Positions 1-64,000 of a stretch of 64,000 nucleotides of DNA are shown here, piece after piece. A program made the translations under genes and the position numbers. The notes beneath the pieces were generated by a model. It saw nothing but the letters and a program-made list of their open reading frames with translations. It was not told the origin of the DNA and did not search any database. The stretch comes from Cyanophora paradoxa CCMP329. Taxonomy: Eukaryota; Plantae; Glaucophyta. Numbering within the stretch: position 1 is the first letter of the stretch; the number at the start of each line of letters is the position of its first letter. The stretch covers positions 1 through 64,000 of the forward strand of contig QPMI01000409.1 in the NCBI GenBank assembly GCA_004431415.1, read 5' to 3'.

Positions 1-227
1 GACACGTTGATGAGAGCTGAGAGCTGCAGCGGCACACGATGCGTCAGAGCATCTGAACCACATTCGAAGGAGAGTGCCAGCGACTCGCCTTCTTCTTGAC
101 GTTATACAGCGGCTCCGCAGGCTCCACCTCAATACGCTGGATGCCCTCGCGCGTCCTGATGCGCAGGAGCTGCTCGCAGGTCAGCCTTCGGCGCGCACCG
201 CGCGGGCTCGCGCACTGCCGCCGGCAT
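1..227 (-). CDS. NPL4-like protein, N-terminal ubiquitin-like domain (5' exons; gene runs off the left edge)
   Basis: Spliced reading MPAA|LLRIRTREGIQRIEVEPAEPLYNVKKK|LSALINV resembles the Npl4 N-terminus; short introns at ~171-215 and 24-88. Confidence 0.6.
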
Positions 228-948
228 TCTCGCTTGCAATTGAACAAACTCGGCCTGTGACACGCGTCTACGGGTACAGCACACACTACGTGCATACGGC
301 ACGACTGTCGACGTCGACGCTGTGAACAAAGGGTCGGGAGAGTCCTGGGGAACGGAGCCCCTCTATCCGGTCCATGCGATAACCGGCGCCGCACAAGACT
401 GTGGGCGGAAGAGGTTGGCCATTGGTGGCCAACCAACCGGAGGGAGAGCTAGCGCTAGCGCTATAGCTAGCGCTAGCTAGCTATCATAGTATAGCTAAAA
501 CTGCAGGCGCTGCCTCTTCGCTGGGGACGGGGCCGCCGACGAGGAGCCGGCCGCCTCCGGGTCCGGATCCGGTGCGGGGTCCGGGGCTCGAGCTGGCATG
601 TCGACGGACGGCACCGGGGCCTGCGCATGCACAAAAACGTTTATCCGGTCAAAGAAACGTTTATCCGGTCAAAGAAACGTGCAAAAACGTCTCTGACTGC
701 GCACCGTCCGTGCACCGGCAGCCCAACGACGTCCAGCGGAGGGGCACACCCGTCAGCGTCGTCCACACCCGAGGCCACCCGAAGCATGATGTTCCTGCGA
801 GCGATGTACACGCAGCGTGAGGGGCAGGAAAACTGGGGCCCCCGGCCGGCGCGTGCACACGCACCGAGCCCCGTTGAAGTCGCGGTCCATGATCGCCCGG
901 CACGCCGGGCAGCGGAAGACCTTGTTGCCCCGAAGCTTGCTGTGGATG

Positions 949-1360
949 AATTACGACCAGCTAAGAATTACGACCAGCTAAGAATTACGACCAGCTGCAG
1001 GGAGCTAGCCGGCATTTATATATAATTACGATCAGAGCTAAGCAAAGAAGTTGAAGATTACGATGCTCGGAATCACATGAATTATAATTACGATGCTCGC
1101 AATTACGATCCTTCTCTAGACCTGCCTTGAGCGCAGGGGCGCATGCGGGAGAGGAAAAGTAGGGGGAATTACGATGCTTGCAACTGGAATTACGACGCTC
1201 GCTTAAGCTTTGGGGGGAATTACGATTCACCTAGACCTGCATGCCGGCGCCGTGGATTTACGATCGTCTAGAGAAGACTGAGAAGACGACTGAGAAGAAT
1301 TACGATTTCGATCGCCTATCGCCCGCAATTACGATCATCGGATGCCCGGAATTACGTTCT
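949..1360 (+). repeat. Cluster of ~14 same-strand (A/G)ATTACGA motifs, starting with a 17-bp tandem repeat x3
   Basis: gaattacgaccagctaa tandem at ~948-996, then aattacga/gattacga recurring every 15-60 bp to ~1357. Confidence 0.8.
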
Positions 1361-1662
1361 TTGCTTAAGCTTGATCTAAGCGCGCCGAAGCTCCCCTGGC
1401 GTTCTCCGGTTCCCCTGCAGAGGCCGCGGCCGCAAGTTTCGACGAACTTCGGAAACTGCGTACGCCCGCCCTGCTCAGGTGAGCCCGTTGCCACGATTCA
1501 CACTAGCTACCTCATGATCAATTGCACTAGCTAGCGACCTCAATTGCAATTGCAAAGCAGCCGGTCCGCTAGACGGACCGGTCCGCCAGATCTAGACTCT
1601 CAGAGTCTGTTTGCCTTGCCAGCAGTTGCCAAGTTGCCAATTGCAAGTTGGTCTCCTGCTAC

Positions 1663-1749
1663 CTGCATTTGGACATGTACACGAAATCAAGTCGTCAAGT
1701 CCGGGCTACAAGTGTGGGATGTACACTGCGGCCGCCGCAGCCGCCGCAG
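1663..1749 (+). repeat. Dispersed repeat family B, copy 1
   Basis: tgcatttggacat...gtccgggctacaagtgtgggatgtacactgcggccgccgcagcc; similar sequence at ~29706-29781 (+) and ~34095-34160 (-). Confidence 0.7.
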
Positions 1750-2471
1750 TGTGTACGTATACGTAACTGCAGAAGGGAAGACGCCTGCGTACCCGTCCGA
1801 ACCCGGTACAGAACTCCGGGGGGAGAAGGTGACACCCCGGTACAGCATAGTCTAAAAAACCTAATACAGGAGCAGCACCGCCGCGCCGTCGTCTCGACAA
1901 GATGGCGCTCGCCCAATCGCCTCAGCTTGCGCAACAACGACACCCAGAGCAGCATCAGCAGCACCTCATCGCCCAGCCGCAGCAGCTAAGGCCCCCGCGG
2001 TTAGCACACCGCGCGCCCCCGCTCCCTCTCAGCACTGTGCGTGCCGGCGAGTCCCATGCCGGTGCGAGCGCTCCCGATGCGCCGCAGCGCCTGCGGTTCT
2101 GGTTTGACCAGTCTTCAGATGAGTGATGTTGCACTCGATCCACCCCGGCGGCCAAGTGTGGCACGCAAACTGCTCTTGCCGCGAGAAAGAGTGGCATCTA
2201 AGCGCAGCTACAGCAGCTCATGCATCGCTGTAAGCTCGCCGGACACTCCGAGCCAGTTGCTGTCTCGCCTGGGCAAGGTCGGCGCTCTTAGCTAAAGGGC
2301 AAGGTCGGCTCTCTGACCTGATCTGCAGCGCCTGTGCATCTCCGGACTGGAGGCCCTCCCCTCCCGCACTTGCAGAGAAGGATCGTGGGACGAGGAAGAT
2401 ATCCGCAGGTGCAGCCGCACAATGCTATGAGCTTTTGTGTGCTTCGATGCTGATCTACTCCGCGGCAGTGT

Positions 2472-2957
2472 TTGAGCTCGCGGAGCTCCTGCCCGGATAC
2501 CTCCCCAACGTCGTCCTCGCTGAACTCACTCGATGTCTCCCCGCTCGGTGGCCTACCGTCGATCTCCTCCAGCCTTTCAACGCTCTCCAGACTCGCTTCC
2601 ACCGTTGCTTCCTGTCTTATCTCGTCCGAGAGCACCGGCGCAAGCATCGCCCTGCTCAACAGTGTGCTCCGCGTGCTCTTCCAGGCGGACGAGTTGATTG
2701 CGCACTCGTTTTCTGCAATCAGCACTTCTGTGGCAGAACTGCTTCCTCCCCTTCCGCAAGTCGAACTCGGCCCCGGCCAGCTCCACAACACCTTGAACAG
2801 CACCATCTCGTCCCTCGTCTTGCGTCTCCAGCTCTTCAACACCATGCCTTCCACTTCCCTCTCTGCATCAAACCCGTCAGCTCAGAAGGATTTGAACGAG
2901 GCTCACTCCTGCTTGTCTCATGCCCTCTTCCTGCTCAAGTCAAACCCCTTCTTGTGA
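2472..2957 (+). CDS. Hypothetical Ser/Leu-rich protein or transposon remnant
   Basis: 161-aa ORF with helical-looking C-terminal half; no family recognised. Confidence 0.2.
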   Translation: MSSRSSCPDTSPTSSSLNSLDVSPLGGLPSISSSLSTLSRLASTVASCLISSESTGASIALLNSVLRVLFQADELIAHSFSAISTSVAELLPPLPQVELGPGQLHNTLNSTISSLVLRLQLFNTMPSTSLSASNPSAQKDLNEAHSCLSHALFLLKSNPFL

Positions 2958-3416
2958 GGCGCCTTCAGCCGCTTTTAGGGTGGTGCCTCTAGCAGGCAAA
3001 GCGCCCTCTTCTTTTTCTAGTTAGCTAGCAAATGGACACGAACTAACTCACAGTTAGCTGGGCAGCCTAGTTCCCAAGTAGCCAACGCGGGTAGGATAGT
3101 CCGACTGTCAGCAGGCAGATAGAATCCCCTTTCCGAGTCCCTTTTTCAGCCAGATGCAATTCCGTAATTTATCTGGATCCCGTCCCCAGTGGTCATACTG
3201 CACAACCCCAATCGTCATGACAGAAAAGTGGTCAGACGGCCATCATGTACAATTACAGGAAGAATTACAGGACTGAGGAGTACAGCATCAGGGTGAAAAA
3301 GCCAAGGCCTTCTAAACTTGAAAACATAGCCGCTGTACAAAAGTTGAAGGCCCGGCCCCTGCTGTGCATCAAGACTTGACAGATCAGACACATACGCATC
3401 GAAGGCCTGCTGTGCA

Positions 3417-3653
3417 TCAAGACTGCTTGTGTCCGAGGAGGGGCATCGAAGTGCGTGCACGAAGATCAGAAGTCACATCGTCCTCGCTCCGCCACAGGCT
3501 CGTGATTGTCTTGGTCTTCGTGAAGAACATCATTCCTGGCGTTACGTGTGGGTGTGAGGCTTGGCCGGGACGGGGGGGAGGGGAGGGGGGCGGAAGGGGG
3601 GAGAGGGGGGGAGAGGGGGAAGGGAAAGGAGGGGGAAGGGGGGGGGGGGGGGG

Positions 3654-3691
<38 letters not shown>

Positions 3692-5876
3692 GGAGAAAGA
3701 GAGAGGGGGGGGGGGGGGGGCGCACCCTGCTTTCCGTAGAAGTGCAGGTCGCCACGAATGGAGCCCCGGGAGCCCGTGAAAGAGAAGAAGGGGAGCGCCA
3801 CGGGGATGGGGACGTTCACGCCCACCTGCGACCGCGACTCGTCTTCGGACCAAAGCCGACTGCATGCCTGGCAAGGGGTAGAACCGGACCTGGCCCGCGT
3901 CCACCTCGTGCTGGAACTTGCGGGCCGTGGCGCCGCTGCGGGTGAAGATCGCGGTGCCGTTGCCATACGGGTTTGCGTTGATGATCCCGATCGCCTCATC
4001 GATCTGCAAGTACCTCAGCTCGGCAAAACTTCGAGAAAGGGAGCCCGCCGCACTGTATCGGCTCTCATAACGCAAAGAACAGGTCCGAAGATCTGGAGGA
4101 AAGTCAGCAGGGCAGAAACCGGGGGTGGCCAGGGCAGCGGGCGCCTCCTCCGTGTAACACTCCATCGAAGGCGTGACGTTCGCGAGGATTGTGGGGCCCA
4201 CGAAGTTGCCCCGCTCGTAGCCCGGCACGACCACGCCGCGGCCGTCGAGGGCAAGCGTTGCGCCGGCCTTGACGCCCCCCTCAACAAGGTCGCTCACCCG
4301 CTTCTTCGCCTCGGGCGAGATGAGCGGGCCGACGTCTGCCTCGGGCTCGTGGCCGGCGTTGACGCGCAGGGCCTTAGCGCGCTGTGAAGTTTTGAAGGGT
4401 CAGTCAGGTCAGTTCCAGCATGAAAACAAGGGGCAGCATTCGAGCACCTGAACGAGCTCAGGAAGCCAGGATTGAGCCTCGCCAACTAGAATAAGCGTCG
4501 AGAGTGCCATGCAGCGCTGCCCGGCCGCCCCGAACGCCGCCCCCACGACCGCGTTCAGCGCCTGCTCCCGGTTCGCGTCCGGCATGATCACGCCGTGGTT
4601 CTTGGCTCCGAGGTTGGCCTGCACACGCTTGCCCGTGGCCGTCCCGCGCGCGAAGATATGTTCCCCGGCCTTGTTCCCGCCCACAAACGAGATCGCCTTG
4701 ATGTCAGGCGCGTCGCAGATGAAGTTCACTGCGTCCTGCGCCCGAACTCTGTACAGGGCGTACGGAGGGCTACAGAGGGCCGCGTCTCGTACGTGGGTCC
4801 CGTGGATGATGTTGAGGACCCCGGGGGCAGGCCGCCTCCGCGGCCAGCCGCGCGAGCAGCATCGACGTGTTCGGCACCGCCTCGAGGGTTTCAGCACGAA
4901 CGTGTTGCCCGTCGTGACCGCCATCGGGAACATCTGCATTCTCGACTCAAGAGCGACCGTGAGAGGAAGCCAAGAGCGACCGCACCCAGAGTGGAATCAT
5001 GGCGGGAAAGTTGAAAGGCGCTTGGGAGAGGGCGGCGTCAGCAGCGCCGCCCTACGCATTAAGAACGCAGCGCACGATGCCAGCGCAGACCCCAGCGGCT
5101 GGCGGTAGCTGTACGTGTCCATGTTCCGGCTCACGTTCTCGACCGTCTCGCCCATTGACATTGAAGACATGCCGCACGCCACCTCGACCACCTCTGCACG
5201 AGCTCGGGCCGTGAGAAGGTGCATGCGCGAGCGAAACCGGTGCCGAACGCGCACCGAGACCGCGGGTCACGTCTCCGCGAGCGTCCGCGAGGGTCTTCCC
5301 CTGTTCCTTAGTTACGCAGGCGGCCGCTCGTCCTGCAACGGGCTGAGCGCGCGTACGCCAATACAGAGAGCATCCACACCAGCCTCAGCGGACCATATTT
5401 TGACGGATGAGTTGCTGCAAGTTGAACATGACGCGCGCGCGAGCCATTATGGGCACTTCATGCCATGTCTTGAACGCCTCTTCGCCGCCGCTACGCCGAC
5501 TCCATCTCTGCCTTCGTGCTGATCGGAACGCGGGAAACGACTTCCTGCGTCGCTGGGGAAGAGAAACGGCGGGCGCATGCAAATCAAACCTTCGTTGTGT
5601 GCGCAGGCGTGCAGGAACGGCGGCGCAGGAGAGCGCAGAGCACCTGGGTGTGTACGTCGATGTACTGCGTTGCCCTGACTCGACGAACTCATTGTTGATG
5701 AAGAGCTTCAGAGTAGGCTGCGCGGGCAAGCTGGTTCACTTGCACGCAGGCTCTTGTCAAGCAGAGGGGACGTACGGGGCTGGCCGGCGCCGCCTTTGCC
5801 ACCGCAGCCGTCGCCATCGCTTGGAGATGAGCACGGCGCAGGTCAAGCGGCTCTTCGCGCGGGCGCAGGTGTACAT
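3417..5876 (-). CDS. ALDH6A1: Methylmalonate-semialdehyde dehydrogenase (multi-exon)
   Basis: Motifs [59 protein letters not shown]|[27 protein letters not shown]. Confidence 0.95.
3571..3720. repeat. Poly-G / (GA)n microsatellite inside the last MMSDH intron
   Basis: Long G runs and (ga)n seen directly. Confidence 0.9.
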
Positions 5877-6019
5877 GTCAGGCTGCCGTTCGAATTGGGC
5901 GCCGAGCTCGCGGTGCCCGGCCGCAGCTGGAGGGTCCGGTCTATAAAGGAGTGTACCCGTCGATCGAGCGCACCGCTGCGCACGGCTGCGCACCGCTGCG
6001 CACTGTTGGACAGCTACGA

Positions 6020-9000
6020 GATGCGGAGGAGGAGCGGCGCCGCGGAGGTCGCTGCCCTGTTGCTTGCCGTCCTGGCGGTCGCCGCCGCGCAAGCGCCGAC
6101 AATGACGTCGGTTCGTCGGGCCCCAACGCTTCTCCTATGCGCTCTATCCAGAACGAGCCGATTGCGGCCCTCTACGTCGCACCCCGCCGCGATGTCGCCG
6201 GCAGCCCACTTGTCTCTCGACGCCGCTCGGCGGGCGCCTACGTCGCATGCGTTTGCAGTGTGATTGGCCTCCTCTAGGGCGCCCTTGACGCTCATGCGGC
6301 GCTGTCGCCTCTATTTCTTGGGGCGGGCTGCTGTCGTACGAACCGAGCGCGTGCTGACCGACCCACGCCAGAAACTCATTGACTCGCCGCTGAAAACAAT
6401 TCGCTTTCTGCGTGCGTGTCGCGTTCTGCACGTGGGTCGGTCGATCTGGTTTCTGACGGGTTCTCTTGCGCAGCTCGCCCGGCTTTGACGTGAGCTGCTT
6501 GCACCTCAACCTGCTCTGCGTGCCGGCGGCTGATCGCTATGATACGCGCAGCTCACATTCGCGCGGAGTCAGCGGAATCAAGTCTATCGCAGTTTGGACG
6601 GGGGCATCACCTGGACCAACGAGATGGCACGCATCTTGGACGACGAAGGGCAGGAGGCCCAAGGAATCAGCGCCATTTGGATCAACCCCATCGATTCGAA
6701 GCGGGCGCGCGGACTCCCGCCGGCTTCGCGCCGGCGGCGCGCTCGGCCCCTTGCCTTATCGTGCGCCTCACCGCCGCAGATGTTCCTCGTGGGCTCGGCA
6801 CTACACTGGCTGACAATCGACGGTGGCGAGAAATATGTTCCGATCCGCACGTCCCTCCAATCCAGTCTCTGCGGTGGCACCCGCGGCAGGTGGACTGGGC
6901 GCTCGCCTCCGTCATCGCTTCGTCCTGCTACGGGGAGGCCGGCCCGATGCCCCCTCGGGCGGCGAGGGCTGCAACATCCAGCTGCACCTCACGCAGGTTC
7001 GCCGGGCCAGGCGAGCGCACGCGCCGGTGCCTCGCTGCCCGCCCGAACGCCCTCGCAGGACGCGGGCCGGACCTGGCGGCAGGTCTCCTCCTACGTGATC
7101 GGCTTCTCGTGGGCATGCCAGACGCCCCCAACTACTCGATACGCTCGCTTCGTCTGCGGGACGAAGGACGGCTTCCGCAAGGGCAACCAGGACTTCTCGC
7201 AGTGGGACATGAACGCCGAGGTCCGCCGCACGGACAACCTCTGGAAGTCCGAAGGCACCGCCGTGCCGCGTGCGCCTGCGCCCAAGCCCCGCACCGCTCC
7301 GATGCCCTTCCTGACCCCCGGACTGCCTGCAGACGGCACTGCCTTTCTGTGGGTCGAGAGATTCCTCTTCGTCGGCCTCGTGCGCTAGCCCTCCGGGCGG
7401 CACGCGCTCTGCCCGCCCTCGCCCGCCTCACGCGCGCCCTGCCCCTCCGTCGCGCCGCAGCTCAACCCGCTGGAGCCGCAGGAGATCAAGCTGAAGGTGC
7501 GGGGTGGTGGGATCGATGGCTGTTTTCCGCGCCCGCGGCCTCCTCAGCGCGGGGAGCAGGTCAGCCGAGACAACGGAAGACCTTCGACGATGCGCTCTTC
7601 CCTTCAGGCTGAGCGAGGCGGGGTACACGGTCCTGGACACGAGCCAAGGAGCCGTCTTCGTCTCGTAGCCCACTCGTGCGAGCGCGACAGCGGCAACGTC
7701 TACCTCAGCAACTCCGCCGGTGCAGCGGGTCCGCGCGGAGGCGCAACCCGGGGGCCTCACCTCCTTCGCAGGAAACCGCTACAGCCTGGCAATCCGCGGG
7801 GTGCCGAGGAACGCAGTCGGCAAGACCGACTTCGAGAAGGCGAGCGGCGCCGGTACTCCGCCCCTTCCCTCTGTGCTGACTTTGTGGTTCTCCGCGCCCA
7901 GATCAAGAGCCTCGAGGGCGTCTATGTGGCCAACACGTTCGGGGAGCGGCCGCCTGGGCCCGTACTTCCCCCCGGAGGGCGGGCAGGAGCGGCGCCGCCC
8001 GCTCCGCACGCGCATCTCCTTCAACAAGGGTCTTTTTGGATGAAGGTGCGGCCGCCCTTTGTCGACGCGAACGGCGCGCCGTATGTGGACAGCGACGGCA
8101 CGCCCTGCGAGTCCGTCTGGAAGACCCTGAGAACGTTCCCGAGGTGCCGACGATCTCGAGCCCCTGCCGCTCTAGATCTCCTTAGTTTCCTCGCGCAGGA
8201 CTCGGAGTGCCAGCTGCAGCTCCACATGGCGGCGGAGGGTGCGCCGCTCTCACGGCGCTGACTGCGGGACCGCCGGCGGCCGCGGCCTCTGAGCGGCTGC
8301 AGACAAGTATGCGCCGATCTCTCGCCCCGAACGCGACGGGCATCGTCATCCGCGACGGGCAACGTGGGCTCCTACCTCCAGGACCGCGACGAGCAGGGCG
8401 CCTCGCCTCGCCCGAGCGGCGTTGCAGGCGCGCCGCGCGCGAGCCGGGCCGCGCAGGTCACACGTTCCTCTCCCGCGACGGCGGCCTCACATGGTGCGAG
8501 CCTGCAGGGAGACCGAAAGCGTTTTGAGCGCTGAGGCTTCTTTGGCAGGACGGAGATCGCGAAGGGGAGCCACGTGTACGAGTTTGGGGACACGGCTCGC
8601 TTCTCGTCGCTGTGCCCAACCTCGTCGCCACCAAGACCCTCAAGGCGCCCCGCGGGCCGCGCCCCGCGCTGGGCCGGACTGGGCCCGTCTGACCGACTCA
8701 AACGGCCGCTGCAGGTACTCGTGGGACGAGGGGAAGACGTGGCGCAACTTCGACTTCAGCGACGTCGACGTCTCCGTCGACAACGTCGTCGCATGTGCGC
8801 GCTCCACCGCTTGCGCTTTCCTTCGTGCCCTGATCCTGCAGCGCCGCACGCGGTGGAGAGCGATTGTCCTGTACGGGTCCCGGGGCGCCAGGCGAGCCGG
8901 CCGCCCTTTGCTGACGCGGGCGCCGTTGAGTGATCCCGGCACCCCAGGGCGTCATCGTGCACGTCGACTTTCCATCTGCACATGCGCATGTGTACGCGGG

Positions 9001-10805
9001 ATCGCCGCTGTTCCATTACGCTTAGCGTGCGGCTTCTCGGCCGACCGCGCCGCGAGGCAAGGCGTGGACGCGCCGAACGCCCCGGACTCGACTACGAGCC
9101 TGGACTCCGGGCGCGCACGACAGAGGTGCGGCGGGCCGCGCCCTGCACCCGGCTGGCACTCACGCCGGTTGCCGGCAGTGCGTGCTTGGCCACACGATCA
9201 CGTACGTGCGGAGGAAGCGGGACAGCGAGTGCGACAACCGGAGACCAGCAGCGCAGGCGCGGGGCCGCCCTCGCGCCCTCGCCTCGCCGCTCGCGCCGCC
9301 CGCAGATCTCGCGGAAGACTGCGCTGCACGAGGCGGACTTCGAGTGGTGCGCGCGTCGTGGCCGGCGTTCTTGAAGTCAGCGCTGACTGCCTTCCAGCGC
9401 GTACGGGTTCGAGCGGGACTACGACCAGGGCCCTGCAAGGTTCCTTCTGGCTCTGCCCCGCCCCCGGACCGCGCGCCCAGCGGCTCCGTGCAGCCGCTGT
9501 GGCCGGTGCAGAACAACATCCCGATCGACTGCCCGGACGGCTCCACCTTCTTCGTCACCAACGGCTACAGGTCGCTCCGCGAGCCGAGCCAGCCCACACG
9601 CGTCCAAGCCGACCGAAGCCAGTCTTAGCCTAGTCGAGCTCTAATCGCCCCCTCTCACGTCGAGGGCGGTGGCAGCGGGTGGCGGGGGATACGTGCGACA
9701 TCAACGACCGAGCGTCTCGAACGGTTCCGCCGCATCCACGAGCCTTCTCGACGCAGGTGGCCATGCAGACAGAGCAAGGCCGCCGGGCTGCGCTGGGCTC
9801 TCCATTTGCCTCGATTGAAACCCCGAACCCTTATCTTTCGCCCCCGTCCTCACGCACTTGCGGCGCAGTGCCCGACGCGCGGCGGCCACGGTGGCTCGTC
9901 TTCCTAGTCGTCTGCTGCGTCCTCGGCGCCGCCGCCGCCGCCGGCGCATTCCTCTACCGCTACCGCAACTCGGACAGGTCGGTCATTCTCACCCACAACC
10001 TCCCCTCGTCCTCTGCTCATCCCGCGCGGCAGTCTGGGCGCCGTGAAGGAGCTCTGGAGCCGCTGGGAGGCAAAGCTGGGCAGGCATCCGCCGGCCGCTT
10101 CTCCCGCGTCCGCTACTCGGGGTCCGCTGTATTGACTTGAAGCAAACGCCGTATAACAAAGCTAACATTTAGCGTCGCCATCCGGTGCAGGCTGAGCGGG
10201 GCGGAGGGGGCGGAGGGCCTGCTGGACGACGACATGGACGCGGAGGCGAGCGCGGAGCCGCTGCCAGAGCCACTCGAGCAACGCCACGTGCGCCCCCGCG
10301 TTCATTCCCTGCTTCAATCCGCGCTGCGCTGCGCTGCGCTGTGCTACGCATGGTGGGCTGACGTGAAGCAGGTACTCCTTTGCCGGCGGCGCGGGCCGCG
10401 GCCGGGCCAGCAGGCGCCCGACGGTCGCGAGCCTGTCCGCGGCGGCAGCGGCCGGCGCCGGCTCAGGCCCCGCGACCGCAAGCCCAAGCCCAGCCGGCCG
10501 GAGCCGCAGCGGGGCCTCTTCCCTCTTCGACATAGGCGACTTCGGGCAGCTGACAGCGGCGGCGGCCCGGGGCCCGCGCCCCCCTACCGCCCCCGCCCGG
10601 CGAGGCCGCCGTCGCGGGGATGTCGATGGCACCCGCGGCCGCGGCGGGCCCTCGGGACCCCGGCGCCGCCCTCGCCCCAAGGACGGCCATGCCGCCCGCG
10701 GGGGCCAGCTTCTCGACGACGACGTGCTCGGGAAGGGCTCGAGCTGAGGGCCGCACTGCGGCACAGCGCACGCTCCCGAGTCCTCCTCCTCCCGCGCAGG
10801 CCTGA
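6020..10805 (+). CDS. Vps10/sortilin-domain type I membrane receptor (multi-exon)
   Basis: Signal peptide (AALLLAVLAVAAAQ); Asp-box repeats SxDGGITW, SRDGGLTW, SWDEGKTW; DFEK|IKSLEGVYVAN; 10CC-like CxLGHTITYVRRKRDSEC and VAGDTC; TM helix near 9890-9960. Confidence 0.88.
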
Positions 10806-10986
10806 ATTGCGCCTGCCCCTGTATATCTCCTGCAGATTCTAGAATTCGGAAATTCAGTTACTCTCAGAGGCCGACATTACCTGCAAATCATCATGGCATC
10901 ATCTCCATGTACACTTTAGAATGCAAAATCCAAGTTCGGGACTGAATTCGAAGTTGAGTGATCATCGGATGCAATTATACACGCTA

Positions 10987-11735
10987 TTATAATTCGTAGC
11001 CGTAGCGGCCGAGGCTACGGCGCGGTCCATGGCCTGCTGCGCAGGAACGCGGCGGGCTCGTAGGCGGCGACCCTGCGCACCCGTGAGCGAGGGTCCGCGC
11101 AGTTGAAACGAATGGTGCGGGTGGCGCACCCTTCAAAACGCGGATGGTCGCGCCTGGGCCGATGCCGAAATCTGATATGCACTTGATGCTGCCCAGCTCT
11201 ATCCACAATCGACGGCCTTCGAACAGCATGATTTGCTGCGGCTGCTTGAGCTCGAATTCGCCTGTCGGAGCGATAAGTGACAAGAACGGGCGAGGGGGGC
11301 AAGATGTGCGTACGTTCTATCAATTGTATAAGATACATAATCGAGCAATGGCCTGTGATTTCGATCTTGATCTCCTTTGTGGGGAACTCTGCACGTGAAG
11401 CAGTGAGCTGCCGCACGCCGCAGCGCTAGCAGCCCCTCTGCGATGCGGCAGCTCACTTCTTCACTTTGCCGCCCTTCCCCTTGCCTGCACGTGAAGCAGT
11501 GAGCTGCCGCACGCCGCAGCGCTAGCTAACCCCTCTCGATGAATGCACTGACCTTTTCCCTTGCCGCCTTTTGCCTCCTTCGCTTTCTTCAAGCGGCAAG
11601 GGAAAGGTCAGCGCATTCATCGGAGAGGGGGTAGCTAGCGCTGCGGCGTGCCTTATCAGCCTCGGTTTCAAGCTCGGGGATGTCTGCCGTCCGACAGCGT
11701 CAGAGCGCCCAGCTCAGGCACAGAGTTCATATCTA
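10987..11735 (-). CDS. Small Lys/Gly-rich protein with a ubiquitin-like domain
   Basis: Exons EFPTKEIKIEITGHCSIMYLIQLIE and LKQPQQIMLFEGRRL...ISDFGIGPGATIRVL resemble a Ubl fold; start uncertain. Confidence 0.5.
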
Positions 11736-12157
11736 AAGCGAACGAACCTGGTATAAATGACGGATTCGGCCCTATGACCGTGAGTGGTCCTTCCAGACGC
11801 TGGTGCGCGGGCGGTCCATCTTCTAACGCGCCCCTCTGTAGCGACGCGCTGAGCGCTGACCGTCTCTCGCTTAGCTATGGATTCTGGCGGTTCGTCAGGC
11901 GAGCCTCCGCTGTCTGTTGCAGATCGCGAATCCTCGGCTTGCGAATCGTTCGTGCAGCGGTAGGACGTTCGTGGAGGCGTCTAGCAGCTGCTATGAATCT
12001 TTGTGCAGGGTGGCGCAGGAGCGGCCGAGGGAAAGCCTCTTTTGGATTGCGGTGCCTGGGTACGGCCGCTCTTCGTGCGCGACTCGGGAACGCGGCTGAT
12101 TGAGTGCCGGACACACTCTAGCAGCGCAGAAAAGAAGGACGCGCACCCCAGCGTTCG

Positions 12158-15138
12158 ATGGCGGCCGCGGCGGCTCCGCCGCCAGCCGGTCGCCAGGCTC
12201 CGCTCCGTCCGCGCAGGCGCTTGTTTCGCGGGACGCGTTCCTGGACCTGCCTTCGACCCAGCACATTCGTCTCCGACCTGCGGAAGCATGTGCCCTGGAG
12301 CAGCTCCGCAACGAGGTGCGTTCGCCGCCAACCCTCCAAGCGCGTCCGTGGCAGGGCTGACCGCGTGTTCCGCGCGCCGCAGCTCAACAAGCACTTCCAG
12401 TCCTTGCGGAATGAGGTGCGGTCGCTCTCGCTCATCGCTCCTCGCGGCCCGCTGACCCGCCCGCAGCTGCTCGAGCTCATCAACCGGACTTCGACCAGTT
12501 CGTCTCGCTGTCGACCAACCTCGTCGGCGCGGACCGCATGATAGCGCAGCTAAGCAGCCACTCAAGGTTCTGCGCGAGGACATTGCGGTGAGTGCCTCGG
12601 CGCGCATGGCCATCGCTGCCGCGGTCTGACTTGCCGGTTCGCGCGCAGGGCGTCCAGGATGCGGTGGTGGAGCAGATGCGAGCGCTGCAGGGCAAGCTGG
12701 ACGAGCGCAAGGAGCTCGCCGAGCAGCGGTCGTACCTGCAGCTCTTCATCAACATCGCCACCGTCGTGCAGCACATCGAGGAGCGCCTGCGCTCCGACGA
12801 GTGGAGGGCTCGGCGGGGGCGCCCCGCGGGCATCGACGACGTGCGCCGCTCCGCCCGCGGCCGGCCGCCCCCGGCTCGCACCTCACGCCGTCGCGCAGAC
12901 GGGCTTCGACGTGGACGGGCGGGAGCTGACGAGACCGGCATCATCGTGCCGGAGGGCTCAGCGAACAGGGAGCTGGCGGCAAGCCGTCTGATCGAGCGCG
13001 TGGCGAACGAGTACACAGCTCGACTTCTACCTGAAGCGGGCCAAAGACTTGCCCTTCGCGCGGTCCCTCGACACGTCCGCTCGCCTGGCCCCGCTCCGAT
13101 CGCCTCCGACGCCGAGGGGCCGGCGGCGTGCAGAGGGTGCTGTTCATCGAGAAGACGATCCGGGACAGGCTGGAGGAGACGTTCGCGGCGGGCCTGGAGA
13201 GCGGGGACCAGCAGGTCCTCTCCACTGCCTGCGGGCCTTCGCCGCCATCGACGCGACCTCCCACGCCGAGAACCTCGTCCGCAAGCTCTGGGTCCAGCCC
13301 GCCATGCAGAAGGTCCTACTGCCACGGCCCTGCGCCCCGGCGCCCGCTCAGCCGGGCGCCGCAGATCATCCGGAAGGAGCGCTTCGAGCGGGCGAACGAG
13401 GGGCTCGCCGCCATCTACGACGACATCATCGCTACGTGCAGGACAAGTTCGAGTGCGCCGCCGCGCCCTTGCGCCTCTCCCGCGCCCTCGCTGCACGCTC
13501 GGCTCACCGGCGCCGGCCCGGCAGCACGCTGATCGAGCTCACGGGAGGGGAGTCGGCGCAGTCGTCCTCGGGGGCGTCCGCGGCTTCAACTTCCTGGCGA
13601 ACAGCCTGTGGGCCGAGTGGAGGAGGTGCTCTCCAACGCGACCCCTTCGTCTTCGCGACGGGCATCCCGGACTCGTTCCACCAGAACTACCTCCTCTCCA
13701 TGGCCTTCCTCGACCGCGTCGAGCGCTTCTGCAAGACGCGCGAGTCGGTGCAGGCGTTCCGCAACCACGCCGCCTACAGCCGCTTCCTCCGCCGCTGGGG
13801 CCTCCGCGTCTACTTCCAGCTCCGCTTCTACGAGGTCTCCTCCAAGCTCGACGCCGCCCTCTCCCGGGGCGTCGAGGTTCTCGCCTCGCCCTCCCCCGCC
13901 GGCTATCGCCTCGACGCCGGGGCCGCTGTGGAGGAGGCGACGGAGCGCTGCCTTGCCCCCGAGGTCTTCCTCCCCATGCTCGCCCACCAGTTCGCCAAGC
14001 TCGCCCTCCAGTGCATCGCCCGCTACAAGAACTGGCTTACGGCCGGCCTCCAGCAGGCCTGTCCCCGGCCCCGGCCCGGCCGACCGTTACCGCGGCGGCG
14101 CTGAGCCCCGGCGCAGGTGCTGAGCGGCGCCCAGTCTGGCGCCGCGGCGCCGCAGCGGGGTGGGCCGCCCTCGCCCCGAGCAGTACATCCTGGCGTACCA
14201 CGACACGGAGCTCCTCCTCACACGCGTCCGCCCCCGCCCGCGCGCCTTCGCCCGCCAGGCCGGCCGCGACGTCGGCTCACGGCGCGTCTCGCGCAGTTCC
14301 AGTCGCGGGTCCCGGCGGCGCTTCGGAAGCGGATGGAGGCGCTCTCGGGCAAGCTCCCGAGGACTTCGGCGAGCGTGCGCCCCCGCCTCTCCCCCTTTGC
14401 GTCGCATCTTCCTCGCGGTCGACCGCCGACCGCAGGGCTCTGCGGGAGTCGGCGGAGAGCGTGCGGGCAGTGCTGCCCGAGCTCTCCAAGATCATCACGT
14501 CCCACGTGCTCTCCAAGTGCCTCGAGAACCTGCAGGCCGTGCGGGGCGTCACGGCCATGTACCGCATGACGAACAAGCCGCCGCCGACGAAGCCCTCGAT
14601 GTACGTCGCGACGATTCTGCAGCCTCTGGGCCAGTTCGCGCAGGAAGTCGAGGCCTCCTCGCTCGTCTCGCGGCCGTGCTGCAGTCCTGGACGCTCGCCG
14701 CCGTCACCTCCGTCGCGGACCGCTACAACGAGATGACCACGGAGCTCATCACGACCGTCCGCAAGACCGAGAGCTCCCTCAAGCGCCTTCAGGCCAAGAA
14801 GCCGGCCGCCGGCCCCGCCGCCCCCGCCTCCGCCCAGGCCATGGGCGACACCGACAAGGCCCGCCCCGCTTCCTTCCCCCTCTGGCCTTTCCCCACCCCT
14901 ACCATTCCATCTCACGGCGCCTCGCCCCGCAGATCTGCCTGCAGCTGTACCTGGACGTGGAGGAGCTGGGGCGCCTGATGAAGAAGCTGGGCGTGGAGGC
15001 GGCGTCGCTGGCCTCGTTCGCCTCCCTCCACGATCTCGTCTACGCCGAGAGCGAGAAGTTCCTGCCGCTCCTCGCCCAGCAGGCTCCCCCAGCCGCCCCC
15101 TAGCCAGCCGCCGCCCCCCGCGCACCGCATCTCGTCTA
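12158..15138 (+). CDS. COG2: Conserved oligomeric Golgi complex subunit 2
   Basis: FVSDLRKHVPLEQLR, LELIN..FVSLSTNLVG, FATGIPDSFHQNY, RWGLRVYFQLRF, MYRMTNKPPPTKPSMYV, MGDTDK|ICLQLYLDV. Confidence 0.92.
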
Positions 15139-15207
15139 AGTACAGCTCACGTGTCTACGCTGCACGCATATTCACATCTCGCCTCGCCGAGTACATTTAA
15201 TCCGCGC

Positions 15208-16910
15208 CTACAAGCTCGGTGCGAGGGGCGCTGCCGCCGCCGCCGGAGGCAGGGCGGGGAACTTGTTCTCGACGAGGTAGCGGAAGCACTGCATGATGTA
15301 GTTCTTCTCCTGCCGGATCTCTTTCGACAGGAGCTTCTGCAGCAGCGTCCGCGGGTGGGTCGGCGCCGGCGGCGGCCGCGGCGGCGCCGGCTTCGCCCCC
15401 GGCTGCGCAGCTGAGGTGTTAGGGCTGCGATGAGGAAATGATGTTACGCGAAAAGCACCTGGAGGTCGTGGAGAAGCCGCAGCGGCCCCGAGCTTGCAAA
15501 AGCCCCGCGCGAAGTACTTGCACGGCGGCCGCTGGTGCCTCCTCTCGCCGGCCTGCTCGGGGCGGCCCGGCGCCCGGCCCGCCGGCGCCGGCTGCTGCTT
15601 GCTGCTGTCGGTGCTGGTGCTTCCTGTTGGAGGGCGCAACGGCTCCGTGTGCGCTTCTCCGTGCCCGGCCGGGCCTGCCGGGCGGGCGGGTGCACGGGAC
15701 CGGCCTCCGGCCGGCCGCCCGCGTGCGGGACTTTCCGGGAGACGCCTTGCAGCTCTCTGTTGATCCGTCGAGGTCCGTCAGGGAGCCCTCCACATGGGCG
15801 GGCGCATCCTTAAAGCTGTACTCCTCGGGCGCCCCGTCCGAGTCCCTCTCCTCGCCTCCTCCCCGTCAAAAAAGTGCTCGTGGGACTGGCTGACTGCTGG
15901 CGAGTCCGGCGGCGGATGCGGGTGTGGGTGCTCGTGGGGGGGATGTTCCAGGGGCGGCGGCTGCTTGACGGACTCTGGGGGCGCCGGCTGGAGCTGCTGC
16001 GTCACAGGCGGGGTCGGCGCCCCGCCCTCCTCTCCTCGACCGCCGCCTAAAATCTGGGATCAGCGCAAGCTGAAATCATAAGAATGCATCAATGACACCT
16101 TCGTAATGGTCGGGATTCCCGTGGTAGCCGCTATGACTGTAGCCGCCCCGCCCGCCCCGCTGCTGGTAGCTGCCGCCGCGAAGCCCGCCGCGCCCGCGCC
16201 ATCCCCGCGCCCCTCTTGGAGGAGGATGTGTGTCTGGTCCGGCTCGCGCTCGTGCTGGTGATGCTGGAAGCCGCCGCGCCCGCCGCGCCCGCGCCCCGGC
16301 CGCGCTGATCGCGGTTGAAGAGTGGCCTGCGTGAGCGGTCGTCCACAATCTCTCCGCGAGCCCTCCTGTTCTCGTCTTCATGTTTCTGCGCCGCTCGCAT
16401 CGTTAGCTGAAGCAACGCCTCGGCAAGCGATAGCGGCGTGCCTTGCGCTCCACGTTGGATTCGCTGGGCCAGTGCTTCCTGCGCTCTGCGCGCCATCGCT
16501 CGATTTCTTCCGGCGTGTCCAAGATGATCGGCTTGCGAGACGAGCTGCGTTGACGCTTTAGACGATCAAACGTGTCTAAATACGTGCCGCGCACCTCACG
16601 CCGTTGTGAGCGTCGTGGACGTGCTCGAAGACGACTTTCTTGGATGCGACGAAGCTACAGTCATCGCGAGGCACTTCACATGCTTCGCTTTGTGCTCTTC
16701 AAGCTGCCGCTGCTGCTGGAAGCCGCGATCGCAGGCCTCGCAGAAGTAATTTTCCCTGCAAGCTCGCGTCAGAGCGAGCAGGCTCTCTCTGAAAAAACGC
16801 GCTCACGGCTCAGGTTCACGTGGCCGCTTCCGCTGCCCGTAATGCGGCGGAGGTGGGTACCCGCCGTACGTGTTGTGGTGCACTGGCGGATGCGGGGCGT
16901 ATGGGGCATG
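15208..16910 (-). CDS. NUFIP1: NUFIP1/Rsa1-like snoRNP assembly factor with CCCH finger
   Basis: IILDTPEEIERWRAERRKHWPS, CKYFARGFCKLG, TLLQKLLSKEIRQEKNYIMQCFRYLVENKF; start approximate. Confidence 0.85.
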
Positions 16911-17306
16911 TACGCGCCCGTCACAGGCGCGAGCGACGCTCCGTACAGCGGCGGGGGCTGCGTCCCTGTTAAGAGCGCCAGGCGCGATCCGATCGCACGG
17001 CGCACCGCGGGCGTCCCAAGCAGGCCGTGTCCGCCCAGGTACATCGTGGGGGAAGCGGCGGAGCGAACGGAGACGGGAACATCGTAGCGGCTGGATGCAG
17101 CACCGCGTACCCTCAAGGCTGCATCCGAGTGCATCGGCGGCATCGCTGCGGCATCAAAGCGCATCCCGGCGCGGGCGATGTCGGCGAGTCGCGGAACGCC
17201 ACAGTGGCCTCATCTTTCGGGAGAGGCGCTTCTCTGCTAGGTCGCAGCGCGACCTCGAGGTCGCTGCTGCGCGACAGCGGTGTTCCTGCCGGGCACCGCT
17301 CGCAAG

Positions 17307-19337
17307 ATGCGGTGGATAGGATAGAAGAAGGGCCCGTGCAGCCCTCGCGCACGTACGGCACGCTGGCGACTTAGTGGGCAAGGTGTGTGCGGTGACCTTT
17401 GACGCGCCCTTTCGATCTAGCTACCGGCACGGGCGCGCGCGCTGCTATCGGCTAAAGGAGCGCTTATGAACGCTTATTCATGCGTGCGCACTGCGCAGGT
17501 GCACGTTATCGGCGATGACGAAAGTCGGCCGCTTCTTGACGGAACGCTGGGAGACTTTGAGGGACACTCCACTTTCCTGCAGAGCTTCTTCAACTCCGTC
17601 AACATTCTCTGCGGAGTTGGCATCTTGGCTTTTCCTTTCGCACTCATGAAGAGCGGCTGGGTGGGCTTGCTGTTTATGGCATTCCTAGCTATCGTCACAA
17701 ACTACACCGGCAAAGTGAGTGGCTTGAACAGTGAATGGAAGGCCCAGCTCACCCATACGCAGTGCATTGCATACTGCATGCAAGCGCAACCGGGGATCCA
17801 GAGCTACCCCGAAATAGGGCAGGCGGCTTACGGGGACAAGGGTCGGCCAGGACCCCCAACTTGACGGCTTGCTTTGCCGATTTCGTTCCGTGCACAGGCC
17901 GGCTTCTGATCTCGGCGATATTATACACCGAGCTTTTCTGCACGTTGTCTCTCTTTTTCATTCTGGAGGGAGACAACCTCACTCAGGTTTGCACATGCAG
18001 CAGTCTCCTAAACTGCCTACATGCCCTTTACGCCCTTTCGAACAGCTCATCTATCCTCGGATTGGTATCGAGCATCGAGCAGCGACAAGAAATATGTTCA
18101 TGGCGTTGACCGCCATTGTCGTCCTGCCAACTTCCTGGTTAAGAGATCTGTCATACCTGTCATACGTTTCTGTTCTTGGCATGATCTCGGCTTTCTTCCT
18201 TCTGGGAGTTGTTGTGCGTCGCTTTGCTTCGGAGTTTCGGCGCTGAAGACGATGCATCCAATTAGCATTACAGGTCAACGATGGCATCACAGGAGGAATG
18301 CTCGAGGGGCTGGACCTGTCCGACACAAAGACGTTCCGGTATTTTGTATTTGTTGATTTCAGTAAACTGCACATGCCATGGGTGTGAACCTTGCCAGAAT
18401 AATTAATGTGGACAATCTTCCGCTGATGTTCGGATTGGTGTCGTTCGGCTTCGCGGGTCATGCAGTGGTTGGTAGTCACTCTTATGCTTCTTCTTGCTGC
18501 TTACCATCAATTTGAGCAGTTTCCAAACATATACACGTCCATGAAGGACAAGCGCCAGTACAAACGGATGCTCGACTTTTCATATGTTGTTGTGATGATT
18601 GCATACAGCGCAATGGCAGTTTTCGGATGGTTGCAGTATAGGGACGACACAGATCAACAAGTCACCTTGAATCTCCCAGAAGGGCTTGTTTCCCAGATTG
18701 CGACAGCCCTCATCTGCGTAAATCGTGAGCATACGTTGAATTTCCCATGCTTGGTCACGTTGTTAATGGCATACTCCAGCTATAACCAAGTTCTCCCTCA
18801 CGCTCAATCCCATCGGCCTTGGGGTGATTATGTGCAGCATGTGGGCTTGCCTTCTGCAGCTGACAGCCGATCAGATTGAAGAGCTGTTCACTTTCAAATC
18901 ACCTTTCGGCAATCGGGCTTTCAGCATATGTATCCGGTCTCTCCTCGTATTTTCTTCCCTCATTGTAGCAATGGTTATTCCATTCTTCGCCTATGTTCTT
19001 TCTTTTATTGGAGCATTCATGACGGTGAGTTGACTCCACACAACCCTATCCTGTTCTATTTCCCTGCCTGCATCGACACCCCATATTTCAGATGGCAGTG
19101 TCTGCTGTCTTCCCCGCTCTCTGCTACATGAGGTTATACAAGGGGAAGCTAGGCTGGCACATCTTGCTGTGGAACTGGCTCGTTGTGATTATTGGTACGA
19201 TTTGTGCCATTTCTGGGTCCTGGATCGCGGCCGTCCAGATGTGCGTACCTGCACCTTGCCTGAAATTCCAGCGCTTATTCTTTCGCAGCATGCACGAGTG
19301 GCAAAAGAAATCTTCGTGGCAGATTCGACCCTCCTAA
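17307..19337 (+). CDS. Amino acid transporter, AAAP/AVT1 (Aa_trans) family
   Basis: STFLQSFFNSVNILCGVGILAFPFALMKSGW, SYPEIGQAAYG, VLPTSWLRDLSYLSYVS, FPNIYTSMKD, IPFFAYVLSFIGA; ends approximate. Confidence 0.9.
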
Positions 19338-19578
19338 AAAATGGGCGCGAGGAGGGCCGCTGAGGCTTCGCCCGACCTTTGGGACCCGCAGGGGCCCAGG
19401 GCTTGACTTAGTAATTTCAATTTTGATTTCAATTTTGATTTCGGAGCTCGAGTTCACGCGTACTACGGTACGTTAAATCGTGATCGCAACTGCAACAGGG
19501 CCCCGCCGGGCGCCGGGCCGCCCAGCGCCGGATCCGATAGCGCTAGCGAGCTCTATGTGACGATATTGATGAGATGGG

Positions 19579-19631
19579 GTACATCGTATACAACCCCGAA
19601 TTCGTGCCCCCGGGGCTTGTATACGATGTAC
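19579..19631. other. Near-perfect DNA/RNA hairpin at the left edge of Fanzor-like copy 1
   Basis: gtacatcgtatacaa-ccccg (19579-19598) pairs with cgggg-c-ttgtatacgatgtac (19611-19631). Confidence 0.85.
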
Positions 19632-19639
19632 TTGCAATT

Positions 19640-20091
19640 TCAGACACGTGCGGCAAGATCAACTACGGGCTCGGCTCGAAGAGGGTCTTCGAGTGCCGCC
19701 CCGGGTGCGGCTTCCGGGCGGACCGCGACGGCGGCGCCGCGCGGTGCGTGTTGTGTCTATACACGCCTATACACAATCGCTGCTCCCCCGCCTAGTCCCG
19801 ACACGGCCTAGCCACGGCATAATTTTCCGTCTAGGCCTAGGGCCGGCTCGCCCTCCCAGCGCCGCCCGATCGCAATCGTAATCGTACTCTTGCAGGAGCA
19901 TCTTCATCCGCTACGGCACCGGCGTGGACGCGAAGCGCCTGCTCGGTTCGTAGCCAGCTAGCGCTAGGCTCCGATCCCCTTTTCTCCATCAGGGCACCAG
20001 TCCCTGCGGGTTACGCTCTCACCCAAACAGCACGGGTACAGTTAAAGCGCTGTAGGTAGGAGGTCCGGCGCGCCCGTAGCGTAGAAAGAGC
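19640..20091 (+). mobile_element. TnpB/Fanzor-derived non-autonomous element, copy 1 (C-terminal ORF remnant plus putative omegaRNA end)
   Basis: Translates to TCGKINYGLGSKRVFECRPGCGFRADRDGGAARCVL, matching the TnpB/Fanzor zinc ribbon and RuvC-III DRDxxxAxxI motif; ends ...gtagcgtagaaagagc like the other copies. Confidence 0.75.
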
Positions 20092-20428
20092 TCAAGAACT
20101 CAGCCCACGGCAGCGCTAGCTATTGTTTCTCGTGCTGCTAATCGTATTTTTGTTGGTGGTTCTCCTATTAGTTATTTAGAACGTCCACAATCAGGAATTG
20201 ACGCAAAAGCTAGCTAGATCGAGGTGCTCGATCGGTACCGCGTTCATCCAGTGCGCCCAGTTTCACGGATAAGCTGTTCAGCCCAGCGCAACCAGCGCCC
20301 CTGCCGGAGAGACCGCCGGCCTGTTGAACAACAGAATCATCGAGGCGCTCAGCTGCACTTCTGAGTGAACCGCGGTTGCGCTGTAGCAGCGGGCGGCCGC
20401 TGGGCGCTGCGGCAGCGAGCACGCGATC

Positions 20429-23400
20429 ATGGGCCCTGAGGACATGAGCGCGGATGATCTGGCAGCGCCGATCAAGGATACGGCAGTGCGCATTCGTCAG
20501 ACCGCATGAACTGCACGTACGGGCAAGAGCGCCGCTCACGCTTCGCGCAGGAGAAGTGGCGGCTGCTCCCTTCGTTCCTGCGCGTGCGAGGCCTCGTGAA
20601 GCAGCACATCGATTCTTTCAACTATTTCACGAGCGTCGAAATAAAGAAGATCGTGCAGGCGAACCAGCGCGTCACATCGGATGCGGACCCTACCTTTTTC
20701 CTCGAGTGCGCCCACCACAGTTGACGCGCTCAATGCACAAAGCCCTTTTGACGCTTGTTCAGGTACACAAATATCAGCATCGGCAAGCCTAGTGTCGAGG
20801 AGGACCTGATCGTCACAGCTATCGCGCCACACGAATGCAGACTGCGGGTGCGGGGATAATTGCGCGCCATCGCAATGCGTGCGCTGTTTTGACCGTTATT
20901 ACCTCAGGATATGACGTATGCAGCACCCATAACAGTAGATGTCCGCTACACCCGCGGTAAGGAGATCGTCGTCAGGAAGGGTGTCGTTGTTGGACGCATG
21001 CCCATCATGTTACGGTCCTGCAACTGCGTTCTTACAGGCAAGTCGGAGGCCGAGCTGGCAAAGCTCAAAGAATGCCCTCTCGACCCAGGTGTGCATTATA
21101 AGTGCCTCTAGCTCGTCACAGTTGAATGCTGATTTTTTTCGCCCCGTTGACAGGCGGTTACTTTATTGTCAAGGGGACTGAACGTGTGATTCTCACCCAG
21201 GAGCAACTGTCGAAAAACAGAATCATCATAGAAGAGGACAGCAAAGGCAACATTCAGGCATCGGTGACAAGCTCGACCCATGAACGGAAGAGCAGGAGCC
21301 AAATTTATTCAAAGCATGGGAAGATGTACTTGAAGCACAACACGCTCACTGAAGACCTACCTGTAGTAATCGCAATGAAGGTATAGGACCTGTTTGTTGC
21401 TTGTCACATTGTTGGTAGGAACAGGCACTGATAGAACGTGTGGTCTGTCAGGCAATGGGAGTCGAGAGTGATCAGGAGATTGTCCAACTCGTCGGAAGTG
21501 AACCATTGTATGCAGACGCAATGTCTGCTTCGTTGGAGGACTGTTCATCCTCACGCATCTACACGAGAAATCAGGCACTCGATTACATTGCATCCCGCAT
21601 CAGAAGCTCTGGACCTCGGCGCTTCGGAGGACCTCGCCGCTCCAAAGTTGATGAAGCGCGCGAACTGCTTGCACAGGTCGTGCTAGCTCATGTCCCTGTC
21701 GAGAAGTTCAACTTCAGGCCGAAATGTATCTATGTCGCACTCATGCTCAGGCGTATCATCACCGCAATGAAGGACCCAACTGCCATTGATGACAAGGATT
21801 ACTACGGCAACAAGCGGCTTGAACTGTGCATCCTTATTTCTCTCGCCTGAACTTCCAGTAAATCTCATCCTTCCTCAGGTCTGGGCAGCTTATCGCACTC
21901 CTTTTTGAGGACTTGTTCAAGCGCTTCAACAGCGATTTGAAGCGGAATGCAGATCAGGTTCTCACGAAACAGAATCGTGCCCAGCAGTTCGACGTGGTGA
22001 AATGCATTCGCCCTGACACAATCACACATGGCTTGGAGCACGCCCTTTCAACTGGGAACTGGTCTGTTAAACGTTTTAAAATGGAGCGTTCGGGCGTGAC
22101 CCAGGTAAATTCGTTTCTTGCTTGCTGTGGTGTGCCTCCAATTCATTGGACCTGTGCAGGTGTTGTCTCGGCTCTCCTACATTGCGTGCTTGGGCATGAT
22201 GACGAGAATTACCAGCCAGTTTGAGAAGACAAGGAAGGTTGCTGGACCTCGCTCCCTGCAGGTACTTTCGAAACAACTTGTTTCTTAATAGCTTTGACTG
22301 TGTTGAGCAGGGTTCACACTGGGGCATGGTCTGCCCATCGGACACACCTGAAGGAGAAGCCTGTGGCCTGGTGAAGAATCTCGCCCTTACCACACATGTA
22401 ACAACGGATGATGAAGAAGGTCCAATCCTGCGCATGGCATTCAATCTTGGAACCGAGGGTGCTTTTCACCTGTGGGCTTTTCCTCGAGATTCGAGAGGCT
22501 CACCTGTTCTGGCAGATGTGAACACACTTTCTGGTGAGGAGCAGAACAGCCTATCATCCTACCTCGTCATTGTCAATGGTCTCGTGATTGGAGTGCATAG
22601 GCGCCCTGCAAACCTTGTCAAGTCTCTTCGTGCCATGAGAAGAAAGGGCTTACTTGGGGAGTTCGTTTCCATTTTCCAGCACGATCGGCATAGAACAGTG
22701 TACATAGCCTCAGATGGGGACGAGTGTGCAGGCCACTCATCATCGTGCGAAATGGGAAGTCCAGTGTGCTCCCTCGGCATATACAGGCAAGAAGCAATTG
22801 TCCATCAGCCCTTCGCAATCTTGCCTAACATCTGACTGTAAACGCAGGAAGCTGTTGATGGCTATCGCTCTATGCAAGACTTCTTGAAAGAGGGCCTCAT
22901 CGAGTACCTGGATGTGAACGAGGAGAATAATGTGGAGATCGCGATGTATGAAAAAGATATTGTCCCAGCAACAACGCATCTGGAGATCGAGCCTTTGACA
23001 ATTCTGGGCGTTGTAGCTGGTCTTATCCCCTACCCCCACCATAATCAGTCCCCTCGCAACACGTATGTAGCCAGCACTGCTTGAACACTCTGACTTGCTC
23101 ACATTTTTCTTGCAGGTACCAGTGTGCGATGGGCAAGCAGGCTATCGGCACTATCGCCTACAACCAAATGAATCGTCTTGACACATTGTTGTACCTGCTT
23201 GTCTACCCTCAGAAGCCCATGGTGAAGACAAGAACCATCGAGTTCATCAACTTCAACAAGGTGATAAGAAAAAATTCTAGCAATTTTCAGCAAGTTGACT
23301 TCCGTCTTGAACAGCTGGGTGCTGGTCAAAATGCCACGGTGTTCATCATGAGCTACTCCGGCTACGATATTGAGGATGCGACAATGATGAACAAGGTATT

Positions 23401-24901
23401 TCCTTTCACAGCATCGTGCTTTTATGTTTCTTGTCAACACCCGTTGCAGGCATCGCTTGATCGTGGCTTTGGGCGATGCTTGGTTCTGAGGAAATACGCT
23501 GCATCTCTGAAGAAGTACGCAAATCAAACGTGCGCTGCTTGCTTCTTTCCACAGCGTGCTCCTCTGCCGCCTCATTCTATATGCAGTCTCGACCGTCTTG
23601 TTGGGCCTCCGGCTAATGATGATCCAAGGCCGATGAAAAAGATGCAGATCCTTGATGATGATGGCATATGTGCTCCGGGAGAGATTATTCACCCAGGCGA
23701 TGTCTACATCAACAAGCAAGTCCCTATGAACACATCAGACAACCTGGCGAATCCAGATGCACTCCCCGACTCGGGTTGCGATTTTTTTCCGTTTTCCTGC
23801 AGGCTGCGGCTCGTTCTGAAGGTTGCTTGGTTCTCCAGCCTACAAGCCACAGCAGATGACCTACAAGGGCAGTGTAGATGCCGTTGTTGACAAAGTGCTG
23901 GTTACCTCGAACGAAGAAGAACACGCACTCATCAAAGTGCTTGTCCGGAGCACCAGAAGACCTGAACTGGGCGACAAATTTTCCTCCAGGCATGGACAGA
24001 AAGGTTCGAGTTTTTCCCCCAGTGGCCCAGGACTCGAAGGGGATGTTCCAAGCTCACCCGTGCTCTTGTAGGAGTGGTTGGCTTGATCGTAAATCAAGCA
24101 GATCTGCCTTTTTCGGAACAAGGCATATGCCCGGATCTTATCATGAACCCCCACGGGTTCCCGTCTCGTATGACCGTTGGGAAAATGATTGAGCTTCTTG
24201 GTGGCAAAGCTGGCGTGCTTCAAGGGATGCAACGAGATGGCACTGTGCGCTGAATTATTTTCGATTGGGTGTCTACTGACATGTATAACAGGCTTTTGCC
24301 GGTGACTCGGTGGAGGAGCTAAGTCGGGTGCTTGTATCCCATGGATTTAATTACTCTGGCAAGGACCTTGTTACATCGGGCATCACTGGAGAGCCTGTGT
24401 CTGCGTACATATTCAACGGCCCCATCTACTACCAGCGATTGAAGCACATGGTGCTCGACAAGATGCATGCAAGAGCAAGGTGTGCTTCTCTCCTACGCCT
24501 GATTGCTGCATCTCTGATTCAACAATGCAGGGGTCCTCGCGCTGTCTTGACACGCCAGCCAACAGAGGGGCGCTCACGTGATGGTGGTTTGCGTCTTGGT
24601 GAAATGGAACGCGACTGCCTGATTGGCTATGGCGCATCGGCGCTTCTGTTGGAGCGCCTGATGATTTCGTCTGATGCGTTTGCCGTCACTGTCTGCCAGG
24701 TTTGCGCATTGTGGTCGAGCTTGCATGCCCTACCCTAATCCTGCGCAGGCTTGTGGACTGCTGGGGTACAATGGCTACTGCCAATACTGCCGCTCGGGGG
24801 AGAAGTGCTCCACTCTTAAGATCCCCTATGCGTGCAAGCTCCTCTTCCAGGAGCTTGGCTCTATGAACATAAACGTGAAGGTCACCCTTGCTGAGTTCTA
24901 G
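20429..24901 (+). CDS. POLR3B: RNA polymerase III second-largest subunit RPC2
   Basis: [101 protein letters not shown]. Confidence 0.97.
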
Positions 24902-25072
24902 AGTAGTTTCAACAGCATTTGAACACGAACGAAATAAAATGCAACGAACGTATATCTTGGTACATGTACAACAGGTGCCTGTGCCCGCGCATTGCGATTG
25001 AAATTGTCTTCGAATTGCCAAGTTGGCCTCATGGCCGATCGACAGGGCATGCATTAATAAACTTGAAAGATT

Positions 25073-25169
25073 GCTCTTTCTACGCTACGGGCGCGGCCGG
25101 ACCTCCTACCTACAGCGCTTTAACTGTACCCGTGCTGTTTGGGTGAGAGCATAACCCGCAGGGACTGGT
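25073..25169 (-). mobile_element. Fanzor-end element, copy 2 (terminal ~97 bp only)
   Basis: Reverse complement of the copy 1 3' end, beginning gctctttctacgctacggg; 171 bp after the RPC2 stop. Confidence 0.85.
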
Positions 25170-25176
25170 TCAGGGA

Positions 25177-25300
25177 CTGATTCTGATCGTAATCGCAACT
25201 CTGATTCTGATCGTAATCGCAACTCTGATTCTGATCGTAATCGCAACTCTGATTCCGATCGTAATCGCAACTCTGATTCTGATCGTAATCGCAACTCTGA
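25177..25300. repeat. 24-bp minisatellite (tctgattc[t/c]gatcgtaatcgcaac) x~5
   Basis: Tandem units seen directly; the same unit recurs at ~29980, ~35227-35311 and ~35828-35996. Confidence 0.95.
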
Positions 25301-25982
25301 TCCCAATGCTCACCCAAACGTAAAATCGCTCTCAAAAACGGTTGCTAATATGCAGCTAGCTAGTAAATAACGAGGACAAAAGCCCAGACGAGACAAGGTT
25401 TTCGCTTTCTGGCACAGGGGCCATAAAGTTCACGAGCTTTTCTTGTACCTCGTACCTGCAATAAGAAATCAGGGTAGTGTTGTGCATGACGAGAATGCGT
25501 GTCAGGCACCTCAGTTTGCGACCCTTGCTTGAGTTTGCGACCCTGTGCAGCGCGTGAGGCGGGCGGGGCCGCCGGGGAGGAGGAGGAAGCCGGTGCCGCA
25601 GGCGGCGGCCTGGCAGGCGTCGAGGGCGGCCTCCTCGCCCCGCCAGCGGCCCGGGGCCCCGGGCTCGGGCCCCGGTTCATGCTAGGCTAGGCAGAAGTCG
25701 CCCCTAGGCCTGCAGATTACGATCGCGATTAGCTATAGGGGTTGGGCGACAGTGAAGGTTGGAAGTCTTTGATTTCCGTGCACGTGGCATGCGCATGCGC
25801 ACCAGGCACCTTCAGGTGGGGCTACCGGATACTTCGTTCTCCCAGCTCTCAAATACCGGATACTACGGTGGCACCGCGGCAACTCCCAGCTCTCTCTCTC
25901 TCTCTCTCTCTCTCCCTCCCAGCTCTAGCGATCTAGAATTGATCAGGCAGGAAAGGGCGCCGCTGGCTCGAAAGACCGCGCC

Positions 25983-26804
25983 ATGCCTGGCCGCACGTAC
26001 AGCGCTTGGAAGCCAGTGACGAGCGGCAGCGTGCAGTTCCGTGCACTGCACGCGTTCACATGGAGCGCCGGTGCACAACACTTTCACTCGTTCGGCGGAG
26101 CTTCCGCGCGGACCGCGCTGAGAGGACAATCGGCGCGGTCTCCGCTGGCTGCGCCTTTGGCGCTTCGTCCAGCGCTCAGGACGGAGCGCCGAGCGCCGAT
26201 GCAGTTTTTCGTTGCATGCAGTGGAGGGCTGGAGAAGGTCAAGGTAATATCTGAGAATCGGAAGGCGCGTTTCAACTACGAGATCCTGGAGAAATACGAA
26301 GCGGGCATCAGTCTGACGGGGACGGAGATCAAGTCCGTGCGGTCGGGACGGATGAATATGCAGGATTGCTTCGCGCGCGTCACCAGAACCGGCGAAGGTT
26401 TGCCTGCGGTTCCTGGGCGGCTTCGCTTTGCGGAGCTCGCGAACCTAATTCGCTACGCAGTCGAACTTATCGGCATGCACATATCCCCCCACCACACCAC
26501 TGCCGCTTTCTTCAATCACGAAGCCAAGAGGAAACGTATGCTGCTCCTTCACAAACGAGAGATTCGGAAAATCAGGTCTCAGGTGCGTCTTCCAGTCCGC
26601 TGATCGACATCAACCTGGTCTAAGCCTGTATGTCAGGCTGAAACCAAGGGTCTCTCTCTCGTACCAACCAAGGCTTACTTGAAAGGTCAACTGTTAAAGA
26701 TTGAGCTAGCTGTAGCACGTGGCAAGAAGTTACACGACAAACGGGAGACTCTGAAGAAGAAAGCAGACAAGAGAGATGTGCAGCGAGCTCTGAAGAACTA
26801 CTAA
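25983..26804 (+). CDS. smpB: SsrA-binding protein SmpB, nucleus-encoded, probably plastid-targeted
   Basis: [70 protein letters not shown]; Ser/Ala/Arg-rich N-terminal extension; short introns. Confidence 0.93.
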
Positions 26805-26831
26805 GATGCAATTTCCTAATACAATTTGATT

Positions 26832-27246
26832 GCTCTTTCTACGCTACGGGCGCGGCCGGACCTCCTACCTCAGCGCTTTAACTGTACCCGTGCTGTTTGG
26901 GTGAGAGCGTAACCCGCAGGGACTGGTGCCCTGATGGAGAAAAGCCTTGAAGGGGATCGGAGCCTAGCGCTAGCTGGCTACGAACCGAGCAGGCGCTTCG
27001 CGTCCACGCCGGTGCCGTAGCGGATGAAGATGCTCCTGCAAGAGTACGATTACGATTGCGATCGGGCGGCGCTGGGAGGGGCGAGCCGGCCCTAGGCCTA
27101 GACGGAAAATTATGCCGTGGCTAGGCCGTGTCGGGACTAGGCGGGGGGAGCAGCGATTGTGTATAGGCGTGTATAGACACAACACGCACCGCGCGGCGCC
27201 GCCGTCGCGGTCCGCCCGGAAGCCGCACCCGGGGCGGCACTCGAAG
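26832..27246 (-). mobile_element. Fanzor-end element, copy 3 (~415 bp, includes FECRPGCGFRADRD codons)
   Basis: Near-identical reverse complement of ~19687-20091; starts 27 bp after the SmpB stop. Confidence 0.88.
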
Positions 27247-27799
27247 CCGCACCCGGGGCGGCACCCGGGGACGTGCGAGAATATTTTTAAACGTTTACGT
27301 ATAAGTATACGATTTGGGTAAAACGGAGTCGGCGATGGCAGAGGGGCGCCCGGCGCCCGGCAGACTAGACGGGGCCGGGTGGGGACCAGCAGCGCATGCA
27401 GGGGTATATGGGTAGGGCGAGTTAAAATAAACGTTCAAAGTTGCAATTAATAATTGGCTATTTGCTTTAATTTCGATTCTGATTACGTATATATACGTAT
27501 ACGCGCACGTACGATTATCGATATCGCTTTGGGTTGCAATTGACCATGCATATGAAAGGGGGGTTGGTTTTCACCGCGTACCCCGGGAGTCTGCCGCCCG
27601 GCAGCCGCCGTCCGCGCTTAGCACTTAGCTGCCGCCGTCCGCGCGAGCCGCTCACGGTTTGTTTCGACGCATTACGTCTGAGCCGACTTGCGGACGCAAG
27701 TTCTGCCTTGCTCTGCTGGCAAGCTGCGAGTATCTGGAATAGCGCGCCAATCCTTAGCTAAGTCCTGGTCTGAGCGCGTGAGGCCTGCGCTCGCGGAGT

Positions 27800-29686
27800 T
27801 ATGGCCAAATCCCCGAGCCCGGTGAACATAGCTGGAACCAAAGATTTGTGGCTCGTGGCACAAAGCAAGCTTGCTGAAGATGCGAACGGTGCGTGCCTGT
27901 CATGCCTTGCGCTCTCTGCTCGCGCCTTATTGGCCGCTGGTCCGCAGCAATGCTGCGCGTGGAAGGGCTAGCAGACACCAACGTGCTCTTTGTTGGGAGC
28001 AAAGGTGCAGGCAAGACTAGCCTGATTGGACGGTTCCGAGCGCAGAGCGCGTCGCTTGCAGTGAAAGGCGTGCTGTGTGCTGTTGTTCGTCGTTGTTCAA
28101 TTGCCATGAGCTCACCCGTGCACAGACGACCCAAAGCCGACTGTAGCTCTGGAGTATTCTCACAGATATCCTTTCTCATACCGCGCTTGCATACTGTTGT
28201 TCCGCTCGCGCCACGGACCCTTGATGGCACTGCGAACAGTTGGCAAGAAGGAGAACACAAATCTCAAGCAGGTGGCGCACATATGGGAGCTTGGTTAGTA
28301 CTCTGATATATTTAATCAGTAGTTTTATTTAGTCGCGATTTTTTCGCAGGAGGTGGTTTGCTCCTCGAGAAGCTCTCAGCCACAACTGTGAATCCAGAAA
28401 ATCTGCCAAACCTGGTCGTCGCCATTGTTCTTGATCTGAACGAGGTGAAACATTTTATTTAAGATTATTTGGTCATCGTTTAAGTGATGCGCATTGCAGC
28501 CGGGAAGCGTAATGGATACACTCGTTTTCTGGCTCCAGAAGATCCGGGGCCTGGTCAACGAGGCTGTAAAGAAGTTGCAGGACAGCGGCCAGCCTCTTCC
28601 AGAACGATTAAATGACCCGGTTGGCAAACTCTACGGCGCAGAACATGCCGACAGGTCCGCATCCACGTTGGTTTCGTCGATTGCTGGCCAGGCGCTCACG
28701 CAATCTAGAAATGCCGTCTGGCCCATCGGGGTTCCTGTGGTTGTCTTGGCAAACAAGTTTGATCTTTTTGCCAAAGTCGACTCGTGCGTTATCCGGAAGC
28801 TCAAGTGTGCCATTTTCCAAGACACGGCTCATAAGTGCTGCAGGAGCAAAGCAAAGACACTTGCAACGGCCATACGGTTTATGTGCCATTTGTATGGCGC
28901 AACTGTGCTGTTCACATCAATACAGCAGGAGGCCCAAGTGAAGGCGGTCTGTCTTATATCAAGCACTATCTTCCTTAGTTTGACCATACTGCAGTTTCTG
29001 GTATTGATGAACCATCACGTTTTCAAGACATCTGCGAGCAAGACTGTGGTCGTAGATCCTATGAAACCTCTCTACGTTCCTGTTGGTGGGCTGGGTTTTC
29101 GTTCATGCCCTTTCGTCCGCCGTAACATACTGAATGCGCGATTACAGGATCGGATACATTCCAGGCGATCGGTGTTTCACGGCCTCCCGTAAGTCCTGTA
29201 GAACTGGCGAGCTGGAGAGACGAAAATACGAAGCTCTGGCTTGGAGAAATGGCAAATGCGTTCAAACCCGCCGATCGCCAGGGTAATCAGTTTGTTTGAA
29301 CCATCAGTGATTCGCTGACTTTTCCGTTCAAAGAGCAACGAGGCAACTTCGATCCGTCCAATGCTAAGTACCGAGAGCCCACTGTTGACGAGCTCAGGGC
29401 TGTGAAAGAGTACGCAGAAGACTTCATTCATGGCTTCGGTGAAACTGACAATACTTGTTGTCTGCAGCAAACAGCTCCAGCTCTATCGCACTGAGTATGC
29501 TCTTTCTAAGCTACGTGATGATTCAGTCAACTAACCTTGTTGCTGTAGATATGACAAGAAGATCACTGAAGAAAGAGCGAAACTTGATCGTGCGATGAAT
29601 GAACAGCTGCAGAAGGTGCGGCGGGCATATTTGATAAGATTAATCTGACTTTCGTACAGGTTCGTGCAGCAGCACGCAAGAAGTAA
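27800..29686 (+). CDS. DYNC2LI1: Cytoplasmic dynein 2 light intermediate chain
   Basis: NVLFVGSKGAGKTSLI P-loop, AHIWELG, IGVPVVVLANKFD, IRFMCHLYGATVLF, VVDPMKPLYVPVG. Confidence 0.88.
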
Positions 29687-29705
29687 ACCTGCAGCACGCA
29701 AGAAG

Positions 29706-30024
29706 TTGCATTTGGACATATACTGTAATCGCATGTCCGGTTACAAGTGTGGGAATGTACACTGAGGCCTCCGCAGCCGCAGGCCCAGCCCACCCGCAAG
29801 CCAGGCCTTGAGAGTGGCCCCCTATAGATAAGGAGAGTAATGCGTCTCCCCGCGGACACTATGGGTCCCAAGAGCCCGTAGCGGGTCCTGCCACGTGCCC
29901 GTAGCGGGTCCTGCCAAAGTACCATTTGGACGAAAATTGGACGAAATCAGTTGGACGAAAGTTGGACGAAAGTTGGACGTCGTAATCGCAACTCTGATTC
30001 TGATCGTAATCGCAACTCTGATTC
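29706..30024 (+). repeat. Composite repeat: family B copy 2, 11-bp ttggacgaaa(a/g) tandem, and 24-bp minisatellite units
   Basis: Family B motif at 29706-29781; ttggacgaaa x4-5 at 29926-29980; cgtaatcgcaactctgattc units at 29980-30024. Confidence 0.75.
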
Positions 30025-30780
30025 ATGGACCCTAAGGTGCCTACCAACAGGTTCAGCCTCCTTAGTCGAACCCGGTGACACCGAAGTTTGCGGACAACAT
30101 TGCAATCTCCATCGTGATCGACCATACGCATCCAGCAGAACTCGAGACGAGAAATCAAATCTGCACGGCCAGCGCACGGCCGCCGCCGCCACCATAGAGA
30201 TGCTCGAATGAATAGCTGAAATGTTGGTTTTTTTTCGCGCTGCCATCCGGTACCGGTGCCTGCCGGCGGTACGTACACCGCTCTGCACCTGTCGCGTAAG
30301 CCCGCTCGAGCTCGGTTCAGCACGCAGAAGCGACCAAGCGATCGACACCGCGGCCGGGCGCCGAGGGCGGGCTAGGGGCGACGGTGAGCCCAAGGCGGCG
30401 AACGCGTCAGCGAGGACAACGCGAGGGACTAGGACGCCGGCAGACGTGCACTCCGGCGTCCCGCCCCTCGCCCCCGAACCTGCAGCGCCGCGCCGGCCCC
30501 CTCGCCCTCTGGTCCCTCGACGTCCGCGAGAGCGTCGCCGCGAGCGAGCTCGTCCTCGCCGCCGGTCCCTTCGCCGAGCACGCCGACTCCGCCGCCCCCG
30601 CCCTCCGCCTCCGCGCCCCCGTCGACTCCGCCCCGCTCCTCCCCGCCGCCCTCCCCGTCGCCTCTGCCGTGCGCCCCCCGCCCCGGCCCGCCCGCATACT
30701 CTTCTTCTTCTTCCGGCCCGCCTCGCTTCCGCCCGCTCCTGACCCGCCGGCGCGCCCGCCCCGCAGACCCTCCAGGTCCT

Positions 30781-31305
30781 GGGAAATCGCTCAGGTCCAG
30801 CGCGTCACCGCGCGGAGCTCGCTCCGGGCTCGCGAACCCTCCAGGGTGCTCTAGCGCGCCCTGAGCAGAGGACGCCGGCGCGGGCATGTCCCATGAGCTC
30901 TCCGGGCGCTCCCCAGGGCGCGCCGGCCTGTCCCAGGCGCCTGTTGGTCTGTCGTCGCGCCGGCCGGCGGACCGGCTCCCGAAACGGGATCAGCGATCCT
31001 CCCGATTGAAGCGCCGACCGCCTGCCCCCTCCTCCCGACTCTGGAAGCGCGATCGGCCTTCGCCGCCCCGCTCATAGCGTGAGCCGCGCTCCTCCCGATC
31101 GAAGCGCCGGCCGCCTGCCCCCTCCTCCCGACTCTGGAAGCGCGATCGGCCTTCGCCACCCCGCTCATAGCGCGAGCCGTATGCACGTAGTGTGTGCTGT
31201 ACATGTACCCGTAGACGCGTGTCACAGGCCGAGTTTGTTCAATTGCAGACGTGCACTCCGGCGTCGCGATGACGAACTCACCCGCGCTCGCGCTCACTGT
31301 TGAGG
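30781..31305. pseudogene. Chimeric patchwork of copied fragments (S4-gene exon, NPL4 upstream region, local 30441 segment, QTRT1 5' end)
   Basis: 30781-31178 = revcomp of ~44617-45015; 31175-31247 = revcomp of 235-300; 31245-31265 = 30440-30460; 31265-31305 resembles 31801-31841. Confidence 0.9.
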
Positions 31306-31804
31306 GCGACCCTAAAATTGCGCCCTAAGAGAGTACCAAGGGAAAACGCGCAGGACCAGATACTCATACAAGAAGCCCTGATCCAATACCACATTGGAGG
31401 AGTCGCCCCATTCGGTATGAACCTGTCACTATAAGCATCCATAGCCACTATGAGACCTAGAGTCTAATAACTTAGTAAATACACTCAAGACATTAGCAGG
31501 CGGTCGGCAGGAATCCATGCAGCAGGCGGTCGGCAGAGGGCGGCGTAACAACCACGGGGGACCTTCTACATTCAACACTCCCAACAAGCTAGCTAGCTTT
31601 AGCTTCTACACTACACCTCTCTTGTAGTATAGTTTCTTAGACTAGATCATGCTCTGTGGACTGTGCTTTGAATTAGATTACCGCTATTCAAAAAAAAATG
31701 CGCAGGCCCCGGTGCCGGCCGTCGACATGCCAGCTCGAGCCCCGGATCCCGCACCGACCCTGGTGGGCGCTCAAACCGAGGCGGCCTACCAACACGCCTC
31801 CGCG

Positions 31805-33558
<1,754 letters not shown>

Positions 33559-33839
33559 CCCGACGCTACCAATATCGTAGCAGAGCGAATTTCGGAAGGC
33601 AGTATTCAACAAAAACAGAAAACAAAGAAAAGATTTGACCAGGGCGGCCCGTTATTCGATGACGACCCATCCTTTGCACGACAGACTCTGAGAAGCCACC
33701 GAACAGGAGGGCCGCGGGCCCAAAGGTAGACAATTTGCAAGGCAGAGGACCATGCCATGATGGTGACGACCCACAAGATGATGATGAACAGCGGGCCAAA
33801 CATGCAAGGGGGTCTAGATTCATTACGTCCGTGGCATGG

Positions 33840-34160
33840 GGAGGTGCAAAACTCTCCTTGGGGGGGTGCAAAACTCCTGAGAGGGGGGGTGCAAAACTCC
33901 TGGGCTCTCCTTGGGGGGCCACACAGGGCCGCCGGGCTCGGCCGGCCAGTCCACTGGTGGGCTGGGCCCGCTGTCGCGGCGGCTGCAGGTTCATTACGTC
34001 TGTGGGGAGGTGCAAAACTCCTGGGCTCTCCTTGGGGGGCCACACAGGGCCGCCGGGCTCGGCCGGCCAGTCCACTGGTGGGCTGGGCCCGCTGTCGCGG
34101 CGGCTGCAGGGTACTACGGTACATTCCCACACTTGTACTATGGTAGCCCGGACCGTCGGA
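33840..34160. repeat. ~120-bp direct duplication and gtgcaaaactc repeats, ending in repeat family B copy 3 (-)
   Basis: 33888-33989 is nearly identical to 34009-34110; gtacattcccacacttgta at ~34119-34138. Confidence 0.75.
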
Positions 34161-34912
34161 CTTGAAGAAGAAGAAGAAGAGTATGTATAAGACACGCCCG
34201 AGCCGGTTGTGCGGTTTTGACGAAAGGCGAAGGACCCGAAGGCCCGAAGCACAATCGACAGTGAACCAACCAGACAAGGGTAGTGGCGGCGCAAACGCCT
34301 TACGGTCTACCATGTATGCCCCGGCGGTCCGGCGCTCATACACGCAGACACGGAAAGCAACCACAGACATCCCAATGCGGGCCTCTTCCTAATGCCGGCC
34401 TGGGGGAGTCCTGGTCACGACCTCACGTGTGAAACCTTCAGCCATCAGTCATGTCATCAGCCTCTTCGTCAGAGATAAGCACCATTGGGGAACCTGGGTC
34501 ATCAGCGAGATCCATAGGGGCAGCGGATGGGAGAGTTGGAGGAGGTGAAGGCCGCAAGCGTTTGAAAGAAACCTGAGGTGGGACACCAGGAATGTTATCA
34601 CCATGATCCAGAGCACCAGGGTCTGGAGAAGACATTCGACGACGCTTAGGCGGGACAATAGAAGGACTTGCGTTTTGAAGCTAAGAAGCTACCACTTGGG
34701 GCTCCTTCAAAAACTAGTTATCAATGAGTCAGTCTCCACCACATCGATTTGCCTATCCGCGGCCGGCTGAGCACTTGGATTGTCGGCCGCGAGCACAGCT
34801 AGTCAGAACAGCTAGTCCAGATGTCGCCGAGTCGCCGAGTCGGATGGTCGACGTCGTGGGTCGCAACCGATGATCTGGAATGCAGACTGGGATCTTCCGA
34901 TTTAGGCTGAAT

Positions 34913-35207
34913 GCTCTTTCTACGCTACGGGCGCGCCGGACCTCCTACCTACAGCGCTTTAACTGATTACCCGTGCTGTTTGGGTGAGAGCGTAACCCGC
35001 AGGGACTGGTGCCCTGATGGAGAAAAGGGGATCGGAGCCTAGCGCTAGCTGGCTACGAGCCGAGCAGGGCCGTTTCCCGCAGTCGCCGATTTGTATGGGA
35101 GCGGGCTTATGTAAGGCTTACCATCATACTTTGGCCATCATAGTTTTTTCCCCCAGCTAATTTTCACTACGTAGCTGGCGACTGCGGGAAACGGCCCAGG
35201 CGCTTCG
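34913..35207 (-). mobile_element. Fanzor-end element, copy 4 (interrupted by a MITE)
   Basis: Starts gctctttctacgctacggg and continues to cgcttcg after removing 35068-35199. Confidence 0.85.
35068..35196. mobile_element. MITE A, PIF/Harbinger-like (20-bp TIRs, CAG target-site duplication)
   Basis: TIR ggccgtttcccgcagtcgcc / ggcgactgcgggaaacggcc; cag at 35065-67 and 35197-99; uninterrupted copies read ...gagcaggcgc. Confidence 0.9.
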
Positions 35208-35311
35208 TAATCGTTGGACGTCGACGTCGTAATCGCAACGTTAACTTAAGCTTAGTAACTCTGATTCCGATCGTAATCGCAACTCTGATTCCGATCGTAA
35301 TCGCAACTCTG

Positions 35312-35827
35312 GACGGTTTTTCGCTGTCGCCAATTTGTATGGCGGCCTTACGATCGGAGGCTTACGATCGGCCTTACGAATAATTCTCGAGAGTGACATC
35401 ACCATCATGACGTGGGCTTAATTCTGTAAGCAAATTTTAACCTCGTAAGCTTACAGCCGGGAGCGAGTTTTGCCAAATTCACTCCCGCGCGTAAGGCTAG
35501 GAGCTAGCGCTGTAGCCTACGTCTGTAAGCTGGTGCTGGCGGCGCTCGGGTTTGCCGAGGGCGTTGATGCGCCAAAGTGTGCGCGCATGCATACGCAGCG
35601 CCGTACAGCCTTGCCGAGCTGCTTCAGCACGCTAGAGCGGCGTTTGACGCTACGGCGCTGCCCTCAACGGTCACTTAGGGGGTACCGTTACCGCCGCGCT
35701 AAGACTCGACTGGGCTCGTCCACGCCCAAGATTTCACGGCGACGACGCCTTACTGCAGGAAATGACATCATAGTTTTTTCCAGCGTTAATTTCCGCTCCG
35801 TGCGTAAGCCGACAGCGAAAAACCGTC
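35312..35827. mobile_element. MITE B, related to MITE A (18-bp TIRs), inserted in the 24-bp minisatellite
   Basis: TIR gacggtttttcgctgtcg / cgacagcgaaaaaccgtc; flanks ctg / atg; shares atttgtatgg and catcatagttttttcc with MITE A. Confidence 0.85.
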
Positions 35828-35996
35828 ATGATTCCGATCGTAATCGCAACTCTGATTGCGATCGTAATCGCAACTCTGATTCCGATCGTAATCGCAACTC
35901 TGATTGCGATCGTAATCGCAACTCTGATTCCGATCGTAATCGCAACTCTGATTCCGATCGCAACGTTAACTCTGATTCCGATCGTAATCGCAACTC
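35828..35996. repeat. 24-bp minisatellite x~7
   Basis: tctgatt(c/g)cgatcgtaatcgcaac tandem. Confidence 0.95.
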
Positions 35997-36018
35997 TTTC
36001 GAAATTTCGAATTTCGCT

Positions 36019-36201
36019 CAATAGGAGGTATCTCCGGAGGAGAGGAGAAAAGCTTGACATGGCAGGTGCTCACGGATACTGGATTTTCTTCATGCTCTTG
36101 TTTCACACATGCTGTTCTAGGTCGTGGATCAGTGCACAGCTCTACTGCCTGAGAATAAGGTTCCCGGGCACCACTGATTTTTTTCTTACTATTTCACCAA
36201 C
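36019..36201 (+). pseudogene. Duplicated internal QTRT1 fragment (exon-intron-exon-intron)
   Basis: Near-identical to ~32844-33027 including introns, with a few substitutions. Confidence 0.9.
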
Positions 36202-36298
36202 TGTAGCTACAGGCCCTGTAGCTCCCAGCTACTGATTTTTTTCTTACTATTTCTTACTATTTCACCAACTTTCACCTCCCCACCGACACTGTAGCTAG

Positions 36299-37505
36299 CT
36301 ACAGGCCCGCACGTACTGTCACGCTGAATGCGATTTTTTCTGCCTTTTCGACCGCCAACATGCCATAAGAATGAGGAGCATGATGGCGATCTCTGCAAGA
36401 ACGAGTACGACGATGATTGCGAAGGACATGCTGTATACGCAGCGAAATCAGCATGGACCACATCTCACAATAATTGAAGTGAAGGAGGACCTGAAACGGC
36501 CATGATGTGTTTTTGGCTGCAGCATCTTCTTTATTGGAAGAGCTGCAGAGCGTCACATTTCCGATAAGAACTTGTTCATTGATCCAAAAAACAACTCCAC
36601 CTGGGACTGATGTCGTTGCAGTCGTACTTGTAAGTTGGCCCTTCGCAGAAAGCTGAAGCAGGAAGGCCTTGTAGATAGCGATTTGTCCAAGACGATTCCG
36701 TACTTGCACATTAAAGAAATATCGCCCCTGAGGATGATGCAAAAGCTCTGTCCGCAAGAACGGGATGAAAACTCTTCCCTCTGTATCAATTTCATCGCTG
36801 AAAGTTGACCACGGTGTGAGAGGAAGCCCATGCTTCTCGATGCCACTGAGAGTCAAGTGAGAGTCAAGTCATGGCCTAAAAGAGCGAATGATGAACAATC
36901 CCGCATTCACCACTGTGTCCAGAAGATCGGCTGCTCAGCGAATGCCATTGGCACACCATCTGCTGGAGGGAGTCCTGCACACACCGTGAACCAACTCATA
37001 CATGAATGCTTTGGCATTGATGAAGTAGCACACCATAATACAGCCTGTACTGGAGAGGCATCACCTCTTGATGGTGAGAGGCCTTGTGGAAGATGACCGT
37101 GATTGATTCTCGATCACTGGTGAATGTCAAGTTCCCATCGCCACCAGGAATGGGCTCATCAATGCCTACCATTCTGAATTACTTTCTTGACCAAGAACAT
37201 AAGACAAGGGCTGTCACGGACCCTGAAAGGAAGCGAGGATGCGGAAGTGCGATTCTGTCTTTCCGAAAACCCCGATGTAGTAGGTGGCGAAGAAGGCAGG
37301 AATAGTGACAACGAGAGGGTGCCCTCCTGGAAGCTCGTGAGAGTACCTACCACTGAACATGAGCGCTTATCGCTTTGAGGGGTTAGATTGCTTACTTTGC
37401 CGTGTCCTTCGTCGGGAGTCCGGCGTTACCCACGTATAGGAACGCCTCGCCCGCGCATGGCTCTACTGTCACCGTAAGCACCGGCCGCTCCTCCTCCCCG
37501 CGATG
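36299..37505 (-). CDS. Hypothetical multi-exon protein, possibly truncated
   Basis: Protein-like ORF pieces (GRYFFNVQVRNRLGQIAIYKAF, GGVVFWINEQVLIGNVTL) with codon-like composition; family not recognised. Confidence 0.45.
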
Positions 37506-38047
37506 GCTGATGCTGAAGTACTGGTACTGCCCCTGCGCGGACTGAGCGGATCGCGGGGGAGCTGCAGCTCTTGCGCACTGCTCGTACGTGCCCTGCAGCC
37601 AGGTTCAGCGCCAGAGGCGGGCCAAGATGCACACGTACGCACCGTGCTCAGCGAGGCCGTCGCTTAGAACAGTCATGCAAAGAGCTGCCTGCGCACACGC
37701 CGCCAGTAGCGCCAGAAGAAGAGCGCGCGCCCTCATTGGGCTGCGCGCACTCCTGCTGAGCGCGTGAAAAGCTAAAGCGCCAATTTGCTACGCTAACTTC
37801 CGTTTAGGTACAGATCTAGAGCGCCGCTGAGGCGGCTGAGCACGAGCCGGATCCGGAGCGACTCCGCGCTAGAGTTCCACGAACGGCGTGGACTGCTGGA
37901 TGCAGCTGGGTCCACAACTCGGACCTGTGCGGTCCTGTGGTCTGCTGGGGGTACTGGAATTCCGAATTCAAGCTAGTCCACAGCTAGATCTAAACTCTAC
38001 GCCGCCTCAGCGCCCGATCTTTCTTCGGCTTTGGAACGACCCCAGGA

Positions 38048-39286
38048 TGATGCGAGCGGGGTCCACGAGCTCCAAAACCCCAAAAATTCCTGTACGCGAC
38101 CCGCCCAGGCCGCTGCTTCTGAAAGAAGCTGCGACAGTGTACGACAAGCCTTTCCTGACGCTCTCGGCGCTCGTAGGCAACCGACAGGCGGATCCCAAAG
38201 AACCCCAAGTATGAAGGTGTCCGCGCGAAGGTCGACAGCGGCATGACCATCGGTTCGAAGAGCGCGAGCTAAGTCTCTGTTACTGCTTGTCCTGATTCCG
38301 AGCGCAGACAAGCTGCGAGAGCAGGAGTCATCCGGTGAGCTGGTTTCCGCCGTTTGCGCGTGCTCTCACCTTCTATGCAGCGAATAAGAGCAGGAAAGAT
38401 GAAATCTTCAAGCGCATAAAAGGTTCGGGGTCTCCACCCCTGCCGGGCGCTGGAGCTAAGAGTGGAACCCGCCCCCTCAGTCTCTACACTCGGATCTCTG
38501 ATAGATGCCGAGACGGAGGAGGAGAGTGTGTACTCACTGGTAGACACTGAGGGTGGACCTTCGAGCACGACCAGTGAGCAATGCGGATTCCACCCATTGG
38601 TCGTTTTTTTCACTGCATCGCCAGAAACTAGCACACATGATGCTACCTCAACTGGCCAGAGCTCTGGGCAGTACAACAAAAAGTATCTGCTACTAGATGT
38701 GCGGGACAAAGACGAATATGACAAATGCCACATTAGAACAGGTTCGCCTCGCGCCACAATTCAAAGTTGTCTATCCACACGTTTAATTTTCGCTTTCCAG
38801 CCATGTCTCACCCTGCCGCCAAACTTAACCAAATCAACGCATTCACTGCTGACATGATACGCTACGTGAGTCAACCATGACTTTCTGTTCTCCATCTGTT
38901 GTACTGAGATGAGCATGCATCCAGAAAAATCAGAAGGAGCGTATCATGGTCATCTATGATGATGATGAGAAGGCATGCCACTGTCCCTTGCCTTTCTTCC
39001 TCACATTCCTGATCCTAATGCTACGTATCAGATCGCTGCGGCTGCAGCAACAATGCTGGCTGAGCGGGGCTTTGAGAACCTATACATGCTCACTGGAGGT
39101 TCGTTGCATCTATTCCAGCCCCCCAGGTAGCCTGAGTCTCACTGTTAATGTTGTTCAGGTCTGTTCAAGTTCGGGGAGAAGTCTCCAGACCTGCTCGTTG
39201 GCGACCTCCCCTCTCGCCCTCCCCCATCTCGCTCTTCTATCGGCACCTCCGCCTCCATGCGCTCCACCATCACCACCCGCCTCTGA
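38048..39286 (+). CDS. CEP41: Centrosomal protein CEP41-like (rhodanese domain)
   Basis: PKNPKYEGVRAKVDSG, YLLLDVRDKDEYDKCHI, IMVIYDDDEK|IAAAAATMLAERGFENLYMLTGG. Confidence 0.8.
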
Positions 39287-39342
39287 AAAATCTTAGCAGC
39301 GTTTCGCATTCAAAGCACTTTCGTGTGTAGGGACCTCCCAAT

Positions 39343-39519
39343 GCTCTTTCTACGCTACGGGCGCGCCGGACCTCCTACCTACAGCGCTTTAACTGTACCC
39401 GTGCTGTTTGGGTGAGAGCGTAACCCGCAGGGACTGGTGCCCTGATGGAGAAAAGGGGATCGGAGCCTAGCGCTAGCTGGCTACGAGCCGAGCAGGCGCT
39501 TCGCGTCCACGCCGGTGCC
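39343..39519 (-). mobile_element. Fanzor-end element, copy 5 (~177 bp)
   Basis: Same terminus; 56 bp after the CEP41 stop. Confidence 0.88.
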
Positions 39520-39619
39520 AAGGGCTCGAAGCGAGCACTGCCCCTAAAACCTTTCCCCCTCCACGTCGACGTACCCGGCAACGATCAAAGTGACAAAGCT
39601 GCGGCGACGTTTGCACCGA

Positions 39620-41221
39620 ATGGACAAGCTCAAAGCGGAGATCGAGAGGAAACGGAAGCTCGTGGAGAGCGCCGCAGCTGCGAGCGGCAACGCGGGCAAG
39701 AAATGGGTGAAGCGCGCCGACCTGGAGGCGGAGAAGCTGAAGCAGCTGGAGGCCGAACGGCCGCGTGCGCGATGCCGCGTTCGCCTAGCCACTGCATTCT
39801 GCTTACGCGTCACCAGGGTCGTCCCCGAGCCCACCGCCCAAGCCGAGCGATGCAGGTGCTGAATGCGCGACGGGCGATTGGACGCGGAGCACTGCTAACG
39901 AGCACCCAGATGCGCGAGCTTCGCCGCCGCCGGAGGCGTCCGGCCAGTCCAAGAACGATGCCGCAGACGGGGTGCGTTGCAGAACGAGTGCCGCGCTGAT
40001 TTCGAGCACTGCGCTGAGCATGCGCGCATTCAGGAAGAGCAGAAGGCTAAGCTACCCAAGCCTGATGTCATCAGGAGGCTGAGAGCTCGGGGCCAGCCCA
40101 TCACGCTTTTCGGCGAAACGGACAGTGCGCACCGCCCTGCGGCTCTGTTCGCAAGCACAGCATACCTGAATACACTTCGCAGTTCAGCGGGAAGAGCGGT
40201 TGAAGCTCGTAGAGGCTACGATTCCTGAACTGATGGAGGGGCAGAAGAACGATATGCAGCGGCTGCTCGAAGAGCAAGAACAAGGGGAGCGCTCTGGCAA
40301 AGGTGCGCTATTTTGCCAAACCATGCACATGCGCTTAAATATTGAGATGCGTTCAGAGAAATCTGGCTCGGACAGCGACAGCGATGACGACGCGCGGAAG
40401 CGGGGGAAGAGGGTCGGGGGCAAGGCCAGTGACTCGGAGAGCGGCGCTGGGGGCCCCTCTGGCGTTGAAAAGGAGCTCAAAGACGAAGAGTACATCGTGC
40501 AGTACCTGAAGGTGCACGAGTGTGCTTTCGCCCTCTTTTTAGAGGCTGACATGCGCCCAGCGCATGCTCCGAGAGTGGGAGGAGAGTTTAGACTCAAGGC
40601 CTGACGCAGTCAAGAAGACGGCCCAGGGCAAGGCAAGGGTGCTGACCAGGCTCGAAATCATCGTTTGATTTGGCCTGCAGGTCGACACTGCAACACAGAA
40701 GCAGTGCTACAGGTATCTGAAGCCATTCTTCAGTGAGATGCGCAAGCGGGTGCGCATTCTTCGACAGGCTATGACTGTGGGCTAATGGCTTTACAGCAAT
40801 CGCCGCCCGACATTGTTCGGTCGGTTCGCTCAATCATAACGCACATGGAGAATCGGGAGTATGTGAAGGCGCACGAGGACTACATGAAACTCGCCATTGG
40901 TGTGTCCCTCCGAATTTTTCAAGTGGGATGCCGGGATGAATGAGCCTACTGGCAGGCAATGCGCCCTGGCCCATGGGTGTGACGATGGTTGGTATCCACG
41001 AGCGCTCCGCCCGGGAGAAGATTCACTCAAACCAAGTCGCTCGTGCGCCCCTCCACCCATACTTAGCGCATACGGTATTTTCTCGTGCCCCCTTGCGTCT
41101 CATGGTGGCCGCAGACGTGCTAAACGACGAGACTCAGCGGAAGTACATCCAGTCCGTCAAGCGTGTCATGACATTCGTGCAGAAGAAGTACCCAGCTGAC
41201 CCATCCCGTTCCGTTTGGTAG
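39620..41221 (+). CDS. PRPF18: Pre-mRNA splicing factor 18
   Basis: [75 protein letters not shown]. Confidence 0.95.
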
Positions 41222-41468
41222 TTTCCACGTGGAAATCGGCAGCAAGGAAAGCGATGAGCGATTTGGCTGCAAGTGTGGGATGTTCACTGCAGCAAAGGCG
41301 CGGGCCCAGCCCACCGGTACCAAGCTCGCGCCCACCCAGCCGGGACTTACATTGAGGGGAGTACTGAGCCGCCACGTGCGGACACTGGCTACAGGTGCCC
41401 GCACGTGGGTGTGGCATCGCAACTCAGGGCAGTGGAGGCATTAAGGCTCGGGGCGGCAGAGATCGTCT

Positions 41469-41592
41469 CCAACCCCGTCCAAACAAATCAAATCAGAGCC
41501 AAAGTTAAACCCCATCCAACCCCGTCCAACCCCGCATTAAAATCGAAGTCATAGTCCAACCCAGTCCAACCCAGTCCAACCCCGTCCAACCA
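41469..41592. repeat. 10-bp tccaaccc(a/c)g tandem repeat between PRP18 and thyX
   Basis: Seen directly. Confidence 0.8.
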
Positions 41593-41664
41593 AATCGAGA
41601 GGCCGGCCCCAAGGGGGGCCGGAATAGAATGGGGATGGAGACAACATCTACGAGGAGGATTTCT

Positions 41665-43896
41665 TTATCGCTTGAAGAAATCCTCCTCGTAGATATTCTT
41701 GACAGCCCGCATGTGCTCTGCAAGCAGGGGATGCTGTTTCCTGCACTGGGCATTAGCCGGGCGACCCATAGAAAGAGCAGACATGCGGCACACCGGAACT
41801 GCTCAAAGAGCTCGTAGACAAGGTCGCGGTACGAAAAGTGGCCGCCGGGCTTCGTGCGCAACTCGACGATGTGATACATCTCACGCAAATTCATCTGCAG
41901 GCAGAGAGGTCTCAGGAAGGTACCGACCTTGAGCAAAATTTAAAAAGAGTGTGCCTTGAACAAGGTACGCTTCCGATAGCCGAGGGGGATGACGTATGCG
42001 GCCTCTGCAGGCTGCCCCGCCTCCGCAATGGCACGGAACGTGCTCGCGGCCTCGTTCATGGCTGTAGAAAAATTCTCAGAGGCGAGCGGGGGGCACAAGG
42101 GAGCAGCCACGAGCCGCACCCTCGTTGTAGATGTTGAGGGCCTCGCCCTGGATGTCGCGGGGCGTCTCGTAGCCATGAGAGATGCCGAGGGGCTGAAGGC
42201 GGAGAAAGTTTAGATGCCTGCGCATCCTCCCAGTTCGCGGAGCCATGCGGACCTGATTGATCTGGGTACAGATGCGGTGCCGCTGGAGATCGCGGAAGGC
42301 GCCGTAGTCCATGAGCGTGTCAAAAATGAAGCCCTACTGAAAATCAGACCGGAAGCTTGGTGAGGCGGCGCCCCCTGCCCCTGTCCTTACCTGTCCGACC
42401 TCAAACTCGCGCGAGGGCCAGTCCCACTGAGAGCGTTTCTCCTAGGGGGACGCTTAGCCCGAACCGCGGGTAAAATCGAGTGCGCCGCAGACCTGAACGG
42501 CATTGATGATTTCTCGCTTCTCCTCCTGTGACAACTGCTGGACGTGGCGGAGGATCTGGCGGAAGCCGAACTGTGGCAATGTCGTAAGTGGCAGATTCAG
42601 AGGTGCGGGATTATTTTCATCGACAAACCTCCGATGCACTGTAAAGAAGGGTGGCGATGAGCTCGTCCTCGGGGGCGGGGGCCTGCACGGCCGTCAGGGC
42701 GGTCACAGAGAGCACGGCGGACGCGGGCAAGCACGGATTCGATAAGGTCCACCCGGTAGGAGCGGTCCGGCTCGCCAATGTTGCCCAGGTACTTCACCGC
42801 AAACTCGCGCATGGCCTACGCAATGCTAGGTGAGACAAGAAGGCACTCTGCAAGGGGTGCAATGAAGGGACCTTGTCCTTGTCCGCGAGGTACTGCTTAG
42901 GCTCCGTGCGCTTGACGAGGGTCGGCGCCCCCGCGATCTGAGCAAGAAGTTAGCCGAGGCGATATTTACGAGCGAAAGAAGCAGTTTGCGCCGGACCTGG
43001 AGCTTCACTGTCTTCTGGATGAGGGCGCCGATCTCCTTCGCGCGCTCGCCGCCAGCGGTGGCAAGCTCAGAGAACAGCGGCTCGAGCTTCTTCTGAAGAG
43101 GATTGTACGCGGGCTCGACGGCCGCACGCTGAACCTCCTCGCCGATGGCGCGAATCTCCTCGACGGGGCTCGCCTTCAGCTTCGAGATGGCGTGGCGGAG
43201 GGAGCGGGCGCTCATGATCATGCCAAAATTGGTGAGAGTGGCCGTCGGGAGCAGGTAGCGGGACACGTCGAAGGAGCGAGCCTTAATGCGGGTTTCGTAC
43301 ACACCCTCGCTCTGGTCGCCACGAGGATACTGCGACCGGTAGTGCTGGCGCATGAGCTCCGACACACGCTCGTACGACGAGAAGAGCTTCGCGACGGTCG
43401 AGCTGTAGCGCTCGCCGATTTTGGGCAGGGCGATAACGCTCGGCGGGCGGTAGAAGCGATCGAGGTCGAACTGCACGTAGCGCGTGCTTTTCTCCTGGTA
43501 GGAGGCGATGCGGTTGTCTTCAACGGCCTTGGATGCAAGGATCGACACGTTCTCGAGAGCGATGGCGACGACAGCCATATCAGCGACCGAGGCGTCGCCG
43601 TAGCCAAGGACCCACTTCTCGTGGAACTGCGCCGACTTCTCCTCCGAGAGCTCATCGATGGTGTCGACGATAGACTCGACAGAGCGGCTGTACTTGGCCA
43701 TCGCTGACCGCGCAAGGCGAGGGCGTCAGCGCCAGCCACGGCGGTCGAGACGCGCACAAGTTCGGGCGAGGTCGCCGCGCTTCGAGACTGGTGCGCTAGA
43801 CTCTTAAGCATAAAACCGCGCACCGACGGCGAGCACTTCCGGCGGGAGTCCGACGATTGAGAAGACGGAACGCTGGGAGCGGTCAGCGGTCGCCAT
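41665..43896 (-). CDS. thyX: Flavin-dependent thymidylate synthase, tandem two-domain type (spliced)
   Basis: MAKYSRS, FHEKWVLGYGDASVAD, SYQEKSTRY, SRYLLPTATLTNFG, MDYGAFRDLQRHR, YVIPLGY, ELRTKPGGHFSYR. Confidence 0.88.
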
Positions 43897-44173
43897 GGTG
43901 GAGAATTTGAGCGCGCGAGAGGGCGGTGCTGGGGCCGATTCGTGCCGCTTTGAAGTGCGCAAGAGGCCGGTGCTGAGGCGAAGTGCCGCTTTAATGTCCG
44001 AAAGTGTTCGCAGCGCCGTGCTGACTGTGGCCGCTCGGCAGACTGGGGCGCACGGGAGGCTGGGCGCGGGGGAAATCGTTTGGCGCCAAGATGTTTGAAC
44101 TATGCGATTGTACCCAGGTGAAATCGACTTCAGCCCCGTCCCGGATCAAGGCCGCTCGCAGCCCTCTAGGCGA

Positions 44174-45558
44174 ATGGATTCCGCGTTTTGCGTGCTAGGG
44201 GCAGCGCCAGCGGCGGTCTTGACCTACCTTCGGCCCCACCGCCGAGATGCTGCGTGCTGTCCCACCGGTACCGCCGAGACGCAGCACCAGCGCGCTGTCG
44301 CTAGCTGGAGCAAGCCGAGCACGCGCGATCAGGGCCCCGGGGGCCGGCGGACCGGGGGCGATCAGCGCGGCCCTTGGCGCTCAGGTGGGCAGCAGCGCTC
44401 GAGCGAAGGTCGCCAGCGCTTCAGCCGTGACGAAAGCGGCTTCCCGCGGCGCTCCGAGCGGGACGGAGGACGCGGATCACGCGGGGAGGAGAGCGGAGGT
44501 CGGCGCTTCGATCGGGAGGAGCGCGGCTCGCGCTATGAGCGGGGCGGCGAAGGCCGATCGCGCTTCCAGAGTCGGGAGGAGGGGGCAGGCGGCCGGCGCT
44601 TCGATCGGGAGGAGCGCGGATCGCGCTATGAGCGGGGCGGCGAAGGCCGATCGCGCTTCCAGAGTCGGGAGGAGGGGGCAGGCGGCCGGCGCTTCGATCG
44701 GGAGGAGCGCGGCTCGCGCTATGAGCGGGGCGGCGAAGGCCGATCGCGCTTCCAGAGTCGGGAGGAGGGGGCAGGCGGTCGGCGCTTCAATCGGGAGGAT
44801 CGCGGATCCCGTTTCGGGAGCCGGTCCGCCGGCCGGCGCGACGACAGACCAACAGGCGCCTGGGACAGGCCGGCGCGCCCTGGGGAGCGCCCGGAGAGCT
44901 CATGGGACATGCCCGCGCCGGCGTCCTCTGCTCAGGGCGCGCTAGAGCGCCCTGGAGGGTTCGCGAGCCCGGAGCGAGCTCCGCGCGGTGACGCGCTGGA
45001 CCTGAGCGATTTCCCTGCCGGTGTCGTGGAGTACACGAGCTCGGCCCCCTCCGAACGCAGCGGAAAGCTGGTCAACGCGCTCTCCAAGGCCCAGATCGGA
45101 AGGTGCACTTCGCTGACGATGTTTCCAAGCAAGCCATGACGCCCTGCGCTTGCTTGCATACGCAGTATGGAAGTTGTGGAACTTCTTGTCGCAAAAGGGC
45201 GCGTGCACGTGAACGGATCGCCTGTCACTGACACGGCTGCCATCGTGGAAGTGACTGATCGCATTGTGCGCGGATGTGCCCTCGATCCTTCACGTGTACA
45301 CGCTTAGACTTGCAAAGGTGGTGAACGGCGAGTTCCTAGAGCCGGAGAGGGACGAGCCCGATAACGATGACGAGGATTACGACGACGCGGACGACTGGGA
45401 CCCTCGAAAGTGCGGTTTCTTCCCGTTCGCCTGCACTGTGGAGGACCGACTGACACGGTCTTCTCTGCCCCCATGCAGCCGCGGGAAGCTTCCGAAGGAG
45501 TACTCGTCAAGCATCGATGGGGGCTTCTTCAAGCGGAAGCTCATGGAGGTCAAGAACG
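44174..45558 (+). CDS. Organelle-targeted S4-like RNA-binding protein with RGG/RE-rich repeats
   Basis: MDSAFCVLGAAPA transit-like start; 93-bp repeat; S4-like KLVNALSKAQIG..VAKGRVHVNGSPVTD..VTDRIVVNG. Confidence 0.6.
44495..44810 (+). repeat. 93-bp (31-aa) coding tandem repeat x~3.4
   Basis: GGRRFDREERGSRYERGGEGRSRFQSREEGA repeated at 44495, 44588, 44681, partial at 44774. Confidence 0.95.
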
Positions 45559-45665
45559 GGACTTCGGGCTCGAGCTAAGTCTCTAAAAATCCCTGCCGCC
45601 ATCGGCCAGTGCAGATCTGGATTCATGTATGCGCATTCAATAGCTATGGTTTCCAATTTCGGTTT

Positions 45666-45838
45666 GCTCTTTCTACTAGGCTATGTGACGGGCGCGCGGG
45701 ACACTTCTAGATCTAGACCTTCAGCGCTTGAACTATATATAGCCGTGCTGTTCGGGATGAGAGCGTAACCCGCAGGAGCCCCGAGCCTCGGAGGCCCGAG
45801 GGGCCCTGTCTGATGGAAAAATGGGGGAGCCTAGCTAG
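45666..45838 (-). mobile_element. Fanzor-end element, copy 7 (diverged)
   Basis: Keeps gctctttcta, acgggcgcg, cagcgctt, ccgtgctgtt, gagagcgtaacccgcagg, ctgatgga and gagcctagc in order, with indels; 107 bp after the S4-gene stop. Confidence 0.75.
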
Positions 45839-46081
45839 CTGCAGAGAGTCGCGTCGGCGCCCACCCCCGTAATCGTAATTCTCAAATTCTTTTCATTTTC
45901 AAGTTTTAGGACTCAGCCACCTAGTACCACGCAGAAAAAGGGTGCTACAAACTAATAGAGATCTATCAGCTAAAATGGTACACATGCAGGGCGGATCCGG
46001 ACAGTGAAAGGGTTCAAGAAAGACTGCCGATCGGAATGGGGCGGCGGGAAGGGGCAGAGCAGAGGCGGGTCATGATCTTGA

Positions 46082-49000
46082 TCATGCGTCGACACCCTCG
46101 ATGCGGTCCTCGACCTCCTGGTACAGCTCCCGGAGGCGGTCGAGGTTCTCATCGCTCGTATCCCAGTAGCCGCGGCCGTTAGCCTCGAGCAGCGTCTGCA
46201 CCATCTTGCGGAACGAGTTCGGGTTCGCGTCCAACAGCCGCTGGCACATCGCCGGGTCGTTGATGAACGTCTCGTTTGCGTCCTCGTAAATCCAGTTGTC
46301 GACGGCGCCGGCGGTCGCCGACCAGCCAAGCGTGTTCGTCAGCCGCTTCGACAACTCCCGTACGCCCTCGTAGCCGTGGCTCATCATGCCCTCGTACCTG
46401 CACCCGTGGCGTCAGCGGGTCCTGGAGGGGACATCGGAGGGGCGGGGAGGGGACGCACCACTTGGGGTTGAGGAGCTTGGTGCGGGCGTCGAGGCGGACG
46501 GTCTCCGCGAGGGTGCGGACCTGGGCGTTCGCGGTGGTCGTGTCGGCGATGTAGGCCGCGACCTTCTTGCCGTCGCCGCGGAGCGAGGAGACGAGCTTCG
46601 TGGGGTCGGAGTCGAAGTAGTGGGAGACGTCCGTAAGGGAGATCTCGGACGAGTCCAGGTTCTGGAAGGTCGCGTCGCACTTCTTGAGCGACGCCTCGAA
46701 GATATCGCGCTTCTGGTCGATGCCACCTGGGTTGTCGGCCGTGTACGCGAACGACTTGCGCGCGAGGTACATGTCCTGCAGCTGGTCCTCGCTCTCCCAC
46801 GTGCCGTTCTCGACGGCGAGGTTGACGTTGCTCGAGTAGGAGCCCGAGGCGTTGGAGAAGACGCGGGTCGCGGCGTCGCGGACGCTGCAGTTGAGCTCCT
46901 CCGCCTGCTCGAGTGCGTGCTTGCGCACGAAGTTCATCTCGAGGGGCTCGTCGGCCTCGGCCGCCATCTTGACGGCCTTGTCGAGCAGCTGCATCTGGTT
47001 CACGAAGAGGTCGCGGAAGACGCCCGAGCAGTTGACGACGACGTCAATGCGGGGCCGGCCCAGCTCCTCCAGCGGGATAAGCTCCACCTGCGAGGCGCGG
47101 GGCGTGAATTCGGGGCGAGCGTAACGCAGAACCGGGCGCTATGGGGAGACTGACCTTGTTGACGCGGCCCAGCTGGTCGGGAACGGGCCGAGCGCCAACG
47201 AACCAGAGGACCTGGGCGAGGGACTCGCCGTAGGTCTTGATGTTGTCCGTGCCCCACAGAACGCAGGCGATGGACTCGGGGTAGGCCCCGTCGTTCTCCT
47301 GCTGCTGGCGGGCGATGAGGCGGTCGACGACCGTCTTCGCCGACTTGCACGCCGCCGCCGTCGGGATAGCCTGCGGGTCCAGCGCGTGGATGTTCTTGCC
47401 CGTCGGGAGCACGCCGGGGTTACTGCGCGAGGCGCGCGGAGCGCGGGGGTCAGAACACGGCGGGCGGGGCAACGGCGTCGTATGCCGTTAAATAGCGCAC
47501 CGGATGGGGTCACCGCCGGGCCCCGGGGTGATGTACTCGCCCTCGAGGGCGCGGACGAGCGAGGCGAGCTCGTTGTCGGCAACGACCTGCTGGAGGCAGA
47601 ACTGGAGGTACTCGAGCAGGGGCTTGAGGTCCGCCTCCGACGCGTTCTCGAAGCCGGCCTTGGCGATCGCCTCGGCGACGGGGGACTTCTTGTTGCCGGC
47701 GAGGAAGAAGTCGGTGATCTGCTTGACGGCCGAGACGCGGCCGCCGTAGGCAGACTCGGCGACGAGCGACTCGACGGCCGCGCGCGTCGCGTCGTTGATG
47801 CGCTGCAGGAGGTCGACGTCGTCAAGGACGCCGCGGTCGGAGCTCTGGTAGATCTGCTCGATGTTGCGCCCGATCGACTCGGCGAGGATGCGCGGCATCG
47901 ACTTGGTGCCGTCCTCCTCGCGGTCCAGCGAGGCGATCGAGACGAGGGTCGCCACCGACTCGTCCGTCGAGGGCGGCGTGCCGACGACGTGGAGGCCGCA
48001 GGGCAGCAGGCGCGACTCGATCTCCATGAGCTTCGCGTAGACCTTGCCGACGATCGTGTTGCGCTCCTCGGCGTCCATCTCCTCGGTGACCTCGTTGGGG
48101 AGCGGCACGTCCTTGTCCAGGTTGCACTGGCGCGCCGTCTCGATGATGGCGTTGACGATGCCGACCGCGCGGCCGCCGTCCTTGAGCGACTGGTACGACG
48201 AGATGAGCTCCTTGAGCTCCTTCAGGCCCTTGTACAGGCCGGCGTTCTCGGCCGGCGGCGTCAGGTACGAGATGGTCGCGGCGTAGGAGCGGCGCTTGGC
48301 GATGGTCGCCTCCGACGGGTTGTTGGCCGCGTAGTAGTAGATGTTGGGCGTCGTCGAGATGAGGCTGTCCGGGTAGCAGTACTCGGACATGCCGACCTGC
48401 TTGCCGGGCATGAACTCGAGCGAGCCGTGCGTGCCGAAGTGGAGGACGGCGTCCGCGCCCCAGATGCGCTCCAGGTACGTGTAGAAGGCCGCGAAACCGT
48501 GGTGCGGCGACGCCGAGCGGGAGAAGAGGAGGCGCATCGGGTCGCCCTCGTAGCCGAAGGTCGGCTGCACGCCGATGAAGACGTTGCCGAAGTGCTTGCC
48601 GTAGACGAGCAGGTTCTGGCCGTCGGTGTTGAGGGTGCCGGGGGCGGGGCCCCAGTTCTCCTTGAGGCGCTCGACGTAGGGCGTGTTGGCCTCGTACTCG
48701 GAGACGGGCATGCGGTACGCGACGTTGAGCTCCGGCGAGTTGATGCGCGCCTCGGCGTCGTGCAGCACCTCCTCGATCAGGTCCTGCGGCGACTCGGGGA
48801 GCGCCCCGACGTCGTAGCCGGCCTGCGCGAGGGCCTCCAGCACGCGGTAGACCGAGCTGAAGACGTCCAGGTACGCGGCCGAGCCGACGTTGCCCTTGTC
48901 CGGCGGGAATGAGAAGACCGTGATGGCGACCTTCTTCTCCGCCGCCTTCTTGCGGCGCAGATTCGCCCACTGCGGCGGCCGGTCGAGTCAGGCGGGCGTG

Positions 49001-51026
49001 CCGGCAGGCGGGCCGGCGGGAGGCCCGCGGGAGGGGCGCGGACCTTGACGGCGCGAGCGGCGATCTGCTCGACCTTGTCCTGGAGGGTGTGGGCCTTGCC
49101 CGAGTTGCCGTCGCGGCCGGAGAAGACGATAGGCTCAATGGCGCCGTCGAGCTCGGGCAGGGCGACCTGCAGGGCGACCTGGATGGGGTGCAGCCCGAGG
49201 TCCGAGTCGACCCACTCCTCGGTCGTCTGGAAGACCAGCGGGAGCGCCACCATGTAGGGCCGGTTCAGCGCCGTCAGCGCCTCCACCGCCTTGGGGTGGT
49301 CCTGGCGCGCCGGGCCTCCCTGCGCGACGAGGGGCTCGGCCGGGGGTAATCAAAGGGGGAAGGGGCAGAAACGCACGACAAGGGCGAAGCCGGTGAGGGA
49401 GACGACGACGTCGACGATAGGGACGTCGGGGGACTTGGGGTTGTAGAAGTAGGACTTGAGGGGGAGGCTGAAGTCGAGGCCGCCGGCGAAGATGGGGATG
49501 ACGCGCCCGCCCTGCGCCTCGATCTCCTGCACCATGCCGATGTAGTGCGCCTCGTCGCTGGTCACGATGTGCGAGCGCTGGAGGATGAGGCCGACGGTGG
49601 GGGCGGTCGGGTTGCGGCACGCGGCCGGCACGACCTCCGCCGTGTTGTACCACGCAAGGTACTCCTCGATGTCCTCGAAGAGCTTGGGCGCGCGCGGGTG
49701 CCAGATGCCCTGGTCGGGGTAGACCTGGGGCTCCTCGTACTGCAGGGTCGAGTCGATGCTGGTGACATACTTGTCGGTGACGAGCAGCAGGAAGTTGGCA
49801 AGGTTCTCGGGGTTGCCGCCAATCCAGTACTGGAGAGACATCATAAAGTTGCGGGCGTCCTGGGCCTTGTCGGACGGCAGGTACTTCAGGACCTGCAGGA
49901 AAAGGTCCTTAGTTCGCGCGCTGTGGAGCCTCCGCCTCACGTGCGGACCTTAGGAAGGGTGCGGAGGAGCTTGAGCATGCCCTCTTCGAAGCCGGAGCCG
50001 GCCTTCTCGCGGCGCTTGCGCATGAAGCTAGCGATGGCCGACTTCGACTGGCCGAGCTGCGCGAGGCTGAAGTTGCCGAGCTTGTTGAGGCGCATGACCT
50101 GCGGCATCGACGGGAAGACGACGCAGGCATCCAGGCGGTCCCTGCGGGTGCCGGTTGGGCCGGCACGCGGGCACACGTGCGCGGGGTGGGCGAACCGAAC
50201 GGGCTCAACGGCGGCCACAATCTTCTCGGCGAGCTCTTCAATGAAGATGAGCGAGCCGATAAAGATGTTCGCGTCCTGCAGGTTGCGCTTGAACTCCTCG
50301 TAGTTCTGCGCGTTGCGCAGCTCCTCGATAAGGTAGCCGTGGATCTCGACGCAAACGTCCTTATTCGTCGCATTGATGTTGCGCACAGCCTCCGAGAGAG
50401 CTCCCTGTGTGGCACGCGTCGGCGCGCGTGGACCCGTGGCACTCGGCGAGCGGACCTGGTACTGCGCCTCGAGCACGACGTAAACGACCTTCACTACAGC
50501 GCGTCCAGACTTGTCGGGAGTAATCCGTCGGACTGCAGGGTTGACATTGGTATAGCCACCGACCATCATACCAGCACCGACCACCTCGCTGCCCTCATCC
50601 TGGAGACAGAAAGAGAGCGTAAACAAACTTCAAAGCGAGAAGCTCGCTCTCCACCGCCACGCGCACCTTCTGGGCAGGGGGCGTGGTAATCGCCCGGACG
50701 ATAGTATCTACGCCCGGCGCCGGACGGGAGTGCACGCCGCGGGAGAGGCTGAAGAGAGAGCCTTGGCGGAAGCTAGTGCTCGAACGAAGCTGTTGGTGCA
50801 GATCCCGCGCCGCAGCGAGGCCCTGGAACTGCTGGAAGGGAGCCGCCTTCGGGTAGAAGCCCACCGACACGCGGCTAAGCAGGCCACTCGGGGCGTTGGA
50901 TGCTGCCTTCGAACGAGAATACGAACGCGAACTAACCGCGGACGTGCCCGACAGCGCTGCCGCAGACTGTGCTGCGTGAACTGCCGGCACAGGCGCGCCG
51001 AGGAAAGCGAGGGTGGACCCCTCCAT
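46082..51026 (-). CDS. chlH: Magnesium chelatase subunit H with plastid transit peptide
   Basis: [87 protein letters not shown]; N-term [16 protein letters not shown]. Confidence 0.98.
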
Positions 51027-51218
51027 CCTCCCAGCTAATGCTGAGACGACGAGCCTTCTGTTCCGGCGCTGGCTGGCCGGTTTCTTTGCACGCTGGGCGC
51101 ACGCGGCCTGAAACAATCAACCCCGGATTCGGGGGGAAAACTTTCAAGGGGGTACAGGCAAGCGGCACGCTCTTGTGTCGCGGAACCGGCATAGAAGCGG
51201 AGAAGCACGGCGAGCGTA

Positions 51219-52590
51219 ATGCTGTGCCGTGCGGGCGCCGGTCGGGCGGCGCACCTGCACCGCCTCGCCGCGCCCCAGCCGGGCTGCCTGCGGTCCCTCC
51301 GCGCCCTGAGCGCCGCCGCAGTGGGTACGTCGGCCGCGTTGCGTTGCGCGACCGTGCATGTGTTGATCCAGGCGCCGCGCCGCAGCGACGGCAACCAAGG
51401 CGGACGCGAAGCCGGCGACAACGCCGAAGCCGCACAATCCGACTGCCAAGTTCAACGAGGCCTGGCAGCACGCAAATCCCTGGAAGCTCAAGGCCGCCGT
51501 CATACTGCAGCGGAACCCGGTGATCATGCGGGACTTGCACGACTGGGAGCAGCAGTGGTGGGATTTGAAGCAGAAGATCGACTTCGAGGTGCGGCAACCG
51601 CGAGCGCACTCCGATCTTGTCTCAATCGCTCGCTCGCCGCGCAGCGCGCCCGGCATGTGCCTGCCGAGTGGTTCCACAAGACCTACGGTATGGGAGGCGA
51701 CGAAGGCGGGGCCGCAGCCGCCCCCGCAGCCGCAGAGAAGAAAAAGAAGAAAGAAGGCGGAGACGCGGCGGCGGCAGCAGGCGGGGCAGCGGCGGGTGGC
51801 CAGCCGGGCGACGCGGAAGCAGGACCGGCTGCCGCGGCGCCGGCAGCGCAGAAGCGCTTCCGGCTTAGCAACGAGGCAGCGCAAATGAAGGAAGAGGAAG
51901 AGGACGAGGAGAAGGATCGCGAGTCGATGCTGCTGCCCCGGTGTGCTCCGCAAGGCTGCGATGGCGAATGGCGGCACGGACTAAGGGCCACGCTCCGCAG
52001 GGTCACGGAGGCCGACCACAAGAACGATAGGAAATCCCTCAACCGCGCTCTTCAAAGGAGGCTGTACCTGATCATCAAGACGGAGAAGGCCCCGGATGGG
52101 CCCTACGAGTGGCATTTTCCCGAGTCCTACTGGAAGGACGGCGAGACCATGCGGCAAGTGCGTCGGTCTCGGATTGTTCCCTCCTGTCTTCTGTACGTTT
52201 CGAGGCTCATCCTCGCCTACGCGCGGCGCACAGGCGGCCGAGAGGACATCTGACCAGTGGTTCGGTACCGAGATCGACCGCTTCTTCATTAGCAACGCCC
52301 CGAGCGCCCATTTCAAGTACCCCTACGCGCAAGACCTCCAGAAGAAGCTTGACGCGTACGGCGCCAAGGTGCGGCCCCGCATTGTCGCGCCCCCCGGGGG
52401 GCTACCCCCCTCATCCTAATAACCCCACGTGCGCCCCGTAGGCCTTCTTCTACCACGCCCAGCTGCTGGACGGCGAGCCGGAGCTCCCCAAGGGCGTGAA
52501 GGATTATTTCTGGGTGACGCGCGACGAGCTCAGCGAGTACCTCCACCCAGACTACCTCAAGTTCGTCGCCGACGCCCTGCCGCCCCTGTA
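51219..52590 (+). CDS. MRPL46: Mitochondrial ribosomal protein mL46
   Basis: RVTEADHKNDRKSLNRALQRRLYLIIK, WHFPE, GETMRQAAER, NAPSAHFKYPY, AFFYHAQL, DYFWVTRDEL. Confidence 0.85.
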
Positions 52591-52986
52591 ACTTTCATCA
52601 TGGCATGGGCAATCCCCCTATCCAACTGTCAGCTGGCTGCTGGGGTCCTTGGGGGTGCACGTGCGCATGCGGGGAGGCCGCGAGCGGGTGTGATGTCGAG
52701 GAGCTAGCTAGCTATATATAGGCGGGAAGATGAGCTGCGCGCTCGCCGAGTCGCGATCGTCGCGGGCGCCCACTCAGTGACTGGCTCATTGGCCAGACAC
52801 TGCAGCTGTGTGACATGCCACAATGCACAGCCTGGCCCTGAGCTAGCGCTCGAGCTCGAGTTGGGCCCCGGGCCCGGCGGCCCGCAGAACTCATGATCAT
52901 GATCAGCGTTCACGGTTGAAAAGCATTGCCGCATCATGGCATCGGCAACAGCTCAGCGGCTTGCAATTGAGAGAACGCGACTGCAG

Positions 52987-55900
52987 CTATGTGAGGGCGG
53001 CGCTGGCGCCGAGGGGCTTGCGCGTGGAGGCCTTCGCCACCGACTTCTTCGACTTCTGCTTGATCGGCTCGATGATCGTGCCCGCCCTGCAGCCGACCCG
53101 GGTCGGACGCGGAAACTCGGCGGCTCGGGATCGAGGACGCACTGGGTGACGATCTTGGGGGCGACGAGGGAGCGGTGGGCGAGGGCCGGGGTCCAGTCCT
53201 TGCCGAGCGGGTTCCGCATGGCGCGCTCGTACTGCTCGCGGGTCTTGTACGGGTGGGGGACCTTGTCCAGCGCGAACTTGGCCGCCTTGGCGTCGTACTT
53301 CTCGTTCACGACGACGTGCTTCAGGCCAGCGTCCTTGCGCTCCGCCAGCGCCTTCGCCTGCGCCGCCGCGTGCTTCTTCGCCGCCTCCTGAGCGAACTTG
53401 GGCATCTTCGAGGGGCGCGCCCCGTCCCCGCCCCACGCCCCCTGCCGCCCCCCTCAGCCTCGGACAGACGGGAGAGCGCGAGGGCTGGGGGCGCGCACCC
53501 ATCCGGGGAGGACGACGACGTCGAGGGCCGGGAGCGAGTCGGCCACCTCCTTCGCCTTCTCCTCCTCGAATTCCTGCTGCTGCGGTCAGCTCCGGGCGGC
53601 CATTCCCTTCTGGAAAGCACAGAGCGGGGCGCGCCTTCTGGAGATCGGGCGCGGCGAAGGCGCGCTCGATGAGCTGCTGGTCCGCCGGCCTTGCGCTCAT
53701 CAGCGACCCGCCCGCTGTGGCCATGTGAGGGAAAGCAGGAGAAGAGCGAATTGCGGGGGGCGGCGGCCCGCACCCTCCGCGTCCTCGGGCAGAATCAGGT
53801 CCTCGGCGGTTAGACCCTCGCCCCCCGCCTTCTTCGCCTCCTTGCCCCGCTTCGCCGTACCGGCTGCCAAGGCGTCGATGAGAGGTTTTGCGTTGGTGAG
53901 CAGTCTTTAGAATTATCACCTTCGCTCCTCTTGAGCCACGGGTTGTCCCCAGCCTCCTCGTCGGGCTCTTGTGGGGCCGCGGCGCCCGCCGCCGCCCCGC
54001 CCTTGCCCTTGGCCGCCGGCTTAGCCGAGTGTGCACTGGACGACGTCCCCGCGGCCGGTGCTGGCGCTGCGAGGGTACTTTAGCAGGCGGAGGAGACCCA
54101 CGGGCATGCGAACGCCGCACGGGCGTGCCTGGCTGGTCGGAGGAGAAGGTCGGGCCCTTGAAGAGGGGCTCCTCGGCGGCCGCGCCCGCAGCCACCGCGC
54201 CGCTCGTCCGCGTCTTCCGGCCCCGCGACATGCCGACCTGCCGCCGCGGATTGGATTCGGAGTTGACGCGAGGCCGGGGGTACACGCACGCCGTCGACCT
54301 GCACGCTTCCGTCCGGCAACTCCATCTGCTCCCACGTCGAAAGCTTCTTCCCCTCCCCCGCCGCATCGCCCGCCGCGGTCGCCGCGCCCTTCTTCCCGCC
54401 CCTGCTCGCGCGGGCCGGGGCAGCCGCCTCCTCTCCCTCGCTGGCGGGCCGTCAGAAGAGGCGAGAGTGAGGGCGACCGAGGGTGAGGGCGCGCCCGTCG
54501 GACGAGGAGCCGGCGTCCGACTCCTGCTCGAAGACCTCGTCGACGGCCCGCGCCCGCTTCTTGGCCTGCTTCCCGTTCTCTCCGTCCGCCGCCGCCGCCG
54601 CCGCCGCGCCCGACACGCCCACGAGCCGCCGCCCGCCCGCCGCCGCCGCCGCCTTAGACTTCGACGAGGGGGCCGGCGCCGCGCGCTCGTCCTCGTCGCC
54701 CTCCGACGCACCGCCGCCCTCGGCCGCCTCCGCGCGCGCCGCCACGAGCTCCTGCTGTGCGTGAGAAGAAGAAGGATGGGCGACTCGGGAAGGCTCCGGG
54801 AGCGGGAGCACGCACGTCGAGGAGCTCCCTGGCCTCCTGCCGCTTCTTCTCGGCGGCCTTCTGCATGAACTTGAGCGCGAGAAGGCCCTTGCCCTGCTGC
54901 TGCTGCTTGCCCCCGGCCGCCTGCATCTCCTCCAGCTCCCGCCGCTCCGACTCGATCATCGCGTCGATCGCCTCCTCCTCGTCCTCGCTGCCGCCCGCCC
55001 CGCCCCCGCCCCCGCCCTCCGAGTCGCTCCCGCTGTCGGAGCCGACCCCCTCGGCCTTGCGCCGCAGGTCTTGCGACCGCTTCAGGTGCTCCGCGATCGC
55101 CTCCCGCGTCTGGCGCCGTTCGAAATCGCGCTCCGGTCAGCGCGCGTCTTCGAGCTCGCGTCAGCTTCGACGCTCGGACGCACGTCGAGGTCGTCGCGGT
55201 CGCCGTGCTCGAGCATGCGCCGCATCCACTTCGACTTGCTCCGGTGCTTCAGCGACATCCGCTCCTGCCGCCCCGAGACTGTGAGCTTCGCAGGCTCGCG
55301 GGCGGGGCCTCGCCGGCCGCGTGGCCCACCTTCGCACGCTCGCGGGCGGCCTTCATCTCGAGCTCCCGCGCCTGCTCCTCGTCCAGCGCGCCGCTGTCGG
55401 CCGCCTTGGCGAGCTCCCGCTCCCGCTCCTTCTTCGCAATCTTGTGGTACCTGCCGCCGACCCTGTTAGAGGGGGAGACAAAGGCCGCGCGGATGGCTCC
55501 CGGCCCGCCCCGCCCGGCCGCCCACGCCCACGCCCACGCACGTCTTCGATTTGATCTTCTTGATCCGCTTGCACTTGAGCTCGTGGTAGAAAAGCAGCGA
55601 GCGCATCTTGGCGAGCTCCGCCTGCCGGGCCTTGACCTGCACCCCCCGAAGAATAAGGCGTAGGCGGGGGCGCTCGCGAGGGGCGGCCGCGCGCCTCCTC
55701 GACGGTGAGCTTCTTCATCTCGAGCTCCTCGCCCTTGGCCGCCGAGTTCTCAGCCAGGCCGCTCTCCTCCAGCAGGCTGGCAACCTCCTTCTCCAGCCCC
55801 GTCGTCGTCTCGAACTTGCTCGTCAGCGCCGCGCTCGACAGGTTCTGCTTCGGCGGCGCGTTGAGCGGGAAGCGCAGCTGCTCCGCCTGCGCGAGTTGGA

Positions 55901-57143
55901 CGCGGTGTTAAAAAGCGTCGGCGAGGACCCAGAATGGCGGTGACCGGCTCCGGGGGAGACAGACCTCGCGGTTGCGCTTGACGACGGGGACCCATTTGGA
56001 GATCTCCTTCGCAGCTTCCCCGTAGGCCACCGAACGCCCCGCCCGCTCCTGCGCGGGCCCCTCCAGCGGCGCGGGCGCCGCCTGCGCCTTGCTCAGCTTC
56101 TCAAGCTGTTTCTTCAGGCCCCCATAGCCCGTCGTGTCCTTGAGGCCCCCCACAAGGTCACGCAGGCTGACGCCCGTCCCGCCTGCAGGACCTTCAGCGG
56201 CGAAAGTGAATCGGCCAGCCAGACCGCACCTTCCCCGCCGCTCCCAGCGTCCAGGTTCAGCTCGCTCTCCTCGATGTGCTCGTGCCGCTCGGGCTCCTTC
56301 TTGGACGCGTCCCGCCCGCGCTTCCGCTTGAGGCCGGCCGCCTCCAGCATCGCCTCGTGCAATTTATCGTCCCCATCTTCCTCGTCGTCGTCGATCTCCG
56401 GCTCCGAGTCCTCCTCCCCCTCGTCGCGCCGCGCCGCTTTCTTCCCTGCTGGCGGCCTGCTCTTCTCGGCGCCGCTCTTGGGAGGCTCGCTTGCTCCGAG
56501 GAGATCTGATAGATCCTGAAACTCTCCGCTTTCGTCGCTGTCGTCGCCCCCGTCCTCGTCTGCGTCCTCAGACTCGTCTTCGTCGCTCGCGGCGGCGCCC
56601 TTCTTAGGGGCGCCTTTCTTTGGGGCGCCACCCTTCGCTCCGCCCTGCACTCGCATTAAGCTGGGATGCTTGTGCGCACCGCAGTCGCATGCCACGCACC
56701 CGCGAAGCGAAAGACTCGAGCAGATCGCCGTACTTTTCCTCGTCCTCTGCGCGGCGATCAAGGCGGCGGCGGCGCGTGTGCGGGGGCGCGTACCCGAGTT
56801 AAACGCCTCGTCCTCGTCGATCTCCTCGTCGTCTGCACGCGCACGCGCGCGCGGCGGTCAGAGCTAGAGGCGCAAACGCGGCAGCAAGCGCACCGAAGTT
56901 TTCGGGGAGGCCGCTGTATTCGAAGCGCTCAACGTCGTCAAAGCGCATGGGGTTCTTCTCCTCCTCAGCGATTCCATCCTCCGCCTCGTACACGTCCAGT
57001 GCTTGCCGCTCGCCGCCCTGCTGCGATCGCGATCGCCGCTTGCCGCCCTGCTGCGGGCGCTGCCGCTTTGCTGGAGGCTCGGCCTTTCTCTTGCCTGCGG
57101 CCCCGCGGCCCCCGCGTGCCGGCTTTCGCGCTGCGCCCCGCAT
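52987..57143 (-). CDS. UTP14: U3 snoRNA-associated protein Utp14
   Basis: EISKWVPVVKRNRE, KKLTVEE|VKARQAELAKMRSLLFYHELKCKRIKKIKSK, MSLKH, LLALKFMQKA, QYERAMRNPLGKDWT, AGTIIEPI. Confidence 0.93.
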
Positions 57144-57413
57144 GTCTCGAACTGCCCTCGTCGGGTTCGAACGGCGGACTTTGCGATCGAAGGCAACCCC
57201 ACGAAAGCGCCCTAGCTGAAGCCGCAGGAGCGTCATCTACGCTAGCTAGAGCTATTGCCGTGCAGCCGATCGCAGCCGGTTTCTTCGCAACCTCGCAAGC
57301 CTAGCCGCGAAGTCCTCGCGCCCGCAGCGCTCAGCTTCGATCGCAGCCGGTCCGAGGCAACTGGCATCCGAGGCCGCGCGATCTCCCCCGCACTCCCCGG
57401 CCGCTGGGGCGCA

Positions 57414-57925
57414 TGCATACGAGCGCCAGCGCCGTGCACTCGACGGGCGCCGCAGAGCCAGTCGCGGCTGCGAGGTCCTTCCGCGCCTCCCCCACGCACA
57501 GCTATTTTGCATTCGAGATGTGCGCGCTTGATTGAATCGCGTGCGATTCACGCCGACCTGACTCCATGTCCCAGAGATTTCGCGCGTGTGCCGGACCACA
57601 TGGATGCCATAACGTGCAAGAACATCCTAAGCAACGCGTTCCGCGCGTCGTACGGGATTGCCGGCTCCTCATCTGGGTGTGATCTGCTCCGCTTTGACGC
57701 TGGAACGCGGCGCGGCATCGTCCGAGTCGCTCGGAGGTGCTTCGTAAAATTCGAGCAACTCGCGGAGCCATTCGCATTCTAAAAGAGAAACTTGCGCAGC
57801 GATGGATCAAGGCTCTGGGCTTCGCTGACGCTTGCTGGCCAGACAGATGGGAATGCGTTCGCCATCCGCGTTCTTGGGGCGTCCTCTCATTTGCAGTGCT
57901 TGGCGACGTTCTTTTAGCAGCTGCA
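57414..57925 (+). CDS. RNase P/MRP subunit, Rpp14/Pop8-like
   Basis: MDAITCKNILSNAFRASYGIAG..DLLRFDAGTRRGIVRV and AIRVLGASSHLQCLA fit the Rpp14/Pop5 fold pattern. Confidence 0.6.
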
Positions 57926-58263
57926 GCTGCAGTCATTTTGATGATCGAGTCGATATCGTTTCGATTGAAACGCTGTAAACGGATCCGGAGAGCTTGTAAC
58001 GAAAATGCTTCGGGCTTTGCAGGGCTAGCTATTTAGAGAATACACAATAAAGATGCTAAGCTGCCTACTCCAGCATCCTGCGGAGAGCCCGGACTTGCTA
58101 TTTAGTTCGTGTCTCCTATCTTGAATTAATGTCTAGTATCGAATGTCCGGCCAAGCGGGCCTCAAGCATAGGTGCACATGCTCGAAGCCACGTGCGTTTG
58201 CCCAATCGATCATTGGGTGTCGGAAAACGTCGTCGCAAGTGGTCACGGTCAAATGCATCGTCG

Positions 58264-58740
58264 CTAGCCCTGGTTCGCGTCGACAGCGCGCTCAGACGCT
58301 GCGAAAGACCGGTTGACGTGGATGCACACAGAAGACGCAAAGAAGAGCGCACTGTTGTAATTGAGCAGCTTATCGATGAGGTCCACATGTGTCAGGAGCA
58401 TTCTCCTGCAGCAATACCGCTTGAGCCCGAGCGCGTCGAGGGCGTCGCTGTGCCGGCGCTCGTCAGCCCTCAAAGAGATCCGAGCTAAGCGGAAGAGCTC
58501 ACCCCTCGGTGTAGTCCGCCTGCAGCAGCCCGAGGAAGGTGTCCCACTTGTTGCCGATCACCTGCACGGCGCTACTTCAGTGCACGCAACGCGCCTGCAA
58601 AGCGCATGCTCCTCATCTCCTCCGAGGAAGAGCTGGTTCGACAGCGCTCGCTCGCCCGCTAGCCCTCTCTTCCGTCCGCAAGCCAGCCGCATGCCCGCGC
58701 GGACCTTTCCGCAGGTGAAGCAACGAATTGGGATGATCAT
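58264..58740 (-). CDS. POLR2L: RNA polymerases I/II/III subunit RPB10
   Basis: [12 protein letters not shown]|VIGNKW...[31 protein letters not shown]. Confidence 0.97.
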
Positions 58741-58922
58741 CGTCCCGCGACGTGGCGTGGAGCCGCGACGCGTCCGACCTTTCTCGGCCTGTACCCGTCC
58801 GGGAGAAGAAAAGTCGCCGAATTCGCCACAGAACGCCAGCCAGCGCATACCACGCACCCTCGTAGAGCAAGTAGCTGTTTAAGCAGATTCGCCGTCGGCA
58901 GGAGGAGGCGCCAACCAGCGTG

Positions 58923-59869
58923 ATGCTGAAGGCGAAAGACGTCGCGCGGTCCTGGAAGATCTTCGTCGGCGACACCGTGCGCTCCGCTGCTAATGCGCAG
59001 CTCTTGATGTGCCGGACGCACGCTCGCTGAGCTGCGCCGCTTAGGTGCGCATCCGGACGGGCGTCGATGCTGGCAAAGTAGGCCGCGTCCAGCGCCTCGT
59101 GCGGGACGATAACAAGGTCGTGGTCGAGGGAGTCAACCTGGTGCGCCGCTCGCCTCAATTTCGCGGCGGGACAGCGGCCGATCCCCGCCGCAGATCTACC
59201 GCGACGCCATGACGGCGGATGGAAAGCCGATGGCTGTGCCGGTGCCGCAGCCCGTTCACTACTCCAATGTGGAGCTCTGGGATCTGTAAGCACGCGCTCT
59301 TCGGGGTCCGCACATTGCATCTGATGCGCTATGCGCAGAGTGAAGCAAAGGAGGATAAAATCGGCCCTGGTCAAGGACGAGAAGACCGGTAGGCTCAAAC
59401 GGATCAACAAGATCTCGGGCGAAGAGGTCCCGATGGATATCCCCCGGGGAGAAAAGCTCGAAAGTCCGTTGGTGTCTTCATCTTTGCAAATCCCCCGCTC
59501 ACAACTTCACGCAGAGGGCCCGAAGGACACGGAGCCAGCAAAAGTTGCAGAAATTACCTATGATCCCACAGCAGAAGCGGTCTTCCATCCTGCAGTACCA
59601 AGAGTTCTGCCCCCTGCCCTTAGAGTCTTCCAGCCACGCACAAAATGAGTTAGCGCCGAGAGCCAATAATCATGATTATCGACTTTGTATTCGGGTGGGT
59701 TCGAGAATCTGGAAACAAACTTCATCGCGATCGCAACGGATCGGAAGCTTACGAGTTCGAAATTCAGCCTGGGCCTGCACCTGTAGCCAGTGTCCGCTGG
59801 GAGGCGCATTACTCCCCTCGGAGGGCCACTCATGATCTGGGCTCGGGCAGGCCAGCGCCAGCTTGCTAA
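58923..59869 (+). CDS. MRPL24: Mitochondrial ribosomal protein uL24m
   Basis: WKIFVGDT, DAGKVGRV, NKVVVEGVNL, VHYSNVEL, GPKDT (KOW-containing L24). Confidence 0.8.
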
Positions 59870-59939
59870 TGGGCTGTGCTTGCGGCGAGTTGCAATATTA
59901 ATTTAGTTTGTGTCCACATGCTACACGATCTTACGACAA

Positions 59940-60831
59940 CTAAGTGATCCTTGTCTTTCGAGCGGGGGTTTTTGAGCTGGTGCTCGCCGACTTCCGCTTC
60001 TGCTTCGCCGAGGAAACTGGTGCTGCTGGCCACGGACTCTTCGGTTTCAACCCTTCCACCTGGGCGACCCGCGGGAGGCCCTTGGGCACGGTCACATCAT
60101 CCGCATCTTCATTTCCGATCACCTCGTAGACATCTGTGCACCAATTCAGGGCCTCCCATGTAAGCGCAAGCGCTCGTACCGATTAGGCCTGCAAGCGGGT
60201 CTTGCAGCGAATAAGCGGCCTCCCCGTTCTCGGCGCGTTTGCCCGTGAACGTTATGAAGGAAGAGCATGCGTCGGGGCCCAGTACAGCGACGTGGAACTG
60301 CGGCTGGGTTGAGCGCGCGCGATTAAGTAGCAAAGCGCGTACGCAGCGCACCGTTCGCGAGCCCACGCTGATCGTGGGCTGAGGCCCAGGACCGGAGAGA
60401 TCGATCTTCAGCGCCTCGATTGCCGACGGAGGAACCTGCGAAGTCGTGGTGGTCGGCTGCGGTCGAGCTCGACCCGCCGGGCGCTCGGCGTGCTGGCGCG
60501 CACACCTCGGGCGGCGCGCGGATGAGGTAGCGAGCCCGGCCCATGCAGATAAGCGGCAAGGCGGTGGTGGGCGGAGTGATCGGGCGGTGACCGTGGTGGT
60601 CAGACCGCGGTGAGAGAGAGCAGCCAATGAGATATCCCAGGACTCCAATCCAAATCGTGGTTGTGAGCTCCAAGCCGGTGGACCGGTGGTAACCGGGCTG
60701 TAACCCGGTTGTTCCGTTGGAGGGTACACTACTTTCTTCCCAATTTGAGCCGGCGGCAGCCGACGCACTAGTTACGGTTGCAGGGGCTTCAGCGCGCGGC
60801 CGCGTGAAGCGATCTTCAGCCTTTTCTGCAT
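59940..60831 (-). CDS. Hypothetical multi-exon protein
   Basis: Exon-like pieces LKIDLSGPGPQPTISVGS and FITFTGKR with a Lys-rich tail; family not recognised. Confidence 0.4.
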
Positions 60832-60916
60832 CCGCACCGACGGGAGCAGCAGCCGAATTGGAAACCGCGTGGGCAGCGGACTTCTGAGAGAGCAGGCAGA
60901 GCGAGCTCCTTAAAAC

Positions 60917-62862
60917 ATGACGACAAGGACGAGGATCGCCTCAGACCATCACATCATGGAGAGGCGGCGGCAGGAGTCGCAGCGCGAGTGCGTACAACTT
61001 TTAGAGGTCGCCGCCGCGCGTCGCTCACTTTTATGCTGCACAGCTACTACATCAACCATGCCAAGGCCGTGTTTGACCTCTCCACCCGAGCGGAGTGGGA
61101 GGCGAAATCGGAACACGTTGCTATTGCGGGCGAGGTTCAGAAACGCCTCGAGCAGCTCCGTTTCGAGCGGCAAGTCGGTCTAGATGAGCGCCGGCGCAGG
61201 TGCGAGCCCGCCAGCGCCCAGGCAGCCCTCATAGCTAAAATGCCCCAATGCCAGGCTCGCGGAGCTGCTTGCCCAGGAGGAGGCGGAGTACCGCGGAGAG
61301 ATCAACGCGAGCGTGGAGACGACTGAGCAGCGTCGCGAAAGAAGTGATTGCCTCCCCGCACGGCAGCTGTGGCCCACAAGCTAACCGAGCGCAAGTGCGC
61401 ACGCGTGCCCTGGAGCTCCGTGAGAAGCGCGAGCAGGAACGTCGAGCCTTTGTCGAAGAGAAGTGTGCCGCTTTCTCCCTTCGCTTGTGCGCCCTCTGAC
61501 TGGTCCTAGGCTGCACCAGCAGTGGCGCGAATCGTGCGATGTTCTTCGGCCGTACGAGAGCAACCAGTTCCTTCTGCAGTGCGTTGCAGAGCGAGATATG
61601 CAGCTCATCGACAAGATCCTCCGTAACAAAGTTGTCGAAGAAGGTCCAGTTCCATGTCTTGTTGCGTTCCGCTTGATTCTGATATGCTTGCCGCAGAAAA
61701 CAAGTACTTCACACAACAGTGGGAGCAGGAGCGCCTCAAGAAGGAGGCACGGGCCAAGAAGGACGAGGACCGTGTCAAGGCGCTTAACGAAGAGATGAAG
61801 CGCATGCTGGAGACCCAACTTGACGAGCTGAACATGCGTCGGGCGGAGGAGAAGCGCCTTCGCGAGGAGGATGCGGCCCTGCAGAAGGAGAAATGGGCGC
61901 TCGAGCAGGAGGCTGCAGAGCGGCGAGATATGCAGGAGCTTGCCGCCCGCAAGCAGCGGGCGCACAACCTGCAGGCTTTTAATCTGGAGTACCGGAAGCG
62001 GCGTTTTGAAGAGAAGCGAAAGGAGCGTGAACAGGATCTTGGTCAGCTTTTGTGCATCTGGTTTTATAATATTCACCGCTTTGATGAATGCTGCAGCCCT
62101 CATCAATGCTGTTCTGGAGCGTGAAAAGCTGGAGGAGGGCCGAGAAATGGAGAAGAAGGTGCGCCTGCTTTTCAAAATGAAGCCTTTCTACTCATCTCAT
62201 GTTTCATGCAGAGGCAACTCAGAGAAGAGGCAATCGCCTTCCGGAAGTATCTCGAACAGCAGATGAAGCTGGAGGTTGAAGGCGAGGCGGAAATGAACCG
62301 CCTTCTCCAGCTCGAGCAAGAGAAGGCCTGGCAGGTCGGCTCTAATGACTCACTGTCGCAAGGTGTACACATGTCTAAAATGGGGAGTAATTCGCAACAG
62401 AAACGCCAAGCAGAGTGGGCTAAGGAAGAGGAGATGCGGAATCGCTTGATGCGGGAGGTTCTGGAGGAGCGCAAGCGGCAAATCGAGGAGAGGCGGGAGC
62501 AGATTCGCCGTCGGCAGGAGGAGGCAGTACTTGAACGCCAGCTGCTAGAGGCTGAGGTCCAGCGGCTCTCGGCAGTGGAAGCTAGCAAGGAGGTCTTCGC
62601 TAAACAGGGCCGGCTGGACAACCAGGCATTCATCGTTCAGCAGGTTCGATGCTTCATGCAGTTCCTGGGTCACCAAAATGCTAATTCATGTTCACTGCAG
62701 ATTAAGGAACACGAGGATGAAAGGGCACGTCGCCGTGAGGAGGAATCCAGGGCAACTGAAGCAGTTGCCGCTGCTGAAGCTGCCTACCAAGCGAAGCTTG
62801 CATTGGAGCTTCAGCGTGGTGCTCAGATGATTAGCTATGGCCGCCGGGCAACCCGCAGGTGA
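60917..62862 (+). CDS. CFAP53: Cilia/flagella coiled-coil protein, CFAP53-like (trichoplein family)
   Basis: LDERRR, LELREKREQERRAFVEEK|LHQQWRESCDVLR, E/R/K-rich coiled coil. Confidence 0.7.
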
Positions 62863-62897
62863 TCCTGAGGCATTGTTCACACATGCTATGATCTAGT

Positions 62898-63238
62898 GCT
62901 CTTTCTACGCTACGGGCGCGGCCGGACCTCCTACCTCAGCGCTTTAACTGTACCCGTGCTGTTTGGGTGAGAGCGTAACCCGCAGGGACTGGTGCCCTGA
63001 TGGAGAAAAGGGGATCGGAGCCTAGCGCTAGCTGGCTACGAACCGAGCAGGCGCTTCGCATCCACGCCTGTGCCGTAGCGGATGAAGATGCTCCTGCGAG
63101 TACGATTACGATTGCGATCGGGCGGCGCTGGGAGGGGCGAGCCGGCCCTAGGCCTAGACGGAAAATTATGCCGTGGCTAGGCCGTGTCGGGACTAGGCGG
63201 GGGGAGCAGCGATTGTGTATAGGCGTGTATAGACACAA
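62898..63238 (-). mobile_element. Fanzor-end element, copy 6 (~341 bp)
   Basis: Same terminus, near-identical to copy 3; 35 bp after the CFAP53 stop. Confidence 0.88.
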
Positions 63239-63316
63239 GTGCTTGATGATCTAGTGCTTGAACCTGGTCCAGAACGTCTAGCTGGCTGGTCCACAACTCA
63301 AGTTGGGGTCTGCTGC

Positions 63317-63334
63317 TTAGGGTTAGGGTTAGGG
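63317..63334 (+). repeat. Interstitial (TTAGGG)3
   Basis: ttagggttagggttaggg seen directly, followed by G-run repeats to ~63508. Confidence 0.7.
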
Positions 63335-63607
63335 TACACACAGATGGACACCTCATTTCTATCTCTAGCCATTTGTCTCGGTGTGTGCGAATTCATTATC
63401 TTCAAGTTGGGGTCTGCTGCTGGCCCAGTGCTGTGGGGGGCGGGGGGCGGGGGGGGGGGGGGGGGGGGGGGGTGTCTGCTGCTGGCCCAGTGCTGGGGGG
63501 GGGGGGGAAGAAGTTGCTCAACCAGAGCGAGTTCGCGCGCGCGAGAGTAGCTATAGCTAGTAGCTATAGGCAATCTCCGATAGCTCGTACCAATCTCCCT
63601 CCTATAC

Positions 63608-63720
63608 TTGGATACGTCGATTTTGCACTTCGAGAAACATACACCAACACTTGGATACGCAACACCAACACTTGGATACGCAACACTTGTACGCGCTTGG
63701 ATACGCATTACTTGTACGCG
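63608..63720. repeat. cttggatacgcaacaccaaca-type short tandem repeat upstream of RBBP5
   Basis: cttggatacg occurs 4 times. Confidence 0.75.
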
Positions 63721-63760
63721 TTGGCGGAGGCGGCTCTGCGACGCGAAGGCTGGGAGGAAG

Positions 63761-64000
63761 ATGAACCTCGAGCTGCTGAGTGCGCGTTCCCGCCTTAGTG
63801 CGGCGAGACGTGAGCGCGCCCCGACGCGAGCGCGCATTCGCAGACCCATTCGATAGCGCGTACGATTTCCCCGAGGCGCGCAGTTCCAGCGTGCTTCCCG
63901 CAAGCGGCTCTGACCATGCGCAGATCATCGAAGAGTGCCTTGAAAACGGCTTTGCAACTACCTGCGCTTTCAACCGCAAGGGCACTTTGCTTGCTGTAGG
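63761..64000 (+). CDS. RBBP5: RBBP5/Swd1 WD40 COMPASS subunit (5' part)
   Basis: MNLELL..PF...DFPE|IIEECLENGFATTCAFNRKGTLLAVG. Confidence 0.85.

Follow-up and report, generated by a model that had tools for sequence, protein, structure and literature searches.

Truncated right ends of an intron-containing TnpB/Fanzor family in the glaucophyte Cyanophora paradoxa: a probable case of one-ended copying

Results

Seven copies with a common right end

The analyzed window is a 64-kb stretch of GC-rich, intron-bearing eukaryotic DNA from Cyanophora paradoxa, in which the following copies of a repeated sequence were delineated.

About 19644 to 20091, plus strand (c19640): longest copy; family homology begins at 19642-19649 (BLASTN, MAFFT)
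25073 to 25169, minus strand (c25073): 97 nt; 3' end directed toward that of the RPC2 gene
26832 to 27246, minus strand (c26832): ~415 nt; contains the intron and remnants of both exons, with a 24-nt stutter duplication reaching ~27270
34913 to 35206, minus strand (c34913): ~160 nt of element, into which a 129-bp MITE (35068-35196) is inserted
39343 to 39519, minus strand (c39343): 177 nt; 99% identical to c19640
45666 to 45868, minus strand (c45666): diverged copy from a second Fanzor family
62898 to 63238, minus strand (c62898): 341 nt; begins inside the intron

The exact 22-mer GCGCCCGTAGCGTAGAAAGAGC occurs six times in the window, at 20070-20091 on the plus strand and at 25073, 26832, 34913, 39343, and 62898 on the minus strand, against 0 occurrences expected from 100 shuffles. 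BLASTN and MAFFT alignments group six copies into a main family with 97 to 99% identity, whose members retain about 448, 415, 341, 177, 160, and 97 nt, while the seventh copy (~203 nt) is only ~74% identical. All seven share the right end ...AAAGAGC and stop at the same base. The next base is an A in 6/7 copies (chance ~0.001 at a base frequency of ~0.25), the flanks starting with AAT (twice), ATT (twice), ACT, AAA, and, at c19640, TCA; beyond this +1 position, the aligned flanks are unrelated between copies.

The 22-mer count, BLASTN, and MAFFT thus agree with the preliminary description of this DNA, which had reported seven copies with a common right end followed by unrelated flank, and the alignment likewise bears out the A after the right end in six of them, the AAT/ATT/ACT starts in five, and the other ends stopping at different points (97 to about 450 nt kept). 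Its coordinates were right to within a few bases, except that the diverged copy extends to 45868 and not 45838. Its statement that poly-A, TIR, and TSD were lacking stands for the first two, neither of which was found at any of the seven copies, but not for the third, as c62898 has a flanking direct repeat (see below).

The diverged copy retains the last ~10 codons in frame, with a stop at the same place as in the main family, and its tail contains the same conserved blocks together with six insertions. The last exon of c62898 carries two changes, both synonymous. Altogether, six tails are one young family with two sub-lineages, and the seventh belongs to a second, older family. The MITE within the c34913 tail is bounded by 20-bp TIRs without mismatch (GGCCGTTTCCCGCAGTCGCC) and by a duplicated CTG; the satellite adjoining this copy contains a related element of ~520 bp (35312-35830), whose TIRs are similar (GACGGTTTTTCGCTGTCG...).

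Gene anatomy of the longest copy

The longest copy contains the end of a gene, followed by a noncoding tail, arranged as follows.

19644..19743, plus strand: remnant of the penultimate Fanzor exon, with zinc ribbon and RuvC-III, ...TCGKINYGLGSKRVFECRPGCGFRADRDGGAA-R (translation; Pfam PF07282)
19744..19895, plus strand: Fanzor gene intron, GT..AG, with the spliced joint in RNA contigs
19896..19953, plus strand: last exon, (R)SIFIRYGTGVDAKRLLGS, with the stop codon TAG at 19951-19953
19954..20091, plus strand: noncoding tail of 138 nt, with the fixed right end ...TAGAAAGAGC

Translation gave the same peptide as the one first read from this copy in the preliminary description. The copy is cut inside the TSKTCxxC motif, with loss of the first Cys pair, and contigs of other copies run on upstream of 19648, in both DNA and RNA, as ...EAWTSKTCGV/CGKIN (the slash marking the cut). 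The 'tttcag' that precedes 19644 was considered as an intron acceptor and rejected, because other copies continue there without an intron.

The intron predicted from the sequence beforehand was recovered as an RNA joint, 19742>19895 (skipping 152 nt, GT..AG), in three RNA runs, and this joint was absent from the DNA run. In the alignment, every copy that reaches far enough to include the intron has retained it (c19640, c26832, and c62898). The two exons of c19640 were searched and translated separately; their joined form is known from the database protein P0001, which corresponds to the spliced c19640 product and is identical to EukProt tig00020554_g10793 of Cyanophora paradoxa.

Relationship to TnpB and Fanzor proteins

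The 39-amino-acid fragment of c19640 matched the Pfam family Cas12f1-like_TNB (PF07282, former OrfB_Zn_ribbon) with an E value of 7e-5 and 23.3 bits, which falls below the gathering score of 26.3 bits, whereas its paralogues P0004, P0011, and P0014 reach 42 to 45 bits. By this score, the three paralogues belong to the family that is defined by the TnpB/Fanzor C-terminal motif [TS][TS]-x-x-C4 zinc ribbon-x(5,50)-RD, and the earlier assignment of the peptide to TnpB/Fanzor is thus upheld. A scan of the exon against 1.8 billion representative proteins returned four short Cyanophora gene models, whose clusters comprise 13 or more truncated models from elsewhere in the genome, starting at different points, together with one Cyanophora protein of 1,087 amino acids, P0014, the last 50 residues of which are 100% identical to the window copy. 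Three protein homologue searches, in which low-complexity words and clustering under a 121-amino-acid representative hide long copies, yielded only one further Cyanophora fragment. The ESM Atlas neighbours are TnpB-type clusters, and neither the 22-mer nor a gapped pattern of the conserved blocks had a match in metagenome scans.

The best match of P0014 among solved structures is the mimivirus Fanzor2 L79 (ApmFz2; PDB 9b0l, E value of 1.3e-5), over only ~125 residues that cover the RuvC-II glutamate, the zinc ribbon, and RuvC-III, with the aligned motifs ...VIAPEF... (E) and ...ADRDGGAAR... (D). The RuvC-I Asp was read only from the motif LVVIDPGVKT, outside the PDB and profile matches, and the N-terminal half of P0014 had no profile or PDB match. 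NCBIfam gave weak TnpB matches (guided_TnpB, E value of 2.8e-4; IS607_TnpB, E value of 0.007), and an AlphaFold2 single-sequence model of residues 440 to 1087 was unusable (pLDDT 45). A Pfam scan detected no reverse transcriptase in P0014 or in the 10 largest ORFs of the window. Hence, regarding a possible LINE reverse transcriptase parent, raised in the preliminary description, the longer copies were found to continue into a Fanzor-like ORF and not into a reverse transcriptase. Judged from these sequence matches, the tails of the window derive from an intron-containing TnpB/Fanzor gene.

Excess of 3' ends

A tblastn search with P0014 against the 64-kb window found tails only and no upstream Fanzor fragment. 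Summed contig depth in the DNA run, a rough measure, amounted to ~14331 over the tail, 2672 over 19640-19829, and 284 upstream, against 148 for single-copy DNA, i.e., a gradient from the tail to upstream sequence of ~100x, 18x, and 2x single-copy depth. This indicates that the genome holds on the order of 100 tails with a steep 3'-to-5' gradient. As both the lack of upstream fragments in the window and the drop in DNA depth attest, the excess of 3' ends is genuine and no detection artefact.

With a C. paradoxa genome size that we take to be ~100 Mb, 7 tails in 64 kb versus ~100 per genome represent a roughly 100-fold local enrichment, and 6/7 point the same way. Three further tail models (g24195, g24202, and g24215) form another cluster, around the long copy on tig00000342.

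RNA across the right boundary

The RNA evidence consists of assembled contigs, which cannot reveal discrete small RNAs. RNA is continuous over the boundaries of both c19640 and c25073. The gene downstream of c19640 is RPC2 (plus strand; Pfam RNA_pol_Rpb2_6; start codon at 20429), whose spliced mRNA was recovered as a 3.9-kb contig from 20062 to 25101; the contig reaches 30 nt into c19640 and 29 nt into c25073, in each case exactly k-1 within the repeat. The Fanzor-sense RNA at c19640 is therefore the RPC2 5' UTR, over at least 367 nt, and further RNA contigs extend over 255 nt beyond GAGC, into different flanks. Fanzor-sense RNA does cross the GAGC boundary, as anticipated in the preliminary description, but it appears as long read-through (>255 nt; RPC2 5' UTR). 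The tails are mostly transcribed passively, e.g., within the RPC2 5' UTR.

RPC2 itself has about 20 short introns (47 to 71 nt) and lies between two tails, both with the fixed end directed toward the gene. Within its 5' UTR, 26 bp past the right end of c19640, lies a 91-bp segment (20118-20208; 37% GC) whose DNA depth is ~10x that of single-copy sequence and which other contigs continue with AT-rich sequence; it has one open frame and no Pfam match and may have come from an organelle or represent another repeat.

A conserved terminal module

In the terminal 88 nt (20004-20091), 81/88 positions are conserved between the two families, compared with 59% in the last 11 codons and 55% in the first part of the tail. 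Being more conserved than both the coding end and the early tail, the terminal module is, by this comparison of two families, under constraint. Even the shortest copy (97 nt) keeps the whole 88-nt block. By analogy with known systems, the terminal ~88 nt should hold the right-end signal and the omegaRNA scaffold, and the constraint could equally well fit a transposase right-end signal or a functional RNA.

RNAalifold predicted a helix, GCUCU:AGAGC, which closes the module exactly at the boundary; its pairing is invariant and thus uninformative on covariation. No compensatory base pair was found between the tails of the two families, the folding energy of the tails was no lower than that of shuffles (z from -0.7 to +0.3), and Rfam returned only chance-level matches on the tail. 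The 'structured' 3' end announced in the preliminary description is not confirmed by these folding scores, nor by the search for compensatory pairs. The RNA pseudoknot of TnpB and Fanzor2 uses positions -4..0, and the omegaRNA scaffold of ApmFz2 is ~205 nt long, with an essential pseudoknot strand at its far 5' end (PMC11832414). If the C. paradoxa family resembles ApmFz2, 4/7 copies (97, 160, 177, and ~203 nt) would be too short for such a scaffold.

Left junctions, direct repeats, and satellite

A direct repeat, AGCACTAGATCAT, lies on both sides of c62898; its 13 nt comprise the final 3 nt of the element, and a 7-nt filler separates it from the 5' junction, an arrangement matched in 0/300 shuffles. 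TSDs were sought within 1.5 kb upstream of each copy, and only that of c62898 was significant (1/7 copies), the candidate at c34913 being 9 nt long and 1.1 kb away (P of ~0.07). Left junctions display 0 to 2 nt of microhomology and 7 to 24 nt of filler or stutter duplication: the 5' junction of c25073 has a 12-nt stutter (CAGTCCCTGAAC/CAGTCCCTGCGG) of the element's own first retained bases, and at that of c26832, 24 nt of the element are duplicated in tandem (27219-27264). A shared 'AC' in the 5' junction flanks was examined as a TAM and dropped, as this AC is element-derived in several copies.

A 24-bp satellite, with the unit AGAGTTGCGATTACGATCAGAATC in tail orientation, occupies 25177-25301, 35257-35311, and 35829-35997, and both c25073 and c34913 are truncated directly against it on their 5' side; the 5' junction of c45666 (...GATTAC/GGGGG) displays only a satellite-like GATTAC motif. 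Elsewhere on the contig, the satellite is translated as IRIRVAITIGIRV just before the Fanzor part of the gene model P0003. The satellite orientation is the same in the three readable cases, and the truncation point is different each time. A reverse-oriented satellite-like unit is also present inside the Fanzor intron (19866-19888).

Discussion

We propose, with a probability of about 0.6, that the tails are dead, 5'-truncated right ends of a Fanzor family, generated by DNA-level, replicative transposition anchored at the right end ('one-ended' transposition). According to this model, copying would proceed at the DNA level in a replicative manner from the right end, which would be set precisely by the transposase of the element; synthesis would then abort at variable points, and the free end would be sealed by end joining. 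The model is based on the following: (i) the intron is spliced in RNA yet kept in the three long copies, so that the template was DNA or unspliced RNA, and (ii) the flanks are unrelated beyond +1, so that no parental flank was carried along, despite transcripts that run past GAGC. Together with the lack of an A-tail, these observations argue for DNA-level copying with an exact right end. Conversely, the satellite recurring at independent 5' junctions and the density of seven copies in 64 kb both count against one-ended transposition.

The one-ended pattern known from Helitron2, with 5' truncation, intact 3' ends, and variable TSDs, was recovered here, the TSD in 1/7 copies. Helitron hallmarks were looked for at the right end, where neither a strong subterminal hairpin (DNA folds of the last 70 nt, z of -0.76 and +0.09) nor a CTRR end was found, and the A in the flank of 6/7 copies does not correspond to the Helitron2 insertion at T^T. 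As for the unusual route that the preliminary description had deduced from the one-sided truncation, the truncation is real and points to a polar way of copying, but such a route is not unusual given the 2013 Chlamydomonas precedent discussed below.

RNA-templated, LINE-like target-primed copying of Fanzor transcripts is unlikely. The 5' truncation and, at c62898, a 10- to 13-bp TSD, the 7-nt filler, and a 3-nt microhomology (AGC) would suit such a process, tail RNA is abundant, and Fanzor1c has been reported beside LINEs (PMC10530073). The marks of a non-LTR retroposon are nevertheless lacking: the intron persists in the 3/3 copies that span it although it is spliced in RNA, no poly-A or simple-repeat tail was found, no copy carries parental flank beyond +1 although transcripts pass GAGC, and the Pfam scan of the Fanzor ORF (P0014) and of the 10 largest window ORFs contained no reverse transcriptase. 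An abortive repair process, in which synthesis from the right flank after excision or Fanzor cleavage would stall and be end-joined, leaving stumps at old insertion sites, appears quite improbable. The filler, the 12- and 24-nt stutters, and the 0- to 2-nt microhomology at the junctions speak for it, as does TnpB-driven homing through break repair, which is established in bacteria; it would leave the TSD of c62898 unaccounted for, however, gap repair usually retains both ends, and no full-length allele was found at these sites, the DNA run X2 containing the same truncated copies at two loci. We disfavour random decay of full-length insertions by deletions and insertions with no mechanistic polarity, which we regard as highly improbable: a MITE and satellites did invade some copies, but seven tails versus no upstream fragment in the window, the genome-wide depth gradient (~100x to 18x to 2x), and the youth of copies with 97 to 99% identity all oppose it.

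The preliminary description had favoured another scenario, namely, that truncated copies are kept as nuclease-less omegaRNA cassettes, each using its own 3' flank as a guide and loaded in trans by an intact Fanzor, to form a dispersed guide repertoire. As a variant, they would serve as nonautonomous homing units. Several observations are in line with this scenario, which we nonetheless consider very unlikely: the 88-nt block is conserved over two Fanzor families above the level of the coding end and is entire even in the 97-nt copy, the GCUCU:AGAGC closing helix at the boundary resembles the -4..0 pseudoknot (PMC11832414), sense RNA crosses the boundary, and a long paralogue (P0014) has E and D catalytic motifs. 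The folding energy is nevertheless like that of shuffles, with no compensatory pair, and the RNA past the boundary is long read-through (>255 nt), which at c19640 belongs to the 3.9-kb mRNA contig. Moreover, copies of 97 to 177 nt would be without the 5' pseudoknot strand if the family is like ApmFz2, a MITE interrupts c34913, no guide would match anything but its own flank, and copies that are 97 to 99% alike are too young to show selection. A related and even more doubtful hypothesis would be that the ~88-nt module is a minimal omegaRNA, still expressed by truncated copies and loaded in trans by a P0014-type Fanzor. If such a phenomenon exists, the tail-only copies would be nonautonomous, guide-only hitchhikers that use the nuclease for homing or retention at their own sites and would thus parasitize a eukaryotic RNA-guided nuclease in the manner of MITEs.

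One-ended transposition has its closest known counterpart in the CRe-1/2/3 elements of Chlamydomonas reinhardtii, which are nonautonomous Helitron2 elements carrying Fanzor1 (Bao & Jurka 2013, PMC3627910). These elements, present in tens to ~150 copies, have frequent 5' truncations, 3' ends that are nearly always intact ('3' overabundance'), variable TSDs (7 to 19 bp), and sometimes extra sequence at the 5' junction, a pattern interpreted as one-ended rolling-circle transposition (PMC3627910). The C. paradoxa family resembles them by an intron-containing Fanzor at the 3' side, 5' truncation, 3' integrity, and extra sequence at 5' junctions. It differs by its glaucophyte host, by a protein whose nearest solved relative is a Fanzor2, and by a right end without a Helitron-type hairpin, with an A instead of a T-rich flank and a TSD in 1/7 copies. 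One-sided truncation is thus already described for Chlamydomonas Fanzor elements, to which a glaucophyte case is added here.

The Fanzor2 group was initially associated with IS607-type elements. These are also known for a fixed nucleotide that follows the right end (PMC10711439), and ApmFz2 (PDB 9B0L), the best structural match to the C-terminal RuvC/zinc-ribbon part, comes from an IS607-type element; in contrast, neither a serine recombinase nor a TIR or GG target was seen in the window. MCi-2 of Mucor circinelloides has near-identical 3' regions and different or 'fuzzy' 5' regions, with 11- to 12-bp TSDs, no TIRs, and an uncertain transposase (PMC3627910), although its copies are long (6-kb shared 3' part) and few (11), unlike the C. 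paradoxa tails. The bacterial IS91 (cited in PMC3627910) couples one fixed and one variable end to replicative copying; the C. paradoxa family likewise has one end fixed and the other variable and would be copied replicatively, but no HUH enzyme is linked to it. C. reinhardtii has six CrFNuc genes, in addition to which 20 conserved copies of the guide RNA (fRNA, or omegaRNA) were reported (Jiang et al. 2023, PMC10530073). In both algae, guide-RNA regions of a Fanzor, putative ones in C. paradoxa, greatly outnumber the nuclease gene; the C. reinhardtii evidence is small-RNA-seq enrichment over the 3' UTR, and that from C. paradoxa assembled RNA contigs with read-through.

With these tails, a glaucophyte joins the algae with Fanzor right-end stumps, so that the one-ended pattern is not peculiar to Chlamydomonas Helitrons, and the family could help to show which step of Fanzor mobility produces the 3' bias. 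Knowledge of RNA-guided nucleases is unchanged by these tails, which turn up as spurious short gene models in the Cyanophora annotation and form part of host UTRs, e.g., that of RPC2.

Additional features near the tails

The ~100 bp upstream of c19640 (19545-19640) contain a 53-nt near-perfect hairpin (19579-19631; DNA fold z of -6.5), and this upstream sequence joined to the tail is present in ~2 copies in DNA. The c19640 junction peptide is also found fused to the AATF gene model P0016 on contig tig00020614. A transposed composite is one possible reading of the copy and its upstream hairpin; another is an element that lost internal sequence but has a 5' end of its own.

Two 399-bp inverted repeats (30781-31179 and 44617-45015; 99% complementary, 13.4 kb apart), each containing 93-bp tandem repeats, enclose c34913 and c39343 and may represent a large TIR element or an inverted duplication. 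A 183-bp direct duplication (32844-33026 and 36019-36201) is 98% identical, one duplicate lying immediately upstream of the satellite that precedes c34913. Finally, a telomere-like (CCCTAA)x3 and long poly-C tracts (63322-63339 and 63435-63510) lie ~90 to 270 bp upstream of the 5' junction of c62898.

Follow-up and report, generated by a model that had tools for sequence, protein, structure and literature searches.

Why do repeated copies of a Fanzor 3' end lie just behind the stop codons of host genes in Cyanophora paradoxa CCMP329, and does the DNA at their boundaries serve as guides? The question arises from positions 1–64,000 (forward strand) of contig QPMI01000409.1 in assembly GCA_004431415.1, a 64-kb stretch hereafter called the window. 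An initial annotation had placed Fanzor-end copies behind host stops and offered three explanations: targeting of terminator or 3'-UTR DNA, a replication-strand bias, and domestication for TldR-like RNA-guided regulation. Here, we find that the anatomy holds (the 3' end of a Fanzor/TnpB element, cut off at one fixed boundary and convergent behind stops), while TldR-like regulation finds no support.

5'-truncated copies with a fixed boundary

The window contains seven Fanzor tail-end copies that are 97–99% identical to one another, with the exception of c8 at ~74%:

c1, 19644–20091, + strand: the longest copy and the only sense-oriented one, with the last two Fanzor exons, an intron and the tail
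c2, 25169–25073, − strand: 97 nt, tail only, 171 bp from the RPC2 stop
c3, 27267–26832, − strand: ~436 nt with a zinc-finger exon, intron and tail, 27 bp from the SmpB stop
c5 (copy 4 of the initial annotation), 35068–34913, − strand: 156 nt, in a repeat-rich spacer
c6, 39519–39343, − strand: 177 nt, between a CEP41-like stop and the Prp18 ATG
c7, 63238–62898, − strand: 341 nt, behind a CFAP53-like stop
c8, ~45850–45666, − strand: diverged subfamily at ~74% identity, with added stem-loop insertions

All copies share a fixed 3' end, where the terminal GTAGAAAGAGC is found in 7/7 and the next base is A in 6/7. Their 5' ends are ragged, giving lengths of 97, 156, 177, ~185, 341, 436 and at least 448 nt. 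The first flank bases after GAGC are biased toward A-W-T-C; the flanks are otherwise unrelated, with mutual similarity at chance level (P 0.12–0.15). Copies c2, c3, c5, c6, c7 and c8 lie on the − strand and c1 alone on the +, in agreement with the earlier claim that six of seven copies are − and copy 1 is the exception.

The Fanzor identity of the tail rests on its coding remnant. In c1, an exon ending ..TCGKINYGLGSKRVFECRPGCGFRADRDGGAAR is followed by an intron, the residues SIFIRYGTGVDAKRLLGS and a stop, and then by a 3' non-coding tail of ~140 nt that runs to the fixed end at 20091, the whole lying between the stop of an amino-acid transporter (~19337) and the RPC2 ATG (~20506). Both c1 and c3 encode ..CGKINYGLGSKRVFECRPGCGFRADRDGGAAR, a CxxC..CxxC zinc ribbon with a DRD motif, and the 34-aa exon matches PF07282 (Cas12f1-like TNB) with an E-value of 1.9e-4 and 22 bits, under the 26.3 cut-off. 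Each copy reaches no farther than the last two exons, and the whole window contains no Fanzor ORF, no left end and no full-length copy. No Fanzor gene, dead or alive, adjoins any copy; the gene upstream of c1 is the transporter (Pfam Aa_trans).

Conserved blocks are common to the main tails and c8, in which one stem is longer. Compared with shuffled sequence, the tail folds with no extra stability on either strand (z −1.2 to +0.5), a result that lends no support to the special hairpin terminator proposed earlier; covariation is slight (3/22 predicted tail pairs), and no Rfam family matches the tail.

One copy retains a signature of its integration. A 12-bp target-site duplication, GCACTAGATCAT, flanks c7 at 62888–62899 and 63246–63257 (p<1/300); it starts with GCA, and its 5' member follows TTCAA with no TTTT target, a weak test at n=1. 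The 5' junction of c7 carries 7 nt of filler and a TGTGT microhomology. At definable boundaries the other six copies show no significant duplication; a 24-bp satellite array (25173–25355) abuts the 5' side of c2, and c3 has a partial internal duplication at its 5' junction. The window contains no Rep gene, and the tail bears no marked terminal hairpin. Copying may initiate at the right end and be resolved by end joining, as proposed for the CRe-1/2/3 elements discussed below.

Docking behind stop codons

Five − strand copies present their fixed end to a + strand stop 27–171 bp away, and in all of them it is the host coding strand to which that end is joined. The stops are those of RPC2 (TAG 24899–24901; Pfam Rpb2_7 matched to profile position 86/87), 171 bp from c2; SmpB (TAA 26802–26804; Pfam SmpB matched to 143/143), 27 bp from c3; a putative CEP41-like gene (TGA 39284–39286), 56 bp from c6; an S4-domain protein (TAA 45576–45578), ~87 bp from c8; and a CFAP53-like coiled-coil gene with only a weak TPH match (TGA 62860–62862), 35 bp from c7. 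Re-measurement confirmed the reported siting, facing the host gene, and four of the gaps to the base; for the S4-domain gene docking stands and the earlier 107 bp becomes ~87 bp, within a range of 79–107 bp that depends on one splice. The ragged end of c6 lies 100 bp before the Prp18 ATG (39620), in a spacer of ~156 bp before insertion, and c8 occupies a 503-bp convergent spacer opposite a − strand ChlH/CobN gene with its stop at ~46082. The fixed end of c5 lies 1354 bp behind the QTRT1 stop (TGA 33556–33558; Pfam TGT), matching the ~1.35 kb reported, with no verified gene end nearby. Since c1 and c5 are both undocked, placement is not strict.

We evaluated docking against a null model in which each copy falls uniformly, in either orientation, inside its own spacer, with the 171-bp cut-off set post hoc. 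Under this spacer-aware null, the probability that at least five of seven copies face a stop within 171 bp is 0.003–0.014. Fisher's method, applied to relative positions, yields P 0.03 when only the five docked copies are combined and 0.08 when all seven are included. Orientation by itself is non-significant (P 0.11–0.125; 6/7 on one strand is 0.125, two-sided). The C. paradoxa genome is reported to have 25,831 genes, a mean spacer of 770 bp, 9.2 introns per gene and a mean intron of 86 bp (PMC6704402), and against the genome-mean gene number and spacer the same docking yields P 3e-4 to 1e-6. As spacers measured in the window are merely 0.16–1.4 kb, the docking statistics are weaker than they seem. 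The pattern is real and nominally non-random, with moderate evidence from the window.

A second repeat family and a probable intronic relic

Three further features bear on how specific docking is to Fanzor tails:

c4, 29495–29548, − strand: probable relic, a 54-nt GT-AG intron of a dynein light intermediate chain (DLIC) gene
B1, 29742–29870, + strand: family B repeat, head 55 bp behind the DLIC stop (29684–29686)
B2, 41265–41400, + strand: family B repeat, head 43 bp behind the Prp18 stop (41219–41221)

The DLIC intron starts with GTAT followed by GCTCTTTCTAAGCTACG, a 16/17 match to the antisense tail terminus in exact register (shuffle p 0.0005), and by this sequence match it is a probable relic of a Fanzor tail. 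It is antisense to its host gene, and counting it puts 7/8 copies on the − strand.

Family B is a short, hairpin-headed repeat unrelated to Fanzor tails. Because it docks behind the DLIC and Prp18 stops, docking is not Fanzor-specific: at least one repeat family unrelated to Fanzor shares the niche behind stops in the window, and of the nine + strand gene ends from 17 to 64 kb, seven have some repeat within 171 bp.

Weighing the explanations

Docking has the look of something that mobile repeats generally do in so compact a genome, rather than of guide-RNA regulation. We give about an even chance to the reading that the copies are dead, non-autonomous, 5'-truncated, one-ended Fanzor right ends retained where short spacers border a gene's 3' end. 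Their siting behind stops would then follow mainly from the very short spacers (770 bp mean): exons and the promoter side of spacers would be intolerant of insertions, so that persistence would fall to the 3'-UTR and terminator side, and convergent orientation would spare host mRNA the element's splice sites and its signals for omegaRNA/Fanzor processing, a putative cost of sense copies. Several observations speak against such survival. The docked copies are young (97–99% identity), leaving little time for slow attrition; at distances of 27, 35 and 56 bp, three of them probably sit within a host 3' UTR, where DNA is not neutral; and c6, whose ragged end is 100 bp short of the Prp18 ATG, indicates that promoter-side insertions are sometimes kept. 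The c4 relic is also the sole intronic copy, though introns make up about one third of non-exonic DNA (P ~0.06).

That same youth counts toward active targeting, a possible but doubtful alternative in which one-ended elements would favour transcription-termination zones as integration sites in a strand-specific manner. Such integration might be cued by the non-template strand displaced in terminator R-loops, by nucleosome-free 3' ends or by contact with 3'-end-processing factors, with priming at GCA or A-W-T-C microhomology; the flank bias after GAGC and the GCA that begins the c7 duplication are consistent with such priming. The 5/7 docking at both sets of P values, the constant joining of the fixed end to the host coding strand and the like docking of family B also fit. 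However, c1 (sense) and c5 (1354 bp off) break the rule, orientation by itself reaches only P ~0.1, the cut-off is post hoc, spacers of 156–983 bp put any intergenic copy near a stop, and no tRNA or Rfam gene in the window offers a cue. Nor does the window contain a + copy behind a − strand gene end, which leaves gene-relative orientation confounded. The earlier proposal of terminator or 3'-UTR targeting is therefore possible, with in-window data that fit 3'-side survival in short spacers equally. The confounding extends to a bias of chromosome strand: the docked hosts are all + and the docked copies all −, so the replication-strand option is fully confounded with gene strand. Single-stranded DNA transposons of the IS200/IS605 type follow replication direction, and integration into single-stranded DNA at forks would put copies on one strand, with the apparent facing of genes arising because local genes are co-oriented. 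The 6/7 copies on the − strand (7/8 with c4) and the + strand of every docked host agree with this, but 6/7 is only P 0.125 (two-sided), c1 lies on the opposite strand in the same cluster, closeness to stops is left unexplained, and family B lies head-first behind + genes in + orientation. We regard a strand bias as very improbable.

Domestication would make the docked tails 3'-UTR or terminator modules, sources of antisense RNA against an active Fanzor, or a TldR-like guide library. The gaps of 27–56 bp probably put tails inside host 3' UTRs or at their ends, host read-through would yield RNA antisense to the omegaRNA region, and conserved blocks persist between the main copies and the diverged c8. 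The copies are nonetheless young, multi-copy and variable in length (97–436 nt, c2 being down to 97 nt of tail), have no adjacent Fanzor gene, fold at shuffled level with little covariation and no Rfam family, and share their niche with family B; the features that define TldRs are absent (PMC10705468). A guide match to a copy's own flank is generic, and the sequence just before such a target is the end of the element itself and not a TAM. To our knowledge, the guide in every TnpB/Fanzor element is whatever DNA adjoins the right end outside the boundary, and calling the guide antisense to the 3' end of the host only restates the geometry. We find no support for a regulatory role of the flanking guides. 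The TldR-like option of the initial annotation is unsupported in view of the missing Fanzor gene, the young multi-copy repeats and the docking of family B, and we consider domestication in any form improbable.

Implications

If docking reflects mere insertion tolerance, it belongs to ordinary transposon population biology, and its main use is as a caution for annotating Cyanophora 3' UTRs and for reading guides into Fanzor remnants. A strand-specific aim at gene ends, if true, would amount to a new rule for choosing integration sites, with a bearing on the one-ended copying of Fanzor-carrying elements, a question standing since 2013, and would account for unrelated repeat families sharing one niche in this alga. 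In its broadest form, which we advance tentatively and think rather unlikely, a one-ended element class comprising Fanzor tails and at least one hairpin-headed family integrates strand-specifically into termination zones, tens of bases past stops. The cue might be the coding strand left single-stranded in terminator R-loops, or the machinery that processes 3' ends, and the by-products would be rewritten host 3' UTRs and occasional new introns, as the DLIC relic suggests. We know of no description of such target choice for eukaryotic DNA transposons.

Comparison with known systems

The closest likeness is to CRe-1/2/3 of C. reinhardtii, non-autonomous Helitron2-type elements with Fanzor1, in which the 3' terminus is nearly always intact, 5' truncation is frequent, target-site duplications measure 7–19 bp and 5' junctions occasionally carry extra sequence, features interpreted as one-ended copying that begins at the 3' terminus (Bao & Jurka 2013, PMC3627910). 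The Cyanophora copies share the fixed 3' end, the ragged 5' ends and, in c7, a 12-bp duplication with filler. They differ in that neither a Helitron Rep gene nor terminal hairpins nor a TTTT target was seen, in a duplication that begins with GCA, and in their siting behind stop codons, of which that paper makes no mention.

The layout of a coding end with zinc ribbon and last RuvC segment, a non-coding tail and a sharp boundary is that of TnpB/Fanzor right ends with omegaRNA, of the IS200/IS605–IS607 type (PMC11423790). In contrast to those elements, only the tail is present in the window, where nuclease gene, left end and TAM are all absent, and an omegaRNA fold is supported here no further than sequence conservation. 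In TldR systems a full-length protein whose RuvC site has decayed is encoded next to its gRNA, transposon ends are missing, and the guides match TAM-flanked promoter targets conserved across loci (PMC10705468). The sole shared idea is a TnpB-type guide adjoining and complementary to a host gene region: unlike TldRs, the Cyanophora copies are accompanied by no protein gene of their own and their remnant still has its DRD motif, and they number seven in 64 kb at 97–99% identity, share a sharply defined transposon end and include one with a target-site duplication.

Gene-proximal transposon populations under selection also show orientation bias, for example an antisense excess within transcription units, and the copies here likewise mostly oppose their hosts. 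As in those populations, they occupy DNA that is transcribed or flanks transcribed regions, with none in exons and few on the promoter side. What sets the Cyanophora copies apart is that the bias is found in the first 30–170 bp behind stops, in sub-kilobase spacers and among young insertions.

Truncated Fanzor tails in the window

A repeat search, together with a BLAST comparison of the 16-20.4 kb segment with the whole window, located seven copies of the 3' end of a Fanzor (eukaryotic TnpB) element.

Tail copies
19644-20091, + strand: c1, sense, between the transporter stop (~19337) and the RPC2 ATG (~20506)
25169-25073, - strand: c2
27267-26832, - strand: c3
35068-34913, - strand: c5
39519-39343, - strand: c6
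~45850-45666, - strand: c8 (74% identity)
63238-62898, - strand: c7

All seven share a 3' boundary at one nucleotide (...CCCGTAGCGTAGAAAGAGC, the next base being A in 6/7), hereafter the fixed end, and their 5' ends are ragged, lying 97 to at least 448 nt from it. The longest copies retain the two final exons of a TnpB/Fanzor protein, reading ..CGKINYGLGSKRVFECRPGCGFRADRDGGAAR, a retained intron, then SIFIRYGTGVDAKRLLGS and a stop; the first of these remnant exons matches PF07282 (Cas12f1-like TNB, E 1.9e-4), and a non-coding tail of ~140 nt lies 3' of the coding remnant. Because the rest of the gene was found in none of the seven copies in the window, and the upstream neighbor of c1 is an amino-acid transporter gene, all copies are dead tails. 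An exact scan of metagenome contigs with the 23-nt tail end returned 0 matches. The elements are truncated Fanzor-element tails, belonging to an already known kind.

Tails dock behind host stop codons

The window is nuclear DNA of a glaucophyte alga, gene-dense and with many introns, at a GC content of 50-72%, and no part of it resembles human sequence. Five tails are docked, their fixed ends lying 27-171 bp behind the stop codon of a host gene.

Host stop codons and gaps to the fixed end
24899-24901, + strand: TAG of RPC2 (Pfam Rpb2_7 match to 86/87), 171 bp to c2
26802-26804, + strand: TAA of SmpB (Pfam SmpB match to 143/143), 27 bp to c3
33556-33558: TGA of QTRT1, 1354 bp to c5
39284-39286, + strand: TGA of a CEP41-like gene (no Pfam match; name from the initial annotation; open frame and stop confirmed), 56 bp to c6
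45576-45578, + strand: TAA of an S4-domain protein, 87 bp to c8 (79-107 by choice of one short intron)
62860-62862, + strand: TGA of a CFAP53-like coiled-coil gene (weak TPH match, E 0.028; name from the initial annotation; open frame and stop confirmed), 35 bp to c7

The gaps that the initial annotation gave for RPC2, SmpB and the CEP41-like and CFAP53-like genes were reproduced from the stop coordinates, as was its placement of c5 ~1.35 kb after QTRT1; behind the S4 protein the docking was confirmed with a gap of 87 bp, the 107 bp given earlier being the top of the 79-107 range. Docked copies are oriented toward the host gene as claimed, the fixed end facing the stop in 5/5, and c1 is indeed exceptional in its sense orientation before the RPC2 ATG. 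A - strand ORF at 33609-34388 was rejected as a gene beside c5, having no Pfam match and an uninformative atlas score of 0.76. Exact protein look-ups of the ThyX ORF, the dynein light intermediate chain (DLIC) model and the CFAP53-like and SmpB ORFs returned no record.

The C. paradoxa genome has 25,831 genes with CDS-to-CDS spacers averaging 770 bp, and 9.2 introns per gene with a mean length of 86 bp (Price et al. 2019, PMC6704402); since spacers are so short, an intergenic copy anywhere will lie near some stop codon. Occupied spacers include RPC2 to SmpB (ATG 25983; 1081 bp), SmpB to DLIC (ATG 28224; 1419 bp), the convergent S4 protein to ChlH/CobN spacer (stop ~46082, - strand; 503 bp) and CEP41-like to Prp18 (ATG 39620; 333 bp, 177 bp of them c6). 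Before insertion the last would have measured ~156 bp, into which both the 3' UTR of one gene and the promoter of the next had to fit.

If each copy is placed uniformly, and in either orientation, inside the spacer where it lies, the probability that at least five of seven copies face a stop within 171 bp, a cut-off set post hoc, is 0.003-0.014. Fisher's method on relative positions gave 0.03 for the five docked copies and 0.08 for all seven, orientation by itself gave P 0.11-0.125, and a null built from genome-mean figures gave P 3e-4 to 1e-6. The docking pattern is real and nominally non-random, and the evidence from the window by itself is moderate.

A second repeat family docks alike

Family B is a dispersed repeat unrelated to Fanzor, ~130-150 nt long, with two short hairpins and the head TACAAGTGTGGGA(A)TGTACACTG.

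Family B copies
1709-1760, + strand: copy
29742-29870, + strand: B1, head first, head 55 bp behind the DLIC stop (29684-29686)
34135-33990, - strand: copy
41265-41400, + strand: B2, head first, head 43 bp behind the Prp18 stop (41219-41221)
59814-59700, - strand: copy

The copies behind DLIC and Prp18 indicate that docking is not specific to Fanzor, and of the nine + strand gene ends from 17 to 64 kb, seven have some repeat 27-171 bp behind the stop. Docking at 3' ends is a placement bias that appears general for mobile repeats of C. paradoxa.

A probable relic tail in a DLIC intron, and neighboring repeats

Exons in the window were searched singly. A 234-aa ORF matched a single relative, the dynein light intermediate chain (PF05783) eukprot tig00020554_g10797.t1, and all eleven exons of the latter align at 100% to + strand positions 28224-29683. 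In this gene a GT-AG intron of 54 nt (29495-29548) begins GTAT followed by GCTCTTTCTAAGCTACG, which agrees with the antisense tail terminus at 16/17 positions and in exactly the same register (shuffle p 0.0005); the intron is flanked by TATG/TATG. From this resemblance the segment is probably a relic tail fragment (c4), antisense to its host gene like the docked copies; such a fragment may have turned into, or taken the place of, the intron. A longer extent for c4 (29499-29620) was ruled out by overlap with DLIC exons, and only the 54-nt intron is kept as the probable relic.

Arrays of a 24-bp satellite (GATCGTAATCGCAACTCTGATTCY) lie beside several tails, at 25173-25355 (directly adjoining c2), 29966-30044, 35233-35335 and 35781-36030. 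They resemble a hexamer motif in the tail's intron (19868-19893), a related motif also occurs at ~19430-19500, and the arrays may belong to the complete element. Last-exon DNA of QTRT1 (32844-33026) is repeated directly 3 kb downstream at 36019-36201 (183 bp, 98% identical), adjoining a satellite array, and could reflect gene-fragment capture or local duplication. An inverted repeat with 93-bp tandem units (30781-31179 and 44617-45015; 399 bp, 99% identical) has its second arm within a long ORF rich in GC (44099-45136), which lies upstream of the exons for the S4 domain.

Explanations for the placement

On the best reading, in which we place about as much belief as doubt, elements enter spacer DNA and those insertions that strike exons or promoter-side DNA are later lost. 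The convergent orientation would be favored because the host mRNA then contains neither the splice sites nor the omegaRNA-processing signals of the element. A serious rival, which we consider somewhat improbable, is that termination zones are actively targeted in a strand-specific way; the docked copies are young, their gaps to the stop are small and family B docks alike, all of which speak for it. Pol III or structured-RNA genes were rejected as its cue, tRNA and Rfam scans of the window giving no match. Guide-directed homing predicts mutually similar new flanks, and the 30-nt flanks past the fixed end (the would-be guides) argue against it, their similarity being that of shuffled or random low-GC sequence (summed pairwise score, P 0.12-0.15) with a bias limited to the first four bases, A-W-T-C.

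Domestication is unlikely. The initial annotation had offered, as one of three options, that each guide, complementary to a host 3' end, allows TldR-like regulation, or that a hairpin acts as a termination element. Every TnpB/Fanzor right end has, by its very construction, a guide that matches the neighboring host 3' end, and in situ the element's own end sits in front of this 'target', at the spot requiring a TAM. A TldR is marked by a nuclease-dead protein of full length with a gRNA beside it, by a promoter target that is conserved and TAM-flanked, and by lost transposon ends (PMC10705468), and none of these features was found at the tails here. A special hairpin or terminator was likewise unsupported, the tail folding with the stability of shuffles on both strands (z -1.2 to +0.5); the alignment fold showed slight covariation (term +0.57, 3/22 pairs). 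Strand bias, slightly less probable still, draws on docked hosts that are all + and docked copies that are all -, so that gene strand is fully confounded with chromosome strand in the window. The initial observation is confirmed and its interpretation supported in part, guide regulation being unsupported.

Tail junctions and mode of copying

A clear target duplication was found in c7 only (GCACTAGATCAT at 62888-62899 and 63246-63257, p<1/300; GCA-anchored), and examination of c1, c2, c3, c5, c6 and c8 gave none that was significant. The position of this duplication places the c7 insertion 23-35 bp past the CFAP53-like stop, most likely within what had been the 3' UTR. The 5' junction of c7 shows TGTGT microhomology together with a 7-nt filler. 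Some 60 bp farther out than the 5' target duplication, at 63317-63334, there is an interstitial telomere-like (TTAGGG)3, a motif for which shuffles expect 0 occurrences.

Retention of the intron indicates that the copies do not derive from spliced mRNA. Copying would start from the right end, with end-joining closing the 5' side; involvement of Fanzor has been raised tentatively only (Craig 2023, PMC10288648). Such copying would correspond to the 'one-ended' behavior of the Chlamydomonas Fanzor elements CRe-1/2/3, which have intact 3' ends, 5' truncation, TSDs of 7-19 bp and extra 5' sequence (Bao & Jurka 2013, PMC3627910).
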